Source of the DNA: an uncultured Treponema sp. | GTDB taxonomy: Bacteria > Spirochaetota > Spirochaetia > Treponematales > Treponemataceae | Assembly (NCBI GenBank): GCA_964607295.1 | Contig: CAZSJX010000007.1 | Span: 18,026-82,025 of the forward strand | Length of the DNA: 64,000 bases | Reading direction: 5' to 3' | In this document: one piece after another, positions 1 through 64,000 of the stretch | Layout of the letters: every line of letters starts with the position of its first letter | How positions within the stretch are numbered: the stretch's first letter is position 1 | Program-made: the position numbers and the translations under genes | The notes under the pieces: model-generated | Database searches by the model: none | What the model was told of the DNA's origin: nothing | What the model saw: only the letters and a program-made list of their open reading frames with translations

Positions 1-1574
1 CGGTTTCTGCTGCTGATCTTATTAACGAGGCCCGCCGGCCGGACAACACTTCTCTTGATGAAAAGCTTTTAAAGAAACTTGCTGATGATGGAACTGACGG
101 CAACTACGTTGAGGCTGGAACCTTTGCCCATGTTCCTGCCGGAGATGCAATTATGGCTGTTGATATTTCCAAGGATGAAATGCAGGCTACTATTACTGTC
201 TCTCCTCCATCTCAGGGCGGCTCTGAAATTTCTGCGGAAAACATAAAGAATGCTTTAAAAACACAAGGTGTTGTGGCTGGAATTGAAGATGACAAAATAA
301 TGTCATTTGTTGACAGTCCTGTTTATAATATGCCTTATGAAGTTGCGGCGGCTGTTCTTCCTGTGAATGGCACGGATGCGTATATAGACTATAAATTTGA
401 AACTGACAAGACAAAGCTTAGGCTTAAGGAAACTGCAAATGGCCAGGTTGACTTTAAAGAGCTCAATCTTATTCAAAATGTTGTGGCCGGTCAGCCTTTG
501 GCTGTAAAAATTCTTCCGCAGCGCGGAAAGGGCGGAAAGACTATTCTTGGCCGTTACCTTGAGGCAAAAAACGGAAAGGATATTCCTATTCCGCTCGGGC
601 AGAATACAAAGCTTGATTCAGACGGACGAACTGTTATCGCAGAGAAAAACGGAAACGTAACTCTGGTCGGCGATAAGATTACAGTTGAAGAGGTTTATGA
701 AGTTCCTGGCGTTAACATAAAATCTGGAAACATCACTTATATGGGAACTGTCGTTTGCCGCGGAAACGTTGAGGATGGATTCAGCATAAAGGCTGACGGA
801 AATATAGAAATTTACGGTTCCGTTGGAAACTGCCATATTGAGGCAGGCGGCGATATTGTTATTTCTCAGGGTGTGATGGGACGTGACGAAGGCGAGATAA
901 TTACAAGCAAATCAGTTTGGGCAAGGTTCCTTCAGAATGTAAAAGTTACTGCGGAAGAATATGTTGTTGTAAATGACAATATCATGAACAGCAATGTTAC
1001 TGCAATGAAAAAAATCCTCTTAAAGGGAAAGAGAGCTTCCATTATCGGCGGACATCTTTTTGCCACAGAGGAAATTACAGCGAAGAACATCGGATCTTCC
1101 GGCGGAGGAATAGAAACAATTCTTGAGGTCGGCTTCGATCCAAAGGCAAAGCTCAGGCTGCAGGAGCTTCAGGAAATGCAGTCAAATGTTGTTAAGCAGC
1201 TTGAGGAAGTTGACCTTAATATTTCTACGCTTGAAAACCAGAAGAAAGTGCGCCGCTCGCTTCCAAAGGAAAAAGAGGAGACGCTTGCCAATTTAAGAAA
1301 CCAGCGTGTTGACTTGATGGATTCAAGCGAAAAAATGACAGCTGAAATCAACGAGATTAACGCCCATAACAGGGAGCTGAAGGTTGTTGGCTGTGTCAAT
1401 GCAAGCGGAACAGTTTATCCTGGCGCAAAAATTCTTGTAAGGGATGAAATTGATGAAGTCCGCTCAGAATGTAAGGCTGTAACTTTCTATTTTGACAGCG
1501 GATTTGTAAAGCGCAAAAAGTATGAGCCGGCGCAAGATGCAGGTGAAATGGAAAAACCAGAAGGATATAAATAA
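1..1574 (+). CDS. FapA / DUF342 family protein (flagellar assembly protein A-like), 5' truncated by the window edge
   Basis: The frame of ORF 153..1574 is open back to position 3. It has the DUF342 pattern (VDFKELNLIQNVVAGQPLA, GNITYMGTVVCRGNVEDGF, GGHLFATEEITAKNIGS) and a C-terminal coiled coil. Confidence 0.85.
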   Translation, partial: VSAADLINEARRPDNTSLDEKLLKKLADDGTDGNYVEAGTFAHVPAGDAIMAVDISKDEMQATITVSPPSQGGSEISAENIKNALKTQGVVAGIEDDKIMSFVDSPVYNMPYEVAAAVLPVNGTDAYIDYKFETDKTKLRLKETANGQVDFKELNLIQNVVAGQPLAVKILPQRGKGGKTILGRYLEAKNGKDIPIPLGQNTKLDSDGRTVIAEKNGNVTLVGDKITVEEVYEVPGVNIKSGNITYMGTVVCRGNVEDGFSIKADGNIEIYGSVGNCHIEAGGDIVISQGVMGRDEGEIITSKSVWARFLQNVKVTAEEYVVVNDNIMNSNVTAMKKILLKGKRASIIGGHLFATEEITAKNIGSSGGGIETILEVGFDPKAKLRLQELQEMQSNVVKQLEEVDLNISTLENQKKVRRSLPKEKEETLANLRNQRVDLMDSSEKMTAEINEINAHNRELKVVGCVNASGTVYPGAKILVRDEIDEVRSECKAVTFYFDSGFVKRKKYEPAQDAGEMEKPEGYK

Positions 1575-1715
1575 TACTTGTTCTTTCATTTCTAATGAAT
1601 AAAATTCAATCCTGAATTCCAGAAACTTTCAGAAAGATATTTTCTGGCTTTCTCTTAAGCGAATATGCTTGCTTTGCTTATGCAGATACGGCTTCAAAGA
1701 AAAATATCTACCCTA

Positions 1716-2217
1716 GGAGCATGGCTCGCGGAGCTTGCGACCAGTTCAATCTGGGAGAACAATCAAATACGTAAAAACAAAAAAGGCATCCCTTTCGGAA
1801 TGCCTTTCCATTTACAATCAGATAGAACTAGCAGTTCTCTGCAAAGTATTTGATTGTGATAACCCAAAATGCGGGACGCTTACAGCATTTTGCGGAAGCA
1901 TAGCTTGCAGAGCTTGCGACCAGTTCAATCTGAGAGAACAATCAAATACGTAAAAACAAAAAAGGCACCCCTTTCGGAATGCACTTTATCTTCACGAATC
2001 AGTTAAAATTAGCAGTTCTCTGCAAAGTATTTGATTGTGATAACCCAAAATGCGGGACGCTTACAGCATTTTGCGGGAGCATAGCTCGCAGAGGTTGCGA
2101 CCAGTCGAAACAGAAAGAACAATCAAATACGCAAAAACAAAAAAGGCATCCCTTTCGGAATGCCTTTCCATTTACAATCAGATGGAACTAGCAGTTCTCT
2201 GCAAAGTATTTGATTGT
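1716..2217 (-). repeat. ~180 bp tandem repeat (about 2.8 units) containing the gap 3' end, its terminator and internal hairpins
   Basis: The gap tail (c/t)tagcagttctctgcaaagtatttgattgt recurs at 1828, 2009 and 2188 (period 179-181). The terminator and the agaacaatcaaatac motif recur in each unit. Confidence 0.95.
2133..2167 (-). terminator. Intrinsic terminator of gap (further copies near 1773-1807 and 1952-1987)
   Basis: On the minus strand: stem aaaggcattcc-gaaa-gggatgccttt followed by a T-rich run, about 20 nt after the gap stop. Confidence 0.8.
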
Positions 2218-3255
2218 TCTAACCATCTGAGAAGTATAGCTGTTCTCGTTGTCGTACCAAGAAACAACCTGTACTTCATAGAGGTCATCAGAAATCTGAG
2301 AAACCATTGTCTGTGTTGCATCGAACAAAGAACCGAATCTCATTCCGATTACGTCAGAAGAAACGATTTCATCTTCGTTGTATCCGAAAGATTCTGTTGC
2401 AGCAGCTTTCATTGCAGCATTGATAGCTTCTTTTGTAACTCCAGCTTTCTTTACAACAGCAGTAAGAATTGTTGTAGAGCCTGTTGGAACTGGAACACGC
2501 TGAGCTGAACCAATCAATTTTCCGTTCAATTCAGGAATTACAAGGCCGATAGCCTTTGCAGCTCCAGTTGAGTTTGGAACGATGTTCTGAGCGCCTGCGC
2601 GTGAGCGGCGGAGGTCGCCTTTGCGCTGTGGACCGTCAAGAATCATCTGGTCGCCAGTGTAAGCGTGGATTGTAGACATAATTCCGCTCTGGATTGGAGC
2701 ATAGTCATTCAATGCCTTAGCCATTGGAGCCAAGCAGTTTGTTGTGCATGATGCTGCGGAAATGATGTTGTCGTTCTTTGTGAGAGTCTTGTGGTTTACA
2801 TTGTAAACGATTGTAGGAAGGTCATTTCCTGCTGGAGCTGAAATTACAACTTTCTTTGCGCCTGCATCGATGTGTGCCTGTGATTTTGCCTTTGATACAT
2901 AGAAACCTGTACATTCAAGAACTACGTCTACGCCAATTTTTCCCCATGGGAGATTTGCAGCGTTAGCTTCCTTGTAGATTGTGATTTTCTTTCCGTCTAC
3001 AACGATAGCGCCTGGTTCTTTTACAGTTTTTCCGTCTTCAGCAAGAACGTCATCAATGTGAGAAACAGTGTGTTTTCCTTCACCGATTTTTCCCATGAAT
3101 CCGCCCTGTGCTGTGTCATATTTAAGAAGGTGAGCAAGCATTTTTGGGCTTGTAAGATCGTTGATAGCAACTACTTCATATCCGTCAGCTTCAAACATCT
3201 GGCGGAATGCAAGACGACCAATGCGGCCGAAACCGTTAATAGCAACTTTAACCAT
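2188..3255 (-). CDS. gap: Type I glyceraldehyde-3-phosphate dehydrogenase
   Basis: [11 protein letters not shown] Rossmann motif, catalytic [13 protein letters not shown]-terminal SWYDNE. Confidence 0.98.
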
Positions 3256-3303
3256 GGTAAGTTAACTCCTTGAATAAATTATTCTATTGCGCCTATTTTA
3301 TTC

Positions 3304-4233
3304 CTATTGCAATTTATTGTCAATAAACTGCTCTATGTTCTTTTTTAGCGTATTCAGAACTCTCTTTTTGTCCGCGGACCAGAGCGGGGCGATAAGGAGC
3401 TTCTTGGGGCCGTCGCCGGTCATTCTGTGGACTACTGTTTCAGGCGGAAGAAGTTTAAGGCACTCGCATACAAATTCGCAGTAGTCTTCAAGGCTGAAAA
3501 GTCTGAATGGATTTCTCCTGTATTCTTCTGCCATTTTTGTTCCCTCAAGAATGTGGAGAAGCTGAATTTTTATTCCGTTTATTGCAGGCTTGAGCTCTGA
3601 AAGATATTTTACCGTCTGAAGCATCTGCTCCTTTGTTTCTCCCGGCAGCCCAAGAATTATATGCACGACAACTTCAATTCCTGCTGATTTCAGCCTGAAA
3701 AAACAGCGTTCAAATTCATTCAGAGAATAGCACCTGTTGATTTTCATTGCAGTCTGCGCGTGGATTGTCTGAAGTCCGAGCTCAATCCAGACAGGCTTTA
3801 TTTTGTTCAGCTCGCAGAGAAGCCCGAGAATTTCGTCGGAAACACAGTCCGGGCGGGTTCCTATTGAAAGCGCGGCGATTTCCGGCCTTTCTATTGCGCC
3901 AAAGAAAATTTTCCTGAGGCTTTCTATTGTGATGTTCTTGTCCGTGTAAGTGTTTGTGTAAGACTGAAAGTATGCGATGTATTTCCTCTTTTCAGGAGGA
4001 ATGTTCTTTGGAAACTTTTTGTCGACTCTTTTTTTAGCTTCTTCAATCTGAATCTCGATTGGAGCAGGCTTCGCGGCAAAGTCTCCGGAGCCTCCCTGTG
4101 AGCAGAATGTGCAGCCTTCGCTTCCTTTTGTTCCGTCGCGGTTTGGGCAGGTGCATCCTGTGGAAAGAGAAAGCTTGTAAACCTTGCAGCCGAATTTTTC
4201 CTTCAAATATGAATTAAGAGTTCTGTATCCCAT
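3304..4233 (-). CDS. TIGR01212 family radical SAM protein (YhcC/YtqA-like)
   Basis: CTCPNRDG...GCTFC motif, YFQSYTNTY, GTRPDC, IELGLQTIH, HRMTGDGP. Confidence 0.9.
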   Translation of the reverse strand: MGYRTLNSYLKEKFGCKVYKLSLSTGCTCPNRDGTKGSEGCTFCSQGGSGDFAAKPAPIEIQIEEAKKRVDKKFPKNIPPEKRKYIAYFQSYTNTYTDKNITIESLRKIFFGAIERPEIAALSIGTRPDCVSDEILGLLCELNKIKPVWIELGLQTIHAQTAMKINRCYSLNEFERCFFRLKSAGIEVVVHIILGLPGETKEQMLQTVKYLSELKPAINGIKIQLLHILEGTKMAEEYRRNPFRLFSLEDYCEFVCECLKLLPPETVVHRMTGDGPKKLLIAPLWSADKKRVLNTLKKNIEQFIDNKLQ

Positions 4234-4241
4234 TTTGATTT

Positions 4242-4976
4242 TTACTTCCGCCTGTAAATTTCTTCGACCTGGGATGTATATTTTCCGCTGCCGTCATAAA
4301 TGATTATAGGGCTTTCAGTCTTTAGATAAGGCTTTGCGCATTTTTCAGATTCAAGAAGCGCCATTGTGGCTTCTTTTTCTTTGGCCGGAAACACAAGCCT
4401 CATTCTTTTTGCGGCAAGATTGTATTTTTCAAGCAGGGAAAAAATTTGCGGCAGGCGGAATGGCCTGTGAATCAAAAAAAATTTTCCGTGGGATTTCAAT
4501 AAGCTGGAGGCTGTTTTTATTACGTCCTCGGCTGTGCATAAAATTTCATGGCGGGCAATTGAAAGAGAGGCGGCTTTGTTTTTATTTCCGCCGAAAGTTT
4601 CCATGTATGGCGGATTTGAAACTACAGCGTCAAAGGAATTTTTTTCCAAAACTGAAAATGGCTGCTTTAAATCTGCACGGAATATTTTTATTCTTTCCTG
4701 CAGTCCGTTCAGCTCCATGGTCCTGCTTGCCATGTCCGCCGCTTCCTCCTGAATTTCTATGCACTCAAAATTCGCCTCTGGATTTTTCTCTGACATTAGA
4801 AGCGGAATTATTCCTGTGCCGGTTCCTAGGTCGCAAATTTTACATTTTCCTTTTGTGCGTGCAAAGTCAGCCAAAAGAACAGCGTCAATTCCAAATCGGA
4901 ATTCATTTTTCCCTTGAATCAGCCTGAGTCCTTTTATGTGCAGGTTTTCGATTGTCTCGCCGTTTTTAAGATTCAT
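4242..4976 (-). CDS. tRNA1(Val) (adenine37-N6)-methyltransferase family (YfiC/YabB-like)
   Basis: FRFGIDAVLLADF, DLGTGTG SAM motif, VVSNPPY, ARHE. Confidence 0.85.
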   Translation of the reverse strand: MNLKNGETIENLHIKGLRLIQGKNEFRFGIDAVLLADFARTKGKCKICDLGTGTGIIPLLMSEKNPEANFECIEIQEEAADMASRTMELNGLQERIKIFRADLKQPFSVLEKNSFDAVVSNPPYMETFGGNKNKAASLSIARHEILCTAEDVIKTASSLLKSHGKFFLIHRPFRLPQIFSLLEKYNLAAKRMRLVFPAKEKEATMALLESEKCAKPYLKTESPIIIYDGSGKYTSQVEEIYRRK

Positions 4977-7389
4977 TTTTTTGTTTTGCCGAAATTATGA
5001 AAATTGTATTTCTTGTTTTCCAGTTGAAAGTATTGCTTTCCGCGGCCTGAACAAAAAGATTTTTAAACTCGTCAAATTTTTCCTGTCCAAGCCTGCTTTT
5101 TATAAACTTTCCGTAGGAAGAATTCTCCGCGTTGAACCAGCGTTCAGTTTCTGCCGTGCCGGTTTTCCTTTTTTCAAAAATAAATGAGGACTTGTAAAGA
5201 CAGTTGAAACTATTTTTTTCAAGGATGTTCTTTACAGTTTCTTCGTTCCATGAAAAAAACGGATTTGCTGTGTTTTCAAAAAAATCCTTTTCTGCCTGCT
5301 CGGATTCCTGCAGAAGCTTTTTTGTTTCTTTGTCTGCGGTTTTGCCTTTGAAAGCAGTTTCTTCAATCAGCTTTGTCAGATGCTGGCCTGAGCATGGAAT
5401 CTTCTGGGAAACTATGACCTGCGCGTTTTTTTCAAAGAACGGAAAAAGCTCCTTTGTTCCGTCCTGAACTTCTTCTGTGCTGAAGGAAATATCGCGCTTT
5501 ATTTTTTCAGTGCCAAAGAATCCGCTGCTTATGTCGGCGCAGAAGTTTTCAATGTCGTCTCTTGTAGAAAAAATATCACGCGCAAAAAAACGGTCAAATT
5601 CAATATCACCGAACGGAGCTATTGAATTCCTTAATGTGTCTTTCTTTATGAATAGCTTCGGCTGGTCAATGTTTTCCAGCGCAGATGCGTACCGTTCAAG
5701 CGCCTGCATTCCGTCTGCTGTCCTGCATATTCCGCATACCAGGCCTTCCGGAGTTTTTCGGATTAAGTCAAACACAATAAGCGCGTCGTCAGCGTTTGCA
5801 ACGAGGCATCTGTGAAACCTTAGTATGCCCGCGGCCTCTGTCATTGCTTCCCGTATGCCTAGCAGAGTCTGCGCGCGGTTTGTCTCCAGCCTTGCTCTCC
5901 AGAGAGATTCTCCCTTGCTCAAGACTGAATTCTTTCTTTGGTTTTCTGCGGTGTATGTTAGGTTTTCACCAGTTTTTTTTAGTCCATGGAAATGCCCGGC
6001 TTCTTTCCACCAGCTGGAATCCACGTTTGTCTGACCTGAAACTTCTTCCGCGCTGTCTTCAAGAATCGACGCAATCTGCGCTTCCCTGCGGGAAAGAATA
6101 TCTTCCCTGATTTTTGCCTCGTATCCCTGTGTTGATGGCGTGTAGAAAACTTTTCCAACAAGAGCGTCGGGCAGATATTGCTGGGCAACCCAGTGGTCTT
6201 TGTACGCATGAGGGTAGAGGTAGCCGGCTCCATGTCCGAATCCTTCCGCGTCGCGGGAAGCATCCCTAAGATGATTAGGAACATCCGCGTCTTCTTTTTC
6301 AACAGAGGCCAATGCGTCAAAAAATGCCATTGAGGAATTTGACTTTGGAGCAGTCGCCAGATATAGAGCCGCATGCGCTAAGAAGTACCTGCCTTCTGGA
6401 AATCCTACGCGGTCAAAGGCGGCTGCGCAGCTTTCAACAACCGAGATTGCCTTTGGATCTGCAAGACCTGTGTCCTCGCAGGCAGAAATCAGCATACGGC
6501 GGAAAATAAAATGCGGATCCTCTCCGGCTTTTACCATTCTTGCAAGCCAGTAGCAGGCGGCGTCAGGATCACGTCCTCTCAGGCTTTTTATAAATGCGGA
6601 GATTATGTCGTAATGGTAGTCGCCGTCGCGGTCATAGAGAACAACTTTTTTCTGTATAGACTCTTCACAGGCTTCCTTTGAAATGTAGATTGTGCTTCCA
6701 AAGCTTGGCGGCCATTTTTCCGGAGTTGTTTCAACTGCAAGCTCCAGCGCATTTAAAAGGCTTCTTGCGTCTCCGTTCGCAGTTTCTATCAAATGCTCCA
6801 GCGCGCCTTTCTCGAATTCAACTTTCCATTTTCCGTAGCCGCGCTCTGCATCGCATAAAGCCTGCCTGGCTGCCTTTAGCAAGTCTGTTTTTGTAAGAGG
6901 CTTCAGCTGAAAAACTCTGCTTCTTGAAACAAGAGCCTTATTGACCTCAAAAAAAGGATTCTCTGTTGTTGCGCCTATTAAAATTATTGTTCCGTTTTCA
7001 ACCCATGGAAGAAGCGCATCCTGCTGGCTTTTGTTCCAGCGGTGAACCTCGTCTACAAATAGAATTGTCTTGCGCTTATAAAGATTTTTCTGCGTCTCTG
7101 CATCGGAAATTGATTTTCTTATATCTGCGACACCTGTGAGGACCGCGTTCAGTGTGATAAAATTCGAGCTTGTGTGGTTTGCAATTACACGTGCGAGCGT
7201 TGTTTTTCCTGTTCCCGGCGGTCCGTAGAAAATAACAGAAGTAAGCTGGTCTGCCGCAATCGCCCTTCTTAAAAGCCTTCCTTTTCCTACAATATGCTCC
7301 TGGCCTATGTACTCGTCAAGTGTTCTAGGCCTCATTCTGGCGGCAAGAGGCTCGTGGGAATCTTTTAGTGAGGAAAACAGTTCATCCAT
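4966..7389 (-). CDS. rarA: Replication-associated recombination protein A (RarA/MgsA AAA+ ATPase) with long C-terminal extension
   Basis: [27 protein letters not shown] Walker [45 protein letters not shown]; about 370 extra C-terminal residues. Confidence 0.9.
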
Positions 7390-7400
7390 TTCTACAAATT

Positions 7401-8579
7401 CTAGTCTCCGTCACGGTTCCATTCAGGCCTTGAAGGATACCATGCGTAAAGTCCTGTGTCGTCCCATGAGTCGGAGCTTGAGCGGATTGAGCCGTAGATT
7501 GTCGATGCTGCATACTCGTCAGTTTCGCCTTCGTTCTTGTTTGGGTTGAGAGCAAAGACCATGAACACGTATTCAGAGATTACAGAGTCTCCGTTTTTAG
7601 GCATTTTTGGAGTGCTTCCGTCCGGAATTCCGGTTGTCTCGTCAATTTTGGCTCTTGCAATTCCGCTTGTGGTTCCAAGGAGAATATAGTCCTTGGTTGC
7701 TGCTATAGAAAGAAGGCCTCCAACGTCAGGACTGACATAGCTTTCGGGAGCCGATGCTGTTATGTAATACAGCCTTGAGTCTGTGTCCACATTGTTGCTG
7801 GTTGTGCAGGTCTTTGTGTAGTAAAGGCAATGGCTGTTGCTTGTCATTCCGTAGTATTTTGAAAAATAAGTTTCGCCGTTGAAATAGCATGCTGAAATTG
7901 CGTTTGTCTCTGTGGAGCTGCTGTCTACGAACTTTGCGCCGGAAAGCTCTGTGGGCACATTGCTTCCGTTCAGCCTGTATATTTTGTATTCAGACGAGGA
8001 TGAGCTTCTGATTCTTGCATAGGCTTCCCTGCTTCCAAGCTCGACTGAATTGTCGTCCGCCACAGAAAAATACTTATTGTCGAATATTACTTTTGCGTTT
8101 CCAAATGAATAGTCTCCGCCGCTTATGCTGGCGACTTTTGTCCATGAAAGATTTTCTAAATCTGAAGAATTTGTAGCATAGATTTCTGCAGTTTTCGGCT
8201 CGTTCTCTCCGTCGTCGTTTTCAGCCCAGATATACGTCAGCGCATAAAGATACTCATTGTCGGAGGCAAGAAAATATGTTGTGGCTGGAATTCCGTTGTC
8301 TCCTTTGCGGGTGGTGGGGGATGCCGCTTTATGCCATTCTCCATTGTGTTTTTCGGTCTCGCTGGATGGCTCGTTTGTCTTGTAGAAAATGTAGCCGTTG
8401 CTTGTGAGAATGTAGTCCCTGTAATGGATGATGGAATGCATATCGCCTTGAAGTCCGCTTGAGTTAAGCTCAATCTCGTTGTTTATCGCGCCGTAAATAT
8501 CGTCATGGCAGGAAGAAAATCCTATGAGGCAGGCGAGGGCCGCGGAAAGAAAAATGCTTTTTATAATCAATTTTTTCAT
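7401..8579 (-). CDS. Hypothetical lipoprotein
   Basis: Lipobox-type signal peptide (MKKLIIKSIFLSAALACLIGFSSC); 392 aa rich in beta-strand-like segments. Confidence 0.75.
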   Translation of the reverse strand: MKKLIIKSIFLSAALACLIGFSSCHDDIYGAINNEIELNSSGLQGDMHSIIHYRDYILTSNGYIFYKTNEPSSETEKHNGEWHKAASPTTRKGDNGIPATTYFLASDNEYLYALTYIWAENDDGENEPKTAEIYATNSSDLENLSWTKVASISGGDYSFGNAKVIFDNKYFSVADDNSVELGSREAYARIRSSSSSEYKIYRLNGSNVPTELSGAKFVDSSSTETNAISACYFNGETYFSKYYGMTSNSHCLYYTKTCTTSNNVDTDSRLYYITASAPESYVSPDVGGLLSIAATKDYILLGTTSGIARAKIDETTGIPDGSTPKMPKNGDSVISEYVFMVFALNPNKNEGETDEYAASTIYGSIRSSSDSWDDTGLYAWYPSRPEWNRDGD

Positions 8580-8602
8580 TTGTGTTCCTTAAAAGCTGAA
8601 TG

Positions 8603-9277
8603 TTAGAAATGGTACCTTGCCGCCAGGCTGAATGTAAGAAACTGCCCTGCAAAGTTTTCTGCATTGTCATTGTACCACGAGGCGAACTGCGGCATAAGAA
8701 GATATGAGGCCTCAAGTCCGAGCGACCAGCTTTCTGTAAGGCGGAACATTGCTCCTGCCTCCGGCTTTACGACAAGCCCCGGAAAGTAGTTTTTTCCGCC
8801 GAAAGATTCCCATGCGAACCCAAGTCCCAGCGTGAGAGGAAATTCAAACCTGCCTGCGGAAGGCTGGTATGTAAACGCGGCCATAAATGGAACATAGTTG
8901 AACACGTGGCTTCCGATAGAAACATTGAACCCGAAGCTTACATCGAATCCAATTGCCATCTTTGAAGTTAGAAAGTAATGGTAGCCCAGGGAGCCGAGTC
9001 CGCCGATTTTAAGCTGTGAGTCGCCTTTTATGGAGCTTTCAAAGTCTGGAAAATTCAGCGGCATGGAAAGCCCGAGAGCAATCTTTATATACTGGTCGCC
9101 AGGCAGGTTCATTCCAAGGTCAAACGTTATGTCGTCCTCTGTGTATTCGTCTCCGCCGTCTTCAGAGCCGTCCGTGCCTGAGTTCTGCAAGAAGATTGTC
9201 CTTGGAAGCGAAGCCTGCGCTGCTGAAATGCAAATTCCTATAATTCCTGCGCTCAGAAGCGCAATCAAACGTTTCAT
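8603..9277 (-). CDS. Small outer-membrane beta-barrel protein, TP0733/OmpW-like
   Basis: Signal peptide, alternating amphipathic strands, C-terminal aromatic residues (ARYHF), GDQYIKIALG and GGLGSLGYHYF segments. Confidence 0.65.
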   Translation of the reverse strand: MKRLIALLSAGIIGICISAAQASLPRTIFLQNSGTDGSEDGGDEYTEDDITFDLGMNLPGDQYIKIALGLSMPLNFPDFESSIKGDSQLKIGGLGSLGYHYFLTSKMAIGFDVSFGFNVSIGSHVFNYVPFMAAFTYQPSAGRFEFPLTLGLGFAWESFGGKNYFPGLVVKPEAGAMFRLTESWSLGLEASYLLMPQFASWYNDNAENFAGQFLTFSLAARYHF

Positions 9278-9482
9278 AGTTTTTCCCTGATCATAAAAGC
9301 AAATTCTTCTATGGCAATTTGTTTTGTTTTTTTATATTATGCTTGTGCAGTTTTCAAACGGATTCTATCCTTGCACACAGCCATGCGATTATACTTAGTT
9401 TTAAGGATTTTATCAATCTGAAAGATTTGAAGCCTGCATCAGCTTTACTTAGATAAAGAAAATAGAAAATGGAAGGTTACAG

Positions 9483-10367
9483 ATGGGCGCGAAAATTATA
9501 GACGGAAAGGAAATCGCATCGCAGGTAAAGACCGACGTTGCAAGAAGAGTTCTTGAGCTTAAGAAAAGCGGGGTTGCGCCCTGTCTTGCTGTTGTCCTAG
9601 TGGGGAACAATCCGGCAAGCGTAAGCTATGTGGCTGGAAAAAGAAAAGCCCTGGCGGAGGCCGGCATGGAGGACAGGAGCATTGAGCTTCCGGAGTCGGT
9701 TTCAGAGCAGGAGCTTTTGTCCCTTATACAGAAGCTGAACGCAGACGGCTCTGTGCATGGAATCCTTGTGCAGCTTCCGCTTCCTCCGCATATCGATGAA
9801 AAGAAAGTTACAAATTCCATAAGCCCGGAAAAGGATGTTGACGGATTTCACCCGGTGAACGTGGGCAGGCTTGTTACCGGCGACAAGGGATTTCTTCCTT
9901 GCACTCCTAACGGAATCACTGTTCTTCTGAAAAAGGCCGGCATAGAGACAGACGGAAAGAATGTTGTGGTTGTGGGCCGCAGCAACATTGTGGGCAAGCC
10001 GATGGCTCTTTTGATGCTCAGAAAAGAATTCAATTCAACTGTTACAATTTGCCACACAGGAACAAAGAACCTTGCCGAATATACAAGGAAGGCTGATATT
10101 CTTATTGTGGCTTCCGGCCGTCCGAACACTGTAACCGCGGACATGATAAAGGAAGGCGCGGCTGTGATTGATGTCGGTGTGAACAGAATTCCAGATTCCT
10201 CAAGGAAAAGCGGATTCCGTCTCTGCGGAGATGTTGACTTTGAGGGAGCGAAGGAGGTCGCGGGCTTTATAACTCCGGTTCCGGGAGGAGTAGGTCCAAT
10301 GACAATCGCAATGCTTATCTATAATACTTTGGAAAGCGCGGAAAATTTCAGAGCGAAAAATGATTGA
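9483..10367 (+). CDS. folD: Bifunctional methylenetetrahydrofolate dehydrogenase/cyclohydrolase
   Basis: [39 protein letters not shown]. Confidence 0.97.
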
Positions 10368-11151
10368 CATACAGAGCTCCCCGGACACGCGCGAGATTCC
10401 TCTGCAGAAGGTGGGCGTTACAGACCTGAGCTATCCTGTGCAGGTTCTGGACAAAACCGAAGGCCTGCAGAAGACTTGCGCCAGCGTGAATCTTTTTGTA
10501 AACCTGCCGCACAATTACAAGGGAACCCATATGTCCCGGTTCATAGAAATATTCCACCGGCACCGCGAGAGCTTCGGCATGAAGCAGTTTCTTTCAATGC
10601 TTGAGGAAATCAGAAAGAGCCTTGATGCGCAGCGGGCGTTCGGCTCAATGGAGTTTCCTTTCTATATGACGAAAACAGCTCCTGTCTCGAAGTCTCAGAG
10701 CATAATGTGCTACAAGTGCACTTACGAGGGCGAGGTTTTTTCCGGCGGAAGCAGCTTCTTCATGAAGATTGAAATTCCTGTTACAACTCTGTGTCCGTGC
10801 TCCAAGGCGATAAGCCGGTACGGGGCTCACAACCAGCGCGGTTCTGTAACTGTCAGGCTCAAGAATTCAAGCCTGTTCTGGATTGAAGACGTGGTTGAGG
10901 AAGTTGAAAAAAGCGCGAGCGGCGGCCTGTACAGCATTCTCAAGCGGCCGGACGAAAAGTTTGTTACAGAGCATGCGTACGATAATCCGCGGTTTGTGGA
11001 GGATGTGGCGCGCGAGGTCTATATAGCGCTCAGGAATTTCACAAAGAGCGAAAAGCCGTTCAGCTGGTTCAGCGTGGAATGCAAGAATTTTGAAAGCATC
11101 CACAACCACAATGCTTATGCATACACAGAATTCCATGGAGAGCAGGAATGA
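10360..11151 (+). CDS. folE2: GTP cyclohydrolase FolE2 (type IB)
   Basis: [41 protein letters not shown]. Confidence 0.95.
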
Positions 11152-11258
11152 GCAGAAAAAATCTTTGGGCCGGAACGCTGCGTTGCCGTGCCTTTGTCCG
11201 TCGGAAGCTTGATGTTCCGATGCTTGCGTTGAGGTAGCTGATTTTCTATAATGCACAC

Positions 11259-12641
11259 ATGACTTATTTTTTTGAAACCTACGGCTGTGAGATGAACATA
11301 GCTGAAAGCGCTTCTGTTGAGCAGATTCTGATTTCCCGCGGCTGGAAAAAGGCGGAGAATGTCCAGGTTGCCGACATGGCCATAATAAACACTTGCTCTG
11401 TCCGAGGCTCTGCGGAAGAAAGAATCTTCGGCCGCCTTGGCTTTTTTACAGGCCTGAAGAAAGTGCGCTCCTGCGCTCCCGACGCAAAAAGAAGAAACAT
11501 GGAGATTGCGGCGGAATATGTTGAAAGGAACGGAGCTGTTCCGCTTACTGTCATTGTTATGGGCTGCATGGCGGAGCGTCTTTTAAAGTCGCTTCAGAAG
11601 GACTGGCCGTGCATAGACTACGTGGTCGGAACTTTTGCGAAGAACAAATTCGGCGAGATTATACAGGCTGTGGAGGACGGCGAAAAGTACATCCAGACAG
11701 ACGAGGAGCCGGTCTATGTGTTCGCGGAAACTTCCTACGAGGAGGGAGCATTCTCTACTTTTGTTCCGATTATGCACGGATGCAACAACTTCTGCTCTTA
11801 CTGCATAGTCCCTTATGTGCGCGGAAGGGAAGTGAGCCGCCCGGCTGATCAGATTCTGCATGAGCTGGATGTGCTTTCCGGACGCGGTGTAAAGGAAATC
11901 ACGCTTCTCGGGCAGAATGTGAACTCTTACAGCGGCGCGGACGGAATGGATTTTCCTGAGCTTTTAAGAGCTGTGTGCCGCCATCTTGAAAAAACAGGCT
12001 CTCCTATTGAATGGATACGCTTCGAGTCAAGCAATCCCAAGGATTTTTCCGACGGGCTTATAGATGTGATTGCGCAGGAAAAACGCATTTGCAGCGGGCT
12101 TCATATCGCGGTGCAGCACGGATCAGACCGGATTCTAAAAGCCATGAACCGCAAGTATACACGAGAACAGTATATTTCACTTGTAGAAAAGCTCCGCGCA
12201 AGGATTCCCGGCCTCCAGCTCACGACAGACATCATGCTTGGGTTCCCCGGCGAGACAGAGGAGGATTTTGAGCAGGCGGTTTCTCTCATGAGGCAGGTGG
12301 AGTTTGAAAGCGCGTTCATGTACTACTATAATCCGCGCGAGGGAACTCCTGCCGCCAGAATGAAGGACCAGGTTCCTCTCGAGGTGAAGAAGGAGCGTCT
12401 CCAGAAAGTCATAGACCTTCAGCTTGGAATAACAAGAAAAGTGATGCAGTCGCAGACAGGAAAAAAGCTCCGTGTCCTTGCCGACATCGTGAGCCGCGAC
12501 AATGCAAGGGAGCTTCTTGGAAAGACTGAGCAGAACGAGCGGGTGGCTTTTGAGGCTCCGGTCTCTCTGATTGGAAAATTTGTTGAAGTCCGCATAGACA
12601 GCCTGAACGGGAACACATTCAAAGGCAGCCTGGTCCGCTAG
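11259..12641 (+). CDS. miaB: tRNA methylthiotransferase MiaB
   Basis: TYGCEMN, INTCSVR, GCNNFCSYCIVPYVRG radical SAM motif, C-terminal TRAM domain. Confidence 0.92.
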   Translation: MTYFFETYGCEMNIAESASVEQILISRGWKKAENVQVADMAIINTCSVRGSAEERIFGRLGFFTGLKKVRSCAPDAKRRNMEIAAEYVERNGAVPLTVIVMGCMAERLLKSLQKDWPCIDYVVGTFAKNKFGEIIQAVEDGEKYIQTDEEPVYVFAETSYEEGAFSTFVPIMHGCNNFCSYCIVPYVRGREVSRPADQILHELDVLSGRGVKEITLLGQNVNSYSGADGMDFPELLRAVCRHLEKTGSPIEWIRFESSNPKDFSDGLIDVIAQEKRICSGLHIAVQHGSDRILKAMNRKYTREQYISLVEKLRARIPGLQLTTDIMLGFPGETEEDFEQAVSLMRQVEFESAFMYYYNPREGTPAARMKDQVPLEVKKERLQKVIDLQLGITRKVMQSQTGKKLRVLADIVSRDNARELLGKTEQNERVAFEAPVSLIGKFVEVRIDSLNGNTFKGSLVR

Positions 12642-12797
12642 GTGCTTGGCAAGCTTCTGGCAATGGGAGCTTTTCCTGTAACGCAGAAGCCGCTCAATTT
12701 AAATTTAATTGAAAATCACTTGAAAAACTGCTAGAATATGCGCGTTTTCAAAATCATTTTGTGGAAACATAATCTTTAGTTCAAATAGAGGCATTTT

Positions 12798-13571
12798 ATG
12801 AAAAAATCTGTTGTTTTTGCATTCGCTCTGGCGGCATTCATTGCTCTTCCTGTGAGCGCAAAGAAAAAGGCTGTGGAAATCAGAGGCATAGAGGATCTTG
12901 ACGGAAAGCGCATTGGAGTCCAGGGAGGCACCACTGGCGAAACTTATGTTCAGGAGAACCTTAAGTCCGCTAAGCTTTCTTCCTTTAAGTCTGGAATGGA
13001 CGCTGCGCTTGACCTTATGAACGGCCAGATTGACGCTATTGTCCTCGACGAGCTTCCTGCAAAGCAGATTGTATCTCGCAACAGCAAAAAGCTTAAGATT
13101 GTGGACTCGAAATTTGCGCAGGAGGAATACTCAATCGCAGTGAAAAAAGGAAATACCCAGCTTTTGGAATCAATCAACAGAACAATCGACTCCCTTAAGT
13201 CCAGCGGCGGATACGAGGCTCTTGTGAACGCATTTATGCCTGCCGACGGAGTTATAAAAATTCCTGGCGACGAGGCTCTTTCTGGAAAAGTTGTAAAGCT
13301 TGGCACAAACGCCGCGTTTCCTCCGTTCGAGTATGTTGAAGGAACAAAGATTGTGGGCTTCGATATTTCAATGGGGCAGAAAATTGCAAAAGACCTGGGG
13401 CAGTCCCTTGAGGTTGTCGATATGTCGTTTGACAGCCTTATTCCGGCTCTTTCAAGCGGAGCGATTGATTTTATCGCCGCAGGAATGAGCGTTACAGAAG
13501 AACGCAGGAAGAATGTGGACTTTTCTAAGCCGTATTTTACCTCGAACCAGGTCATTATAGTACGCAAGTAG
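12798..13571 (+). CDS. Polar amino acid ABC transporter substrate-binding protein (circularly permuted family 3 fold)
   Basis: Signal peptide; family 3 binding-protein motifs GTNAAFPPFEY, GFDI, AGMSVTEERRKNVDFSKPY lie in the C-terminal half, after DLDGKRIGVQGGTTG. Confidence 0.9.
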   Translation: MKKSVVFAFALAAFIALPVSAKKKAVEIRGIEDLDGKRIGVQGGTTGETYVQENLKSAKLSSFKSGMDAALDLMNGQIDAIVLDELPAKQIVSRNSKKLKIVDSKFAQEEYSIAVKKGNTQLLESINRTIDSLKSSGGYEALVNAFMPADGVIKIPGDEALSGKVVKLGTNAAFPPFEYVEGTKIVGFDISMGQKIAKDLGQSLEVVDMSFDSLIPALSSGAIDFIAAGMSVTEERRKNVDFSKPYFTSNQVIIVRK

Positions 13572-13586
13572 CTTCTGGAGACGGCT

Positions 13587-14255
13587 GTGCTTGATTCAAT
13601 TTACGATACGCTTATTTCCGGGCAGCGGTGGCTTCTTCTGCTGCAGGGCCTTGGAACTACAATCTATATCGCCGTTGCCGCGATTATCCTCGGAACGCTT
13701 CTGGGGGCAGTGTTTGCGCTGTTCAAGATTTCAAAGAATCCTGTGCTGAGGATAGCCGCGGGAATCTACACAACCGTTATCCGCGGAATACCGCTTGCGA
13801 CACAGCTTATGATTTTCTACTTTGTTGTGTTCGCGCCGCTTGGAATGGACCGCCTGCTTGTTGCGACTCTCGCCTACGGGATAAATTCCGGGGCGTACTG
13901 CACTGAAATTTTCCGCGCTGGAATACAGGGCGTGGATTCAGGACAGATGGAGGCCGGACGTTCGCTCGGGCTTAGCTACTGGCAGACGCTTACGATGATA
14001 ATTTTTCCGCAGGCCGCAAAGGCTGTTCTTCCTACCTATACAAGCGAGTTCATTGTGCTTATAAAGGAAACTTCCGTGGCGAGCTTTATCGCTGTCATGG
14101 ATCTTACAAAGGCCGGGGATATGATCCGCAACGCAACTTACAACGCATGGATTCCGCTTCTTTCGTGCGCCGCAATATATCTTTGCCTTACGCTTGGGCT
14201 TACAAAGCTGTTTTCTATTCTTGAAAAAAGGATGGCCAGAAGTGATAGAGACTAA
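13587..14255 (+). CDS. Polar amino acid ABC transporter permease (HisM/GlnP family)
   Basis: [36 protein letters not shown] (EAA motif), LIKETS. Confidence 0.93.
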
Positions 14256-14964
14256 AGACCTAAAAATAAGCTTTGGAGAGCTGGAAGTGCTGAAAGGCAT
14301 AACGCAGACGATAAAGCAGGGCGAGAAGGTTGTTATAATCGGGCCTTCCGGCTCCGGAAAGTCAACTTTTCTGCGCTGCCTGAATCTTCTTGAGACTCCG
14401 GATTCCGGCTCGATTCTTTTTGAGGGAAAGGATATAACGTCCAAAAACACTGACATAAACCTTGTTCGCCGCCAGATGGGAATGGTGTTCCAGCATTTCA
14501 ACCTTTTTCCGCATCTTACGGTTCTAAGAAACATAACGCTCGCGCCTGTAAAGCTGGGACTTCTTGCGCCAAGGCAGGCTGAAGAAAAAGCGATGGAGCT
14601 TTTGGAACGCATCGGTCTTGCGGACAAGGCCGGCGCATATCCTGCTACATTGAGCGGCGGCCAGAAGCAGCGGATTGCGATTGTGCGCTCCCTTGCAATG
14701 TCGCCCAAGGTGATGCTCTTTGACGAGCCGACCAGCGCGCTTGATCCAGAGATGGTGGGAGAGGTTCTTTCTGTTATGAAGGAGCTTGCCCATGGCGGAA
14801 TGACGATGGTTGTTGTAACCCACGAGATGGGCTTTGCCAGGGAAGTGGCGGACCGTGTTGTCTTTATGGAAGGCGGTGTTGTCGCGGAGGAGGGGACTCC
14901 AGCTCAGATTTTTGACAGCCCGCGCTCAGAGCGCCTTAAAAAATTCTTGAACTGCATCCTGTAA
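14242..14964 (+). CDS. Polar amino acid ABC transporter ATP-binding protein (GlnQ family)
   Basis: [27 protein letters not shown]. Start moved to the GTG at 14242, which overlaps the end of the permease. Confidence 0.93.
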
Positions 14965-15037
14965 TGCAAGCCGCGGCCGCACTGAACGCTCCAGAATCAG
15001 TCCAAATACATTGAAAAACGCACCCAGTCCGTTGGGG

Positions 15038-15077
15038 AAATATAGTTACTATATTTTAAAATAAAGTAACTATATTT
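15038..15077. repeat. 40 bp AT-rich near-perfect palindrome
   Basis: aaatatagttact-a-tattttaaaata-a-agtaactatattt: 13 bp perfect arms plus a 12 bp palindromic centre, with one mismatched pair. Confidence 0.85.
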
Positions 15078-15142
15078 GCAAAAGAGATTCTTATTTTTTT
15101 TCCGCAAACTTGAAATTTGCCTGTGTTTGAATCATAATATAA

Positions 15143-15356
15143 TAGCCTTAATTTTGGATTGTATGGTGCACTAAAAATAGTGTAAGGAGAGATGCAGCTG
15201 GCAAAAACGCTCTGTTTTGCTGCCGCGATAGCGGCAATGCTTAATAGTTCCAAGTCAAAACAGCGTGTAGAGGCAACTTCGTTGCTTCGGTTTTGACAGA
15301 TGTATCTCGACTGATAGCTTTTTTATACAGGATTATGATTGATTCAAAGTTAGTGG
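15143..15356 (+). mobile_element. Fold-back MITE-like repeat, copy A (long centre)
   Basis: Left end tagccttaattttg; core cggttttgacagatgtatctcgactgatagcttttttata; degenerate right end. Shares arms with copies B-F. Confidence 0.65.
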
Positions 15357-15439
15357 TAAATATAAAAGCGCCGGCTGCTGATTTAATCGGTAGTCTGCAC
15401 GTTAAGATTGTTTACTGTTTTTTATATACGGAGAATTTT

Positions 15440-16996
15440 ATGAGGAAATGCTATTTTTCTGCTGTAATCGCAATTTTGCTTATGGCTGTTTCGTGCATGA
15501 ATGTCGGCGGCTCGTCCGGAGCGGAAGGAGCTGTGCGTGTGGCTGTTCCGGGAAGCGGCTCGCGCGGGGCGTATACTCTTAGCAAGGACAATGCGAGCTT
15601 ATACAAGGTTACGCTTCTGCTTGACGGAGAAGTTGAGGGAGAGCCTCAGACCGCATCTCCGGGGGGGGCGGACATAGTATTCGACGGTCTTGAGCCTGCG
15701 GAATACACAGTGCTTGTTGAAGCGTTTGACGCAGGCGGCGTGATGCTTGCAAGAAAAAGCCAGAGTATAAAAGTCGCCGCCGGAAAAACCGCGGACTGCT
15801 CCATAGTGCTTGCCCTGCTAGGAAGCCGCGCCCTGGACACTGGATATTTGCTGTGGAAATATAGCTCTGATCCTTCATACAGTTTTGGCAGGTCGGAATC
15901 TGTAGAATCCTTTAACGGTGGAGTTGGATATTGCTATGGAGAGCCTTTTGGAGCTGCGGAGGACTTGGATTCAAACTGGTATTTTGTAAGTAAAAGTAAA
16001 GGAAGTGATAATGGCACAGTATATAGAAATGATGCCAATACACAACTATTTTCTATAATATCTGGTATTAACGAATTTTTCACAGACCCTCTTTATTACG
16101 ATGAAACAGAAGATGCTCTGTGGTTTGCAAACTATGCGAATAATAAGCTTAATCTTTCAAAAAACAAAAATCCTTCATCTCTTTCTGGTTCTGGCAGCCT
16201 TGATATGAAGGAAGTCAGCGGATTTGATTTTACTGATAGATTCGGTTTTGCATTTGCAGTTCAGGGAAACGATATTTATATTGTATATACAGACTTGACA
16301 AATTATTATCTTCAGCGCGGAACTCTTTCTGGAGACGGGCCGTTTACATTTGTGCCTGTAGGCTCTGCGAAGTCTGCCGAAGACATGGGACTTTCCGGGG
16401 CTATTACAGACGTTGCTATTCTTTATGACGGAACTGTCTATGCGCTTGTTTCAAATGTTGGAAGCGATGCCGGGGATTCTGGTTATATTGACGATATGTT
16501 TATTAACCCTAGCGGCGGCACATTCTACAGCCGCGGCGCGCTTGTAAAGATTGAAGGCACGAATTCCGGCTTTAGGGTTGTGGATGTGCTTGGCTGGACA
16601 AATTCCGCAAGAAAGATAAGCCCTGCTGGAGGCGCTGCTGATGAATATGACTCTGATGTTTTGCTGCAGCCGATTAACGCCTATATTCCTTCTCTTTCGG
16701 AAAGCAATGGCAAATTCTACGGCCCGCGCAGGTTTGTAGCCATAAAGCCAAAGGAAATCGCCATAGCTGACTGCGGCGCGAATTTTGTAATGCCTGATAA
16801 AACCTTTGGAAAAGCAGGAAAAATGTTTGAGAAAAACAGGGTTGTAACAGTGAGCCTGTATGATTTTGCCGTCAGCAGTGTAAAAAAACTTGACGGTATA
16901 AAATTCATGAATCTTACGATAAGCGGCGGCTCAGGATCAACTTCTGGCTACATATATGCGTATGACTGTAAGGGTGAAGAAATAGAAGAACGCTAG
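15440..16996 (+). CDS. Hypothetical surface lipoprotein (Treponema paralogous family type)
   Basis: Start moved to the ATG at 15440 (RBS ggaga); lipobox LMAVSC; C-terminal FYGPRRFVAIKPKEIAIADCG motif. Confidence 0.75.
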   Translation: MRKCYFSAVIAILLMAVSCMNVGGSSGAEGAVRVAVPGSGSRGAYTLSKDNASLYKVTLLLDGEVEGEPQTASPGGADIVFDGLEPAEYTVLVEAFDAGGVMLARKSQSIKVAAGKTADCSIVLALLGSRALDTGYLLWKYSSDPSYSFGRSESVESFNGGVGYCYGEPFGAAEDLDSNWYFVSKSKGSDNGTVYRNDANTQLFSIISGINEFFTDPLYYDETEDALWFANYANNKLNLSKNKNPSSLSGSGSLDMKEVSGFDFTDRFGFAFAVQGNDIYIVYTDLTNYYLQRGTLSGDGPFTFVPVGSAKSAEDMGLSGAITDVAILYDGTVYALVSNVGSDAGDSGYIDDMFINPSGGTFYSRGALVKIEGTNSGFRVVDVLGWTNSARKISPAGGAADEYDSDVLLQPINAYIPSLSESNGKFYGPRRFVAIKPKEIAIADCGANFVMPDKTFGKAGKMFEKNRVVTVSLYDFAVSSVKKLDGIKFMNLTISGGSGSTSGYIYAYDCKGEEIEER

Positions 16997-17080
16997 TTTT
17001 GTAAAAGGCGCATAAAATTGGCAAAAATCAGGTTTTGCACTTGATGAAAACGCTAAAATAATATATCATGCTTTTCATTC

Positions 17081-17155
17081 GGCGCTTTAGCTCAGCTGGA
17101 TTAGAGCATCTGCCTTCTAAGCAGAGGGTCGACGGTTCGAGCCCGCCAAGCGTCA
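17081..17155 (+). tRNA. tRNA-Arg (anticodon TCT)
   Basis: Acceptor stem ggcgctt/aagcgtc, D arm gctcagctggattagagc, anticodon arm tctgc-cttctaa-gcaga, T loop ttcgagc (one T-stem mismatch). Confidence 0.93.
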
Positions 17156-17158
17156 CTA

Positions 17159-17195
17159 GTCCGTTTTCAGGCTTCTGGAGACGGGCTTTTTTTTT
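17159..17195 (+). terminator. Intrinsic terminator after tRNA-Arg
   Basis: Stem gtccgtttt...gagacgggc followed by T9. Confidence 0.75.
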
Positions 17196-17432
17196 GCTTT
17201 GCGGACGCTTGGAACGGCGCAATATGACGGCTTAACGTTGCAATTTTCCTATAAAATCACTATATTTAATGCAGCACTGAACGGTCTGAATAATGATTGC
17301 TCTGTGCTGGCCGCTGCATCTGGTGTTTTAGTATTTCAGGCGAGTACAAAAAATATTTGGAAAACGCGGAAAATCGCTTCAAGTGTTGACCGGCACTTTC
17401 TTAAGCATATCTACTTTTATATGAGGATTCCT

Positions 17433-18275
17433 ATGGCAGAGACACTGCTTTCAATTCAAGGCTTATGCACTTCTGTTGGCGAAAAACAGATTCTTAAAAA
17501 TATTTCACTGGATATTGCTCCCGGCGAAATCCATGTGCTTATGGGACCGAACGGCGCCGGAAAGTCCACCCTGGGCTACACGCTTATGGGCAGCCCTGAA
17601 TACTCTGTAACCGGCGGAAAAATCATCTTTAACGGACAGGACATAACTTCTGATTCCGCGGACAAGAGGGCAAAGGCCGGAATTTTCCTTAGCTTTCAGG
17701 AGCCGCTTGAAGTTCCGGGGGTTTCACTTGAGTCGTTTATCCGCTCGTCAATGCAGCAGGTTACAGGACAGAAGGTGAAGCTGATGCAGTTTGCCCGGGA
17801 ACTTGATAAGAACATGGATCTTTTAAAGATGGACCACGGCTATGCTTCCCGCGATTTAAACGTAGGATTCAGCGGCGGAGAAAAAAAGAAGAGCGAGATT
17901 CTCCAGCTTTTAATGCTCAGACCGCGCCTTGCGATTCTTGACGAGACAGATTCCGGACTTGACGTTGACGCATGCCGCATTGTTTCCGAGGGAATTAAAA
18001 AGTACATGGAGGCTACAGGCGGCTCTTTGATTGTCATAACGCATTCGACCCGCATCCTTGAAAACCTTAGCGTGGACAAGACGCACATAATGGTGAAAGG
18101 CCGGCTTGTTCACACCGGAGACGGAAGCCTTGTCCAGAAAATAAACGAGGAAGGCTTTGACAGCTTTATTCCGCAGGAAATCAAGGATGAGCAGCGAAAG
18201 GAGCAGCTTGCGGCGGCAGCAAAGGCGGCGATGGACGCAGTAAAGATGAATGCTGCCAGCGGCGGCCTTAACTAG
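17433..18275 (+). CDS. sufC: Fe-S cluster assembly ATPase SufC
   Basis: MGPNGAGKST, LNVGFSGGEKKK, ILDETDSGLDVDA. Start moved to the ATG at 17433 (RBS gagg). Confidence 0.95.
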   Translation: MAETLLSIQGLCTSVGEKQILKNISLDIAPGEIHVLMGPNGAGKSTLGYTLMGSPEYSVTGGKIIFNGQDITSDSADKRAKAGIFLSFQEPLEVPGVSLESFIRSSMQQVTGQKVKLMQFARELDKNMDLLKMDHGYASRDLNVGFSGGEKKKSEILQLLMLRPRLAILDETDSGLDVDACRIVSEGIKKYMEATGGSLIVITHSTRILENLSVDKTHIMVKGRLVHTGDGSLVQKINEEGFDSFIPQEIKDEQRKEQLAAAAKAAMDAVKMNAASGGLN

Positions 18276-18283
18276 GAATATTT

Positions 18284-19699
18284 ATGGGCGAAGAAAAGAC
18301 AAAAGTTTCAGATATTGACCGGTCCCTCTATGATTTCAGATATGAAGAAAGCGACAGGGACTTCTATAAAATCCGGGCGGGACTCGATGATTCTATTGTA
18401 CGGAAGCTCAGCGAGGAGAAGAACGACCCCGAGTGGATGAGGGACTTCCGCTTGAAGAGCCTTCATCTTTTCAATGAGATAAATGAGCCTGACTGGGGGC
18501 CGGACATCCGCGACCTTGACATTCAGAAGATTGTAACCTATGTAAAGCCAAAGACCGAAATGGCTGCAAAATGGGCTGATGTTCCAAAGGATATAAAGGA
18601 CACGTTCGAAAAGCTGGGAATTCCAGAAGCCGAGCGTGAGAGCCTTGCCGGTGTGGGCGCGCAGTACGACAGCGAGGTTGTCTACCATAATGTCATAAAG
18701 GAAGTGGCGGAACAGGGAGTAATCTATACCGACTTTGAGTCCGCGCTGAAAAGCGAAGAGTGGGGCGGAATGGTGAAGGATTATTTCATGCACCTTGTTC
18801 CTCCGTCCGACCACAAGTTTGCGGCTCTGCATGGAGCTGTCTGGAGCGGCGGAAGCTTTGTCTATGTTCCTAAGAACGTGAAGGTGAAAATCCCTCTTCA
18901 GTCGTATTTCAGGCTGAATGCGGCCGGAGCCGGGCAGTTTGAGCATACGCTTATTATTGTGGACGAGGGCGCTGACCTGCATTTTATTGAAGGCTGCTCT
19001 GCTCCGAAGTACAATGTGGCGAATCTTCATGCCGGATGCGTCGAGCTTTATGTAAAGAAGAATGCCCGGCTTAGATATTCTACGATAGAAAACTGGTCTA
19101 AGAATATGTACAACCTGAACACGAAGCGTGCGCTTGTAGAGGAGAACGGACGCATGGAATGGGTTTCGGGCAGCTTCGGAAGCCACATTTCGTATCTTTA
19201 TCCGGCCACGATTCTAAAGGGCGACAATTCAAGCGTTGAATTTACCGGAATCACTTTTGCGGGGAAAGGACAGAACCTTGACACCGGCGCAAAGATGATT
19301 CACATCGGAAAAAATACTTCAACTGTAATAAATACAAAGTCAATCTCAAAGGGCGGCGGTGCCTGCACCTACAGAAGCGCTATTGTTGTAAACAAGGATG
19401 CGAAGAATTCAAGGGCCAGCGTGGACTGCTCTTCGCTCATGCTTGACAACGAGAGCCGTAGCGACACAGTTCCGGCGATGAATGTCATGACTGATGACTG
19501 CGACATCGGACACGAGGCGAAAATCGGGCGCATCTCAAACAAGGCGATTTTTTACCTTATGAGCCGCGGAATCAGCGAGGAGGACGCAAGGGCGATGATT
19601 GTCTCCGGCTTTGCGAATCCTGTGAGCAAGGAGCTTCCGCTTGAATACGCTGTCGAGATGAACAATCTGATTCAGCTTGAGATGAAAGGCAGCATGTAA
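18284..19699 (+). CDS. sufB: Fe-S cluster assembly protein SufB
   Basis: GVGAQYDSEVVYH, VWSGGSFVYVP, GQFEHTLII, EGCSAP, FYLMSRG. Confidence 0.97.
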   Translation: MGEEKTKVSDIDRSLYDFRYEESDRDFYKIRAGLDDSIVRKLSEEKNDPEWMRDFRLKSLHLFNEINEPDWGPDIRDLDIQKIVTYVKPKTEMAAKWADVPKDIKDTFEKLGIPEAERESLAGVGAQYDSEVVYHNVIKEVAEQGVIYTDFESALKSEEWGGMVKDYFMHLVPPSDHKFAALHGAVWSGGSFVYVPKNVKVKIPLQSYFRLNAAGAGQFEHTLIIVDEGADLHFIEGCSAPKYNVANLHAGCVELYVKKNARLRYSTIENWSKNMYNLNTKRALVEENGRMEWVSGSFGSHISYLYPATILKGDNSSVEFTGITFAGKGQNLDTGAKMIHIGKNTSTVINTKSISKGGGACTYRSAIVVNKDAKNSRASVDCSSLMLDNESRSDTVPAMNVMTDDCDIGHEAKIGRISNKAIFYLMSRGISEEDARAMIVSGFANPVSKELPLEYAVEMNNLIQLEMKGSM

Positions 19700-19710
19700 G
19701 GGGCTACAGA

Positions 19711-20760
19711 ATGGAAAAACTTGAGATAGATGTAAACCAGTTTCCAAGCCTCACTTGGAATTTTCTGAATATAAACAGGGCGCGCCTTGAGCTTGGCGGT
19801 GAATTTAAATCTTGCGGCGCAGTTTCCGGCGGAATGGAAATAGAAAATTCTGCTTACAGTTTTATAAAGACAGGCCTGGGCGGAAAATTCGACGAGGCCT
19901 TTGATTCTGTCCTGCAGAAAAACGGAATAAAAACCTTGCTTTTTACCGCGGAATCAGCGGGCCGACCGCATAAAATAGAGCTTTTTGCGCAGGAAAATGA
20001 AACTTCCGTCTGCGACATCGTAATCCATGCGAAGAAAGGCGCGGACTGCTCTTATATTTTTGTCTATAAAAGCGGAAGCGGAGACTTGAATTCCCGGGTT
20101 GGAGCTAGAATCCGTGTTCTTGCGGAAGAAAACGCCCATGTCCATGTTTCTTGCTTGAATATGCTTGGAAAGAACACTGCGCACTTTAATTCAGTCGGCT
20201 CAAGCTGCAAGGACAATGCGTCTGTGGAAATCACGGAGCTTGAGCTTGGAGCAGGCAGGACGTTCAGCGGAACGTTCATAGGTCTTGAAGGATACAAAAG
20301 CCGTTTTATAGGAAGGGCGGCTTACGTTGTAAATGGCAGTTCCTCTCTTGACATGAACCAGGTTGCGCTTCAGACAGGAAGATGCACGGAAAGCCGCTTT
20401 TCTGTGGACGGCGTTCTTCTTGACAACGCGAAAAAAACTTGGAGAGGTACAATTGACTTTAAGAAAGGCTGCGTGGATTCTATAGGAGATGAGCAGGAGG
20501 ATGTTCTTCTTCTTAGCCCGGATGCTGTGAACAAAAGCCTTCCTGTCATTCTTTGCGACGAGGAGGCTGTTGAAGGCCGCCATGGATGCTCAATTGGCAA
20601 AGTCGACATGGAAAAACTTTTTTATATGCAGAGCCGCGGAGTAGATGAAAAGACTGCGAGGGAGCTTTTGACAAAGGCCAAGGTTTCCAAGGTTTCAAGG
20701 TTTATTCCTGATGAAAGCCTTGCTGCGGAAATCAGCTCTTTTGTTGAAGCGATTATATAA
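19711..20760 (+). CDS. sufD: SufD family Fe-S cluster assembly protein
   Basis: Lies between sufB and sufS; WRGTIDF, SLPVILCDEEAVEGRHG, LFYMQSRG. Confidence 0.85.
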   Translation: MEKLEIDVNQFPSLTWNFLNINRARLELGGEFKSCGAVSGGMEIENSAYSFIKTGLGGKFDEAFDSVLQKNGIKTLLFTAESAGRPHKIELFAQENETSVCDIVIHAKKGADCSYIFVYKSGSGDLNSRVGARIRVLAEENAHVHVSCLNMLGKNTAHFNSVGSSCKDNASVEITELELGAGRTFSGTFIGLEGYKSRFIGRAAYVVNGSSSLDMNQVALQTGRCTESRFSVDGVLLDNAKKTWRGTIDFKKGCVDSIGDEQEDVLLLSPDAVNKSLPVILCDEEAVEGRHGCSIGKVDMEKLFYMQSRGVDEKTARELLTKAKVSKVSRFIPDESLAAEISSFVEAII

Positions 20761-20770
20761 CGAGGAAAAT

Positions 20771-22015
20771 ATGTTCAGTGCAGAAGAAATCCGCAGGGAT
20801 TTTAAAATATTCAGCCAGCCGGAAAATGAAGGCCTTATCTATCTTGACAGTGCGGCTACAGCCCACCGGCCGGAGTGTGTTATTCAGGCGGAAGCTGACT
20901 TTTATAGAAAAAACAATGCGAATCCTTTGCGCGGGCTTTATGGCCTGAGCATCCGTGCGACTGACGACTATGAGAACGCACGGTCGGTTGTCGCTAAGTT
21001 TCTGAATGCCGCCGAGCCTGCCGAGGTTGTTTTTACACGCAATGCCTCTGAAAGTCTGAATCTTGTTGCGTATACGCTCGGGCTTTCTGAAGTTCAGGCT
21101 GGCGATGAAATCGCCATAAGCTGCATGGAGCATCATTCAAACATTCTTCCGTGGCAGATGGTCTGCAATGCAAAGGGCGCAAAGCTTGTATGGCTTGAGT
21201 GCGACAGCAGCGGTGTTGTTTCTGAGCAGGAAATAAAGGCTAAAATAAATTCAAGGACAAAAATTGTTGCGGTTACGCAGGTCAGCAATGTCTTTGGCAT
21301 TACAAATCCTATAGAGCAGATTTCAGCCTATGCGCGCAAGGTTGGAAACGGAGGAAAGGGCGCTTACGTTGTTGTGGACGGAGCCCAGAGCGCGCCTCAT
21401 AAAAAAGTTGATGTGCAGAAGATGGGCGCGGATTTCTTTGCGTTTTCAGGGCACAAGCTTTGCGCTCCGATGGGAATAGGCGCTCTTTATGGGAAAAAGC
21501 AGCTGCTTGAAAAAATTCCTCCGTTCATGCGCGGCGGAGAAATGATTGAGTATGTTACAAGGGAAGGCGCGACTTTTGCGGAGGTTCCGCATAAATTTGA
21601 AGCGGGAACTGTGAATGCCGGCGGAGCTGTTGCGCTTGCAAGAGCCGTCGAGTATGTTCAGCAAATCGGCCTGGACAGCATAGAGGCCAGCGATGATGCC
21701 CTTGCTAGGACAATGATTGAAGGAATGAAGCAGATTCCGTATCTTCATATAATCGGCAGCGATGACTACAGAAAGCACTGCGGAATTGTTACTTTTACAA
21801 TTGATGGTGTGCATCCGCATGACATCGCCTCGATTCTTGATACTGAAAAAATAGCAGTCCGTGCAGGACACCATTGCGCCCAGCCGCTTATGCAGAAGCT
21901 TGGAGTCGGCTCAACCGCCCGCGCAAGCTGCTATTTTTACAACACGCAGAGCGAAGTGGAGATTTTTATAGAGAAGCTTAAGTCCGTCCGCAGATGGATG
22001 GGATTTAAGGACTGA
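20771..22015 (+). CDS. sufS: SufS family cysteine desulfurase
   Basis: YLDSAAT, MEHHSNILPWQ, DGAQSAPH, FSGHK (PLP lysine), RAGHHCAQP. ATG at 20771 with RBS gagg. Confidence 0.95.
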   Translation: MFSAEEIRRDFKIFSQPENEGLIYLDSAATAHRPECVIQAEADFYRKNNANPLRGLYGLSIRATDDYENARSVVAKFLNAAEPAEVVFTRNASESLNLVAYTLGLSEVQAGDEIAISCMEHHSNILPWQMVCNAKGAKLVWLECDSSGVVSEQEIKAKINSRTKIVAVTQVSNVFGITNPIEQISAYARKVGNGGKGAYVVVDGAQSAPHKKVDVQKMGADFFAFSGHKLCAPMGIGALYGKKQLLEKIPPFMRGGEMIEYVTREGATFAEVPHKFEAGTVNAGGAVALARAVEYVQQIGLDSIEASDDALARTMIEGMKQIPYLHIIGSDDYRKHCGIVTFTIDGVHPHDIASILDTEKIAVRAGHHCAQPLMQKLGVGSTARASCYFYNTQSEVEIFIEKLKSVRRWMGFKD

Positions 22016-22158
22016 AAAAACAGGGTAATCCACGGTGCGGACTGTTCTATTTTGTTCGCACATCTGTTTTTGCAGCATTTCAATGAAGCGCGGATAAAGC
22101 TCTAAAAAGTACAGCCTGCGCTTCCTTGGAAACAGCATATAATGATTGAGGTATTGTC

Positions 22159-22632
22159 ATGGACTTGAAGTCGCTTTATCAAGAAATTCTTAACGAGCAT
22201 AATCTGAATCCAACTCACAAGGGAGTTATGGAAAACCCAACGTTTACGCTGCAGGGCGTGAATCCGAGCTGCGGAGACAACATTTATCTTCAGCTGAAGG
22301 TCGATGAAAACGGAATAATTTCAGAAGGAAGTTTCAACGGCTCCGGATGCGCGGTAAGCCAGGCTTCTGTTGACATGATGCTTGACGACATAATTGGAAA
22401 GAAAAAGGACGAGGCGTTGCGTCTTGCTTCGCTTTTTATGGATATGATTCACGGAAAGGTAGAGGATGATGATGTCCTTGAGGAGCTGGATGAGGCGGCC
22501 AGCCTTAAGAACATAAGCAAAATGCCCGCCCGTGTAAAATGCGCGGTTCTTGGCTGGCACACAATGGAAGAGATGCTAAAAAACGGAAAGTCTTCCGGGC
22601 AGGGAAGCGCGGAGCATTGCACAACAGAGTGA
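22159..22632 (+). CDS. sufU: SUF system NifU-family protein SufU
   Basis: NPSCGD, GCAVSQAS, PARVKCAVLGW. Confidence 0.93.
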   Translation: MDLKSLYQEILNEHNLNPTHKGVMENPTFTLQGVNPSCGDNIYLQLKVDENGIISEGSFNGSGCAVSQASVDMMLDDIIGKKKDEALRLASLFMDMIHGKVEDDDVLEELDEAASLKNISKMPARVKCAVLGWHTMEEMLKNGKSSGQGSAEHCTTE

Positions 22633-22751
22633 AAAAAATAACGGTAAGGAGGGAGACGGCTGGCAAAAACACTCAGTCTTTCGGTTTTGACAGACATATC
22701 TCGACTGTTAGCTGTTTTTTTATACTGAATTATAGTTAACTCAAAATTAGG
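22633..22751 (+). mobile_element. Fold-back MITE-like repeat, copy B (left end missing, abuts the sufU stop)
   Basis: ggctggcaaaaac...cggttttgacagacatatctcgactgttagctgttttttt-atactgaattatagttaactcaaaattagg. Confidence 0.7.
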
Positions 22752-22836
22752 AATAAAATTTAACATTTTTCAATAAAAACAAAGATTTGCTATTGACTTT
22801 TTTTTTGTAGTTTTGTATTTTATATGCACATTGCAT

Positions 22837-22907
22837 TCCCCGATTGTGTAATGGTAGCACTTGAGATTCTGGTTCTCACTGTGGGGGTTCGAATCCTCCT
22901 TGGGGAA
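22837..22907 (+). tRNA. tRNA-Gln (anticodon CTG)
   Basis: Acceptor stem tccccga/ttgggga, anticodon arm tgaga-ttctggt-tctca, T arm ggggg-ttcgaat-cctcc. Confidence 0.93.
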
Positions 22908-22943
22908 TATAAGCTGGACGGCTAGTCTGGCTTTTTTTGTTTT

Positions 22944-23015
22944 GGTTCCTTCGTCTATCGGCTAGGACGTGACCCTCTCAAGGTCGAAAGACGGGTTCGA
23001 TTCCCGTAGGAACCG
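22944..23015 (+). tRNA. tRNA-Glu (anticodon CTC)
   Basis: Acceptor stem ggttcct/aggaacc, anticodon arm tgacc-ctctcaa-ggtcg, T arm acggg-ttcgatt-cccgt. Confidence 0.93.
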
Positions 23016-23018
23016 TTT

Positions 23019-23045
23019 GCTCCTGTGTATGCAGGAGCTTTTTTT
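23019..23045 (+). terminator. Intrinsic terminator after tRNA-Glu (another hairpin plus T run at 22911-22938 after tRNA-Gln)
   Basis: gctcctgtgtatgcaggagc followed by a T run. Confidence 0.75.
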
Positions 23046-23136
23046 ATGCCTTTTTTACTAGAAACTCATAGGAAAAAATGATAGGCTTTCGGGGCATATA
23101 AAAATCAGTACTTTTCATTTGAATTGGAGTAGGTAA

Positions 23137-24369
23137 ATGACATTTTTTGAAGAGCTTCAGTGGCGGGGACTTGTTAAGGATGTTGCCGGAGAAGACATAG
23201 CAGACAAGCTTAACAATGAAAAAATCACATTTTACTGGGGAACAGATCCTACGGCGGACAGCCTGCATCTTGGCCACTATTCGTCTTTAGTTACTGCTAA
23301 GCGTCTTGCTCGCGCTGGCCACCATCCGATTCTTCTGGTCGGCGGTTCCACCGGGCTTATTGGAGATCCGCGTCCTACAGCCGAGCGTGAAATAATCAGC
23401 CATGATACTCTGGAAAAGAACCTTGCAGGCATAAGAAGTCAGGTTGACAGAATTTTTGATGGAAAAGCTGAAATTGTAAACAACTATGACTGGACAAAAG
23501 ACTACACTTTCCTTGAATTCCTGCGTGATATTGGAAAATACATAAACGTAAGCTATATGCTTTCTAAGGATATAATTTCACGCCGCCTTGAAACAGGAAT
23601 CACATTTGCGGAATTTTCGTATACGCTTCTGCAGGGCTATGACTTTCTGTGGCTTTATAGAAACAAGAACTGCATTCTTCAGGCTGAAGGCGCAGACCAG
23701 TGGGGCAACATAACTACCGGGCTTGAGCTTATCCGCAAAATTGAAGGCAAGGATGCCTACGGATTTACAATGCCGCTTGTTCTGGATAAGTACGGAAATA
23801 AATTTGGAAAAAGCGCGGGAAACGCACTGTGGCTTGACTTGAACAAGACTTCAGGATATGAGCTTTACCAGTACCTTGTTAATGTTGACGATTCGATGGT
23901 CATTGACTATCTGAAGATTTTTACTTTCCTTTCAAGGGAGCAGATTGAGGAGCTTGAAGCAAAGAACAGGGAGCATCCTGAGCTTCGTGAGGCGCATAAG
24001 GCTCTTGCGCGCGAGATTATCACGGATTTGCACGGAGCGGCGGAGTATGAGAAGGCTGTGAACATAAGCAGCTCTCTTTTTTCTGGCGATGTAAAATCAC
24101 TCAGCCTGAAGGATATTGAGATTGGCTTTAAGGACGTTCCGACTGTTTCAGTTTCAGAAGGCGAAAAGCTTATTGATGTGCTTGTGAACAATAAGATTGC
24201 CTCAAGCAGAAGGGAAGCGCGCGAATTTCTTGCGGCAGGCTCTATAACGCTGAATGGCGAAAAGTTCACGGATGAAAATATGCCTGTAACAAGCCAGCTT
24301 GCAATTGAAGGAAAAGTTATTGTCCTGCGCCGCGGAAAAAAGAAGAACTATATTGTCAAATTTAATTGA
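23137..24369 (+). CDS. tyrS: Tyrosine--tRNA ligase
   Basis: GTDPTADSLHLGH (HIGH motif), GADQWGNI, KFGKS (KMSKS motif), C-terminal S4 domain. Confidence 0.97.
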   Translation: MTFFEELQWRGLVKDVAGEDIADKLNNEKITFYWGTDPTADSLHLGHYSSLVTAKRLARAGHHPILLVGGSTGLIGDPRPTAEREIISHDTLEKNLAGIRSQVDRIFDGKAEIVNNYDWTKDYTFLEFLRDIGKYINVSYMLSKDIISRRLETGITFAEFSYTLLQGYDFLWLYRNKNCILQAEGADQWGNITTGLELIRKIEGKDAYGFTMPLVLDKYGNKFGKSAGNALWLDLNKTSGYELYQYLVNVDDSMVIDYLKIFTFLSREQIEELEAKNREHPELREAHKALAREIITDLHGAAEYEKAVNISSSLFSGDVKSLSLKDIEIGFKDVPTVSVSEGEKLIDVLVNNKIASSRREAREFLAAGSITLNGEKFTDENMPVTSQLAIEGKVIVLRRGKKKNYIVKFN

Positions 24370-24445
24370 GAATTTGGAAATTCTGATTTATAATATCATG
24401 CGGTGTTTTTAGAAAGCACGCAAAAATTTTATGGGAGCAAAACAG

Positions 24446-25078
24446 ATGAATTTTATTTTTTTAGGACCACCGGGAGCTGGAAAAGGAACTTTGGCGGCCC
24501 AGGTTTCAGAGGAATACGGAATTCCGCAGATTTCAACAGGAGATATTTTCCGCGAGAATATCAAGAACCAGACAGAGCTTGGAAAAAAGGTAAAGGCAAT
24601 CCTTGATTCCGGCGGCCTTGTGAGCGATGATGTCGTCCTTGAGATTGTGGAGGACAGGCTCAAGAAAGCTGACTGCAAGAACGGCTTTATTCTTGACGGA
24701 TTTCCGCGCACAATTCCACAGGCAGAGGCGTTTGAGAAGCTCGGAATCGATGTGAAGGTTGTTAACTTTGAAGTTGACAATGACCTGATTATTGCGCGCC
24801 TTTCAAACCGCCGTGTCTGCAAAAGCTGCAAGGCGAACTACAACGTTAAGTTTATGCCTCCAAAAGTCGAGGGAAAGTGCGACAAGTGCGGCGGCGAGCT
24901 CTTTACGCGTGAGGATGACAAGCTTGAGTCTATAACCCACCGCCTTGAAGTTTACAGAAAGGAAACAGAGCCTCTTATTGAATTTTACAAGAAGCTTGGA
25001 AAAATCACAGACATCGACAGCGCAAGGGATTCAAGCCTTGTTCTGGTTGACTTCAAAAATCTTTTTCCAAAAAAATAA
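24446..25078 (+). CDS. adk: Adenylate kinase
   Basis: GPPGAGKGT, ISTGDIFR, LDGFPRT, Cys-containing LID (CKSC...CDKC). Start at ATG 24446 after ggag. Confidence 0.97.
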   Translation: MNFIFLGPPGAGKGTLAAQVSEEYGIPQISTGDIFRENIKNQTELGKKVKAILDSGGLVSDDVVLEIVEDRLKKADCKNGFILDGFPRTIPQAEAFEKLGIDVKVVNFEVDNDLIIARLSNRRVCKSCKANYNVKFMPPKVEGKCDKCGGELFTREDDKLESITHRLEVYRKETEPLIEFYKKLGKITDIDSARDSSLVLVDFKNLFPKK

Positions 25079-25168
25079 ACCTGATGCCATTTAGGTTTTA
25101 AGTCCTGCGCCATGCAGGGCTTTTTTTTTTGCCTTGAAAATCGTTTCCAAGTCCTGTATTATTTTCCC

Positions 25169-26653
25169 ATGCAAAAAAAAGTTACGCTTGCTCTTTTTAT
25201 TGTGATTGTTGCGGCCGGTGCTGTCGCGTTTATTGCAAAAAACTATTTCTATAAGCCAGATAAAAATAAGGCTTCGGCCTCTGTGGTTGTGCCTATGTCC
25301 AGTTCAGCGGAGGAAAAGAAGAATTCCTCATTTTCTTCAATTGAAGAGGATGCTTCTCTTGTGTCTCTGGTTCCGCTCGATGACAATGAAACTTTGATAA
25401 GCATTGTCAGCATGGACTTTGACGGAGACGGCTTTGATGACCAGGTGAATGCAATTAGGACAATGGACAGCCCGTACCTTGCAATTCTGGTGGGGCTTTA
25501 CAATCCTCAGAAAAATGCCTATGAAAGAAAGGCTGTTATTGCTACGGAAGTTTCCCAGGCGCAGACTTTTTCCTATACCGGCATTGACTTGACGGGCGAG
25601 CATAGGACTGCGCTTGTTTACCAGGGATTTGCGGATAACGGGGATTCTGTGCTGCAGGCGTTCTTTGTTTCAAACGAGGGCGGAAAATTCTCGCTTTCAA
25701 AAATTGCTGACCTTCGCGGAGACGGAACAATTTTTATCCAGCAGCTTGACCGCTATGATGCCTACGAGAGATCAAAGGCAAACGGCGCAAGCTTTCCTAT
25801 CTGGGTCTATACTTCTGACACGGAGCGGCCTGGAAGCGCGGACCAGCTTCAGCTCCAGTATGAGTGGAAACATTCAGAGAACTGCTATGTAAAAACAAGA
25901 ACTGTCCGTGTCGCAGGAAGCAGAATCGCGGCCAAAGAGCTTGCGAAAATTCAGGACGGAACTGTCGCAACGTTTGCAGGATTCTTGAACGGACTTTGGT
26001 ATATGCCTCAGGCTGATGGAAGTTTGCGGTATGTTTTCTTTGACTACGGCGCGCGCGAGATTATTTTTTTCAAGGATGACACGGAAGAAGTCTACAAGTG
26101 GGCGCACAGCAATATCCGCCGCAACGGAATTTATCTTTCCACTATAAATCAGGAGATTGAGAATCTTCAGCGGAGAATTGATATAAGCCTTAAGAGCACC
26201 GAGGAAATTCATATAAGAATTCAAGATGACGTGCGCATGATTATAAGTGAAAATGCTATGTGGGACGGAAACTATAAAAAAATCGGAAAGAGTATGTTCC
26301 TGCAGAAGTCTTTGTCAAAGGCGGCCGGCGGTTCTTTGGATTTTGGAAAAGAAAGCGAATGGAAAATTCCGGACGGATCCACTGTAAAGATGCATGACGG
26401 AAAATATTCAATGAAAGCCGAAGGCTTTCTGGAGACAGGGCTTTACTCATGCTTTGAAAGCGGCGGCTCCTCTTTTGTGCAGTTCCGTCCTGATTCAGAG
26501 AACAATGCTCGTTTTAGCGGAGTTTACAGGATAACAGCAGAGGAAAACAGCACGTCCCAGAAGAAATATGTTCTGCAGCCGTGCAGAACAACTGGCAATG
26601 GAATAGTCGCTCATGAGTCCCGTCCTGTTGTCCTTATGATTTTGTCCGACTGA
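25169..26653 (+). CDS. Pallilysin-related adhesin-like protein
   Basis: N-terminal membrane anchor; DGFDDQVNAIR...VGLYNP...TFSYTGIDLTGEHR pattern recalled from the Treponema family so annotated. Confidence 0.6.
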   Translation: MQKKVTLALFIVIVAAGAVAFIAKNYFYKPDKNKASASVVVPMSSSAEEKKNSSFSSIEEDASLVSLVPLDDNETLISIVSMDFDGDGFDDQVNAIRTMDSPYLAILVGLYNPQKNAYERKAVIATEVSQAQTFSYTGIDLTGEHRTALVYQGFADNGDSVLQAFFVSNEGGKFSLSKIADLRGDGTIFIQQLDRYDAYERSKANGASFPIWVYTSDTERPGSADQLQLQYEWKHSENCYVKTRTVRVAGSRIAAKELAKIQDGTVATFAGFLNGLWYMPQADGSLRYVFFDYGAREIIFFKDDTEEVYKWAHSNIRRNGIYLSTINQEIENLQRRIDISLKSTEEIHIRIQDDVRMIISENAMWDGNYKKIGKSMFLQKSLSKAAGGSLDFGKESEWKIPDGSTVKMHDGKYSMKAEGFLETGLYSCFESGGSSFVQFRPDSENNARFSGVYRITAEENSTSQKKYVLQPCRTTGNGIVAHESRPVVLMILSD

Positions 26654-26656
26654 CTA

Positions 26657-26820
26657 TTAGCCTCAATTTCGAGTTAACTATAATTCAATATAAAAAATAG
26701 CTAACAGTCGAGATGCGTCTGTCAAAACCGTCCGATATTCGGGCTGCACAGTTTTTTTTGCCAGCCGCTTCTTTCTTTCCCGCTGTTTTTTTTGCTCAAT
26801 ATTAAAACTCGAAATTAAGG
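26657..26820 (-). mobile_element. Fold-back MITE-like repeat, copy C (complete)
   Basis: Terminal inverted repeats cctcaatttcgagtt / aactcgaaattaagg (15 bp, one mismatch) and inner arms aaaaaatagc / gctgttttttt. Fills the gap between two convergent stop codons. Confidence 0.8.
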
Positions 26821-27456
26821 TCAGTAGACAAGGTTTATATTGTCAACAAGAATTGACCCGGAAAAGCTTTTTCCTTTTATCAGGAATGAAATGCTCCTTA
26901 TGTCCTCTTTCTCTGTCAGGCCGGAAACTGAATTTCCGCTTATATCAGTTATTCCGTGGAGCAAATCGAAATAGACGTTTATGTTTTCGCCTATGCCAAT
27001 AAGAACTTCCTGCGTCCTTGAGGCTGTGTGGCAGGGACCGCCCTGTGTTTCTATGGCAACAGCAAGCGGATTCTGGCAAGTGTTGTTTATGTCTGCGGTC
27101 AATGCCTTTGCATGAGTCCAGTCTTTCTGGGCAGGATTTTCTGTTGTGAAAGCCGCCTCTGCTCCCTCGGGGATTTTTGCGAAGCTCCATTGCGCGCAGA
27201 AATCTCCTTCTGTGCTCCATTCTTCCGTGGTGTCTGTGTCTATGGAATATCCTCCGCCTTTTGCTCCGTCCATGGCCTGCCAGAAGTTTTCTTCCTCAAA
27301 GCCGTCCAGAAGCTCAAGTGTTCCTTCCGGAGCCGGATTGTTGATAGGAAAGATTGTTTCCGCCGTGTCAAGGCCTGAATTGCCTGTAGTGGAAACGCAC
27401 GCCGCTGTGACTGCCGCCGCTATAAAAATTGACGCTGCTTCTAGGGTTTTTGTCAT
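26821..27456 (-). CDS. Hypothetical lipoprotein with a putative carbohydrate-binding (jelly-roll-like) domain
   Basis: Lipobox-like AVTAAC; LLDGFE...WSTEG...KDWTHAKALTADINN...ILVDNINL pattern resembles galactose-binding-like modules. Confidence 0.5.
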   Translation of the reverse strand: MTKTLEAASIFIAAAVTAACVSTTGNSGLDTAETIFPINNPAPEGTLELLDGFEEENFWQAMDGAKGGGYSIDTDTTEEWSTEGDFCAQWSFAKIPEGAEAAFTTENPAQKDWTHAKALTADINNTCQNPLAVAIETQGGPCHTASRTQEVLIGIGENINVYFDLLHGITDISGNSVSGLTEKEDIRSISFLIKGKSFSGSILVDNINLVY

Positions 27457-27621
27457 GGTTCCTCCTTAAGTGATGTTTAAAACTTTATATACGCTTTTTT
27501 TCAAAAACAGCAAGTATTCCATGGTTGCCATTTGATTTTTTTATGCTTTTTTTGTAGAATCAGTAACTAATATCATACTATTTTGTTTATGATTTTTCTT
27601 TTTAACTTTTGGAGGCATTAA

Positions 27622-28923
27622 GTGAAAAAGATTGTTTTAGGAATCGCAGCGGCAGCCCTTGTTTGCTCTGCGGCGAGCGCTCAGGTTTTGGGAAGGGCTC
27701 AGATTAAGAACACATTGTGGACCGGCTTTGGAAATCCGTTTGACGGCGACACAATGTTCTACGGTTTTACTGATATTTTTCAGGCAAGATTTGACCAGGG
27801 CAAGTTTACAATGGACGGAATGCTCAACATGGGCGCGCTGGCAAACTACGAGAACGGCGGCGATGTGGACAACTTTGAAATCGGCACTACAAATTTGAAT
27901 CCGCTTGCTCTTCATTACGGACGCAATAGTCGTAATACAAATGACGAAAATTACAATAATTCTGTTAACTCAAACAACACAATTACAGACGCTTTCTACC
28001 TGAACTTTATTTACCATATCAACCGCAACTTTGACTTTGGAATGGGAACGAAGCTCAACTGGAAAGTAGGTCCTGCTCCGGGATACGGCGACTGGGTCTG
28101 GGGGCCTGACGCGCACGTAAGACAGGGCGGATTCAGCACGGCGTACGATGACCGCTCAGGCTCGTTTGCGCCAAGCTCTACATCATCTGACTGCGCCGGT
28201 TACTACAAGTTCAATGTTGATAGGCCTGGCACTGCTGATGTTGTAGGATTTATTCCGTATTCAAATTCCTATGCAAGAAGAGGACTTGGCGTAAGATATG
28301 TTTCCGGCGGAAAAATGGGGCTTGAGGCTGGAGCTGCTCTTCCTAACGGATTCAACACGGATGATCCTGCTGTAAACTTTGGTGTGAAATTTGCTCCTGT
28401 AAACTGGGTTAGCATTGGCGCTGCGATGGAAGGCGCTTTTGAAGACGCTGCGAATTTCTATGCCGGAGCGACAATCGGCGCAAAGGATTTTGTCCTTGAG
28501 CTTTACATGGCTATGGACTCGCTTTTCACCAAGGAAAAGGACGACGAGGCATACGGATTCGGAGGAGCGATTACTTTGTCTCCAAACTCAAAGTTTTCAA
28601 TTCGCCCGGAAGCCGGCTTGAACCTGTTTGAGAACGACGACTACACATTCGCCTGGTATGCCGGAGCTGCTCTTATTGTTCCTATTAACAAGGACTTCCA
28701 GTTCAATGGTTACGGCTCTGTTGCGTTCGGCTCAAAGGACAAAGACTGGGATGACGATGACTGGAACGGCGGACACATCTTTACAATCCGTCCTTCTGTA
28801 AAGTACAAGTTCTCTAAGAAAACAGACTTTGACTTGAACCTGAACCTTGAGAACAGAAAGGCATTCGATGGAAAAACTAGAAACGCATGGTCATGCGGAT
28901 TCTATATAAGCCACATTCTGTAA
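27622..28923 (+). CDS. Putative outer-membrane beta-barrel (porin-like) protein
   Basis: GTG start with RBS ggagg, Sec signal peptide, many amphipathic strands, C-terminal strand WSCGFYISHIL. Confidence 0.6.
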   Translation: MKKIVLGIAAAALVCSAASAQVLGRAQIKNTLWTGFGNPFDGDTMFYGFTDIFQARFDQGKFTMDGMLNMGALANYENGGDVDNFEIGTTNLNPLALHYGRNSRNTNDENYNNSVNSNNTITDAFYLNFIYHINRNFDFGMGTKLNWKVGPAPGYGDWVWGPDAHVRQGGFSTAYDDRSGSFAPSSTSSDCAGYYKFNVDRPGTADVVGFIPYSNSYARRGLGVRYVSGGKMGLEAGAALPNGFNTDDPAVNFGVKFAPVNWVSIGAAMEGAFEDAANFYAGATIGAKDFVLELYMAMDSLFTKEKDDEAYGFGGAITLSPNSKFSIRPEAGLNLFENDDYTFAWYAGAALIVPINKDFQFNGYGSVAFGSKDKDWDDDDWNGGHIFTIRPSVKYKFSKKTDFDLNLNLENRKAFDGKTRNAWSCGFYISHIL

Positions 28924-29029
28924 AATATCCGGCCTGCCTAGAAATATATTTTTAGAGGCGGCCAGACGCAGCTGTGCATTTTTTTGCATTGCGGCTGCGC
29001 ATTTTTTCCATGTCGGCCTCACTGAAAGC

Positions 29030-29115
29030 CTGTGCATGGAATTTTAGTTTCGGCGAGAATATGCTGTGAAATTCAGCTGAGGACCCACCACCGTAAAATC
29101 CGGACTTCTCTTTAT
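29030..29115 (+). promoter_or_regulatory. Putative cobalamin riboswitch (short, class II-like)
   Basis: gagaa-tat-gctg-tgaaat-tcagc T-loop hairpin followed by tgaggacccaccaccgtaa, close to the cobalamin box acggtcccgccactgtaa, then aaatccggac. Lies upstream of an operon ending in a TonB-dependent receptor. Confidence 0.62.
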
Positions 29116-29146
29116 TCACATTTTTTTCGTTTAGGGGGATATCTAA

Positions 29147-30682
29147 ATGAAGTTCATAAGGGCGTGTTCCGCCTTCTTTTTAATTTCCTTTCTTTTTGTC
29201 TCGTGCATGGACAGCGCGGGCGGCTCTGTTGAAGATAGTTCTGGCGGCGGAATTTACGGCCAGGATACAAGAACTCTGCTTTACAGCGAAATTGCGGACA
29301 CTGTGTGGTTCGCTTCGAATGAATATAGGTTCGATTTTCCAGAAGATCAGGATAAAAAAATTGTTTACTTGAATTATATGCCGGACGGTGCCAATACGGA
29401 AAAATGGATTCAGCTTACCGCGGATGAAAACGGCATAACAAAAGCAAAGATTATTTATTCTACAAATATACGTGAAATAGGAAAGACTTCTACTGCCTAT
29501 TTCTATAGGACAGGCGATGGAAATGTCTGCTTTAAGTGTGATTTTCTTAGCGCATCTGGAATGCAGCTAGCATCTGAAAATTCCGCATCGATTTTTGATT
29601 ATGAAAAAGTTCCTGCCCTAAAGGCTGATTACCTTTCAAATTTTGATGGAAAATATAAATTGAATACTAAAGGCTGGGAATTGCAAATTGGTGCAAAACT
29701 GAGCATTACTCAGGATCTTAATCATTACTGGTTTGCAAATGTTCTTGCCACAGAATATGATGAAAATACAAAAACCTATGATTTACTTTTGGCTCACACT
29801 TCTCAAAAAGGTGCGTCAGGTTCTACTAGCCCGGGCATAACAGGCAATGAGCCTTTTATAACAAGGCAGGGGCTGTTCTGGAATCATTGTTTATTAAAAA
29901 ATAATGGGGGGGGGACGTGGAAAATCCAGTGGGCTTCAAACTGGTACGACAGTCCAGCGGAAGCTATGGAATCCGCACTGGATATGGATGACACGTTCAG
30001 CGGCCCGGCGTCTGCAGAAATGCACTATGTGTTCAACTTCTACTTCGGAAAGCCGGTTCAGGACAGTGACGGATGGTGGACAGTGGAAAGAGGAGAGTGG
30101 ATAGGCGCATACAAAGAGGATTCTAATGTTGCAAAAACTTGGACCTGGGGTGAAATAAAAAGCCATATTCCTAGCTACACAATTCCAGAAGATAAAATTG
30201 TGGATTACTGGTGGTATGGTTCGCCTAATTCTTTTTATGTTAACAAAGATTCCTATGTTCATGAATTGAATTCCGATTCTGCTGTATTGTCTTTGGAAAA
30301 TTATGATATTTATCTTGCGTTGAAGGATAAACTACCTGTAGGAAAAGAACTTCCTACAAATGGAACTTTTATTTCTTCAAAGGATAGTGTCAATCCTTTA
30401 CTTTTTGAAGGTTCTACTCTGAAGTATGGTTCCAATAGTTATATAGTCAAAGATCTTGTTCAATGGTCTTCTTCTACAAATAATGAATGTTGGGCTTTGC
30501 TTCTTGACGATGGTATTTCTACTTATTGTGCTGCTTTTTATTGGTACACACATTATAAAGGAGAGTTACTTGTCCCTGATTATATGCATTGGTATCCGCC
30601 TAAGCTTTATTCTGGGGAACTTCCAGCTTCCACAAATTTTAGCATTATGAACTCTAGAATTAAGGATTACGAAAGGCAGTAA
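29147..30682 (+). CDS. Hypothetical lipoprotein (Trp/Tyr-rich, compositionally mosaic)
   Basis: Lipobox FLFVSC; 511 aa ORF; RBS ggggg. Confidence 0.75.
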   Translation: MKFIRACSAFFLISFLFVSCMDSAGGSVEDSSGGGIYGQDTRTLLYSEIADTVWFASNEYRFDFPEDQDKKIVYLNYMPDGANTEKWIQLTADENGITKAKIIYSTNIREIGKTSTAYFYRTGDGNVCFKCDFLSASGMQLASENSASIFDYEKVPALKADYLSNFDGKYKLNTKGWELQIGAKLSITQDLNHYWFANVLATEYDENTKTYDLLLAHTSQKGASGSTSPGITGNEPFITRQGLFWNHCLLKNNGGGTWKIQWASNWYDSPAEAMESALDMDDTFSGPASAEMHYVFNFYFGKPVQDSDGWWTVERGEWIGAYKEDSNVAKTWTWGEIKSHIPSYTIPEDKIVDYWWYGSPNSFYVNKDSYVHELNSDSAVLSLENYDIYLALKDKLPVGKELPTNGTFISSKDSVNPLLFEGSTLKYGSNSYIVKDLVQWSSSTNNECWALLLDDGISTYCAAFYWYTHYKGELLVPDYMHWYPPKLYSGELPASTNFSIMNSRIKDYERQ

Positions 30683-30742
30683 TTCATCTTACTTACAGTT
30701 CTCGTAGAGAACTAAAAAAAAATAAACATAACGGAGTTTTTT

Positions 30743-31273
30743 ATGAAAAATACAAAATCGTATTTTAACCGCGCATGGCTGGTGCTGGCCGCGCTTTTAG
30801 TGTCTGCTTTTGCCGCATTTTCTTTAGCAGGATGCAAGACAGATGACGATGATGATTTGCCAGATAATGTGAGCTATCTTAATTCTGATTCGTTGTTAGT
30901 TGGAACTTGGAAAAGTTCTTATGATGAAGTATATGAAATTTCTACAACTAAACTGAAAAATGGTGGAAGCTGGGGTGATTGCTATGCTGGAAATAATCTT
31001 GTTGTGAAAGAGACAACATCTTCTTCTGGCTATATTTATATAAAATATACAAGAGCAATAAATTCTGATAATAGAACTTATTCTGAGACGGCTCCTGATG
31101 TTGGCAAATGGTATACAATAAATTACAAGAACTTAAGTGATGATGCTGTTTCTATATCCGCAGCTTATAAGGATGGGGGGGCAACTTCCATGGAGAGTCT
31201 GGATGAGACTGTTGTGGAATTCACTGTAGAAAATGGATATTTTGACAGTTATTCTGACTGCACAAGGCAGTAG
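30743..31273 (+). CDS. Hypothetical lipoprotein (lipocalin-like beta fold possible)
   Basis: Lipobox SLAGC, acidic linker, LLVGTWKS motif; AT-rich. Confidence 0.7.
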   Translation: MKNTKSYFNRAWLVLAALLVSAFAAFSLAGCKTDDDDDLPDNVSYLNSDSLLVGTWKSSYDEVYEISTTKLKNGGSWGDCYAGNNLVVKETTSSSGYIYIKYTRAINSDNRTYSETAPDVGKWYTINYKNLSDDAVSISAAYKDGGATSMESLDETVVEFTVENGYFDSYSDCTRQ

Positions 31274-31342
31274 TAAATTTCTTTCCTCATAATTTTTTCG
31301 TCCTGCATGGAGTTTATCTGCGTAGGGCGGCATCTTTTTGAT

Positions 31343-33205
31343 ATGAAGCGCTTTTGGGTTTTTCTGGTTATTTGCAGTTTTTATTTTTCACTTTGCGCGC
31401 AGGAGCTTGATCTTCCAGGAATCACTACGACAATCCGCCGCTCAAGAAGCCCGCAGACGGTTTCTCTGGATGAAACCTCACTTTCTTCCTTTTCTTCAGT
31501 GGAGCAGGCTTTGGAAAGCGCAGGCCTTTCATTTAAAAGGGGAAACAATGAGCTTACATTCCACGGCTACTGGAACTCTTCGATAAAGGTCTACATAAAC
31601 AATGTCCTTATGAACGATCCTAACACAGGCAAGTTCGATTTTTCCACGCTGGACTTCGGAACTGTGAAGTCAATAAAAATAAATCCTGCTGCCACGAACG
31701 GCTCTGTTGCGGTTTACATAAGCACAGTTTCCAGCGATGCCGGCAGCGTCCATGCTTGCGCGGAACTGAAAACCAAAAGCTATCTTTCTTCCGTGAATGA
31801 CAGTCCGTCCGCAAGAGCTGAATTTTCTGTTCCGCTTGTTTTTGAAAGCGGCTCGTCTCTTTTAATCCATGAGTCATTCAATGTTTCGCGCTTTGAGAAT
31901 CATTTTGGCTACCGTTCTCTGGACGCATCATACAGGCCGGATTTCAGCGCTTCATACACGGGGTACAGCAAAAAATACTCAGGGTACGAGAGAACCCTCT
32001 TTAACAACTCGCTTCTCGCTGAATTTTCCACGCAGAAATTTCCGGGCGCGTCTTTCGGGCTTTCAAGCTACGCAAGCTATTCAGACGCCAACTGCGGAAA
32101 GACTGGAGGCGCATATTTCACAGAGGAAAACCAGAAGAATCTTTCGCTTGTTTTTGCGCTGCCTGTTTTTCTTCCGTTCAGCTCATGGAGCCTTAAGCTT
32201 CTTCCGGCCTATAAATATTCAGACCTTGACTATAAAAAGCACGCTCGTTTCTATGATTCTGGGAACGACTATAAAATAAATAATTTTTCATTTCAGGCGG
32301 AAAGCACTGCGCTTGGATTTTTGGATTTCTACACTTTGTGCTCATACGATTTTTCTGACGAAACTTCTTCAGGCGCACTGGAAAAAAAATATTCACATTC
32401 GCTTTTCTCAGTGTTTTTTTCACCGTCAGTTAAGTTTTCACGCTGGAACTGGGATTTTTCATTTTCACTTCCAGCAGACTACTTTGAGCCTGCCAATGAG
32501 CTGTCGCTGCTCTACAGTTTTTCCGCAGAGAGAAAATTCCAGAGGCTTGCCTTTTTCTTTAGCGCTTCAAAAAATATAACGAATCCTGTGTTCCAGCAGC
32601 TTTATTATTCCGGTGAAGGCGGAAGCGGAAATCCAGATTTAAAAAGCGAGAGCGCATATTCTTTCTATACAGGAATTTCTTATTTGCAGGAAATAGAGGC
32701 TTCTGTAAAGCCGTTTCTGATTTTTTATAAAGATAAAATCGGCTGGGTGAGCGGTTCTGGCGGCTCGTGGATTCCGGACAACTGGGGCTCATCCGTGAAC
32801 TGGGGCGCAGACTTTTATTTTTCAACAAGGGAGCTTTTTGAAAACTTTTCGGTTTCCGCAGGCTACACTTTCTGCAGGGCTGTCTTGACTTCCGGCGGCG
32901 GAACAGACGGAAATCAGATTATGTATACGCCGGTTCATTCGTTCTCTTTGACAGGAAAATATTCTTTTTTCAACAGCATTGAGCTGAGCGCTGTTTTTTC
33001 CTACAATTCCAGGAAGTACACAAGCAACAGCAATACTCTTTATGTGCCGGATTGTTTTAATCTGGACGCAGGCGTTTCCTGGACAGGAAGAAAGCTTTAC
33101 GCAAGGCTTGTGTGGCAAAATGTGTTTGACTTTCAGTATGCCCATGTTGACGGTTATCCTTCTCCCGGAGCATCATTCACTGCCAGCGCGGGGATAAAAC
33201 TTTGA
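31343..33205 (+). CDS. TonB-dependent receptor (BtuB-like, short plug)
   Basis: Plug motif IKVYINNVLMNDPNTGKFDFS, barrel motif GNPDLKSESAYSF, C-terminal QNVFDFQY...GYPSPGASFTASAGIKL. Start moved to ATG 31343. Confidence 0.8.
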   Translation: MKRFWVFLVICSFYFSLCAQELDLPGITTTIRRSRSPQTVSLDETSLSSFSSVEQALESAGLSFKRGNNELTFHGYWNSSIKVYINNVLMNDPNTGKFDFSTLDFGTVKSIKINPAATNGSVAVYISTVSSDAGSVHACAELKTKSYLSSVNDSPSARAEFSVPLVFESGSSLLIHESFNVSRFENHFGYRSLDASYRPDFSASYTGYSKKYSGYERTLFNNSLLAEFSTQKFPGASFGLSSYASYSDANCGKTGGAYFTEENQKNLSLVFALPVFLPFSSWSLKLLPAYKYSDLDYKKHARFYDSGNDYKINNFSFQAESTALGFLDFYTLCSYDFSDETSSGALEKKYSHSLFSVFFSPSVKFSRWNWDFSFSLPADYFEPANELSLLYSFSAERKFQRLAFFFSASKNITNPVFQQLYYSGEGGSGNPDLKSESAYSFYTGISYLQEIEASVKPFLIFYKDKIGWVSGSGGSWIPDNWGSSVNWGADFYFSTRELFENFSVSAGYTFCRAVLTSGGGTDGNQIMYTPVHSFSLTGKYSFFNSIELSAVFSYNSRKYTSNSNTLYVPDCFNLDAGVSWTGRKLYARLVWQNVFDFQYAHVDGYPSPGASFTASAGIKL

Positions 33206-33206
33206 G

Positions 33207-33413
33207 CTATTGAATTTCCTTTTGGAGTTCTAATATTTTTTCAAGCGGAAGATTTGTAACCATTGAGATTTGCTCATGTGTTCCTATATTTTCCTTGAGC
33301 ATTTTCTTCGCAGTTTCAATAATTTTCTGATTTGCCATGTCTTGCGCCATATCCTTGGCAAGCTCCTTGGCTCTTTCGTTTGATTGAATGGCCATTTCCT
33401 GTTCCCATGTCAT
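33207..33413 (-). CDS. Putative internally translated small Rpn C-terminal protein (RpnS-like, 68 aa)
   Basis: In-frame ATG (MTWEQE) preceded by GGAGG at 9 nt spacing inside the Rpn gene. Confidence 0.5.
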   Translation of the reverse strand: MTWEQEMAIQSNERAKELAKDMAQDMANQKIIETAKKMLKENIGTHEQISMVTNLPLEKILELQKEIQ

Positions 33414-34049
33414 AAACCTGTGCCTCCACTGCGCATTTGTTTTTACACGATCTACTAGCGCGGAAAGCCTGTCAGTGAAACCGGAGCTCGGCTCCTTTCC
33501 GCAGAGATACTTGAAAAATGATTTCAGCTCTTCGGATTTCATTGTATCATACTTTTTTGCATTGAAAAAGACATTTACAGTTCCGTCGTTCATCAGAAAT
33601 TCCTTGTCCTCGTCTGCACGGTAGCGGAATGTGTATACAGGAAATCCTTTTCCGAAGGCGTCACCCATGCACAGAAAGATAACATAGCTTTCGTTAAGCA
33701 CATCATAGCCGGCTCCGTGCTGCACATTGTCAACGTCCATCAGCCCTTGGTAATAGCGCGCCCGTTTTGCGAGGGAAGTGCTGCGCGTGGTCTGAATCTC
33801 TATGTCGAACGAGCGTCCTGCTTCGTCTTTTACATAAACATCGAATCTTATTCCGCGCGAGATGAAGTCAGTTTTCATCGATTTTTCGGCGGCTGGCTTT
33901 TCAATTCTGTCGATTTTTATGTTTAGAAGAATCTCAATGAGATGCCTGCAGATGTCCGGGTTGTCCTCAAGGACTTTGCAGAAGATGAAGTTGTCAGCGA
34001 GTGTGAGCCGCTCCCATTTTTGAGCCGGCGTAAGTTCATGTCTTTGCAT
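33207..34049 (-). CDS. Rpn family recombination-promoting nuclease / PD-(D/E)XK putative transposase
   Basis: LADNFIFCKVL, GIRFDVYV...FDIEIQ, KRARYYQ, YVIFLCMGDAFG. Start moved to ATG 34049 (MQRHEL). Confidence 0.88.
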   Translation of the reverse strand: MQRHELTPAQKWERLTLADNFIFCKVLEDNPDICRHLIEILLNIKIDRIEKPAAEKSMKTDFISRGIRFDVYVKDEAGRSFDIEIQTTRSTSLAKRARYYQGLMDVDNVQHGAGYDVLNESYVIFLCMGDAFGKGFPVYTFRYRADEDKEFLMNDGTVNVFFNAKKYDTMKSEELKSFFKYLCGKEPSSGFTDRLSALVDRVKTNAQWRHRFMTWEQEMAIQSNERAKELAKDMAQDMANQKIIETAKKMLKENIGTHEQISMVTNLPLEKILELQKEIQ

Positions 34050-34187
34050 TTTTCTTTCCTGTTTTTCTTGAAACTTTCTATAACTATATTGTCGCAAAAA
34101 TGCAAAAAATGCGTTGTTTAAAATAAAGTTTTTATCGCTAGAAAGAGTTGTGTAATTTTTTAGATTAAAAAAAGACTGTTTAATAAA

Positions 34188-34324
34188 TAGTCTTAATTTC
34201 GAATTTTATAATACATTAAAAAACAGCGTGCAGGGCAGCCCTGTTGCCTTGCGCTTTTGACAGGCGCATCTTAACTGGCAGCTGTTTTTTATATGAAATT
34301 ATAGTTAACTCGAAATCATGGCTA
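34188..34324 (+). mobile_element. Fold-back MITE-like repeat, copy E (directly upstream of the Rpn gene)
   Basis: tagtcttaatttcgaatttt...aaaaaacagc...ttttgacaggcgcatcttaactggcagctgttttt...attatagttaactcgaaatcatggcta. Confidence 0.75.
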
Positions 34325-34348
34325 TTTTATCAGAACTCAACATTCCAT

Positions 34349-36931
34349 CTATTTGTACATTCCGTCTAAAAGCCTGTAGACCATATTGACTTTCTCTTTC
34401 CTTGAAATGTCAAGGCCGGAATCTTTTGTGTCGTCAATAAGCTTTTCGAGGGAAGCCAGGCTTTCGTTGAGCGCGGTTGTAAATCCTCTTGAAACCTTGA
34501 ACCAGTAAGTTCCGTTTCCGTCTGTAAACAGGCAGATGAAACCAAGCTCCTTTGAGGCTGATTTTGCGACAGTAATGCGCATTGTAAAATCAATGTTACT
34601 TAGCAGCTGCTCAAGCCCGCCGTTTTCAAAAATGTTTATGTTCATCTTTCGAGGCCATGATTTTTCTTCAGCCGGATTCAAGTTCAGCGTTTTTGCAATC
34701 TTGATTATGGTCTCCATTTTTTCGCCGGAAAGAAGCTTGTATCCGTTCTTCATGATGATTGAGCCTCTCATTCCGGCTGTGGCTTCCGTAAGCTTTTCGA
34801 TGCTTTCTCTTGAAACTGCGCTTTTAAATTCAGTCCACGGAAGAAGAAGCGTTTTTTTGCCCTTGACTTTTTTACATTCAAATGACTGCTCGCCGAATGA
34901 AACAAGATTTTCGTCTTTCTTTTTGTCTTCTTTTTTTGCGCCTTTTTTATTTTCCTGCTTTTCCTTCTTCTTTGCTTCTTTGGAAGAATTTTCCTTTTCC
35001 GCCCTGTTTTTTTCTTTTTCCGCGCGGATTCTGTTCAGGCTTTCTTCAAGGCCGGGACTTATCTGCTCAAGGATTCTCTTTGTAAGCGGAGAAACGCTCA
35101 TTGCGAACATTCTGCTTGTGCGCACAATTTCTCCTGCTACAATATAGACTGGATTCGCCTTGAACATGGAAGAGCCCGGATGAATTGAAATGTGGTCCTG
35201 CGTAAGGCTTCTGTAGTTTTCCCTTCCTTCGCGCACGCATACGAACTGAATCATTCCGCAGCCAATGCAGCAAAGGTAGTCATCCATTTTTCCGCTGCTC
35301 AGAATTGGCAGCTGAAGCTTTTGCGACACGATTTCCTCAAGCTGGATTTTTATGTTCTGGATTTCCGCCATTACACGCTCGTCAAGGTAGTTCTTTTTGC
35401 AGAAGGCCTCCTTGTTTTTCATTTCTGAATAAGTCCGGAACATTTTTACGTATGCAACAAAGTCTCCCTGCATATCCCTGAATGAATGGTGGGCCTGGCG
35501 CGCATCCATTTCCTCGCCGACAGGAAGCACAAAAGGAGACTGCGCGCTTAAGAATGAAGCTGCAATCAGAACTTCGTCCATTACATCAGGATAGCGCATT
35601 ATGCTTTCTACGATTATGCGGCTTATGCGCGGTTCAAGCGGAAACATGACCATAAGTTTTCCTATGGCGGAAAGGGAGCCGTCTTTTTCAAGAGCGCCCA
35701 GCATATTGAGTGTGTTTACTGCGCCTACAAGTCCTTCGTGCCCTGGAGGTGAAATAAAATCGAATTTTTCAAATTCTGTTATTCCAAGCTCTGCCATGCG
35801 CAGCACAACCTCGCTCAGGTCTGTCCTGTAAATTTCCTCGGTTGTGTATTCCTGCCGGCTTTCAAAGTCCTTGCGTGAATAAAGCCTGTAGCAGGTTCCC
35901 TCGCAAGTCCGTCCGGCTCTTCCTCTGCGCTGGTTGCAGCTTGCCCGGCTTACAGGCGTTTCCACAAGGCTTGAAGTGAATGTCTTCGGGCTGTAGAAAT
36001 TCAGCTTTGCAAGGCCGCTGTCAATTACTGTTGTGATTCCGTTTATCGTGATGGAGGTTTCTGCAATGTTCGTGCTTAGGACGACTTTCTTTTTTCCGAA
36101 CGGCGCGCTGTCAAAAACCCGCTCCTGCTCTTCTTTTGGAAGCCTTCCGTAAAGTGGAACAATATGGATTCTGCTTTTGAATGTGGAGCTGTACAGCCGC
36201 TGCATACAGTCCTTGATTACTTTTTCGCCCGGAAGAAATACAAGAATATCGCCAGTCTCTTTATTGTCCAGAACGCGGTCAATTGTCTTTTCTATTTTTC
36301 CAAGGATTGCATCAACGCCGGCTTCTGTTGTGGTTGTGGGCTTGGATTCAGGCGGATCATAGACCATTGCCACCGGAAATGTCTGCGTATCGATTGTGAT
36401 AATCGGGCAATTTCCAAAATATCTGCTGAATTTTTCTGCGTTCATTGTTGCCGAGCTTACAATTACTTTAAAGTCATGGCGCACCGCAAGAATCCGCTTT
36501 AGAAGTCCAAGCGTAAAGTCGATGTTCAGGCTCCGCTCATGGGCCTCGTCCACCATTATGACAGAATACTTGCTCATGTAGGGATCGAGCTTCATTTCCT
36601 GCAAAAGAATTCCGTCTGTCATGATTTTGATTTTTGTCGAAGGATCCGTCTTGTCCTCAAAGCGGACTTTGTATCCCACAAGCCCCGGATATTTTGTCTT
36701 TAGCTGCTTCGCAATGAACTCGCTTACACTTAGCGCCGCGATTCTTCTAGGCTGTGTTACGGCGATTGTTCCGGACTGCGAGTATCCGGCCTCATGAAGA
36801 ATTACAGGAAGCTGTGTTGTTTTTCCTGAGCCGGTGGGGCTTTGTACTATTATAACCTGATTGCTTTCAAGCGCTTCAAGGATTCTGTCTTTCTGCTCGT
36901 AAACAGGAAGTTTTTTGTAGTTTATTGACAT
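34349..36931 (-). CDS. hrpA: ATP-dependent RNA helicase HrpA (DEAH box)
   Basis: SPTGSGKTTQLP, TQPRRIAA, MVDEAHERSLNIDF, STNIAETSIT, QRRGRAGR. Confidence 0.9.
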   Translation of the reverse strand: MSINYKKLPVYEQKDRILEALESNQVIIVQSPTGSGKTTQLPVILHEAGYSQSGTIAVTQPRRIAALSVSEFIAKQLKTKYPGLVGYKVRFEDKTDPSTKIKIMTDGILLQEMKLDPYMSKYSVIMVDEAHERSLNIDFTLGLLKRILAVRHDFKVIVSSATMNAEKFSRYFGNCPIITIDTQTFPVAMVYDPPESKPTTTTEAGVDAILGKIEKTIDRVLDNKETGDILVFLPGEKVIKDCMQRLYSSTFKSRIHIVPLYGRLPKEEQERVFDSAPFGKKKVVLSTNIAETSITINGITTVIDSGLAKLNFYSPKTFTSSLVETPVSRASCNQRRGRAGRTCEGTCYRLYSRKDFESRQEYTTEEIYRTDLSEVVLRMAELGITEFEKFDFISPPGHEGLVGAVNTLNMLGALEKDGSLSAIGKLMVMFPLEPRISRIIVESIMRYPDVMDEVLIAASFLSAQSPFVLPVGEEMDARQAHHSFRDMQGDFVAYVKMFRTYSEMKNKEAFCKKNYLDERVMAEIQNIKIQLEEIVSQKLQLPILSSGKMDDYLCCIGCGMIQFVCVREGRENYRSLTQDHISIHPGSSMFKANPVYIVAGEIVRTSRMFAMSVSPLTKRILEQISPGLEESLNRIRAEKEKNRAEKENSSKEAKKKEKQENKKGAKKEDKKKDENLVSFGEQSFECKKVKGKKTLLLPWTEFKSAVSRESIEKLTEATAGMRGSIIMKNGYKLLSGEKMETIIKIAKTLNLNPAEEKSWPRKMNINIFENGGLEQLLSNIDFTMRITVAKSASKELGFICLFTDGNGTYWFKVSRGFTTALNESLASLEKLIDDTKDSGLDISRKEKVNMVYRLLDGMYK

Positions 36932-38100
36932 CTAGCTTTTCCTTTTATTTGTTCCATAAGTTTTTTTCTTTCTGAAAGATACGGTTTCCATTCTGAGGTT
37001 TCTTCCAGTGTATTTAGAAATTCATCATTCAGTTTTTTTATGATGAAGTATTTCTCATCGGTAATCAGCGTTGTAACCAGAACAGGATTCACCCAGGAAA
37101 TTCTTGCTCCGCCGGAATCTTTCTCGAAGACAACCTGCGATATATAGCCGTCTCCTGTGTATTCACGCCGCCCCGCTGGATTTGAAAATTCGGGGTTTCT
37201 TCTTTGTCCGCTTATTGTGTTTCCCATGGCATAGAAGATAATCTTTCTTGGAGTTCCGTTGCATGATATAATCTCCCATTCCTTTGCAATATGCGGATGG
37301 TTTATCCAGAGAACATCAACGCCGGAATCTATGAGAGCATGATAAAATTTTTTTTGACTTTCAGCAATGCCCGGCACATACTCCTCTTCCGCGCAGTGAA
37401 AGCTTAGAACCAGCAGATCGCACTCTTGCTTTTTTTGTTTAATCAGCTCAATAAGCTGCCCGCGCGCCTTTTTTTCAGGCCTGACAAAATCAAAGTATTC
37501 TGTGTCTGTCCAGCGGTTCGCAATTTCCGTTACAGCGGCAAAAAGAATTTTCCATCCGTTTTTTTCAATCGGAACAAATTCCACTGGCTCTCCGCGTGAC
37601 TTCTTGATTCCGGCGAAATACAGCTCCATGCCCTGCGCTGAAAGCTGGCTCTGTTTTTTTTCAAAGTATCTTCTTGTGGACATGAGTCCGCTTTTTCCGA
37701 AGTCATTGCAGTGGTTGTTCGCAAGGCTGAACACATTGAATCCGGCTTCAACAGCGGCATCCGCATAGCTTTCTTTTACGCTGAATCTAGGGTAGGTGGA
37801 AAAATCCTTCTGGTCGTCTACGGAAGTTTCCAGGTTTGCGAACGAGAGATCCGCCTGCTTTACAATGTCCTCGATGTCTTTGTAAATGTCGCTGAATCTG
37901 CCCCTTGTGTTTTCGGAGTGCGCCATTATGTCACCCGCGAATGTAAGCAGAAGCTTTCCGTCCATAAAGCTCCGCTGTTCAGCAGGCTCTTCTTCCTCAT
38001 GGCTTTGAACGTCCGGCTCCTTTTGTGCTGAGGATGCGCACGAGGCGAGCAGCACTGCGGAAAAAAATGCAGCGGTAAAAAAATTGCTTCTCATCGGCAT
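36922..38100 (-). CDS. CapA family metallophosphatase-fold lipoprotein
   Basis: TFAGDIM, ANLET, SLANNHCNDFG, HPH, YAMGN; lipobox LLASC. Confidence 0.85.
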   Translation of the reverse strand: MPMRSNFFTAAFFSAVLLASCASSAQKEPDVQSHEEEEPAEQRSFMDGKLLLTFAGDIMAHSENTRGRFSDIYKDIEDIVKQADLSFANLETSVDDQKDFSTYPRFSVKESYADAAVEAGFNVFSLANNHCNDFGKSGLMSTRRYFEKKQSQLSAQGMELYFAGIKKSRGEPVEFVPIEKNGWKILFAAVTEIANRWTDTEYFDFVRPEKKARGQLIELIKQKKQECDLLVLSFHCAEEEYVPGIAESQKKFYHALIDSGVDVLWINHPHIAKEWEIISCNGTPRKIIFYAMGNTISGQRRNPEFSNPAGRREYTGDGYISQVVFEKDSGGARISWVNPVLVTTLITDEKYFIIKKLNDEFLNTLEETSEWKPYLSERKKLMEQIKGKARCQ

Positions 38101-38128
38101 TTATTATACACGTAAAGCCGCTGTCTTG

Positions 38129-38983
38129 CTAGGGAAGAGGCTGCGGAAATGGCAGGCCGGTGCTTTCTTGCATTTCAGTTTCCGTCTTGAGCTCCTGAAT
38201 CTGTGTGAACATATTCTCTGTCTGGCTTTCTACTGCCTCTTCAATGGAGTCGTCAAGCGCGCTGAAAAAATCTATGCCGGTCCGGGCCTCAACTTCGTTC
38301 ACTGAAACTTTGTACTGCAGAATTCCGCCTTCGCATTTTTGGTTCGGCATTATAAAGCCTATGGATTCCCATTCCCCGGCGGAGCTTTTTGCAAGAAGAA
38401 CCTTGTAGAAGAATTCTGGAACCCGCACATTGCTTTCGCCTATCGCGCTGTATTCCATGGGCGGATTTTCAAGCACGGGGCCTGTTGCCACTACCAGAAA
38501 GTCCAGCTCCTGCGCATATTTTCTGACCTGGGCTTCAAGCTCCTTCCAGATTCCCCTGTTGAACTGCGGAACCTGGGGCGCGATGTTGCTCATCAGAAAA
38601 CTTTCGTCCTCGCTTTTCCCGCTCCATGCCATATCCGCCGCCGGAGCCAGATGCCCCCTGTCGTATCCGCTCGCCTTGTAATCCGAAAGCTTTGCGCTTC
38701 CTGCTGAAAGCCCGTTGTCTTCCCTGAATTTATTTGTCCGCCTTGCGTTCTTTATAAGTTTTTCCGGGGTGATTATGTAGCTTACCCATTCAGCGTTTTT
38801 GTAGCTGTCCCTGTAGCACAGCGAGAACCCTGTGTATGACGCAAGATCATGTCCGTCCGCGCTTTTGCCGCATGATGTGGCAGGACACAGCGGAATTGCC
38901 AGTTTGGAAAGCTCTTCCTGGGCGGATGCCGTCGCTATCAGAATTGTTATGACAGCAAGAGCCGCCATCCCTTTATGTTTCAT
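38129..38983 (-). CDS. DNA/RNA non-specific endonuclease (NucA/Serratia family), secreted
   Basis: SGYDRGHLAPAAD catalytic motif, SNIAPQ, FNRGIWKELE; signal peptide. Confidence 0.92.
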   Translation of the reverse strand: MKHKGMAALAVITILIATASAQEELSKLAIPLCPATSCGKSADGHDLASYTGFSLCYRDSYKNAEWVSYIITPEKLIKNARRTNKFREDNGLSAGSAKLSDYKASGYDRGHLAPAADMAWSGKSEDESFLMSNIAPQVPQFNRGIWKELEAQVRKYAQELDFLVVATGPVLENPPMEYSAIGESNVRVPEFFYKVLLAKSSAGEWESIGFIMPNQKCEGGILQYKVSVNEVEARTGIDFFSALDDSIEEAVESQTENMFTQIQELKTETEMQESTGLPFPQPLP

Positions 38984-39017
38984 CTTTTTTCTCCCATTAA
39001 AAAGTCAAGAAGATTGT

Positions 39018-39070
39018 TTCAACTGTTAGCTATTTTCTATATTGAATTATAGTCAATTCGAAATTAGAGG
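39018..39070 (+). mobile_element. Fold-back MITE-like repeat, copy F (right arm only)
   Basis: caactgttagctattttctatattgaattatagtcaattcgaaattagagg matches the right arm of copies B-E. Confidence 0.65.
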
Positions 39071-39283
39071 TAAAAATCTCCGTAGCCTTAAGCTATTATA
39101 ATTCCTCATGGCCTGCGCTATCAACAGGGGAAAATTCTTCTCCTGAATGTTTTCCCTTTTCTCCAGAATGAAAAAAAATCTTCGGACGCTGAAAATTTCA
39201 AAAAAACGGCGTTTGTGCAACTGATTGCGCTCTTTTGATGCTCCGTGTTTGACAGGTGGAAAAAATCATTTTAAAATCGTGGC

Positions 39284-40792
39284 ATGAATATTTACGAATC
39301 TATTAATGCGCTTGCGGGCTACGGGCTTGCGGCCGGCCTCATTGAAGAGGATGATGTTGTCTATACAAAAAACCGCCTGCTTGAGCTTTTTTGCCTTGAC
39401 GGTTTTGAGAACAATCGGCAGGCTGAAGAGATTCCTTCCGTGGAAATCAGCGGTCTTGAGGACATTCTTAGAACCATGCTGGACTATGCGGTGGAAAAAA
39501 AGATTATAGAGGACGGAGTTGTGTTCCGCGATTTGTTCGACACTAAGATAATGTCGGTTCTTGTTGCCCGTCCGTCCGAGGTGCGCAGGAAGTTTTTCTC
39601 GCTTTACAAAAAGTCCCCGGAGGAGGCTACAGGCTGGTATTATAAATTCAGCCAGGACACTGACTATATCAGACGCTACAGGATATGCCGGGACTTGAAG
39701 TGGAAGACATCCACTGAGTACGGCGACATCGACATTACAATCAACCTTTCAAAGCCGGAAAAAGACCCGAGGGCAATCGCAGCTGCAAGAAATGCTCCGC
39801 AGGGAGGCTATCCTGAGTGCCTTCTGTGCAAGGAGAACGAGGGATACGCAGGCCGCGTGAACCATGCTGCGCGCCAGACACACAGGATAATTCCAGTTGA
39901 GCTTGCCGGAAAAATGTTCGGCCTTCAGTATTCGCCCTATGTTTATTACAACGAGCACTGCATTGTTTTCAGCATGGAGCATGAGCCGATGAAAATCTGC
40001 CCGGAAACTTTCCGTTATCTGTTCGGCTTTATAAAGCTTTTTCCTCACTATATAATCGGAAGCAACGCTGATTTGCCGATTGTAGGAGGCTCGATTCTTT
40101 CGCATAACCATTTCCAGGGCGGAAACTATGAGTTCCCGATGGCCGGCGCGCCAGTTGAAGAGACTTTTGTAGTTCCGGGGTTTGAAGATGTGCGCTGCGG
40201 AATTGTAAAGTGGCCTATGAGCGTGATCCGCCTTGACGGAACTGATTCAGAGAGGGTCTGCCTGCTTGCCGACAGGATTCTTGAAAAGTGGCGCTCGTAC
40301 ACAGACAGCGATGCGTTTATTTTTGCAGAGACTGATGGCGCAAAGCATAACACAATCACGCCTATCGCAAGAATGAGGGGCGCGGAATTCGAGCTTGACC
40401 TTGTTTTGCGCAACAATATAACGACCGGCGAGCATCCGCTTGGAGTTTTTCATCCGCACGCGGAGCTTCACCATATAAAGAAGGAGAACATCGGGCTTAT
40501 TGAAGTGATGGGACTTGCTGTTCTTCCTTCAAGGCTTAAGAATGAGCTTGCCGGAATTGAGGATGCGGTTTTGGACGGCAGGGACTTCCGTGACGATCAG
40601 GAGATTGGAAAGCACTACGACTGGGTGAAGTCTTTTGTTCCGAAGTACAAAAGCATAACAAAAGACAATATTGGAAAAATTCTTCAGGACGAGGTTGGAA
40701 TTGTGTTCGCAAAAGTTCTTGAGGATGCTGGTGTGTTCAAAAGAAACCCTGAGGGCAAAAAAGCATTTGAAAAATTCATAAAATCGTTGTAG
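39284..40792 (+). CDS. galT: UDP-glucose--hexose-1-phosphate uridylyltransferase (Firmicutes-type GalT)
   Basis: ITINLSKPEKDP, CLLCKENEGY, YNEHCIV, GSNADLPIVGGSILSHNHFQGG, NIGLIEVMGLAVLP. Confidence 0.93.
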   Translation: MNIYESINALAGYGLAAGLIEEDDVVYTKNRLLELFCLDGFENNRQAEEIPSVEISGLEDILRTMLDYAVEKKIIEDGVVFRDLFDTKIMSVLVARPSEVRRKFFSLYKKSPEEATGWYYKFSQDTDYIRRYRICRDLKWKTSTEYGDIDITINLSKPEKDPRAIAAARNAPQGGYPECLLCKENEGYAGRVNHAARQTHRIIPVELAGKMFGLQYSPYVYYNEHCIVFSMEHEPMKICPETFRYLFGFIKLFPHYIIGSNADLPIVGGSILSHNHFQGGNYEFPMAGAPVEETFVVPGFEDVRCGIVKWPMSVIRLDGTDSERVCLLADRILEKWRSYTDSDAFIFAETDGAKHNTITPIARMRGAEFELDLVLRNNITTGEHPLGVFHPHAELHHIKKENIGLIEVMGLAVLPSRLKNELAGIEDAVLDGRDFRDDQEIGKHYDWVKSFVPKYKSITKDNIGKILQDEVGIVFAKVLEDAGVFKRNPEGKKAFEKFIKSL

Positions 40793-40830
40793 TATGTGGA
40801 GATTTTAAAATATCATGCACGGAGATTAAA

Positions 40831-41868
40831 ATGCCTGATTTGTATATTCCTAAGAACTACAAGCCTTTGCTTAGCGTGAAGGAAACTGAGAAAGCTATCG
40901 TTTTGCTGAAGGATTTTTTTCAGCTTGCCCTTTCTACGGAGCTTGGGCTTACAAGGGTTACGGCGCCGCTGTTTGTAAGATCGGGCACTGGAATAAACGA
41001 TGATTTGAATGGAGTGGAGCGGCCTGTAAGGTTTCCTGTGAAGGATATGGGGGATTCCCAGATGGAGATTGTACATTCGCTTGCAAAATGGAAGCGCCTG
41101 AAAGTTTCTGAACTGGGCCTTGGCTGCGGATTTGGAATTTACACAGACATGAATGCTATCCGCGCGGACGAGACTTTGGATAATCTTCATTCGCTTTATG
41201 TTGACCAGTGGGACTGGGAAATGCGCATTGACGAGAACGACAGAAATGTAATGTTCCTGCGCGAGGCTGTCGAGCGTATTTACCGGGTTCTTAAGCAGAC
41301 TGAATTCTTTGTCTATGACAGGTATGAGAATATTGCTCCGGTTCTTCCGCCGAAAATTACTTTTGTTTATTCAGATGATTTGTACCGGCTTTATCCGGAC
41401 AAGACTCCAAAAGAGCGGGAAAATGAATTCTGCAGAAAGCACGGCGCAGTTTTTATAATTGGAATAGGCGGAAAGCTTCCTGACGGCTCAATCCATGACG
41501 GCCGCGCCCCGGACTATGATGACTGGATTACAGAAAGCGGCGACGGGCATATCGGCCTTAACGGAGACCTTTTTGTTTGGAATCCTGTTCTGAATCAGGC
41601 GATGGAGCTTTCTTCCATGGGAATAAGAGTTTCCAAGGAGTCTCTGGCTGCCCAGCTTAAGGAGCGCGGATGCCCGGAACGTGCGGAGCTTGATTTTCAC
41701 AAGAAGCTTTTGAACGGTTCGCTTGTTCAGACTATGGGCGGCGGAATAGGCCAGTCGCGCTTGTGTATGTACTTTTTACGCAAGGCGCACATTGGCGAGA
41801 CGCAGGTAAGCATCTGGCCTGACTCTATGGTAAGTGAATGTGAGAAGCATGGAATTGCAATCCTCTAG
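40831..41868 (+). CDS. asnA: Aspartate--ammonia ligase
   Basis: VHSLAKWKR, YVDQWDWE, HDGRAPDYDDW, ELSSMGIRV, GGGIGQSR. Confidence 0.96.
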   Translation: MPDLYIPKNYKPLLSVKETEKAIVLLKDFFQLALSTELGLTRVTAPLFVRSGTGINDDLNGVERPVRFPVKDMGDSQMEIVHSLAKWKRLKVSELGLGCGFGIYTDMNAIRADETLDNLHSLYVDQWDWEMRIDENDRNVMFLREAVERIYRVLKQTEFFVYDRYENIAPVLPPKITFVYSDDLYRLYPDKTPKERENEFCRKHGAVFIIGIGGKLPDGSIHDGRAPDYDDWITESGDGHIGLNGDLFVWNPVLNQAMELSSMGIRVSKESLAAQLKERGCPERAELDFHKKLLNGSLVQTMGGGIGQSRLCMYFLRKAHIGETQVSIWPDSMVSECEKHGIAIL

Positions 41869-42856
41869 CGGCCCGGACATTTCTGTCTTTTCAGTAGAAA
41901 AAATATTTGAGGCGCTTCCGTCGTTTTCAGCACGCGGAATCAAAGAGCTTTCTATTTCTGACAGGCAGTTTTCGCATGATAAGAATGGAATTCTTAGCCT
42001 AATAAAACAGATAAAGAAATTCTGCCCTGAGCTTTTTGTTTCAGTTTTAGTTTCGCCTGAAATCCTAGACAAGGCTCTTGTGCAGGAATTTCAAGAAATA
42101 TACTGCTCATTAGAAATTCCTTTTTGCGGAACAGAGAAGAACGGCGCGCTTTTGTTTGACAAAAAATTTTACTCGCAGAAGGCGCGGCTTTTAAATGATG
42201 CCGGGCTTGTTTTTGGCTTCAATATGGACTGGGGAAAAAAGCAGGGGGATACGTTCAAGAGCTTTAGGAGCCGCATTGATTTTGCCGTCTCGCTCTATCC
42301 GAACCATATTGATTTTCCGCAGCTGGAGGAAAAGCCGTATTGCGACCCTAAGCCGACAGGAATTTATTCTTCCAAGGATCTTGATTTTTCCAGAGGAATG
42401 GCTTTTGCCTGCAAGACTTTTTATTCAGCGGGAAGAGCTGTTCCGTGGTTTTGCAGCGTGATAAATGCGCTTAAAATAGACGCCTCTTCTTTTTTTGCTG
42501 ACTTTGAGGAATTTCAGCTTTGCAGCAGCTGCTCATTTGAAACTGGATTTGATCCGGAACTTGCCGGACACAAGGCGATTGAAAAGCTTCAGCTTTTGTT
42601 TTTAACGCAGAAGTTCGAGGAAAAAAATAAAATGCATCTTTTTGCAGCTGTAAAGGATATTCTGATTTTAAATGGCGCTTTTAGCCGTCTTGCAAGTGAA
42701 AATGAGGAAAGCGTGGTTGAAACTTCATACAATCCGGATGACCTGCTTTCTCCATGCTCCATGAATATTGTGGATTTTTGCGAGAATGTTACAATGGAAA
42801 GATGCTCCGTGAAAATTTTTGAGTCAGCTGAAGGACCTGATTATAAGATTCTTTAG
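41849..42856 (+). CDS. Hypothetical protein resembling a radical-SAM core lacking the CxxxCxxC motif
   Basis: Resembles the barrel and C-terminal part of B12-binding radical SAM proteins. Start is uncertain (41834 or 41849); both overlap asnA. Confidence 0.5.
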   Translation: MELQSSSGPDISVFSVEKIFEALPSFSARGIKELSISDRQFSHDKNGILSLIKQIKKFCPELFVSVLVSPEILDKALVQEFQEIYCSLEIPFCGTEKNGALLFDKKFYSQKARLLNDAGLVFGFNMDWGKKQGDTFKSFRSRIDFAVSLYPNHIDFPQLEEKPYCDPKPTGIYSSKDLDFSRGMAFACKTFYSAGRAVPWFCSVINALKIDASSFFADFEEFQLCSSCSFETGFDPELAGHKAIEKLQLLFLTQKFEEKNKMHLFAAVKDILILNGAFSRLASENEESVVETSYNPDDLLSPCSMNIVDFCENVTMERCSVKIFESAEGPDYKIL

Positions 42857-42867
42857 GCCGTGGTGTC

Positions 42868-43437
42868 TTACAGAATTCCGAGATGATTAAGAAGTATTTT
42901 TATTCCAATCAGTATTAAGATTGTTCCTCCTGCAATATCCGCTTTTTTCTCGTACCTGTTGCCGAATACGCTTCCGATTTTTACTCCGGCCGCAGAAAAG
43001 CAGAATGTTATTGTGCAGATAAAAAGGCTTGCAAGGATTATCTCTTTCAGAGTGTCAAGCAAAAGTCCGAATGTTATTCCCACTGCAAGCGCATCTATGC
43101 TGGTGGCGACTGCCATTACGAGCATTGTTTTCAGCGCGAATGAGTTGTCGACTTTTTCACATTCACTGGAGAATGTCTCCCGGATCATGTTTGCGCCTAT
43201 CGCAATTAAAAGGAAAAATGCAATCCAGTGGTCAAAATTTTCTATGTAGTATTTGAATCTTGAGCCTAGAATCCAGCCTAAGAACGGCATCAGGGCCTGA
43301 AAACCGCCAAACCAGAAGCCAGCAATGCACATCTCCTTGGCAGAAATGTTTTTTGACGCAAGACCCTTGCAGATTGAAACAGCGAAGGCATCCATGCTTA
43401 GCCCTACTGCTAAAATGAATAATTCCAAGACTGACAT
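42868..43437 (-). CDS. mntP: Manganese efflux pump MntP family
   Basis: AVGLSMDAFAVS, FGGFQALMP, ATSIDALAVG; six hydrophobic helices. Confidence 0.92.
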   Translation of the reverse strand: MSVLELFILAVGLSMDAFAVSICKGLASKNISAKEMCIAGFWFGGFQALMPFLGWILGSRFKYYIENFDHWIAFFLLIAIGANMIRETFSSECEKVDNSFALKTMLVMAVATSIDALAVGITFGLLLDTLKEIILASLFICTITFCFSAAGVKIGSVFGNRYEKKADIAGGTILILIGIKILLNHLGIL

Positions 43438-43499
43438 GGCGGTTATTATATTTCCCCAATAAAGTTGTGTAAAGGTAATTTTTTTTTCAGTGCTCTAAA

Positions 43500-43536
43500 A
43501 AAATCAAGCCCCAGCACCCGCTGAGGCTTGAAAAAT
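43500..43536. terminator. Bidirectional terminator-like hairpin upstream of mntP
   Basis: aaaaaaatcaagccccagc-acccgctgaggcttgaaaaa. Confidence 0.6.
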
Positions 43537-43795
43537 AAAGGAGTTCTTATGAAGAAAGTAAGAGGTCTCTTGTCTTTCAATAATAACAACATAATTCCAT
43601 TAATTTGGTTACAGCAGTTTAAAGAAAAACTAGAAAAAATTTTAATGCCGCTGGATAAAAAAAGCACGAATAAAAAAAAATCGGCCTTAACTCCAGTGCA
43701 AGAATGCATAAGGTGTTAGACCGATTTTATTTGTGCAGAGTGCTTGATTTTAAGGCGCTTGGACTATAATCGCCTTGTCTTGGAACAGGAATATT

Positions 43796-45283
43796 TTATT
43801 TTCCTATTTTGTACCGGGCTGTTGTTATTACGTGGCCATCGCTATAAACATCAAACCAAATTTCTTTCTTTGAGCTTGTGTCGAGAGCCGCATAGAATTC
43901 TTCAAGGCTTGAAACTTTTTTGTCGTTTACAGCGCAGATAATATCCCCTTCCTGCAGCCTTAGAGCCGCGGCAGGAGACTTTTCAAATACTCTTGCAACA
44001 ACAATTCCCTCAACATTTTCTTTTTCAATATTGAGCCTTTTTCTTAAGTCTGAAGTAAGAGGAGAGGCTACAAATCCAGGCCAAAGCTTTGAGTCGTTTG
44101 CTGTAACTTCCTCGTTGCGCTCATCAATCTTTACAGAAATCTCTTTTACAGTTTTTCCGCGCAGAACTTTTATAGACGTGGTTTTTCCCGCCGGAATGCC
44201 TCCGATTTCACGGATAAGCTGATCCACTGATTTTATATCGTGTCCGTTCAGCCCGATTATAAAGTCGCCTGGAAGAATTCCGCCTTTGTATGCAGGTCCG
44301 TCAAGAAATACCTGGCTTGCAAGCGCTCCCTGCTGCTTTTTGTCTATTCCAAGCTGCTCCTTGTATTCCTCTGTAGTTTCAACAAGGCTTATTCCAACCC
44401 AGCCATAAGTTATTTTTCCTTTGTCAATGAACTGGTTTATAGATTCCTTTATGTTGTTGATTGGAATTGAAAATCCAAGGCCCTGTGAACCGCCGGAATT
44501 TGAAGCAATCCAAGTATTTATTCCGATTACTTCTCCGGAAATATTTACAAGCGGACCGCCGGAATTTCCCTGGTTGATAGCCGCGTCAGTCTGGATAAAG
44601 TCGCTTATTGAGCCGATTTGTCCGCCGCTTCTTCCTGTCGCGCTTACAATTCCCTGTGTTACAGAAGCAAAGTATCCGAGCGGACTTCCAAGCGCAAGAA
44701 CGATATCTCCCTGCTGGATTGAGCTGCTGTCTCCGAGCTTTGCGATTGTAATTGTCTTGTCGCTGCTTTCAAATGAAACAAGAGCGATGTCCATGCGCTC
44801 GTCTTTTCCAACAAGCTTTCCTTCAAACTCGCGCTCATCGTTGAGCTTTATTTTTATTGAAGTGGCGTTTCCTACAACATGGTTGTTTGTAAGGACGTAA
44901 ACTGTGTTTCCGCTTCTTTTTACAATTACGCCGGAACCAAGCGCGGACTGCTCAAGTTCTTTTGTTCTGTCATCTTTTTCTTCACCGCGTGGAATTCCAA
45001 AGAAAAATGGAAGGTCGTCAAACGGAGAGAATGTCTTTACTTTTGTCTTTTCCTTAATATCAACTTCTACAACTGCCGGAAGAACTTGCGAAGTTATAGA
45101 GCGGAACGAGTTCTGCAGAGCCTGAGTGACTGCAAATGAATCCTGCGGAATCTGTGCGGCTGGTGTTTCTGCGAATGCGACAGATGCGGAGCCTTTGTTT
45201 ACCTTGCATGAAAGCGAGAATATTCCGGCTGCCATCATCGCGGCTGCGGCTGTGTACGCAATTTTTTTAATCATTTTTTTCAT
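43796..45283 (-). CDS. htrA: Do/HtrA (DegP) family serine endopeptidase with two PDZ domains
   Basis: GSGVI, LTNNHVV, DIAL, QTDAAINQGNSGGPL catalytic triad motifs; PDZ repeats. Confidence 0.92.
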   Translation of the reverse strand: MKKMIKKIAYTAAAAMMAAGIFSLSCKVNKGSASVAFAETPAAQIPQDSFAVTQALQNSFRSITSQVLPAVVEVDIKEKTKVKTFSPFDDLPFFFGIPRGEEKDDRTKELEQSALGSGVIVKRSGNTVYVLTNNHVVGNATSIKIKLNDEREFEGKLVGKDERMDIALVSFESSDKTITIAKLGDSSSIQQGDIVLALGSPLGYFASVTQGIVSATGRSGGQIGSISDFIQTDAAINQGNSGGPLVNISGEVIGINTWIASNSGGSQGLGFSIPINNIKESINQFIDKGKITYGWVGISLVETTEEYKEQLGIDKKQQGALASQVFLDGPAYKGGILPGDFIIGLNGHDIKSVDQLIREIGGIPAGKTTSIKVLRGKTVKEISVKIDERNEEVTANDSKLWPGFVASPLTSDLRKRLNIEKENVEGIVVARVFEKSPAAALRLQEGDIICAVNDKKVSSLEEFYAALDTSSKKEIWFDVYSDGHVITTARYKIGK

Positions 45284-45340
45284 ATTAAATTAAAACCTCC
45301 TGATTTTTGAAGTTTCTCTGTGCTGAAAATTTCTTTACTA

Positions 45341-45504
45341 CCCATAATTTCAAGTTAACTATAATTCAATATAAAAAAATAGCTGACAGTTGAGATGCGT
45401 CTGTTAAAAACGTCCGGTATTCGGGCTGCACAGTTTTTTTTGCCATCCGCCTCTCTGACTGCCACTATTTTTTTATTCACTATTAAAACTCAAAATTAAG
45501 GCTA
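45341..45504 (-). mobile_element. Fold-back MITE-like repeat, copy D (closest to copy C)
   Basis: caagttaactataattcaatataaaaaaatagctgacagttgagatgcgtctgttaaaaacgtccggtattcgggctgcacagttttttttgcc...aaaactcaaaattaaggcta. Confidence 0.8.
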
Positions 45505-45602
45505 CTAAAATAATAAACAAATTTTGAAAAGAGTTACATAGTTTTGTAAAAAAATATTCTATTCAAATTGAAAAAAATTATATCATAAACTAGAATAGTC
45601 CT

Positions 45603-46877
45603 ATGAACTTAGAAGATTACAGGCTTAATGCATATTCAGCTGGAGCCGCTTCAAATAAAAAGCTGGTTCATAAGCCGGTTTTTGAAAATGTCAATTCAAC
45701 AATAGACAGAATTGAAAAGCTTGGCAAAGAGCATGCGGAAAAACAGAATATAGAAAAGGCGAAAATCGCCGCAAAAACTGGAACCTGGTTTGAAAAGAAA
45801 AAATCAGCGACATCTGACGATGTAAAAAATGCGGCAAAAAATCTTACGAGCGGCGGACTTGTAAAGATTCCGGCATCTTCGGCGCAGAAAGACAATATTT
45901 ATAGAAGGGTTGCAAAATTTCTTGTAATAATTGGAATTGACGAGGCTGCTAAAATACTTCCGCATTTGACTGAAGAGCAGACCGAGAAAATAATTCCGGA
46001 AATCGCTTCGATTCAAAAAATTTCTCCGGAAGAGTCAGCTTCGATTCTTGAGGAATTCGACTCTCTTGTTGAAAAGGCAAGGGAAGAGGGCGGACTTGAA
46101 ACTGCGCGGAATATTTTAACAAAAGCCTATGGCTCTGAAAAAGCTGAGGATGTTCTAAAAAAATCTGTGAAGTATCCGGACGGCAAGCCTTTTGACTATC
46201 TTTCAGATGCGGACAGCGAGCGGATAAAAATTTTAATTGACGGAGAGTCGGATGCTGTAAAGTCGCTTGTACTTTCCCAGATTGAGCCAAAAAAAGCTGC
46301 GAAAATAATAAATCTAATGGACGCGGATGAGAAAAAAAATATTGTTCTGCGTCTTGCAAAAATGAAGCCGGTCGCTCCGGAGATTCTTTCGGAAATTGAC
46401 AAGAGCCTGCATGAGAAGCTCCTTGCGCAAAATACAGAGAATTCACAGAATATGGATGGCCGCGGAATTCTAGCCCAGATTCTAAAGAGAATGAATCCGT
46501 CCGCTGAAAATTCGATTATTAACACATTGAGCGAGCAGAATCCTGAGCTTGGTGAAGATTTGCGGAAAAGGCTTTTTACCGAGGAGGATGTTGTTGGCTC
46601 GGACGACAGGTTTATTCAGAATTATCTTCATGACATGGAAGATCGGGATATTGCAGTCTTGATTTATGGAAAAAGCGATGCCTTTAGAGAGAAAATTCTT
46701 TCAAATGTTTCCAAGAACAGAAGCCGCATGATTTTAGATGAAGAGAGCATGATTCATCATTTGACAAAATCTGACAGTGAAAAAATAACTTCATCTTTTT
46801 ATTCTGTTCTTAGGCGCGCCTGGGAAAATGGGGACCTGCGCGTTGCGGGAAGAGACGAGGGCGAGGTTTACGTATGA
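45603..46877 (+). CDS. fliG: Flagellar motor switch FliG paralog (spirochaete FliG1-like) with N-terminal extension
   Basis: RVAKFLVIIG, GGLETARNILTKAYG, PFDYL, LRKRLFT; adjacent to an M16 peptidase as in Treponema. Confidence 0.75.
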   Translation: MNLEDYRLNAYSAGAASNKKLVHKPVFENVNSTIDRIEKLGKEHAEKQNIEKAKIAAKTGTWFEKKKSATSDDVKNAAKNLTSGGLVKIPASSAQKDNIYRRVAKFLVIIGIDEAAKILPHLTEEQTEKIIPEIASIQKISPEESASILEEFDSLVEKAREEGGLETARNILTKAYGSEKAEDVLKKSVKYPDGKPFDYLSDADSERIKILIDGESDAVKSLVLSQIEPKKAAKIINLMDADEKKNIVLRLAKMKPVAPEILSEIDKSLHEKLLAQNTENSQNMDGRGILAQILKRMNPSAENSIINTLSEQNPELGEDLRKRLFTEEDVVGSDDRFIQNYLHDMEDRDIAVLIYGKSDAFREKILSNVSKNRSRMILDEESMIHHLTKSDSEKITSSFYSVLRRAWENGDLRVAGRDEGEVYV

Positions 46878-49858
46878 AAAGGCACGATGTCTACAAGGGG
46901 TTTGAAGTTCAGGATGTTTTTAAAATTCCATATTATGATTCTGAAGGAATTTTTCTACGCCATAAGAAATCCGGCCTGGAAGTTTTTCATATCCTTAACA
47001 ATGATGAGGAAAATCTTTTTGCGTTTGCCTTTAGAACTCCTTGCAAAGACAGCACAGGAGCCGCGCATATTATCGAGCACAGCGTTTTATGTGGCTCAAA
47101 AAACTTTCCTATAAAGGATCCGTTCCTTAAACTTAGAAACCAGAGCATAAATACATATCTTAACGCCTACACTGCAAAAGACAGGACAGTTTTTCCTGCC
47201 AGCTCTCTTATAAAAGAAGATTACTTTAATTTGATGTCCGTCTATGCTGACGCCGTTTTTTTTCCAATTTTAAATGCTGAAACTTTTTTGCAGGAAGGCT
47301 GGAGAATTGAAACTGATAAAAATAATCAGCCTGTGATTCAAGGCGTTGTGTTCAATGAGATGAAGGGAAACTATTCGTCATTTAATTCTGTTGCGACGGA
47401 TGCGGTTTTGAATGCTTCTGTTATTGGCACCGGATATGAAAATGATTCCGGCGGCGATCCATTGAAAATTCCATCCTTGTCTTACAGTCAGTTTAAGGAG
47501 TTCCATAAAAAATATTACTGCACTGCGAATTGCCTTGTGTTTTTGTACGGAAACATTCCAACTGAAGAACAGCTGGATTTTATTGATGAGAATGTAATCA
47601 GAAATGTGGAGTCCTATGGCGAAAAATATTCGTTTGCTTCTGAGAACTCTTCTGTGAAAATGAAAAGACGGATTGATGCCTTTGGTCCTGCGCAGGATTC
47701 AAAAACAACAACGGCTGTAGTTTGGAAAATCGGAGACTCTGCTGAAAACGAAAATCTTTTTTCACTGCCGATGGAAATAAGTTTTTTATCAGAGCTTCTT
47801 TTAGGAAATGACTCTGCTCCGGTTATAAAGCTTCTGCTGAATAGATTTAAAGAATGTGATATTGCGCCGCAAACTGGATGCAGTATAAATTCACGTTTTT
47901 TTTCCGTGGCGATAGGCGTGAACGGACTGAAATCAGATCAGGCGAAAGAATTCCAGATGTGCATTGATGAGGCTATGAGGCTTCTGGTTGAAGACGGAAT
48001 AAAAGAAGAAGATATTGAGCGCAGTTTTATGAGCTTTGATTTTTCTATAAGAGAAGTAAAGCGTTCGCCGTCGCATGGTCCGTATTCGCTTGTTCTGCTT
48101 AAGAGGGTTTTGCGCTTCTGGACTTACGGAGCAAATCTAAAAAAATCTCTTTCCTTTATAGAATCCTTTGAGCAGATAAAACAGAAAATAAAGCAGGAGC
48201 CTGACTATCTAAAAAATCTTATAAGAAAATTTTTTGTTGAAAATAAGAATAAAACCTTGGTAACAGTTTCTCCTTCAGAAAAATGGAGCTTCGACAGGGC
48301 TGAAAAGGAAAGAAAATTAGCAGCGCGGCTTTATAAAAAAATCGGGAAGAAAAATGTTTCTCTTTTGCTCGAAAAGCTTCGCTCGTTTCAGTGCGCCCAG
48401 GAAAATGAAAATCTGATTCCGTCTGTAAACATTGACGGGCTTAAAAATCCCGCTGAAAAAATCGAAACTAGAAAAACTTTGTGCGGAAAAATTCCCTTCT
48501 ATGTTAATAAGGAGGCGTGCAACGGAATTGTCTATGCTTCTGTCTCTTTTCCAGTTGACAGGCTTGATCCGGCGGACTATAAATTTCTTCCGTTGCTTTC
48601 CAGCTGCATTTCCGGGCTTGGAACAAAAAAAATGTCATGGGAGGAGACCGTTTCTGTTTCAGATAGAATCATGGGGGATTTTGGCGCATATATACGAAGC
48701 GCGAATGTTCCTGCTTATTCAAAGACAGCCGCCGTCGAAAATCCGCTTATAATTGGACGCGAATGGCTTGTTCTTCATTTTAAATTTATAGAAGAAAAAT
48801 CCATGCAGGCTTTTGAGTTTGTGCGTGAAATTATTTCTTCAATTGATTTTTCAGATAAGGAACGGATTAAGACGATTGTAAACGGCTTGTGCTCCAGCCT
48901 GAACGCGGCTGTTGTTCCGGGCGGACATTATTTTGCGATGCTCAGAGCTTGCAGGCTTTTAAACCGGGCGTGCGCTGTTCAGGAAATAAAGGACGGCCTT
49001 TCTTCTGTTTTTGCAATAAATGAAATAAAGAAGATGAGTTTGTCTGATATTTCAGAAAAGCTTGAATCGGTTTATAAAAAAATAATTAAAAGCGGAGCGC
49101 TGTTTCATGTGACGGCCGGAGATTCAGGAATTCTTGCGGCGAAAAAAGGATTTTCATTTCTTGCAAAAAATCTTTGCCTTGAATTTCCAAAGCCAAAAAA
49201 GAAAATTTCCGACAGAGAATTTTTTAGGCAGACTGAGCTTTCTGGAAAAAATTCCTGCGCGCAAAATCCTTGCGTGGATGAGCTTTTTATTGTTCCGGGA
49301 AATACGGGCTTTGCTTCTGCTGTTGTAAAAAGTTCCGGCGAAAACGAAAAAAAAATCATGGCGGACACGGTTCTTTCGCATTTGCTTGAAACTTCCGACT
49401 TGTGGAAGCAAGTCAGGACCGCTGGCGGAGCTTACGGTGTTTTCCTTTCTGTTCAAAGCTCAAGCGGCGCGACCTGCTTTGCTACGTACCGCGACCCCAG
49501 GCCTTTCGAGTCGCTTGGATATTTTTCAGAAAAACTTCCGCTTCTTGAAAAGGATGAATTTTCTTTTGATGATATAAAAAAAGCAGTTGCCGGCGTTTAT
49601 TCAGATGAAATTGAGCCGTATACACCTGCGATGAGGGGTGGAACCGGCCTTATGAGATGCCTTTATGGAATTTCGCTTTCCTTGGATAAAATCAGAATAA
49701 AAAATTTGCTGAGTTTGAAAAGAATCGATATTGAAAAGTCAGTCTGCCGTTATAAAAATGCAGTGTTCCTCGGAAATAAGGTTGCCATCTGCGGAAAAGA
49801 TATGGTTTCTGATAAAATTAAGAAAATGAGTGGAAAAATAATAGAAATTGCGCTATAA
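46874..49858 (+). CDS. Insulinase family (M16C, presequence protease-like) zinc peptidase
   Basis: GAAHIIEHSVLCGS (HXXEH), YLNAYT, QGVVFNEMKG, VRTAGGAYG, YRDP. Confidence 0.88.
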   Translation: MKRHDVYKGFEVQDVFKIPYYDSEGIFLRHKKSGLEVFHILNNDEENLFAFAFRTPCKDSTGAAHIIEHSVLCGSKNFPIKDPFLKLRNQSINTYLNAYTAKDRTVFPASSLIKEDYFNLMSVYADAVFFPILNAETFLQEGWRIETDKNNQPVIQGVVFNEMKGNYSSFNSVATDAVLNASVIGTGYENDSGGDPLKIPSLSYSQFKEFHKKYYCTANCLVFLYGNIPTEEQLDFIDENVIRNVESYGEKYSFASENSSVKMKRRIDAFGPAQDSKTTTAVVWKIGDSAENENLFSLPMEISFLSELLLGNDSAPVIKLLLNRFKECDIAPQTGCSINSRFFSVAIGVNGLKSDQAKEFQMCIDEAMRLLVEDGIKEEDIERSFMSFDFSIREVKRSPSHGPYSLVLLKRVLRFWTYGANLKKSLSFIESFEQIKQKIKQEPDYLKNLIRKFFVENKNKTLVTVSPSEKWSFDRAEKERKLAARLYKKIGKKNVSLLLEKLRSFQCAQENENLIPSVNIDGLKNPAEKIETRKTLCGKIPFYVNKEACNGIVYASVSFPVDRLDPADYKFLPLLSSCISGLGTKKMSWEETVSVSDRIMGDFGAYIRSANVPAYSKTAAVENPLIIGREWLVLHFKFIEEKSMQAFEFVREIISSIDFSDKERIKTIVNGLCSSLNAAVVPGGHYFAMLRACRLLNRACAVQEIKDGLSSVFAINEIKKMSLSDISEKLESVYKKIIKSGALFHVTAGDSGILAAKKGFSFLAKNLCLEFPKPKKKISDREFFRQTELSGKNSCAQNPCVDELFIVPGNTGFASAVVKSSGENEKKIMADTVLSHLLETSDLWKQVRTAGGAYGVFLSVQSSSGATCFATYRDPRPFESLGYFSEKLPLLEKDEFSFDDIKKAVAGVYSDEIEPYTPAMRGGTGLMRCLYGISLSLDKIRIKNLLSLKRIDIEKSVCRYKNAVFLGNKVAICGKDMVSDKIKKMSGKIIEIAL

Positions 49859-49898
49859 TAAAAAATATTACTTGTTTTTAGAAAAATAAAGGGAAAAA

Positions 49899-50120
49899 AT
49901 GACTAACAAAAACGTAGAAGAATTAACAAGACTTATGAGACAGCTTGTGTCTGATGTTCAGGGCGCTCCTTTTCCTAGTGAAAAAATCGAGCCGGAGCTT
50001 TACTCAATTTGGTATGAGCATGTTCAGCGCGGAGCACAGAACTGCTTTGAATTTTTGGAGCAGCACTTTCCGCTGGACAATTCCGAGTTCAAAGATTCCC
50101 TGAAGAAAATATTTAAATAA
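49899..50120 (+). CDS. Small hypothetical protein (73 aa)
   Basis: Clean ORF with RBS aaggg, coding-like composition, fills the gap between genes. Confidence 0.6.
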   Translation: MTNKNVEELTRLMRQLVSDVQGAPFPSEKIEPELYSIWYEHVQRGAQNCFEFLEQHFPLDNSEFKDSLKKIFK

Positions 50121-50239
50121 ACATAGTTTCCTGCCGAAAATAAAGCAGAGGCAATCTTTGTAAAATATTTATTTAAGATTGCTGAATAAGTGCCGTGCTT
50201 TTTTGTGCTGGCTGTGTCTTGTTTTTGGTGGGAAGATAT

Positions 50240-51421
50240 ATGGCTGCAAGAAAAATTTGCCGTAATGAAAAACTACAATTAAAAGGTTTCCTTAGGAAAA
50301 ATGGCTTTGACCGCTGGAGACTTGTTACAAATGCTGTAAGTTCTGTTTCTGGCGAAGAAAAAGCTTTCTTCTTTGAATTTTACGCTGTGAATCCTGCCTT
50401 GTCGCCTAAAGAATGTGTCCTTGGATTCAAGAACCGCTTTAATAAATCAGCAGAAGATTTCCAGTATGTTCTGGCAGGCTCCCAGACTGCAAAAAATTTT
50501 GCTTCGCAGACTTATGTTCAGCCTTCTTTTTTTATGATAAAGGCAGGAATTCTTTCTTTGAGCGCAAGCCATGTCAATTCTTATTTTCCGCCTGAAATTT
50601 TGTCAGCAAAAAAAAGCGACTTTATAGTTTCCGCAAAGCAGGAGGACTTGCCGGCCTGCATTTTGGCTCATGACTACATTTCAGGCGCAATAAAAGTTAC
50701 AGACGAGGATTTGCGCGTTCACCCTGAGTACATGGGAAATTCCGGCTCAATATCATGGAGCTTGAAGTTTTCAAGGAGCATTTCGTTTTCTTCAGACTAC
50801 AGGACAAAGGACATAAGCTGGGCGGTGCTTGGAGGCAAGACCGATTTTTCCGGCAAAATTATTTTCAACAATGAAGAGTATAATGTCAGCCCAAGAAATT
50901 CTTTTGGATACTATGATAAAAACTGGGGCAGGGATTTTTCTTCCCCGTATTTTCACTTAAGCTCTTCGAATTTTACAAGCGAAATTTCCGGGCGGCTTTT
51001 GGAAAACTCTGTGTTTGCAGTTCAGGGCGAGTATAAAAATAAAGTTTCTGTTCTTGTTTCAATTGAAGGAAAGAATATCGAGTTTCATGCTGACAGGCTG
51101 AAAAGAAAGCAGGTGAGCTATGACTGCCAGGAAATGAACGGAACAGAAGATGAGGGCCTGAAGCTGCATTGGTCCGTAAGCGTCCATGACCGGCGGTATG
51201 TAATTGACATTGATATTTTTTGCAATACAAAGGAAATGTCCCTGCGCGATTTTGAAAGTCCGGCCGGCGGAAGAAAAATAATGAGGATTCTTGCAAGCGG
51301 TTCTGGAACTGGAAAATTCAAGCTGTACAAAAAGATGCGGAAGAATCTTGAGCTTTTGGAGCAGGCTGACATATCAAAGTGTCTTTGCGAATACGGAAAT
51401 CTTGAGACCGCTGAAAAATAA
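50240..51421 (+). CDS. Tocopherol-cyclase-like fold hypothetical protein
   Basis: FFFEFYAVNP and GYYDKNWGRDF motifs resemble the tocopherol cyclase family; start uncertain (50195 or 50240). Confidence 0.5.
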   Translation: MAARKICRNEKLQLKGFLRKNGFDRWRLVTNAVSSVSGEEKAFFFEFYAVNPALSPKECVLGFKNRFNKSAEDFQYVLAGSQTAKNFASQTYVQPSFFMIKAGILSLSASHVNSYFPPEILSAKKSDFIVSAKQEDLPACILAHDYISGAIKVTDEDLRVHPEYMGNSGSISWSLKFSRSISFSSDYRTKDISWAVLGGKTDFSGKIIFNNEEYNVSPRNSFGYYDKNWGRDFSSPYFHLSSSNFTSEISGRLLENSVFAVQGEYKNKVSVLVSIEGKNIEFHADRLKRKQVSYDCQEMNGTEDEGLKLHWSVSVHDRRYVIDIDIFCNTKEMSLRDFESPAGGRKIMRILASGSGTGKFKLYKKMRKNLELLEQADISKCLCEYGNLETAEK

Positions 51422-51482
51422 ACGCAAAAAAAAATTTGTTTTTTAGTTCGGAAATTTGTATCTTTCTTCTTAGAGGTAATTT

Positions 51483-54086
51483 ATGAATTACGAACAGATG
51501 ACATTAAAAATGCAAGATGCGCTTCAAGGCGCAAGCAGCTTGGCCCAGCAAAGAGACCACAGCGAAATCGGCAATGAACATCTTTTGTATGCCATGCTTA
51601 ATCAAAAAGACGGAATGGTTCCTCCTCTGTTAGAGCGGATTGGAATTCAGCCGAATTCTTTGCAGACAAATCTTGAAAATTTATTGGACAAATATCCTGT
51701 AGTGAAAGGGCAGACTCAGATGTCCTTGTCTTCCAGCGCGCAGAAAGTTCTTGCCAAGGCTGAAAAGGAAATGTCTTCCTTGAAAGATCAGTTTCTTTCT
51801 ACAGAGCACGTTTTCCTTGCAATGACACAGTCTGATGACAGCGTCGGCGAGCTTTTAAGGAATTCAGGCTGCAGCAGGAATAATGTTCTGGAAGCGTTGA
51901 AGTCAGTTCGTGGAAACCAGACTGTTGATTCCCAGGACCCTGAAAGCAAGATGCAGAGCCTTGAAAAATACTGCACGGATTTGACCGCCCGCGCGCGCCA
52001 GGACAAAATTGATCCTGTAATCGGACGCGACGAGGAAATCCGCCGTGTAATGCAGGTTCTGTGCCGCCGCACAAAGAATAATCCGGTTCTGATTGGTGAG
52101 CCTGGCGTTGGTAAAACTGCGATTGTTGAAGGTCTTGCACGCCGAATCGCCAGCGGAGATGTTCCGGAAAGTCTGAAAAACAAGCGGCTTCTTTCTCTTG
52201 ATATGGGAAGCCTGGTTGCGGGCGCAAAATTCCGCGGTGAATTTGAGGAGCGTCTGAAAGCTGTAATTACGGAAGTTACAAAATCTGAAGGGCAGATAAT
52301 TCTGTTCATCGATGAGCTTCACACGATTGTAGGGGCTGGAGCAAGCGAAGGCTCGATGGATGCGTCGAACTTGCTGAAGCCGGCTTTGAGCCGCGGCGAA
52401 ATTCACGTGATTGGCGCGACAACTTTGAACGAGTACCGCAAGTACATTGAAAAGGATGCCGCCCTTGAACGAAGGTTCCAGCAGGTTTACTGCGCTGAGC
52501 CGACTGTTGAGGACACAATCGCTATTCTGCGAGGTCTCCGCGACAAATATGAAATTCATCACGGTGTAACAATTGAAGACGAAGCTCTTGTAAGCGCGGC
52601 GGTTCTTTCAAACCGCTATATTACGAACCGTTTTTTGCCGGACAAGGCTATTGACCTGGTTGATGAGGCAGCCAGCCGTCTTAAGATGGAAATTGAAAGC
52701 CAGCCTGTCGAGCTTGACCAAGTTGAACGAAAAATTCTTCAGCTTCAGATTGAAAAGCAGTCGCTCAGCAAGGAAGACGATCCTTCTTCAAAGGAAAGGC
52801 TTGAAAAACTTGAAAAAGAGCTTTCCGAAATGAACACAAAGCGTGACGCGATGAAGCTGCGCTGGCAGAACGAGAAAAACAACATCGACAAGAGCCGCAC
52901 GCTCAAGGAGCAGCTTGAAACGGCCCGCTTCAACGAGGAAAAATTCACACGTGAAGGAAACCTTGAAAAGGCGGCGGAACTGAAGTACAGCACAATTCCT
53001 TCGCTGCAGAAACAGCTTGAGGAGGCGACAAAGGCTGAAAAGGAAAAGGAAGACAATCCTGAGCGCGAATCCTTGCTCCGCCAGTCTGTTACGGAAGAAG
53101 ATATTGCGCGCGTTGTAAGCAGCTGGACAGGAATTCCTGTTGCAAAAATGATGACCAGCGAAAAGCAGAAATATCTTCAGCTGGAGGAAGTTCTTCATAA
53201 GCGCGTAATCGGTCAGGATGAAGCTGTGCAGGTTGTGAGCGACGCAATCAGGCGAAACCGCTCCGGCTTGAGCGACCCGAACCGTCCGCTTGGAAGTTTT
53301 ATGTTCATCGGTCCTACTGGAGTCGGAAAAACCGAGCTTGCAAAAACTCTTGCGGATTTCCTATTCAACGACGAGAAGGCTTTGACCCGAATCGATATGT
53401 CTGAATATATGGAAAAATTCAGCGTGAGCCGTCTTATCGGTGCGCCTCCGGGATACGTTGGATACGACGAAGGCGGCCAGCTTACAGAAGCGGTTCGCAG
53501 ACGCCCTTACAGTGTCGTGCTTTTTGATGAGGTTGAAAAGGCTCATCCGGATGTTTTCAACGTTCTTCTTCAGGTTCTTGATGACGGACGCTTGACTGAC
53601 GGACAGGGACGGGTAGTGGATTTCAAGAATACGATTATCATCATGACGAGCAACTTGGGAAGCGATCTGATTCTTGACGCGGCGGAAAATTCTTCGGAAA
53701 AAACTGAAAGCGTTTCTCCGGAAGTTCGCGAGAAAATCGACGGGCTTTTGAAATCACATTTCAGGCCGGAATTCCTGAACCGAATCGATGAGATTGTGAT
53801 GTTCCAGAAGCTTGGAAAAGACTGCATCAGCGGAATTGTAAAAATTCAGCTTGAGCGCGTTGCAAAGCGGCTTGAGGACAGAAGAATCAGCATTGATTTT
53901 GACCAGAAATCAGTTGATTTCCTTTGTGAGAAAGGCTACGACCCGGCGTTTGGCGCCCGCCCTGTAAAGCGCGCAATCCAGACTTGGGTTGAAAATCCTT
54001 TGAGCAAGGAGCTTCTTGAAGGAAAGTTTGCTGAAGGCTGCACAATAAATGTTTCGAGCAATGGACGTGAGCTTGAATTTAAGTAA
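51483..54086 (+). CDS. clpB: ATP-dependent chaperone ClpB
   Basis: Two AAA+ modules ([16 protein letters not shown]), M-domain coiled coil, [20 protein letters not shown]. Confidence 0.97.
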
Positions 54087-54101
54087 TTGGTAGCAAGTTC
54101 A

Positions 54102-54150
54102 TGAAAAAATGGGGCTGTTCCTTTCTTTTTGGACGGCCCCTTGTTTTTTT
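54102..54150. terminator. Bidirectional terminator between clpB and the MerR gene
   Basis: aaaaaatggggctgttc...gacggccccttgttttttt. Confidence 0.6.
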
Positions 54151-54169
54151 TAGGCGTTTAACTTTCTCA

Positions 54170-54643
54170 TCATTCTTCTCCGTTTTCCGGGAGCAGGTAG
54201 CTTTTGTATTGTGTTTTTCCACTTTCAACATCGTCGTAGAAATTGTTTTTCCAGCTGATGTAGTCGATGCTTGCCTGGATTTTTTCTTTTTCGGCTTCAA
54301 GGATTTTCAGTTTTTCGCATAGGATTTTTCTTCGCTCCGGGATTGTGGATTTTCCTTCCATGCAGAGGTCTTTGTAGCGGAGCATTTCTTCTATGCTCAT
54401 TCCGCAGCGTTTCAGGCATTTTAGGCTTTCTATCCACCCGATGTTGTTCGAGTCAAAAAGCCGGTAGTTGCTTTCGGAGCGTTTTATGTTCGGCACAAGC
54501 CCTTTGTTGCACCAGAATTTCAGCGTTTCGTATGGAATGCCTGTCCGTTCGCAGACTTCGCTCATTGTGTAAAGTTTTTTCACGGAAGATTCCAGTCCGC
54601 CGTCATTTTCCTGTTCATTTTGCATCATAGGATTTTTTATCAT
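54170..54643 (-). CDS. MerR family transcriptional regulator
   Basis: YTMSEVCERTGIPYETLKFW, RSESNYRLF, LKRCGMSIEEM, C-terminal coiled coil. Confidence 0.9.
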   Translation of the reverse strand: MIKNPMMQNEQENDGGLESSVKKLYTMSEVCERTGIPYETLKFWCNKGLVPNIKRSESNYRLFDSNNIGWIESLKCLKRCGMSIEEMLRYKDLCMEGKSTIPERRKILCEKLKILEAEKEKIQASIDYISWKNNFYDDVESGKTQYKSYLLPENGEE

Positions 54644-54792
54644 AATCAGGCGGAATATTTCAAGAGGCAGAAAAATAAAAATCGCCGCAAGAAAAAAAAT
54701 CCGCCATCCAGATGAATAAATTCATCAGCTGAAAGAATAAAATCCGCCGCAGAAAAAAAATCAGAAAATTTGCATTTTTTTTGAAAATTCGC

Positions 54793-54825
54793 TTGACCCG
54801 GTAGTTGCTACCGACCTTATACATT
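54793..54825 (+). promoter_or_regulatory. MerR-type promoter/operator
   Basis: -35 ttgacc, a long spacer containing the dyad cggtag-ttg-ctaccg, then tataca (19 nt spacer) or tacatt (21 nt spacer); divergent from the MerR gene. Confidence 0.72.
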
Positions 54826-54958
54826 AAGCATAAGGATTCTTGAAGTGCTCGTCCACTTTCAGAAGCTTACAATGCACATTCCTAGCTTATTGCGAATGTG
54901 CTTAAAAACTAAAACCGGAAACTGATGTTTCCTTGCTGACTTTTTGTTGGAGGTCGCT

Positions 54959-56068
54959 ATGAACAAAATTGTAAGGGCAGGAGTTATTTCTGTATGTATG
55001 GCTTGCGCGTCTACAGTGAGCGCAAAAAGTGTTTCCAAGGAAAACCGCGCGGACATGAAAATTCCGAAAGGGCTTTCAAACCGCTGGGGGCTCGTCTACG
55101 ACGGCGCGATTGACTCGAACATTCCGGGCAAAGTGAATCTGTTCCCGGTGACTTACGTTGTGAACGGCGTTGAAATTGCGGCGAACCTTTACGTTCCGGC
55201 TGATTACAGCGAAAAAGATGAAAAAAAATATCCGGCGGTCGCGGTTGCCCATCCGAACGGCGGAGTAAAGGAGCAGGTTTCCGGGCTTTTCGCGCAGAAT
55301 CTTGCCGAGGCCGGCTACATTGCGCTTGCGTTCGACGCTTCTTTCCAGGGCGCAAGCGGCGGTCTTCCGCGCGGACTTGACATTCCTGAAAACCGTGTGA
55401 ATGACGTTCACGGCGCGGTGGATTATCTTTCAACATTGAAAAAAGTTGACTCCACACGGATTGGGCTTCTTGGAATCTGTGGCGGCGGCGGATACACTTT
55501 GAAGGCTGCCCAGACAGAAAAGCGCGCCAAGGCTGTCGCAACGCTAAGCATGTTCAACACTGGAGCAGTAAGGCTGAACAACGGACTTAAAGGCTACGAA
55601 CCGAGCGCAGACATCCAGAAACGCCTTTTGGACGCAATGAACGCCCGCACCGAGGAAGCTCTCACCGGAAAAACCGTTTATCCAGCGCCTTCTAACACTC
55701 CGGCGCCAACACGCGAGCAGCTTCTTGCCCAGCCTAAGGGACTTTATTCAGAGGGCGGACTTTACTACTACTTTGACTACAAGCATCCAAAAGCTGGCGC
55801 GGCAGTTCCGCTAAAATGCCTTCCAGACCTGATTGACTTCGATGTCCGCTGCAATATGAATCTGGTGAACGTTCCTCTTCTGATGATGGCGGGAAGCGCG
55901 GCCGACACTCTCTATATGACAGAAGACGCGTTCAATCTTGCCACAGGAACTGAAAACAAGGAGCTTTACCTGATAGACGGCGCAACCCACATCCAGACAT
56001 ATTACGTGCCTGAATATGTTGAAAAGGAAACGCTCAAGCTGGTCGAGTTCTTCGGAAAAAATCTGTAG
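54959..56068 (+). CDS. Alpha/beta hydrolase (YcjY-like) with signal peptide
   Basis: VAVAHPNGGVKEQ, FDASFQGASGG, GICGGGGY nucleophile elbow, IDGATHIQTY. ATG 54959 with RBS ggagg. Confidence 0.85.
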   Translation: MNKIVRAGVISVCMACASTVSAKSVSKENRADMKIPKGLSNRWGLVYDGAIDSNIPGKVNLFPVTYVVNGVEIAANLYVPADYSEKDEKKYPAVAVAHPNGGVKEQVSGLFAQNLAEAGYIALAFDASFQGASGGLPRGLDIPENRVNDVHGAVDYLSTLKKVDSTRIGLLGICGGGGYTLKAAQTEKRAKAVATLSMFNTGAVRLNNGLKGYEPSADIQKRLLDAMNARTEEALTGKTVYPAPSNTPAPTREQLLAQPKGLYSEGGLYYYFDYKHPKAGAAVPLKCLPDLIDFDVRCNMNLVNVPLLMMAGSAADTLYMTEDAFNLATGTENKELYLIDGATHIQTYYVPEYVEKETLKLVEFFGKNL

Positions 56069-56228
56069 CCCGAAAGCTTGCCGCTGGCTTCGCTATAACA
56101 AAAACGCATAGTCAGCGGCGAAAACTTGTATTGTACTTTCGTTTTTCCGGGCTTTATTATTGAATCGAAAGGGAGTTTTAAATTTTTGGGTGGCTTTTGG
56201 CAGGTTCGACAAGCTCACCAGCCAAAAC

Positions 56229-56314
56229 CAGGCTTTTCAGGTTTCCGGCTTCCGCCTTCATTCCTACGCTGACGCTTCGGAACTGGCTTCGCCAGACCTT
56301 ACAATCCTTGCCAC
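56229..56314 (+). repeat. GC-rich REP-like element, copy 1
   Basis: ggcttttcaggtttcc...cattcctacgctgacgcttcggaac...ccttacaatccttgccac aligns with the reverse complement of 57492-57606. Confidence 0.6.
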
Positions 56315-56346
56315 ATCAGAAAACAAAAAATTTTTTGGAGTTTGCA

Positions 56347-57321
56347 ATGAAAAAATCTGTAGTTTTTATGTCGGTTCTTTTTGCAGGCGCGGCGGTTCTT
56401 CTTTCTTCATGTTCAAGCGCAAAAAAATCTGCGGCAAAGACATCTCAGAATCAGATTAAGGATTCGTTTTCAAAGGAAGAAATGCCTTTTCCTTTTGGCG
56501 ATGACGTTAGCGCGCGTTTTACCGGAACTGTCTATTTTAAAAACATGATTCAAAAAGATGATGTGTACAATTTTCCGGTTACAAACACAGTAACTTTTGC
56601 GCCCGGCTCAAGAAGCGCGTGGCATGTCCACGGCGGAATGGAAATTCTTGTTGTCGGCGGAAAAGGTTATTACCAGGAGAAGGGCAAAAAAGCTCAGATA
56701 ATCCGTAAAGGCGATGTTGTTCACATTCCTGCCGGTGTCAGCCACTGGCACGGAGCGGCGGAAGACTCGTGGTTTCAGCAGATTGTAATTTACGATGCAG
56801 AATGGAAAAATCCTGTTCCGGGAAATGCCCATTCAGAAACCGTGGACGATGATTATTACAAGGCTCTTTCGCTTCCTGAAAATTCAGAAAACTATGCCGG
56901 CCGGAAAATCACTTCTGCGGACAACTTTACATTCGGAAACGGAAATCTTTTCAGCTCTGAAAATTTTTCCGGAAAAGCATGGCTTTCTGATGTTCTTGAT
57001 TCCCCGAACGAAGCCGGCGCGCCTGGACTCCACAACGTTGTTTTTGACAAAGGCTGCTACAACAGCTGGCATTCGCACGCCGGCGGCCAGGTTCTGATTG
57101 TCACAGACGGAATCGGCTACCATCAGGTAAAAGGCGGTGAAATCCAGGTTCTTCATCCCGGCGATGTCGCGTTCTGTCCGCCTGGTGCCACCCACTGGCA
57201 CGGAGCAGCACCAGATTCAATATTCGCCCATCTTGCAGCCAACACAAATCCCGAAAAAACAGGCGTAGTCTGGGGCAGCCGCCTTTCCGCGGAAGAATAC
57301 AAAAAACTTCCAGCAAAATAA
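56347..57321 (+). CDS. Tandem cupin domain lipoprotein
   Basis: Two cupin motifs (WHVHGG...GVSHWHGA; WHSHAGGQ...GATHWHGA); lipobox LLSSC. ATG 56347 with RBS ggag. Confidence 0.85.
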   Translation: MKKSVVFMSVLFAGAAVLLSSCSSAKKSAAKTSQNQIKDSFSKEEMPFPFGDDVSARFTGTVYFKNMIQKDDVYNFPVTNTVTFAPGSRSAWHVHGGMEILVVGGKGYYQEKGKKAQIIRKGDVVHIPAGVSHWHGAAEDSWFQQIVIYDAEWKNPVPGNAHSETVDDDYYKALSLPENSENYAGRKITSADNFTFGNGNLFSSENFSGKAWLSDVLDSPNEAGAPGLHNVVFDKGCYNSWHSHAGGQVLIVTDGIGYHQVKGGEIQVLHPGDVAFCPPGATHWHGAAPDSIFAHLAANTNPEKTGVVWGSRLSAEEYKKLPAK

Positions 57322-57343
57322 AAATCTTTGCAAAAACGTTTTC

Positions 57344-57372
57344 AGAAAGCGGGCAGTGTGTCCGCTTTCTTT
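57344..57372 (+). terminator. Terminator after the cupin gene
   Basis: agaaagcgggca-gtg-tgtccgctttct followed by tt. Confidence 0.65.
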
Positions 57373-57392
57373 GTCCGCGCGTTGAGTTTGGT

Positions 57393-57684
57393 TTATTCTT
57401 CTTTTCTGTTTCTAACCATTTCTTTTTCGGTGATAACTTTGTTGCGGTAAACCAGGCCGCGCCGTCCGTCGTGTCCTGCGATGATTGTTCCTGCGGCAGG
57501 GATTGGAAGGGACGCGGAGCGGTTCCGGAGCGTAGCGCAGGAATGGAGTGCGGCTAGCACGGAACCCTGCAAAGCCCGACAGCGCAAAGCGGTGGGCCGC
57601 CCGGATAAAAATCATAGAACCAAATTGATGGCGAACCCGGTTGCAAGCGAGAACAATGCCACGAATGCAAAAATATTTTTGTTT
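57393..57684 (-). pseudogene. Gene remnant: signal-peptide-like fragment, REP-like element, then a C-terminal fragment
   Basis: After the flavodoxin stop the minus strand reads NKNIFAFVALFSLATGFA (no ATG), then REP copy 2, then GTIIAGHDGRRGLVYRNKVITEKEMVRNRKEE*. Confidence 0.4.
57492..57606 (-). repeat. GC-rich REP-like element, copy 2
   Basis: Minus strand: gggctttgcagggttccg...cattcctgcgctacgctccggaacc...cccttccaatccctgccgc. Confidence 0.65.
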
Positions 57685-58293
57685 TTATTTTATTTCACCG
57701 ATTTTCTGCAGCCAGGCGACAATTCTTCCGCGGGCTTTGTCTACTGTGTTGCGCGATTCGGAAAATGCGTTTTTTTCAACGCTGGCCTTAGGCTCTTCCG
57801 CCGCAATTGACTGCACTGTGCGCACAAGTCCGCTTCCGCCGTGAACTGTGAACGGAACAATTCTTTTTCCGCTCAAATCGTAGCCGTCAAAAAATGAATA
57901 AAGAATTGGAGGCATATCCGCGTTCCAGATTGGATAGCCAACAAAAACCGTGTCGTAGCCTGCAAGATTCACATTTCCCTTGATTTCAGGTCGCGCGCCT
58001 GCACGCTGTTCCTTCGCAGCTCTTTCAAGAAGAGTCGCATGGTCTGTTGGATAAGCGTCTACCGGCTCAATGCGGAAAATATCCGCTCCAGTTTCCTCAG
58101 AAATCACCTGCGCAACGTACTGAACGTTTCCCAGAGCCTTTCCGTCAATCACAACAAGGCTGTTTTCCTCGTTCCTGGTAAGTCCGCTGGTTTTTGTTGA
58201 TTCCGGAACAGAAAAATACACAACAAGCGACTTTGCGTTTGCCGAAAGTGCAAAAGCCGCGGCAAGAAAAATTGAAAGAACAGTTTTTTTCAT
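57685..58293 (-). CDS. Flavodoxin (flavodoxin_4 type) with signal peptide
   Basis: LVVYFS, DIFRIEPVDAYP, YDTVFVGYPIW, PFTVHGGSG. Confidence 0.85.
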   Translation of the reverse strand: MKKTVLSIFLAAAFALSANAKSLVVYFSVPESTKTSGLTRNEENSLVVIDGKALGNVQYVAQVISEETGADIFRIEPVDAYPTDHATLLERAAKEQRAGARPEIKGNVNLAGYDTVFVGYPIWNADMPPILYSFFDGYDLSGKRIVPFTVHGGSGLVRTVQSIAAEEPKASVEKNAFSESRNTVDKARGRIVAWLQKIGEIK

Positions 58294-58364
58294 AACAAAA
58301 ATTCTCCCTGAAAATAAAATTTTAATGATTGCGATGATTCATTCAGCAAGCCGCTGAAAAAATC

Positions 58365-59441
58365 CTACAGTTTTCGCGCTTTGAGCCAGTTTTCAATCAG
58401 CTGCCAAATCTGCGCGTTGTTTTTTTCCTGGAACATAAAATGGCTGTTTCCGGTGATTCCCATCTCAGGCAAATCCCAGACTTCCGCATCGCCGCCGTCC
58501 GCGCGGTAATGAGCCGCAAAATCCAAAGCCTGGTCGCGGATGTTCTTCCAGAATTCGCTTGATTTTATGTCTTCCGGACCGCGCTCACCGATGTAGTCGC
58601 CAAAAATCACAAGCATAGGAATTTTCGCGTCAAGAAATTTCTTGTATTCTTCTGAGCCGACAATCGGAGTTCCGCCCGGCTCAACTGCAATCAGCGCCGC
58701 CATGTTCTGAGCATCTGTCTGCCAGCCTACGCGTCCGCCCCGCGAATGTGTTACATAAACAGCTTTTTTTCCAGTCATTTTTGCAGCGTCTGAAAGAACT
58801 TCGCTCAACGAGCCGCCAAAAAGCTTTTCATCGTAAGAGCCAGTGTTCGGCGTCATCTGCCTGAAAAACTGGTTCTGAACCGCCTCTCCTTCTGGAAACT
58901 GGCTTCCTTCGTAACGCTCCGGAGCGACCCGCCCGATTCTAAAATGCGTGTACCAAGCCTGATCGCCAGGAAGATACGCAAACGGATCATCCGCCTTTAC
59001 GTCTGGAAAACCGGAAGTCATTTTCACAGAGCTTCCAGCTTCGCCTGTGCGCGGCTGGTCAACAAGAAAAACCGATCTTCCGTTCCGCAAAGCCAAAGTG
59101 CTCCAGCCTTCGCGTCCGTCCGGAGTTGTCATCCAGCCTGTTCTGCTCTGTCCGTAGCCGTGCAGAAAAACAACCGGGCTAGATTTTTCCTTTGCCGGAA
59201 TCTGAAAAAATGTGCTCGCATGGTCAACGTGAGCCGTGTTTCCCTCGCGTGTTGCTGAAAGCCAGTTCGTCCTGAAATCATATTCGCCAGGAAGCGGAGC
59301 CGTTACAGTTCCACCCGAAGCGAAAAATCCCTGTTTTTTTATGCTGAGCGGTTTTTCCGCATACAAAACGCCGCACCCCAAAGCCAGCGCAGCCGCCGCC
59401 GTGAAAAAAATATTTTTTGCGCCAATAAAATTCATTTTCAT
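58365..59441 (-). CDS. Alpha/beta hydrolase family protein with signal peptide
   Basis: FLHGYGQS, PDGREGW, LVDQPRTG, THSRGG, GNSHFMFQEKNN. Start moved to ATG 59441. Confidence 0.8.
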   Translation of the reverse strand: MKMNFIGAKNIFFTAAAALALGCGVLYAEKPLSIKKQGFFASGGTVTAPLPGEYDFRTNWLSATREGNTAHVDHASTFFQIPAKEKSSPVVFLHGYGQSRTGWMTTPDGREGWSTLALRNGRSVFLVDQPRTGEAGSSVKMTSGFPDVKADDPFAYLPGDQAWYTHFRIGRVAPERYEGSQFPEGEAVQNQFFRQMTPNTGSYDEKLFGGSLSEVLSDAAKMTGKKAVYVTHSRGGRVGWQTDAQNMAALIAVEPGGTPIVGSEEYKKFLDAKIPMLVIFGDYIGERGPEDIKSSEFWKNIRDQALDFAAHYRADGGDAEVWDLPEMGITGNSHFMFQEKNNAQIWQLIENWLKARKL

Positions 59442-59557
59442 AAAACGCCGCCTTTTCAAATTTTGAATCAATTTTCAGCCGGACTGAATCCTCAAGCCAA
59501 GTTCAAATCCCTCCAGCTTTTCACCCAGCAAACTTTTCAGCCCGGAAAAAACCGTTT

Positions 59558-60196
59558 CTATCTTTTAATTCCAGTTGAATCAACCCACGAGCGCACTTCC
59601 TGCTCGCCAGCTCTTGTGCCGAATCTTTTTCCGTCAAGCCAGTTTCCTTTTCCGCCCGCAACATCGCGCAGAACTTTGTCGCTTTTTCCAAGCCCGGAGC
59701 TTACCGAAGTGCAGAACGGAACAACCGTTTTTCCGCTCAAATCGTTCTGAGTCACAAAGCCGTTCACAGGCCACGCCGCCATTCCCCACCAGATTGGATA
59801 GCCAACAAAAACCGTGTCGTAGCCGCCAAGGTCAATCACCGAAGAAGCCGCAACTTTCGAGTCAACTTTTTTCATATCTTCCGCAGTCGCCTGGCCGTTT
59901 CCCTTTCCGCCGAAAATTTCATCATGCTCCCTGCAAACCCGGCTGCTCCTGTTTCCATAGTTCAAGTCCGCGCTTGAGTACGGAACTTCGCTTTCAATTT
60001 TCAGCAAATCCGCCCCAAGATAAGCCGCGATTTTTTCCGCAACAGCCTTAGTCGTTCCCGTGTCCGAATAATACGCCACAAGAATTTTCGAGCCGCCCTT
60101 GTTTTCCTTTGAATTATTTGAATCCGCAAACGCCGATGTGCAAGAAAGAGCCATCGCCGCTCCCAAAAAAGCCAGTCCAGACAAAATTTTTTTCAT
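59558..60196 (-). CDS. Flavodoxin with signal peptide
   Basis: ILVAYYSDTGTTKAVA FMN loop, YDTVFVGYPIWWG, PFCTSVSSGLG. Confidence 0.88.
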   Translation of the reverse strand: MKKILSGLAFLGAAMALSCTSAFADSNNSKENKGGSKILVAYYSDTGTTKAVAEKIAAYLGADLLKIESEVPYSSADLNYGNRSSRVCREHDEIFGGKGNGQATAEDMKKVDSKVAASSVIDLGGYDTVFVGYPIWWGMAAWPVNGFVTQNDLSGKTVVPFCTSVSSGLGKSDKVLRDVAGGKGNWLDGKRFGTRAGEQEVRSWVDSTGIKR

Positions 60197-60412
60197 ATTT
60201 TCCTCTTAAAAAAGTCAATGAGAAAGTTTCAACTTTCGATTTGACTGTTTTTCGCCACATCGCAATGAAATGAGAAGTGGCTGTAGATAAAAAAGTTTGC
60301 AACGCAAACTTTAGGTAAGTTAAAAACCGCGCTATTCTAGCGTTTTTTAACTTACACTCCTCCATCAAAAAAAAGCAAATAAATAAAACTCTCCGCAAAA
60401 ATCAGTTCAAGG

Positions 60413-60580
60413 GCGTTGCGTCTTGTCTCCGCAAAGCTCCGCCTTTGCCGCCGGGCTATCCGGGGTTCCAGCATTCGCTTTCATTGCCTCCGCTCTCCGT
60501 TCGCTCCGCTCACTTCAAAGTTTGCAAAGCAAACTTCCGCTCCGGCAACGCGCCAGGCGTGCCCCTACTATCCCTAACGC
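60413..60580 (+). repeat. GC-rich REP-like element, copy 3
   Basis: gggcgtt...gggctatccggggttccagc...cgcaa/ggcaacgcgccaggcgtgcccctactatccctaacgc. Confidence 0.75.
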
Positions 60581-60655
60581 ATCCGCAAAAGCCGATGTGC
60601 AAGAAAGAGCCATCGCCGCTCCCAAAAAAGCCAGTTTAGACAAAATCTTTTTCAT
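60515..60655 (-). pseudogene. Duplicated 5' end of the flavodoxin gene fused to REP sequence (46 aa ORF)
   Basis: 60581-60664 matches 60122-60205 at 79 of 84 nt; reads MKKILSKLAFLGAAMALSCTSAFAD and then runs into REP copy 3. Confidence 0.75.
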
Positions 60656-60670
60656 CTTTTCCTCCAAAAT

Positions 60671-61534
60671 CTACTCGTGGATTTTCCAGGTGTTTATCAT
60701 CTTTACAAACGCCGGATCAGAATGGTTCACAATTTCGCTGTGCCCAATGTCGAGCGCGGCAATTTTTTTCATATCGTCGCCGTCAAGCGAAAAATCCCAA
60801 ACCGCGATATTTTCTTCCATTCTGTTCTTATGCACCGACTTCGGAATCACCACAACACCACGCTGAATGTTCCACCGCAGAACAACCTGGCCAACCGTTT
60901 TTCCGTGCTTCGCCGCAATTTCCGCTAGAACAGGATTTGTAAAAATTCCGTGCTTACCTTCTGCAAACGGTCCCCAAGCCTCAGGCACAACGCCGTAATT
61001 TTTCATCGTTTCAAGAGACTTCTCCTGCTGAAAAAACGGATGCAGCTCAACCTGGTTCACCGCCGGCAAAACCTCAAAATTCTCGCACAAATCGCAGAGC
61101 CTGTCCGGATACATATTGCTCACGCCCACCGCGCGAATTTTTCCTTCCTTGTACAAATCCACCATCGCACGGTAAGAGCTGTAGTAATCGCCGAACGGCT
61201 GATGAAAAAGATACAAATCCAGATACTCAAGCCCAAGCGCCTTCACCGACTTTTCAAAAGCCTTTTTCGTATTCTCGTAGCCGTAATCCTGAACCCAAAG
61301 CTTTGTCGTAATGAACAGCTCCTCACGCTTCACAAGCCCCTCAGAAACCGCACGCGAAATAGCCCTGCCAACCGACTCCTCATTCTGATAAGCCGTCGCC
61401 GTGTCAATCAGACGATAGCCCGAACAAATCGCATCATAAACCGCCTGCTCCGCAACATTTCCATCCGGCACCTGAAAAACCCCAAAACCCAGCCGAGGCA
61501 TCTTCACACCGTTGTTCAGCGTAACAAAATCCAT
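60671..61534 (-). CDS. Aldo/keto reductase (2,5-diketo-D-gluconate reductase-like)
   Basis: MPRLGFGVFQ, IDTATAYQNE, ELFITTKLW, YLDLYLFHQP, VNQVELHP, IPKSV. Confidence 0.93.
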   Translation of the reverse strand: MDFVTLNNGVKMPRLGFGVFQVPDGNVAEQAVYDAICSGYRLIDTATAYQNEESVGRAISRAVSEGLVKREELFITTKLWVQDYGYENTKKAFEKSVKALGLEYLDLYLFHQPFGDYYSSYRAMVDLYKEGKIRAVGVSNMYPDRLCDLCENFEVLPAVNQVELHPFFQQEKSLETMKNYGVVPEAWGPFAEGKHGIFTNPVLAEIAAKHGKTVGQVVLRWNIQRGVVVIPKSVHKNRMEENIAVWDFSLDGDDMKKIAALDIGHSEIVNHSDPAFVKMINTWKIHE

Positions 61535-61555
61535 AAAATCCTCCAGAAAATTTCA

Positions 61556-61690
61556 AGGGCGTTCCCGCGCTTTCGCTCCGCTCAAACGCGGTCGCTATGT
61601 CCGGGGTTCCAGCCTTCGCTTCCATTGCGCCCGTTCCGCATCCGCTCCACAGCCGCAACGCGCCAGGCGCGCCCCTACCAGCGCTAACGC
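61556..61690 (+). repeat. GC-rich REP-like element, copy 4
   Basis: gggcgtt...gtccggggttccagccttcgctttccattgc...gcaacgcgccaggcgcgcccctaccagcgctaacgc, a direct repeat of copy 3. Confidence 0.75.
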
Positions 61691-61837
61691 ACCGTTACAA
61701 ATAAAATATCAGAGGAATAAAAATAAATAAAATAGAAGATTTTTTTAGTCAGTATAAGTTTTAGTTATAGTGAAAAACTATAGTTTATAATCCCAGCATT
61801 TTGATTCAAGCAATTTAATAATGAATTTTTAGCAAGG

Positions 61838-61918
61838 TTCTAAAATTCTGCATTTCGTACTTAAAAAAGCTTCTAAAATTCTGCATTTTTCCCTTGAAAA
61901 CTGTTCTAAAATTCTGCA
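61838..61918 (+). repeat. Three identical 15 bp direct repeats with 33 bp period
   Basis: ttctaaaattctgca at 61838, 61871 and 61904, separated by two different 18 nt spacers. Confidence 0.95.
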
Positions 61919-61928
61919 ATAATTGGAT

Positions 61929-63233
61929 ATGCTCAGACGAAAATTTTATTCATTTCTTGAAGATTGGAAGCGCTCAAAAAAAAACGAGTGCCTTTTGGTA
62001 AGAGGGGCGCGTCAGATAGGAAAGTCCTTTATAATCCGGCAGTTTGGACTGGACAATTACAAAAACTTTATCGAAATCAATTTTGAGGAAAGACCTGAAC
62101 TGAAAAAAATATTTGAAGGAAACCTTGATGTTACCGAACTTATTCGTAAATTTTCGCTTTTTGTAGAAAATGTTGAATTCAAGACAGGGGAAACATTGAT
62201 TTTCTTTGACGAAATTCAGTCTTGTCCGCAAGCAAGAACTTCACTTAAATTTTGGGCTGAGGACGGTCGATTTGATGTTATTGCAAGCGGCTCACTACTT
62301 GGAATCAACTACAAGGAAGTGTCGTCTTTTCCTGTCGGCTATGAGCGGCAGGTGGAAATGCACTCTCTTGATTTTGAGGAATTTTTGTGGGCACGCGGAA
62401 TTTCTGATGAAGTCATTTCGGATTTAAAAAGACATTTTGATGAAAATCTTCCTGTAGAAAAATCCGTAAACGACAAAATGGAAAGCCTTGTTCGCGAATT
62501 TATGGTAATTGGCGGAATGCCGGCTGTTGTAAATTCTTTTCTTGAAACAAACAATTACGGCGAAGTTCACAAAACTCAGATGATGATTCTGGATGCTTAT
62601 CTTAACGACATTGCAAAATACGCACCGGCAAAAGACAAACCAAAGGCAAGAAACTGCTATCTTTCGATACCGAGGCAACTTTCTAAGGAAAACACGAAAT
62701 TTGTGTACGGTCTGGTCGAAAACGGCGGAACTGCGCGGAAATATGCAAACTCGCTTGACTGGTTGAAGGATTCAAACATTGTGCGCTACTGCTACAATGT
62801 CGTTCCTCCGAGTTTTCCCCTGGTAGCTTATGTACGGCAGGAACAGTTCAGGATTTATGCTAACGACATCGGACTTTTGGTCGCAATGTACGGATTTGAA
62901 ATGAAAGCTGCAATTGTAAACGATACGCTTACAGGAACTGTAAAAGGCGGCATTTACGAAAACCTGATTGCTGACTTTCTGCTCAAAAAAAACATTCCCC
63001 TGTTTTATTTTAAACGCGATGATTCTAGTTCTGAAATTGAATTTCTTCTTGAAAAGGAAACTTCTGTTGTTCCAGTTGAAGTAAAAAGTCACAAAGGCTC
63101 TACTTCTTCACTGGATTCTATGCTCAAAAAAAACGACGTGAAATTCGGCTATAAAATAATGAACTGTAACTTGGGAAAAAACGGAAAAAAAATAACGATA
63201 CCGCATTATATGGCAATGTTTCTGGGGGAATAA
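61929..63233 (+). CDS. ATP-binding protein, AAA_14 plus DUF4143 (C-terminal PD-(D/E)XK-like motif)
   Basis: VRGARQIGKS, FFDEIQSCP, IASGSLLG, GGMP, GGIYENLIA, EIEFLL...PVEVKS. Confidence 0.88.
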   Translation: MLRRKFYSFLEDWKRSKKNECLLVRGARQIGKSFIIRQFGLDNYKNFIEINFEERPELKKIFEGNLDVTELIRKFSLFVENVEFKTGETLIFFDEIQSCPQARTSLKFWAEDGRFDVIASGSLLGINYKEVSSFPVGYERQVEMHSLDFEEFLWARGISDEVISDLKRHFDENLPVEKSVNDKMESLVREFMVIGGMPAVVNSFLETNNYGEVHKTQMMILDAYLNDIAKYAPAKDKPKARNCYLSIPRQLSKENTKFVYGLVENGGTARKYANSLDWLKDSNIVRYCYNVVPPSFPLVAYVRQEQFRIYANDIGLLVAMYGFEMKAAIVNDTLTGTVKGGIYENLIADFLLKKNIPLFYFKRDDSSSEIEFLLEKETSVVPVEVKSHKGSTSSLDSMLKKNDVKFGYKIMNCNLGKNGKKITIPHYMAMFLGE

Positions 63234-63396
63234 AACTGAACTGCCCCCAAAATTCCAGGCAGTTTAAGCAGTTATCCCGCTTGGAGTTTTCCAACCAAGA
63301 TTTTGCTGGATACGTTCATTATTGTAATAACATATAAAATCGTCAATAAATCTTTTTCTTTTTTACAAATGCTTCAACCATGTCAACAACTTTTTA

Positions 63397-63747
63397 TTAA
63401 TTTGTTACTTCCTTTTTGATTTTATCAAGCATTCTGTTTACGCCAAGCCGTACTTCTTCAACAATTTCTGCTGCCATTTGGGCGCGGATTTTTTCGTTTT
63501 CGGGAGTTTCTTCTATTATAATGGGTGTTTCGTCTTGCGGAATGAAAAGTTGATAAACTTCTACTTCAAGGGCTTCGGCGATTTTTACGAGATTTTCTGA
63601 ACGCGGAAATCTTCTCATTCCTTCAACATTGTTGATATTTTGCACGGAAACACCGATTTTTTCGGCGAGTGTTTCTTGTGTGAATTTTCCTTTTCTATAA
63701 TATTTTATATTTTTAGATAATGTTTCTAAAAGTTCTTTTTCTGTCAT
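63397..63747 (-). CDS. XRE family helix-turn-helix regulator
   Basis: LSKNIKYYRKGKFTQETLAEKIGVSVQNINNVEGMRRFP...IAEALEVEVYQLF. Confidence 0.88.
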   Translation of the reverse strand: MTEKELLETLSKNIKYYRKGKFTQETLAEKIGVSVQNINNVEGMRRFPRSENLVKIAEALEVEVYQLFIPQDETPIIIEETPENEKIRAQMAAEIVEEVRLGVNRMLDKIKKEVTN

Positions 63748-63750
63748 TAC

Positions 63751-63860
63751 ACTTACATTTTGTAGGTAAAATTACTAAAATAACACTTCCAAAATGAATA
63801 AATAAAATATATACTTACAAATTGTAGGTTTTTATAATCAGTCCGCATTTTGTAAGTATA
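63751..63860. promoter_or_regulatory. Three related palindromic operators between the XRE gene and the divergent RM-like gene
   Basis: acttaca-ttt-tgtaggt (63751-63767), acttaca-aat-tgtaggt (63813-63829), gtccgca-ttt-tgtaagt (63841-63857). Confidence 0.65.
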
Positions 63861-64000
63861 TGGAACAATCAGTACAGGAACATCCGGCAAAAACACAAAC
63901 ATTTCCGTTCTCAGAAAAAATCCTTTCTGTTCTGCTTTTGGACAGAACGACTGGAAAAAATATCCTTTGGGCAACAGATGATTATGCACCGATTAATGCA
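63860..64000 (+). CDS. Start of a restriction-modification-associated methyltransferase-like gene, 3' truncated by the window edge (absent from the ORF track)
   Basis: MEQSVQEHPAKTQTFPFSEKILSVLLLDRTTGKNILWATDDY: the LLxDxTTGKNIxWATD motif is typical of proteins annotated as restriction endonuclease subunit M. Confidence 0.65.
   Translation, partial: MEQSVQEHPAKTQTFPFSEKILSVLLLDRTTGKNILWATDDYAPINA

Follow-up and report, generated by a model that had tools for sequence, protein, structure and literature searches.

The window analysed here, a stretch of 64,000 nucleotides from an uncultured Treponema sp., contains a short tandem array directly behind gap. The gap gene, the proposed docking target of the array units, lies on the minus strand at 2188..3255 and is a 355-aa ORF, 80–99% identical to the GAPDH of relatives. 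Its product is also 80–88% identical to the GAPDH of gut Bacteroidales and Clostridia, an unusually high value across phyla, which suggests that the gene itself may have been exchanged between phyla in the past.

Tandem Repeats Finder placed the array at 1716–2224, as 2.8 copies of a 181-nt period with 88% matches. The array lies 19.7 kb within a 117-kb contig. On the gap (minus) strand, each unit consists of four elements in the order X, T, X' and M. X comprises the final 30–35 nt of gap (ACAATCAAATACTTTGCAGAGAACTGCTAG/TAA), stop codon included. T consists of a spacer and, behind it, an intrinsic-terminator-like hairpin, present in all three units (minus strand, 2169–2140, 1982–1965 and 1809–1780). 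X' (GTATTTGATTGTTCT) is 15 nt long and 100% complementary to gap 2206–2220, with 12 nt of perfect complementarity to the two downstream tail copies. M is about 75 nt and contains two hairpins, H1 and H2. The original prediction had described units of ~180 bp with this arrangement, X' being a perfect 15-nt reverse complement of gap codons near the stop and the middle unit being aberrant, and the description proved correct in every detail on reading of the strand.

Homology of the module end (..TGGGTTA) to gap (..ATGGTTA) starts at 2221..2224 on the minus strand, in the Met-Val codons (ATG GTT), and the putative crossover, GG|TT, is placed there. Unit 1 supplies the working gap tail. This tail, X1 (AGAACAATCAAATACTTTGCAGAGAACTGC with the TAG stop at 2188–2190), spans 2188..2220 and includes the arm, 2206–2220, that pairs with X'. 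The spacer and intrinsic terminator T1 occupy 2131..2187, with a predicted hairpin at 2140–2169 and a T tract. The inverted arm X'1 follows at 2116..2130, and M1 at 2044..2115, comprising a conserved linker, H1 (2086–2100) and H2 (arms 2066–2073 and 2046–2053, loop 2054–2065), with GG at its end. M1 scored 100.8 bits against R1, a covariance model of X'-M-X.

Units 2 and 3, also on the minus strand, begin with displaced copies of the tail, recognised by sequence reading and codon comparison; their X' arms were located by inverted-repeat search. In unit 2, X2 (TTATCACAATCAAATACTTTGCAGAGAACTGC with TAA rather than TAG; 2009..2043) is followed by a divergent spacer and terminator, T2 (1950..2008, hairpin 1965–1982), by X'2 (1935..1949), and by M2 (1863..1934), which has the linker, H1 and H2 (1865–1892) and scored 104.6 bits. 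Unit 3 comprises X3 (1828..1862, TAG stop at 1828–1830), a T1-type terminator T3 (1771..1827, hairpin 1780–1809; 91% identity to unit 1), X'3 (1756..1770), and a decayed M3* (1716..1755; only 45 bits) that retains the linker and H1 but neither H2 nor any oldest tail. By stop codon and terminator type, the order of the units is A-B-A.

The three units are ~90% alike, differing at about 10% of positions, and their tails are identical, so local duplication alone could have built this array. Genome searches found no array unit elsewhere in the 2.5-Mb genome, and the loop of the window's own H2 departs from the family consensus. For these reasons, the window array is probably a relic, partly amplified locally.

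Arrays behind gap vary across the genus

BLAST of relatives, and reading of the DNA downstream of their gap genes, revealed X-T-X'-M units in many congeneric species, with 0 to 4 units each. Model R1 was then used to search 338 genomes of the genus and matched in 75, with 1–3 matches per genome. Nearly all matches in the fetched loci lay directly behind gap, many of them at contig ends. Tail copies were counted in the same 338 genomes with a codon-degenerate pattern for the gap tail; at least two copies occurred in about 68 genomes, and up to 6–7 units in G350. Species with GAPDH ~99% identical to that of this genome differed in both the number and the type of units. At orthologous gap loci of other phyla (80–88% protein identity, mostly Bacteroidales and Clostridia), none of 80 carried tail copies.

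The internal order of the longer arrays was also informative. In G350, a block of three units is itself repeated, giving a higher-order repeat. Tail alleles were arranged in A-B-A order in 4 of the 11 arrays with at least three copies, which, like the order of the units in the window, fits re-insertion of an excised cassette at the first position. Tandem triplication of the final 16 nt of gap, stop included (GAACTGCTAAGTTCAC), is seen in G030 (L027, about 195–245) with no hairpin module, a different, slippage-like route to a repeated gene end. No description of the element was found in searches of the literature on Treponema integrons and on repeats and MITEs; this does not prove novelty, and the cassette family is apparently undescribed in Treponema.

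Tails, inverted arms and cargo are inherited together

Displaced tails were compared with working tails over the nine codons TIKYF(A/S)ENC. The comparison yielded 77 synonymous and 8 non-synonymous codon differences, where chance would give a synonymous share of 17% (p of about 1e-50). The silent differences included TCN/AGC serine switches, and one pair of neighbouring tails differed at 11 positions, all silent. Some displaced copies contained stops, frameshifts or heavy decay. That the differences are almost only synonymous indicates that the displaced copies evolved as working gene ends before they were displaced. Two explanations of the repeats were discarded on related grounds: a long target-site duplication, since neighbouring tails are diverged alleles, and a diversity-generating retroelement (DGR), since the changes are silent third-position changes that are not adenine-specific and no reverse transcriptase was present in the ORFs read beside the arrays.

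The X' arm was more complementary to the upstream X, across T, than to the downstream X, across M, in 37 cases against 8, with 8 ties. The original prediction had treated X'-M-X as an element with terminal inverted repeats. The 12-nt perfect arms are indeed present, but the better fit of X' to the upstream X argues against a transposon-like element. In G338, unit 1 carries two different tandem terminators split by a partial X' (AAAGTATT; L029, about 1450–1560), which hints that X' itself can serve as a recombination point.

Larger inserts were found in two genomes. The G218 insert is a block of 8.4 kb, bounded on one side by a tail copy and its terminator and on the other by the following X'-M; ORF reading with Pfam and NCBIfam assigned to it an ATPase, an HTH protein and a WYL/WCX regulator, besides several unknown proteins. 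A distinctive ACTCAT variant is common to X' and to the tail copy beyond this 8.4-kb cargo. In G235, a 9.6-kb islet of ordinary genes separates the working tail from a degenerate 75-nt tail copy. The joint inheritance of X and X', the silent history of the tails and the position of the cargo together show that the co-inherited unit is X-T-(cargo)-X'-M, which runs from the junction through the tail, stop and T, then optional cargo, to X' and M. The cassette border is that between M and X: the H2 3' foot (..GTG-GG) lies on one side of it and the T of GG|TT on the other.

Two near-identical metagenome strains provided a direct comparison of cassettes at one site. L203 and L204 had one mismatch in 343 nt upstream; their divergence starts at the base that follows GGT and extends to the end of T in unit 1, beyond which they are nearly identical again. 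Between species, cassette starts were 92% identical where the gap genes were 80% identical. We count these patterns as support for a movement of cassettes between lineages.

Two further types of insert were observed within displaced gap tails. Module N (CATTTTCGG..hairpin..CCGAAAATG..short hairpin..GAAGG) interrupts displaced gap-tail copies at positions that vary (L057 in G112; L058, 5250–5320 and 13980–14050, in G218; L060 in G186) and rejoins the tail at G|T sites. Another two-hairpin insert, of ~65 nt, lies between GA and AAACTGCTAA of displaced tails in unit 3 of L014 (G003) and in unit 3 of L058 (14070–14140, G218), which places it at the same codon in two distant species.

The H2 hairpin occurs at the ends of other genes

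H2 combines variable arms with a conserved loop. A second model, R2, was built for H2 alone from canonical copies, and it matched 163 of the 338 genomes, with tens of copies in some, counts that are inflated in part by an unrelated MITE carrying H2 as a passenger. Outside the genus, almost nothing was matched elsewhere in the order. The window's own H2, with its off-consensus loop, fell below the R2 threshold. Among viral contigs, one 17-mer match resembling H2 was found, within chance by a rough estimate, and none to a second loop variant.

Twenty H2 loci away from gap were read, with tRNAs verified by ARAGORN. Their layout was constant: a replacement gene end, followed at its far side by H2, abuts the old gene end ([replacement gene end ... 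H2] | old gene end). This layout was found at a second type of GAPDH gene (63-nt tail plus H2, period 102), at glnN (glutamine synthetase III), at the 3' end of a tRNA-Leu gene, and at an SBP gene and a GGDEF gene. At a tRNA-Thr gene, the cassette occupies the 5' end, on the strand opposite to the tRNA, and restores the tRNA's first 23 nt together with the upstream region. At one further locus, H2 is inserted alone, with a stop codon on one side and the terminator of that gene on the other. Several of the cassettes at other genes lack X' and H1.

The junction was always KG|T followed by T, A or C, and was seen at seven targets besides gap. G|TT occurs in this window, at glnN, at tRNA-Leu and in MITE copies; G|TA, at a second gap site, the second GAPDH, and the SBP and GGDEF genes, accounts for half of the junctions; and G|TC occurs at tRNA-Thr. 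Arrays terminate in the old tail and native terminator, not in H2, on which ground an origin of the first copy by template switching or slippage was rejected. The original prediction had called for a genome-wide search for M. No copy was found elsewhere in this genome, while M-type hairpins were present at other loci of the genus. An invariant array with M nowhere else, offered there as the sign of an old local duplication, is not what the genus presents: the array varies and M-type hairpins occur elsewhere.

The passenger copies of H2 were examined separately. A modular MITE with ends GGGGMTGTCCAAWAAGT...ACTTATTGGWCAKCCCC was found within terminator stems in G002 (L013, about 1790–2000, in the unit 3 terminator; L097, L098 and L099), and some of its copies have H2 inserted into one of the MITE's own hairpin loops. 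The outer stem of module N resembles a hairpin of this MITE. The H2-bearing form was read in G002, and dispersed R2 matches with identical scores occurred in G086 and G098; identical MITE copies probably account for the 58 and 42 R2 matches of these genomes, respectively.

Helix statistics resemble those of a DNA site

The original prediction of two hairpins in M was confirmed, with compensatory changes across species in both (10 of 13 pairs). In the H2 stem, 98.8% of 595 alignment cells were Watson-Crick paired, with 187 double changes and 4 G-U pairs, and none of 500 shuffles paired as well. Predicted single-strand folds were also more stable than those of shuffled sequences, both for X'-M-X (z = −3.8 to −4.5) and for X-T-X' (z = −6.4 in unit 1 and −2.8 in unit 2). 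Searches against Rfam returned matches at chance level only on the window array and none on the canonical H2 loci.

The evidence favours a site recognised as DNA over one recognised as RNA. This judgement draws on the 98.8% Watson-Crick stem, the position of the terminator before X' and M, the kilobase spacing of X and X', the antisense module upstream of a gene, the lack of an Rfam match, and the favourable folds of single-stranded DNA.

A sub-threshold match to the Rfam TD-1 family (42 bits against a gathering score of 64.5) was noted in G069 (L103, 1133–1275, minus strand). This motif lies ~100 nt downstream of the second-GAPDH cassette array, is distinct from H2 and is not an attC.

Candidate recombinases

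The array units encode no recombinase, and searches of the G218 and G235 cargo proteins against Pfam and NCBIfam identified none, several of these proteins receiving no assignment; specifically, neither a tyrosine nor a serine integrase is encoded by the units or the two cargo blocks. The integron integrase IntI was present in 106 of the 338 genomes and in 23 of the 75 that bear arrays (31% in both cases), and was absent from this genome and from G350 with its 7 units. The IS200-type Y1 transposase (Y1_Tnp) showed no association with H2, occurring in 6 of 16 H2-rich and 8 of 16 H2-free genomes, and an IS200/RAYT reading was rejected on this comparison. Just two tyrosine recombinases are encoded in this genome, each of them XerC/D-like. 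The best dif-like site in the genome, a putative dif (AATGCGTATAATGTGTATTATATTTAAA, contig C16), is unlike X and H2, and a Xer/dif reading was rejected accordingly.

Discussion

The original prediction proposed that the repeats behind gap may be scars of repeated integration that regenerate the 3' end of the gene. The comparative data support this proposal: copy number ranges from 0 to 7, the displaced tails are former working tails, cargo of 8.4 and 9.6 kb is present, and M-type hairpins occur at other genes. Comparison of the gap-downstream interval across relatives, suggested as a check on copy number and cargo, thus revealed both, the cargo being found in G218 and G235.

From these sequence comparisons we favour, with some reserve, a model of integron-like integrative mini-cassettes that restore the gene end they enter and accrete by site-specific recombination. 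Under this model, the window array would consist of three stacked mini-cassettes, none with an ORF, docked in the final codons of gap. Each cassette would comprise a replacement gene end, from the GG|TT junction through the stop, a terminator, optional cargo, X' and M, where M is made up of the linker, H1 and H2, and its 3' foot (..GTG-GG) would form the other end of the cassette. We infer that X'-M-X, as a circle or as folded single-stranded DNA, could adopt a three-way structure, and that a trans-acting site-specific enzyme would join the foot of H2 to the KG|T site of the target gene. An incoming cassette would bring a new working tail and terminator, and the former tail would be shifted downstream as a dead copy. 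Arrays could then be built and reshuffled by repeated insertion, by cassettes that are excised and inserted anew, and by ordinary recombination, unequal or homologous, between the conserved X and X'-M parts.

A rival reading is a purely local history, in which the gap end was duplicated long ago, the copies multiplied and became alike through slippage and unequal crossing-over, patches were swapped by homologous recombination after DNA uptake, and M was conserved for another function, with no site-specific system involved. The ~90% identity of the window units with their identical tails, the higher-order repeat in G350, and the failure to find a recombinase would all agree with such a history, as would the patch exchanged between L203 and L204, which is flanked by identical X and X'-M that may have served as homology arms. 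It leaves unexplained, however, why a hairpin of the same polarity, a KG|T junction and a gene-end copy recur at eight or more unrelated targets, including an antisense tRNA 5' end. Nor does it account for arrays that end in the old tail and native terminator rather than H2, for kilobase cargo in the cassette position, or for 11 all-silent differences between neighbouring tails. We consider a purely local origin unlikely. More improbable still is mis-assembly of a single unit into three. Many contigs of other assemblies do break at such arrays, but the window units differ at about 10% of positions, stop codon and terminator included, the array lies well inside its contig (19.7 kb into 117 kb), and multi-unit arrays occur in the single-contig genomes G073, G249 and G360. 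With the same architecture in more than 70 independent assemblies, single-contig genomes among them, an artefact is scarcely credible.

Could the units be integron cassettes in disguise, X'-M-X or H2 alone being an atypical attC that IntI inserted at secondary, attG-like G|WT sites? Insertion of cassettes by IntI at G|WT sites in genomes has been reported (bioRxiv 10.1101/2022.09.11.507474). A hairpin site at the 3' end of each cassette and ORF-less arrays in one orientation fit the logic of that system, the junction in the window, at glnN and at tRNA-Leu is G|TT, and IntI is carried by 106 of the 338 genomes. Yet the canonical attC of the genus (..ATAAC...GTTAGGC/GTTATGT) looks different, the R'' and R' boxes are absent, and whole-genome searches with R1 and R2 listed no match at the G360 integron array (about 716–735 kb). 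G|TA, the form at half of the junctions, falls outside G|WT, IntI is not statistically linked to the arrays (23/75 against 106/338), and neither this genome nor G350 has intI, all of which makes insertion by IntI quite improbable. The remaining proposal, that X' and M form a structured 3' UTR folding onto the gap mRNA tail, with effects on stability, RNase III cleavage or read-through and with the tail copies as by-products, was the other suggestion of the original prediction. It draws on the stable X-T-X' fold of unit 1 (z = −6.4), on hairpins conserved through compensatory changes, and on targets that include highly expressed genes. This reading is poorly supported, since X' and M lie past a strong terminator, G-U pairs are almost lacking among the 595 helix cells, and the module at tRNA-Thr is upstream and on the other strand. 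The X-X' distance of up to 8.4 kb, the copy number of 0–7 among species with the same gap gene and the lack of a matching Rfam family also count against it, and we regard an RNA device as very unlikely.

The mini-cassette model can be extended, tentatively, to an undescribed integron-like system of Treponema. In this possible system, a trans-acting enzyme would recognise a folded hairpin whose loop is conserved, namely H2, often accompanied by H1 and an inverted arm of the target, and would join the 3' foot of this hairpin to KG|T in highly conserved genes and tRNAs. Gene-less cassettes, with occasional kilobase cargo such as the WYL/ATPase block, would gather there and pass between species. 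As each cassette would bring its own gene end with a terminator or promoter, essential genes would be safe and would become universally present docking sites.

If the model holds, foreign DNA can be docked inside essential genes without harm, by means of cassettes of 100–180 bp, and the hairpin, which differs from attC, att and dif sites, would represent a new type of site, probably served by a new or re-purposed enzyme. Structure-specific DNA recombination is known from only a few systems (integrons, CTX-type IMEX and IS200/IS605), which this one would join, and it would offer a testable case for the origin and spread of hairpin-site cassettes, a long-standing question for integrons. In practical terms, the arrays break gut and rumen Treponema assemblies at gap and tRNA genes, and their variable content could act as a strain marker. 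The hairpin module and the gap docking site might become an integration tool for genetically difficult spirochaetes.

Comparison with known systems

With REP/BIME elements (RAYT) and MITEs, the Treponema hairpins share short, dispersed copies at gene ends, in tens per genome and confined to one lineage, and some H2 copies ride inside a MITE. They differ from REP/BIME in having no GTAG head and no link to a Y1 transposase, and in conserving the H2 loop while the arms vary. A MITE would have its own terminal inverted repeats and a short duplication. Here, the X'/X arms are derived from the target, X' tracks the upstream X, and there is no target-site duplication, the flanking repeat being a diverged allele of the gene end.

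Targeting of the 3' ends of tRNA or housekeeping genes with tandem accretion is known from integrative elements such as ICESt1 and ICESt3 and the cis-mobilizable CIME remnants at the fda 3' end of Streptococcus thermophilus. As in that type, the Treponema element brings a copy of the gene end, so that the gene stays intact and the old end remains as a direct repeat; target-end direct repeats in which the proximal copy completes the gene were found at gap, tRNA-Leu and tRNA-Thr. Successive elements likewise stack, and integrase-less remnants remain in the array. The Treponema units differ in being gene-less and only 100–180 bp long, in that one module serves many targets and a 5' gene end can also be regenerated, and in the absence of an integrase from units and cargo blocks; in the ICE/CIME type, at least the autonomous elements encode a tyrosine or serine integrase, and an autonomous member of the Treponema family may exist.

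In Xer-dependent IMEX such as the CTX phage, the target is dif, XerC/XerD binding sites lie in the attP arms, and the attP, as single-stranded DNA, adopts a forked-hairpin fold that imitates its target. The two inverted, target-like arms of the Treponema cassette, about 80–90 nt apart, could fold in a similar way to mimic the target duplex; the predicted folds are favourable and the helix statistics of the H2 alignment are DNA-like. Neither system needs an element-encoded recombinase, and both form tandem arrays at the target. The Treponema target, however, is not dif, and the arms are unlike the putative dif of this genome.

The attC sites of integron cassettes have R'' (RYYYAAC) and R' (GTTRRRY) boxes, L boxes and extrahelical bases, with the crossover at G|TT. 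Compared with the canonical attC read in the G360 integron, M and H2 have none of the R'', L'', L' and R' boxes, and the loop is conserved instead. In that integron (L094, 3060–12140), each attC is followed directly by an extra conserved hairpin, GGACGCCCGCACTGGGGCG. The Treponema units further differ from integron cassettes in carrying a replacement end for the gene that they enter, in docking inside essential genes and tRNAs, and in having no adjacent or linked intI in a genus whose own attC is of another type. The likeness to integron cassettes, including CALINs, which are cassette clusters that lack an integrase, and IntI-mediated insertions at genomic attG sites, lies in the small, promoter-less units arrayed in the same orientation, each ending in a hairpin site that is conserved in structure and variable in sequence, with the junction at its 3' foot next to G|T. 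Both include ORF-less members and can be inserted outside a dedicated platform, and the A-B-A duplications of Treponema cassettes are compatible with the excision and first-position re-insertion known for integrons.

Follow-up and report, generated by a model that had tools for sequence, protein, structure and literature searches.

A lineage-specific family of probable MITEs in the intergenic spacers of an uncultured gut Treponema

The window, by which we mean the whole 64-kb stretch of DNA analysed, belongs to a Treponema near T. succinifaciens (FliG 92% identical) and carries six copies of a dispersed repeat, here called A to F, in the spacers between its genes. The initial annotation had placed six copies in this region, all intergenic and in both orientations, and had proposed a profile count. 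Placement and orientation were as described, and a profile built from those copies detected exactly six in the 64 kb, at E values of 1e-17 to 1e-58, the next-best match having an E of about 1. The profile matches lie at 15123-15375 (A, minus strand), 22612-22768 (B, minus), 26640-26843 (C, plus), 34168-34343 (D, minus), 39005-39088 (E, minus) and 45320-45526 (F, plus). Motif counts were likewise far beyond chance: the 26-nt core matched at four sites and a 31-nt motif at five, each against 0.00 expected, and the terminal repeat GCCTTAATTTCGAGTTAAC at three against 0.01 expected.

Every copy has sharp boundaries, which coincide with the same inverted repeat. This terminal repeat of ~16 nt (consensus GCCTTAATTTCGAGTT) forms A+T-rich, mutually inverted 16-mers; it is present at ten ends, including both ends of A, C, D and F, and eight of the ten are directly adjoined by TA, compared with a TA frequency of 4.3% in the window. 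The copies span 55-212 nt; those of full length (C, F and A) measure about 160-212 nt, with an interior of 60-130 nt between the ends in an element of ~160 nt. The inner arms, A6-AGC and GCT-T6-8, were found as described, as were the centres, which differ between copies and carry small hairpins of their own. The element had been read as arms around an independent core, which proved not to be so: the right inner part repeats the left core in inverted and degenerate form (repeat family D5), and the entire element is thus one long imperfect palindrome. Fold-back of the whole element gave z-scores of -4.1 to -5.4 as RNA and -3.1 as DNA. The 7-bp core stem proposed as a family feature is intact only in B and C and broken in the other three of the five copies (A, D and F), and its check for covariation, a comparison of low power with four to five sequences, gave 0 pairs changed on both sides and a score below the shuffle mean. 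The inward-facing TATAAT, described as perfect, is intact in five copies and reads CATAAT in the sixth, copy A.

In agreement with the initial annotation, the copies contain no conserved ORF; only ORFs of 17-41 aa occur, in differing frames or absent in A and B. A peptide common to C, D and F (MRLSK...) was rejected as a gene product, since A has no start codon for it, the frame is not kept in B and a ribosome-binding site is lacking. All stop-free six-frame pieces of the copies were also joined into one chimeric protein query, whose search returned nothing at E<=1.

The complete shared layout is found in A, C and F; B, D and E are truncated or rearranged. Copy A (15145-15356, minus strand, 212 nt) is of full length with an enlarged centre, and has its right terminal repeat GCCTTAATTTTGGATT at 15145-15160, a degenerate left repeat at 15341-15356 and the decayed -10 hexamer at 15337-15332 (minus strand). 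On one side of it an ABC-transporter operon ends, and on the other is a TdpA_C-like lipoprotein gene; the copy is also present in the same-species strains L025-L027. Copy B (22633-22753, minus strand) begins immediately past the nifU stop codon, with tRNA-Gln and tRNA-Glu genes downstream; it retains the left terminal repeat, TATAAT (22734-22729, minus strand), the core and the right inner module; its right terminal repeat is missing. Copy C (26660-26820, plus strand, 161 nt) is of full length and nearest to the family consensus, with terminal repeats at 26660-26675 and 26805-26820, TATAAT at 26679-26684 and T8 runs at 26752-26759 and 26786-26793. Its neighbours are convergent genes, for a pallilysin-related adhesin (25112-26653) and a 211-aa ORF (26821-27456, minus strand).

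Copy D (34190-34322, minus strand) has both terminal repeats (34190-34205 and 34307-34322), TATAAT (34303-34298, minus strand) and the core, but the right inner module is missing. Its centre is its own and contains the hairpin cagggcagccctg followed by T6, so that the hairpin with T8 claimed for C and D stands for C, with a shorter run in D. On one side of it is the 3' end of a DEAD/HA2 helicase gene, and on the other a PDDEXK_2 (Rpn-like, PF12784) gene (33207-34097, minus strand) starts; the latter is the "Rpn" gene that had been assigned, wrongly, to copy E. A link of the family with this gene was rejected, as the relative L020 has the gene there without an element and no such gene adjoins the other five copies. 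Copy E (39017-39071, minus strand) consists of the left ~55 nt only, namely the terminal repeat, TATAAT (39051-39046), the A-run and the first core arm, between an Endonuclease_NS gene (PF01223, 38129-38983, minus strand) and galT (39284-40792, plus strand). At its junction a -35-like TTTACC (39074-39069) stands 17 nt from TATAAT, the pair agreeing with the consensus at 10 of 12 positions and facing the Endonuclease_NS gene, whose ATG at 38983 is 62 nt downstream; the left module of copy E lies 62 nt upstream of a secreted-nuclease gene. A second fragment beside copy E (39083-39128, TAGCCTTAA...TTATAATTC) was rejected because its profile match was not significant. Copy F (45341-45502, plus strand, 162 nt) is a full-length member of the C subfamily with TATAAT at 45360-45365, located between the divergent genes htrA (43796-45283, minus strand) and fliG (45603-46877, plus strand).

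The comparison of empty and filled sites suggested by the initial annotation yielded a clean pair at copy F. The htrA-fliG spacer, 319 bp long in the window, measures 152 bp at seven loci from the T. succinifaciens group, in which the empty site reads tttctTTACTAaaaataataaac; the difference is exactly copy F plus one duplicated TACTA, so that the element is flanked by a 5-bp target-site duplication (45336-45340 and 45503-45507). Such a clean duplication was seen at this one of the six copies; A and D are not flanked by direct repeats, and at C the reading is ambiguous. The genes beside copy C overlap by 4 nt in L020, L022 and L042, with no spacer and with TTAA as their shared overlapping stop codons, which is precisely where copy C lies, and the C-terminal peptides of both genes are kept at the filled site. 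The copy B site holds unrelated sequence in L020 and L023, and at the copy D site L023 has neither the PDDEXK_2 gene nor the element. The element is absent from every orthologous site in the T. succinifaciens group: the profile detected none in L042-L046 or in relatives' loci totalling 231.6 kb (redundant, from two syntenic regions), and the terminal-repeat pattern is confined to loci of the same species. From this comparison of loci we conclude that the family spread in a single uncultured species of gut Treponema once that species had separated from T. succinifaciens.

The strains of the species, at 96-100% identity, all have the copies in identical positions, and no presence/absence difference was seen within the species; an apparent empty E site in L047 and L048 was rejected, as the DNA there is a recombinant stretch, 80-85% identical to the window left of 40813. 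Divergence between strains is 1.9% in the elements and 1.1% overall, and hence there is no sign of strong constraint. In copy F the left half is invariant between strains and the variation is concentrated in the centre. All six copies are confined to 30 kb; there are none in the remaining ~48 kb examined from the same species, including ~8 kb to the left and ~6 kb to the right of the window reached by extension through identical proteins. Many runs gave short-read contigs that end inside copies (four of them at 45374 and seven at 26693-26724, for instance), which would fit further copies elsewhere in the genome. In wider searches, the 31-nt degenerate motif (matching five of the six copies) had a single match among genomes taken one per species, a chance match in a coding region of a Eubacteriales MAG, and a 27-nt end motif had four A+T-rich chance matches in a metagenome collection, none of them found by the profile; the host species seems absent from both collections. 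Viral contigs, plasmids and phages gave no match to the element.

We conclude that the repeats probably constitute a new, non-coding MITE family that spread in a lineage-specific manner and would have been moved by a transposase from elsewhere. The MITE reading of the initial annotation is supported by the small size, terminal inverted repeats and multiple copies of the element, its lack of a conserved ORF, its absence from sister-species sites and the 5-bp duplication at one site. The family is probably undescribed; the kind of element is an ordinary one. As the initial annotation had noted, no transposase is encoded in the window, and neither a transposase nor an autonomous element with the same ends was found there or in the ~14 kb beyond. 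Movement was probably in trans: a transposase whose gene lies elsewhere in the genome would bind both element ends and place the element in A+T-rich DNA between genes, with duplication of 5 bp at the target. The element itself may have arisen by internal deletion of a parent insertion sequence, and on the simplest view the inward TATAAT at one end would be a leftover of the parent's transposase promoter. After separation from the T. succinifaciens group the family would have spread in one gut lineage, its copies here now being fixed; B, D and E would be decayed or truncated copies, and the interior of A-run, hairpin and T-run a by-product of the palindromic build. Incidentally, TATAAT or this interior may serve as a promoter (copy E) or as a terminator (copies A-D, at gene 3' ends). 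Promoter or terminator side-effects of this kind are plausible from sequence, the best case being copy E upstream of the nuclease gene; the promoter remodelling that had been suggested for the copies generally is plausible for copy E only.

Two other origins were weighed against that of a MITE. The REPIN-like reading of the initial annotation, by which a RAYT (Y1 transposase) would have moved the element as single-stranded hairpin DNA, draws on its paired inverted units, strong fold-back and intergenic location. REP units are defined by short G+C-rich palindromes, their doublets are smaller than ~160 nt, and they are not known to duplicate their target on insertion. The present ends are instead A+T-rich, mutually inverted 16-mers, the element of ~160 nt with its 60-130-nt interior looks larger than such doublets, copy F has its 5-bp duplication, and no Y1_Tnp-type family is among the precomputed Pfam matches for genes across most of the window. 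REP units are described as small G+C-rich stem-loops tied to tyrosine (RAYT) transposases (PMC3184786, PMC2817692); both families are dispersed, intergenic, palindromic and found in both orientations, but the Treponema family differs in its A+T-rich inverted ends and target duplication, and we find this reading barely credible. Equally hard to credit is a non-mobile origin, in which an intergenic piece was duplicated locally by recombination or gene conversion. The clustering of all six copies in 30 kb, and the lack of any in the ~48 kb of sequence next to them, would agree with this, as would the mid-element variation of copy F, which conversion tracts might leave. Sharp boundaries at the same inverted repeat, copies in both orientations and the exact duplication at F argue against it, and the contig breaks within copies in many runs fit more copies elsewhere.

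Other readings concern what the elements do. The initial annotation had offered a multicopy small-RNA gene family, in which TATAAT would be each copy's own promoter and a hairpin with a U-run its terminator, for an RNA of ~65-90 nt, and dispersal would be that of the gene family. In its favour, the inward TATAAT is kept in five of six copies, a hairpin and then T6-T8 follow 60-80 nt downstream in C, D and F, and the left half is the part best conserved between copies, kept in all truncated copies and invariant between strains at F. Against it, the elements have no Rfam match even at E<=10 (with Rfam 15, only three tRNAs in the window pass the gathering threshold, and the best match on copy C reaches 16 bits where 55 are required), no compensatory change is seen in the core stem, and RNAalifold gave the putative transcripts a consensus fold of -2.1 kcal/mol, to which covariation contributed +0.12 kcal/mol, and found no pairs with compensatory change. 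Shuffled sequences fold as well as the inner transcripts of B and D (z 0.0 and -0.6), a -35 was called by scan at A and E and not at B, C, D or F, the nearest stable stem lies 6-7 nt from the U-run, and divergence is at least that of the window overall. Small-RNA genes are, moreover, not characterized by terminal inverted repeats or target duplication, and we consider this proposal very improbable. Unlikely, though compatible with a MITE origin, is that the copies are kept as regulatory cassettes, with A, B, C and D as bidirectional terminators and E, perhaps also F, as a portable -10 promoter. A to D each lie just past a gene 3' end, the A-run, long hairpin and T-run read as a hairpin with a U-run on either strand, copy B forms on the plus strand, after nifU, a 16-bp stem reaching a U7 run (z -2.2), copy E creates TTTACC-17-TATAAT before the nuclease ATG, and every copy is fixed in all strains. 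However, neutral old insertions are also expected to be fixed, the hairpins are very long and their stems interrupted, the sites are empty in relatives, divergence of the elements between strains shows no reduction, and a simple terminator scan (loop limit 3-8 nt) flagged no copy. Rather improbable, too, is that selection keeps the left ~90 nt (terminal repeat, TATAAT, A-run and core) as a portable promoter or leader module, as might be suggested by its retention in every truncated copy, its conservation and its invariance at F while the centre varies; if true, the elements would serve as a dispersed regulatory cassette or as a source of short transcripts, and would not be merely selfish DNA.

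As a MITE family with well-defined limits and a clean empty site, the elements add to a genus in which MITEs have been counted in bulk and hardly described. They distinguish a single uncultured lineage of gut Treponema from T. succinifaciens and could serve as a lineage marker, and their copies explain the short-read assembly breaks in these spacers. Copies beside htrA and fliG, the nuclease gene, the suf operon and tRNA genes, and the adhesin gene are concrete cases for the study of expression in a spirochaete. Current ideas on mobile elements are unchanged by the family.

Insertion sequences of the IS1380 family have, in the ISfinder table, ends starting with CC and target duplications of 4-5 bp that are often A+T-rich. 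We take them to be a candidate parent type: the Treponema ends read (G)CC..., and copy F has a 5-bp A+T-rich duplication. No insertion sequence of the IS1380 type was found in the window or its ~14-kb flanks. The CC ends and 4-5-bp duplications are not given in PMC9330008. A 2024 census reported an average of 145 conserved MITEs per genome, mostly intergenic, in Spirochaetes (Leptospira, Sediminispirochaeta, Treponema), thus the same kind of element in the same genus (PMC11602168). The present family is probably not included in that catalogue, as the species is absent from the scanned reference-genome collection.

The Correia elements (NEMIS/CREE) of Neisseria resemble the family in being non-coding, multicopy and intergenic, ~100-160 nt long, with terminal inverted repeats beside TA. 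They have promoter boxes near their ends, and their whole-element hairpin is co-transcribed into mRNAs. They duplicate only TA and have 26-nt repeats, whereas the Treponema family has a 5-bp duplication at F and repeats of ~16 nt. Correia units contain an IHF site and functional promoters (PMC3184786). No kinship in sequence is expected between the two. A similar likeness extends to ERIC/IRU, the RU-type enterobacterial repeats, and RUP and BOX of Streptococcus pneumoniae, which are intergenic imperfect palindromes of 100-170 nt in variant forms. RUP is linked to IS630-Spn1 and a TA duplication; ERIC is not known to have a clear target duplication or a transposase. RU-1 (127 bp) and RU-2 (168 bp) are described as intergenic and MITE-like in PMC2759123. 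The sequences and hosts of these repeats are unrelated to those of the Treponema family, but like it they occur as full as well as truncated or expanded variants.

All six fold-back copies with a common layout described in the initial annotation were seen when each of the six places was read. A profile built from the alignment of these copies recovered exactly A (15145-15356, minus strand), B (22633-22753, minus), C (26660-26820, plus), D (34190-34322, minus), E (39017-39071, minus) and F (45341-45502, plus) in the window, with E-values of 1e-17 to 1e-58, and detected no seventh copy there, the next best match having an E-value of about 1. Motif searches of the window gave 4 or 5 matches (0.00 expected) and a terminal repeat search gave 3 (0.01 expected), while the repeat finder reported the same families (D4-D8, pairs I1-I10). 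In the common orientation, which is that of copies C and F on the plus strand, the element runs from a left end, (TA) then GCCTTAATTTCGAGTT, through a -10-like box (aac TATAAT tcaatat), an inner A-run arm (A6-7 yAGC), a core (TAACAG-tcgagatgcgt-CTGTCAAAA), a variable centre and a right inner module (TTTTTGCCAGCCG... then GCTGT6-8) to a right end, AACTCGAAATTAAGGC then (TA). The repeat finder identified the right inner part as an inverted, degenerate version of the left core. Complete copies are A, C and F only. Copy B has no right terminal repeat, the right inner module is missing from copy D, and of copy E only the left ~55 nt are present. The TATAAT reported for every copy is CATAAT in copy A, and the hairpin followed by T8 reported for copies C and D holds for C, D having T6.

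Within the TCGAG motifs of the core and the terminal repeats, the CpG is the position most often altered between copies, usually by transitions (CG to TG or CA in copies A, B, E and F); either methylation-linked decay or a plain transition bias may account for this. Ten bases beyond the outer end of copy E, positions 39083-39128 read TAGCCTTAA-GCTA-TTATAATTC...GCTATCAACAG. This stretch looks similar to a second degenerate left end in opposite orientation, but its profile match is not significant.

The window encodes a FliG with 92% identity to the Treponema succinifaciens protein, and many FliG matches carry the name "uncultured Treponema sp.". Contigs at 96-100% identity to the window came from at least a dozen metagenome runs; the species occurs in samples such as ERZ27271068, ERZ27271072, ERZ27237414 and SRR5626748. 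Exact-pattern scans did not find the species in the reference-genome or JGI metagenome collections. Loci of the T. succinifaciens group were obtained via FliG and pallilysin orthologues and included the complete genome CP091738.1; the profile search found no copy in any of them, and the terminal-repeat pattern was found only in same-species loci. The htrA-fliG spacer is 319 bp in the window versus 152 bp in relatives, with nearly identical flanks. The empty site in relatives reads tttctTTACTAaaaat and the filled site tttctTTACTA[CCCATAATTT...AAATTAAGGC]TACTAaaaat, so that the proposed comparison of empty and filled sites did reveal a target duplication: copy F is a 162-nt insert plus a 5-bp duplication, TACTA. 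In relatives, a pallilysin gene and a convergent 217-aa gene share their stop codons in a TTAA overlap, whereas in the window the same pair lies 167 bp apart; this spacer is copy C, and the C-terminal residues of both proteins are retained. The target duplication of copy C is not unambiguously readable because the flanks have diverged. Relatives have no element at the sites of copies B, D and E, where the rest of the spacer cannot be aligned, and the flanks of copies A and D are not direct repeats. Element ends are directly flanked by TA in 8 of 10 cases, compared with a TA frequency of 4.3% in the window, which fits either a target that contains TA, for example TAnTA, or an element whose terminal bases are TA.

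The initial annotation offered a REPIN element and a multicopy small RNA beside a MITE. Full copies are predicted to fold into one long imperfect hairpin, with RNA fold z-scores on the two strands of -4.9 and -4.8 for copy C and -4.1 and -5.4 for copy F, and a DNA fold z-score of -3.1 for copy C. The predicted pairing partner of the left core in these structures is the right inner module, not the core itself. The suggested 7-bp core stem is intact only in B and C and mismatched in A, D and F; its covariation check gave 0 pairs changed on both sides and a score below that of its own shuffles. The stretch from TATAAT to the first U-run showed no conserved fold (consensus energy -2.1 kcal/mol, covariation term +0.12 kcal/mol), and in copies B and D it folded no better than shuffled sequence. 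The Rfam search returned nothing for the element, and no conserved ORF was found in the copies. The small-RNA reading fails its defining tests, as does that of a REPIN. The reading we favour is a MITE moved in trans, for which we infer a transposase, a parent element and a family assignment. The asymmetric, inward TATAAT at one end would be a remnant of the transposase promoter of a parent IS after internal deletion. An IS1380-like parent, of a family with CC ends and 4-5-bp A+T-rich duplications, is a tentative candidate.

Copies occupy the same sites in every strain of the species examined, and therefore no ongoing transposition is seen. The sole apparent exception, the copy E locus in the strains L047 and L048, was rejected as a true empty site, being a foreign recombinant allele that is 80-85% identical to the window left of 40813. 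To the right of 40813 these strains are 96-98% identical to the window; the low-identity stretch to its left (compared over 35860-40813) covers the helicase, PGA_cap, nuclease and galT genes, and the resulting mosaic has the look of recombination with a different Treponema species. Sequence divergence between strains is 1.9% for the elements versus 1.1% over all aligned sequence. At copy F neither the left 80 nt nor the flanks vary; in the comparison of its centre (45400-45470) with L002 and L047-L050, every difference within the 319-bp spacer is confined to the centre and right inner part of the element. A double change at adjacent positions there, CTGTTAAAAA to CTGGCAAAAA, renders the left arm complementary to the right, for which conversion by another copy or template switching inside the palindrome could be the cause. 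In many runs, short-read contigs terminate inside copies, at points where copies C and F have only 26 identical bases in common, which suggests further copies elsewhere in the genome; strain mixtures could also cause such breaks.

Side-effects on neighbouring genes are plausible from the sequence context. Copy E forms TTTACC-17-TATAAT directed at a nuclease gene 62 nt away. This neighbour, first taken for an Rpn gene, encodes a PF01223 endonuclease, and it is copy D that adjoins the Rpn-like PF12784 gene. Copies A to D each follow closely on the 3' end of a gene and, on both strands, show an A-run, a hairpin and a T-run. Copy F separates htrA from a predicted minus-strand promoter (45550-45521), an arrangement that would place the whole hairpin in the htrA leader. 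The TdpA_C-like lipoprotein gene is called by gene finders from an ATG within copy A (15335; 553-554 aa in the same-species loci L025 and L026), and this ATG is complementary to the decayed CATAAT box; the real start looks like the ATG at 15441, just downstream of GGAG. The Rpn-like PDDEXK_2 gene is variable: the window species (33207-34097) and the relative L020 (18149-19063) have it at this site, and the relative L023 (16915-16990) lacks it, with 74 bp between its TonB-dependent receptor and helicase genes.

Other repeats were observed in the window. A tandem array at 1716-2224 (2.8 units of 181 nt, 88% matches) adjoins the minus-strand GAPDH gene (2188-3255), overlapping its last ~37 nt, and each unit holds a terminator-like hairpin (GGCATCCCTTTCGGAATGCC). 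The strain L039 aligns to this array in several registers at 91-95%, and thus the copies or their number may vary. Adjacent minus-strand ORFs begin with near-identical 89-nt segments (92%; 60122-60210 and 60581-60669) that seem to code for signal-peptide-like N-termini; further repeats of 82-83% at 60459-60581 and 61600-61691 link neighbouring genes, which suggests local paralogues. Just past the right end of the window (64000), positions 1-6800 of the locus L035 hold a ResIII/Eco57I-type restriction-modification gene (1342 aa), an HTH gene, a LysR regulator and, at the contig start, a putative tRNA gene 3' end, and may represent a small genomic island.

The Correia element of Neisseria duplicates a target of a different length from that seen for the Treponema element. 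In functional terms it is the closest analogue, with functional promoters as well as an IHF site (PMC3184786). A 2024 census already lists Treponema among MITE-rich genomes (PMC11602168), and the family is therefore a new MITE of an already known kind of element.

Follow-up and report, generated by a model that had tools for sequence, protein, structure and literature searches.

A phased array of direct repeats in the promoter of an AAA_14-DUF4143 ATPase gene from an uncultured Treponema: a putative operator for the product of the gene it precedes

Results

Organization of the ATPase locus

The window, that is, the whole stretch of DNA analyzed here (64,000 nucleotides from an uncultured Treponema sp.), carries a gene on the forward strand at positions 61929–63233 that encodes an AAA_14-DUF4143 protein of 434 amino acids plus stop codon. 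The gene was assigned using Pfam, PADLOC, and an AlphaFold2 model, and its product is a full-length member of PDC-S01 (Pfam AAA_14 + DUF4143, COG1373). Three copies of a 15-bp core, TTCTAAAATTCTGCA, precede the gene. On its other side, an XRE-type helix-turn-helix (HTH) gene on the reverse strand (63397–63747) is convergent with the ATPase gene and matched HTH_3 (1.7e-09) and the PADLOC models HTH_VI, RmrA, and "Control_protein". A 311-aa ORF without a Pfam match starts at 63860 on the forward strand and runs off the window at 64000; we regard it as context and not as part of the module. Beyond the window, it is followed by a 1342-aa fusion of ResIII and an Eco57I methylase. The original prediction, made without database searches, had named an XRE regulator and a restriction-modification (RM)-like gene as neighbors, and both were confirmed. 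The XRE gene is not a conserved neighbor of the ATPase family and most likely belongs to the downstream RM-like genes rather than to the ATPase module.

Direct repeats upstream of the ATPase gene

Exact copies of TTCTAAAATTCTGCA were located on the forward strand at 61838–61852, 61871–61885, and 61904–61918, and four independent readings (sequence reading, repeat search, pattern search, and TRF) agreed on them. The start-to-start distances are 33 and 33 bp, and 10 nt separate the end of the third copy from the ATG at 61929, as had been predicted. Core repeat 1, the putative distal operator copy, lies in a unit delimited at 61834–61866 by the repeat search and TRF. Core repeat 2, placed 33 bp further on, has 18 contiguous nt, TTCTAAAATTCTGCATTT, in common with copy 1, and core repeat 3 is the promoter-proximal copy. 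TRF reported a 33-bp tandem array at 61834–61918 with 2.6 copies and 82% matches, and units 1 and 2 were 82% identical over 33 nt. Hence, the claim that the 18-nt spacers are unrelated did not hold.

When up to one mismatch was allowed, the three exact copies were the sole matches in the whole 2.5-Mb genome; a second copy was absent both 3′ of the gene and anywhere else in the genome. At three mismatches, 7 matches were observed within the window against 5.98 expected, which corresponds to chance level. No phased pair of the core was found in the viral contigs searched.

Two other readings of the array were rejected. An RNA element was dismissed because the array region gave no Rfam match and no stable RNA fold (z = +0.9). 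For CRISPR, the criterion was repeats of ≥23 nt, unique spacers of similar length, and usually cas genes; a CRISPR-like mini-array was excluded by the 15-nt repeat, the 18-nt spacers related to each other, the presence of only three copies, and the promoter location. The original prediction had considered the array too short for CRISPR, which held on repeat length, and the relatedness of the spacers also counts against CRISPR.

Promoter and start codon

The best sigma-70-like site detected by the promoter scan consisted of TTGAAA, an 18-nt spacer, and TG followed by AATAAT, with 10 of 12 matches. The −35-like hexamer TTGAAA (61894–61899, forward strand) lies within the spacer between repeats 2 and 3, and the extended −10 element TGcAATAAT spans 61915–61923 on the same strand (hexamer AATAAT, 61918–61923). 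The last core fills the −35/−10 spacer and takes in the TG of the extended −10, a classical location for a repressor site. As the −10 element is located 3′ of the last repeat, the array is in the promoter and not in a transcribed leader, and the earlier designation of the repeats as a leader failed. The ATG begins about 5–6 nt past the −10 hexamer. Because of this proximity, the ATPase mRNA is likely to be leaderless or nearly so, although this is inferred from sequence alone and the transcription start has not been measured. The ATG at 61929, and not an upstream TTG, was taken as the start because the N-terminus of the ATPase agrees with the family consensus MLKRK.

The same scan was applied to the homologous loci described below. 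Promoter calls across loci were noisy, and some calls that placed a core downstream of the −10 were pseudo-promoters inside the arrays. Among the loci with a usable call, the last core lay between −35 and −10 in 18 (this locus and 17 others) and abutted the −35 in 13 more; TTGAAA or TTGACA was present in the last spacer of many homologues. In nine other loci (C23, C1, L016, L021, L030, L031, L040, L075, and L091), of which C23 and C1 are paralogues from this genome, the best-scoring −10 hexamer started 11–12 nt before the ATG. In Bacteroidales loci, the last core directly adjoins the ATG, with a TAnnTTTG box just 5′ of that core in several of them, and in Firmicutes loci the array is upstream of a Shine-Dalgarno leader that comes after the promoter. 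Thus, the position of the array differs between phyla with respect to the ATG but not with respect to the promoter, indicating that the array tracks the promoter and not the start codon. This argues for a transcriptional role at the DNA level.

The AAA_14-DUF4143 protein

Pfam identified AAA_14 with an N-terminal P-loop (E = 9.9e-25; 87.5 bits against a cut-off of 27) and C-terminal DUF4143 at residues 226–387 (E = 3.1e-26; 92.5 bits against a cut-off of 28.1). The PADLOC model PDLC04786 for PDC-S01, a defense candidate, matched with an E-value of 6.6e-149, residues 1–432 of the protein aligning with positions 1–432 of the 439-position profile. No solved structure was found by sequence search. 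An AlphaFold2 model was built from a 76-sequence alignment (mean pLDDT 93.3, pTM 0.91). In this model, the protein comprises an AAA+ core (residues 1–155; 62393 being the last nucleotide of 61929–62393), a lid (residues 160–231; 62406–62621), a winged helix (residues 234–311; 62628–62861) with a putative recognition helix at 269–281, and an alpha/beta PD-(D/E)xK nuclease domain (residues 314–434; 62868–63230), all encoded on the forward strand. The top Foldseek match was the Pyrococcus abyssi Walker ATPase 2qen, followed by the complexes of Orc1/Cdc6 with origin DNA, 2v1u and 2qby; ORC4, Apaf-1, and MuB were also matched. For 2v1u, 2qby, 1fnn, 1w5s, and ORC4, the probability was 1.0 and the TM-scores were low (0.24–0.34), suggesting that the domains match while their relative orientation differs. 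The predicted architecture of AAA+ core, lid, and winged helix, with Orc1/Cdc6-origin DNA complexes among the top matches, would suit DNA binding.

Residues K32 (Walker A), D94 and E95 (Walker B), D313, and E344 were invariant in 112 sequences, and E369, E384, and K386 were kept in 108–109 of them. Position 371 was Asp in 85 and Glu in 27 of the 112 sequences, the present protein having Glu. The nuclease motif is formed by E344, E369, E371, and E384-V-K386 on helix 337–352 and strands 358–362, 372–376, and 379–385; that is, the acidic residues and the lysine of PD-(D/E)xK nucleases are present on an alpha-beta-beta-beta-alpha-beta fold in the model. The domain identity, the N-terminal P-loop, and the C-terminal nuclease-like motif given in the original prediction therefore held. 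The invariance of the Walker and nuclease residues indicates that enzymatic activity, and not merely regulation, is under selection. From this conservation and the model, we infer that the protein is an active-looking ATPase-nuclease and more than a regulator; catalysis itself remains an inference.

The unit of inheritance

Nucleotide similarity between this locus and its 70% orthologue was confined to the segment from the first repeat through the stop codon (C7:79864-81249), and the 69% and 89% orthologues are also found in unrelated flanks. In 78 loci, no flanking gene family occurred in more than 8, and that most frequent family was a second paralogue. The aldo/keto reductase (AKR) gene upstream of the ATPase gene has its orthologues elsewhere in sister genomes. 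The AKR-to-LysR interval contains the ATPase gene, the XRE gene, the 311-aa ORF, and the ResIII-Eco57I fusion here; in one sister genome, G023, its contents are GmrSD (a type IV restriction enzyme), a DUF3990 protein, and a GNAT protein. Because similarity is limited to array and gene and the flanks are unrelated, the unit is the array plus the gene; it is the only conserved unit and sits in a variable interval that carries defense genes.

Paralogues with private cores

This genome contains eight full-length DUF4143 genes, plus fragments. Direct repeats of period 32–33 were present immediately upstream of five of the eight, each with a different core: TTCTAAAATTCTGCA in three copies at this locus (C7), AAATTnACGATTTTG in five copies at C16, GTCCnCCTTAAAAATGTA in two copies at C1, GGAAAAATGTGAT in three copies at C15, and TTATTATAATTTTT in two copies with a degenerate third at C23. 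A genome search showed that the core of each paralogue is essentially restricted to its own promoter. An unbiased genome-wide TRF run detected only three arrays of period 32–33, all directly 5′ of DUF4143 genes. The genome has six exact repeats of ≥13 nt at offset 32–33, all but one of which precede DUF4143 paralogues.

Arrays upstream of homologues

The comparison set comprised 29 homologues found in related genomes and, from public genomes, 80 loci with 34–57% identity. The alignment of the eight paralogues was too divergent to serve as a search query, and a 4-sequence alignment was used instead. The public loci came from Clostridia, Lachnospiraceae, Negativicutes, Bacilli, Bacteroidales, Treponema and other Spirochaetia, Kiritimatiellae, Akkermansia, Saccharibacteria, one Dehalococcoidia MAG, and one gammaproteobacterial MAG. 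Among the 108 loci with enough upstream sequence, which represent at least eight phyla, the longest exact upstream repeat (≥10 nt) was at offset 32 or 33 in 81 (offset 32 in 36 loci and 33 in 45); other offsets were seen in only 3 loci. As a control, only 8 of 2046 ORFs of this genome (0.4%) had such a repeat at offsets 31–34, several of these being the DUF4143 paralogues themselves. A mismatch-tolerant detector found two or more phased copies, up to 5–6, in 91 of 109 loci. About a quarter of the homologues lacked a clean array by the criteria used. The longest arrays, of 5–6 copies, were those of L018, L062, and C16 of this genome; many intact loci have two copies, or one (L017), and the 69% orthologue retains a single core.

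The distribution of the gene was patchy and multi-copy, with homologues in 40 of 81 related genomes and up to eight copies per genome, and the best matches came from distant phyla (up to 57% identity). Homologues were rare on plasmids (59 of 72,556 records, most of those listed being large replicons) and in phages (13 of 50,697 records). Plasmid-borne examples had arrays of two copies at 32 bp (Ruminococcus albus 7 pRUMAL01), three copies at 33 bp (a Glaesserella parasuis plasmid), and two palindromic copies at 31 bp (an Acinetobacter baumannii plasmid). In R. albus 7, a culturable carrier, the gene is RUMAL_RS17400 and its two cores adjoin a −35 of sequence TTGACT.

Conservation of the cores and their match to the protein

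When the copies of one array were aligned in a common register, their identity was 0.83–0.97 over about 12 positions and 0.36–0.5 in the spacer. Between loci at 65–80% protein identity, core identity was 0.72, and that of the spacers was 0.36, close to the random expectation at this composition; at 80–97% protein identity, the values were 0.85 and 0.51, respectively. The cores are thus under purifying selection while the spacers drift toward random. Most cores have a common shape, i.e., a variable 5′ part and an A/T run followed by TGTGA, TGCA, TTGCA, or TGG(C/A)A. On the protein tree, core type was clade-specific, with 25 changes against 47 in shuffles, and the period switched between 32 and 33 sixteen times and hardly ever left that range. 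Copies within one array change in concert, and their type follows the protein clade. As the copies change together, the spacers drift, and only the ATPase is co-inherited, the simplest inference is that the ATPase reads the cores. The original prediction had proposed a comparison of homologues for phased repeats that vary with the protein, and the outcome was positive on both counts (81 of 108 and 91 of 109 loci; core following clade).

Residue-level matching was not resolved by the statistics. Mutual information with average-product correction over 61 arrays ranked the pair of K271 and core base 14 second, but the signal was diffuse and dominated by phylogeny, and many columns that do not bind DNA also ranked high. 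Phylogenetically independent pairs (TGCA vs R270-K271, GTG vs R270-E/D271, and G15 vs R270) provided only 7 usable cases, with p ≥ 0.5. By eye, helix 268–273 appeared to vary with the 3′ half of the core, ARNREY being paired with TGTGA and T/S-A-R-K-Y with TGCA; R270K appeared to have arisen twice where TGCA was lost; these observations are suggestive only.

Discussion

Autoregulation through phased operators

The repeats are real, specific to this gene family, equipped with a private core in each lineage and paralogue, and tied to the core promoter. In contrast, the identity of the binding factor as the gene's own product, the winged helix as its reader, and repression as its effect are inferred. 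Relatives in many phyla have the same layout but their own box, and the protein therefore most likely binds and controls its own gene. On balance, we lean toward the view that the ATPase acts as a repressor of the promoter from which it is expressed, by binding the phased operators there, although this rests on comparison and there are no binding data. Self-binding by the winged helix and autoregulation, both raised in the original prediction, are in this sense supported as the best reading and still remain inference.

The proposed mechanism is as follows. The three 15-bp boxes would serve as operators recognized by the product of the adjoining ATPase gene, and protomers would bind the direct repeats head-to-tail via their winged helices. 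The spacing of 32–33 bp corresponds to about three turns of the helix and also approximates the footprint of a single Orc1-type protomer, Orc1 being generally known to cover roughly 30 bp per protomer. With the spacing fixed at three turns and one footprint, neighboring protomers could bind cooperatively. The promoter-proximal protomer, placed between −35 and −10, would obstruct RNA polymerase, and the outcome would be negative autoregulation by which a potentially toxic ATPase-nuclease is kept at a low, buffered level. Two reservations apply. Where the last core merely abuts the −35, the same geometry could conceivably mean activation. Moreover, given the invariant catalytic residues, the array might serve an activity of the protein other than regulation.

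Alternative explanations

The latter possibility leads to the main rival, which is not exclusive of autoregulation. The array may mainly be a working site, i.e., a nucleation or docking strip for an ATP-dependent ATPase-nuclease oligomer that would be stored, licensed, or activated there and, for example, released or switched on in infection, any effect on transcription being a by-product. Orc1/Cdc6 on ORB elements and DnaA on DnaA boxes are the models for this reading. It is favored by the Orc1/Cdc6-like fold, by ATPase and nuclease residues that are invariant or nearly so in the 112 sequences, by the 5–6 copies in L018, L062, and C16, which exceed the needs of simple repression, and by the spacing held at 32–33 bp. 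Against it, the distance from promoter to ATG differs between phyla, and yet the array always stays with the core promoter; many intact loci make do with two copies or even one (L017); and the core is absent elsewhere in the genome. We consider this reading possible.

It is unlikely that array and gene form a one-gene mobile cassette in which the repeats are a cis site for copying or integration by the encoded nuclease. In its favor, the limits of the conserved unit coincide exactly with the first repeat and the stop codon, and close orthologues have unrelated surroundings. The gene is also scattered over 40 of 81 related genomes, in up to 8 copies, and its best matches, at up to 57% identity, are in distant phyla. 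However, no second core exists 3′ of the gene or elsewhere in the genome and hence there are no paired ends, neither target duplication nor terminal inverted repeats were seen, the promoter placement is better explained by regulation, and the gene is rare on plasmids (59/72,556) and phages (13/50,697).

Still less plausible is that another host factor binds the repeats, or that they act as an RNA element or shape the promoter structurally without any link to the encoded protein. Binding data are nonexistent, and the cores are A/T-rich with −10-like strings, which leaves room for this view. On the other hand, five different private cores coexist in one genome, there is no conserved neighbor, neither an Rfam match nor RNA structure (z = +0.9) was found, and the −10 element is located downstream of the array. 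Finally, a chance origin or a recent neutral, functionless tandem duplication, to which the 82% identity of units 1 and 2 over 33 nt might point, is practically ruled out by the same architecture in 81–91 of about 108 homologues versus 0.4% of controls and by conserved cores amid randomized spacers.

Comparison with known systems

One likeness is to archaeal Orc1/Cdc6 and its origin recognition boxes, which share the AAA+ core, the lid, and the C-terminal winged helix (2v1u and 2qby being among the top structural matches) as well as sequence-specific repeated boxes beside the gene. Whereas inverted boxes flank an unwinding element in that system, the present ones are arranged as direct repeats within a promoter, up to eight copies of the gene occur per bacterial genome with no conserved helicase or other partner, and an extra nuclease is attached at the C-terminus; nothing points to a replication role. 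The criterion for a replication origin was not met, given up to eight copies, absence from half of the sister genomes, unrelated flanks, and no conserved neighbor.

Plasmid iteron Reps, such as P1 RepA, F RepE, pPS10 RepA, and R6K pi, bind phased tandem direct repeats beside their own gene and repress that gene through them. The present array resembles iterons in its tandem direct repeats, fixed phasing, lineage-specific site, and position beside the gene of the binding protein, which is inferred here, and the iteron criterion (phased direct repeats beside the gene of a binding protein) is formally met if that inference is accepted. Reps are WH1-WH2 proteins, and iterons are typically about 17–22 bp with a spacing of about 22 bp. 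The present protein has instead an AAA+ ATPase-nuclease fold and its gene is chromosomal and rare on plasmids, and the criterion for a Rep-type (WH1-WH2) plasmid initiator was not met. DnaA is known to bind DnaA boxes in the dnaA promoter in a manner dependent on its nucleotide state. An ATPase of the AAA+ initiator clade and arrayed boxes in its own promoter are common to both cases, binding being inferred in ours; DnaA differs in having another DNA-binding domain and one universal box, whereas a private core per lineage and an attached nuclease are found here.

Implications for PDC-S01

Surveys rank PDC-S01 as the fourth most common defense (candidate) system in prokaryotes and the top single locus in rumen genomes, and one survey counted ~39,000 loci (PMC12988326, PMC13356809). 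DUF4143 has been placed among the PD-(D/E)xK domains, with its function unknown (PMC3424549). PDC-S01, reported to be among the most abundant candidate defense genes in prokaryotes, is without a known ligand, target, or mechanism. In the literature passages searched that name DUF4143 or PDC-S01, no upstream repeat array was described, and the repeat element appears to be unpublished as far as these passages go. The lineage-private element would be a first concrete and cheap experimental handle, as binding, ATPase, and nuclease activity could be assayed on a defined piece of DNA.

A bolder reading is possible, in which PDC-S01 as a whole is a very large family of sequence-programmable Orc1-like ATPase-nucleases. 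Each lineage would read a private core of ~12–16 bp mainly via winged-helix residues around 268–273, and the array in its own promoter would be the native assembly site that holds an ATP-dependent head-to-tail oligomer inactive until it is released or activated upon infection or DNA stress. If this were true, thousands of natural protein-core pairs would provide mutually orthogonal DNA-binding modules and a readable recognition code. Self-binding, if confirmed, would make the family a source of many orthogonal protein-operator pairs and a bacterial counterpart to the recognition of ORB elements by Orc1.

A defense role, which had been suggested as a possibility in the original prediction, is compatible with the PDC-S01 match and the variable defense interval, but is unproven, because the sole published assay that we found did not list the PDC-S01 representative as protective: a construct containing only the CDS was challenged in E. 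coli B with T4, T5, and T7, and the four systems that protected did not include it (10.1101/2024.09.26.614923). CDS-only constructs such as this one would leave out the native control region. The genomic context is suggestive, with an RM-like gene adjoining the module here and GmrSD in the same interval of the sister genome.

Variable gene content between the aldo/keto reductase and LysR genes

The interval between the aldo/keto reductase gene and LysR (window 60671–64000 and beyond; G000:C7:78696–87759) was found to vary in content. In the own genome, it carries the AAA_14-DUF4143 ATPase gene (window 61929–63233, forward strand), an XRE gene, a 311-aa ORF without a Pfam match, and a 1342-aa fusion of ResIII and an Eco57I methylase. 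The equivalent interval of the sister genome G023 contains a GmrSD type IV restriction enzyme, a DUF3990 protein, and a GNAT. This interval has the appearance of a small defence hot spot.

A GC-rich element of approximately 150 bp (window 61540–61690) adjoins the aldo/keto reductase gene on its upstream side, and a second, partial copy was located approximately 1 kb away (window 60459–60581). Because of this partial copy and of short matches to the element on many contigs of sister genomes, it resembles a dispersed, REP/MITE-like repeat of the genus.

Position and core of the array at homologous loci

In another sister genome, an ATPase of 57% identity (L128; G007:C2:333000–345000) has a different core, GTCAAATTCGTGGCA, in five copies. 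Its gene immediately follows a stretch that is syntenic with window 49893–54059; the spot matching this placement is approximately 7.8 kb from the position of the ATPase gene in the window. The contig carrying the 89% orthologue (L127; G011:C147) breaks off within the gene, in its 5′ portion, which leaves the array unassembled, and the downstream flank showed no relation to the window.

At a further homologous locus, L103, two tandem arrays of different specificity were identified approximately 200 nt upstream of the gene. The first consists of two copies of TTTCTAAAAATGTGA, which is the core of the L089/L090 clade, and the second, adjoining the gene, consists of three copies of AGTCGGAATTTTGTGT. 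This double array could be a remnant of array replacement or of a specificity switch. Upstream of a 69% orthologue (L017; G017:C15), a single core, ATCTAAAAATCTGCA, was left immediately 3′ of a terminator-like hairpin. The gene itself is intact; an array can therefore collapse to one site.

Distant members

Clean 32–33-bp arrays were absent at three distant paralogues of the own genome (C30:998–2245, C13:40110–41345, and C15:42703–43989), whose Walker A motif is GxRRxGKS and whose identity was 17–19%. Repeats of 13 nt at 41 bp and of 9 nt at 21 bp are each present at one of them, and the third has none. A distant proteobacterial member (29% identity), encoded on the A. baumannii plasmid NZ_CP038501.1, has two imperfectly palindromic boxes of approximately 24 bp each (CACTTTTATGCGCATAAAAATGTA), 31 bp apart, upstream of E4664_RS19925; these are not asymmetric cores.

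Elsewhere in the window, TRF detected a tandem repeat at 1716–2224, with a 181-bp unit, 2.8 copies, and 88% matches.
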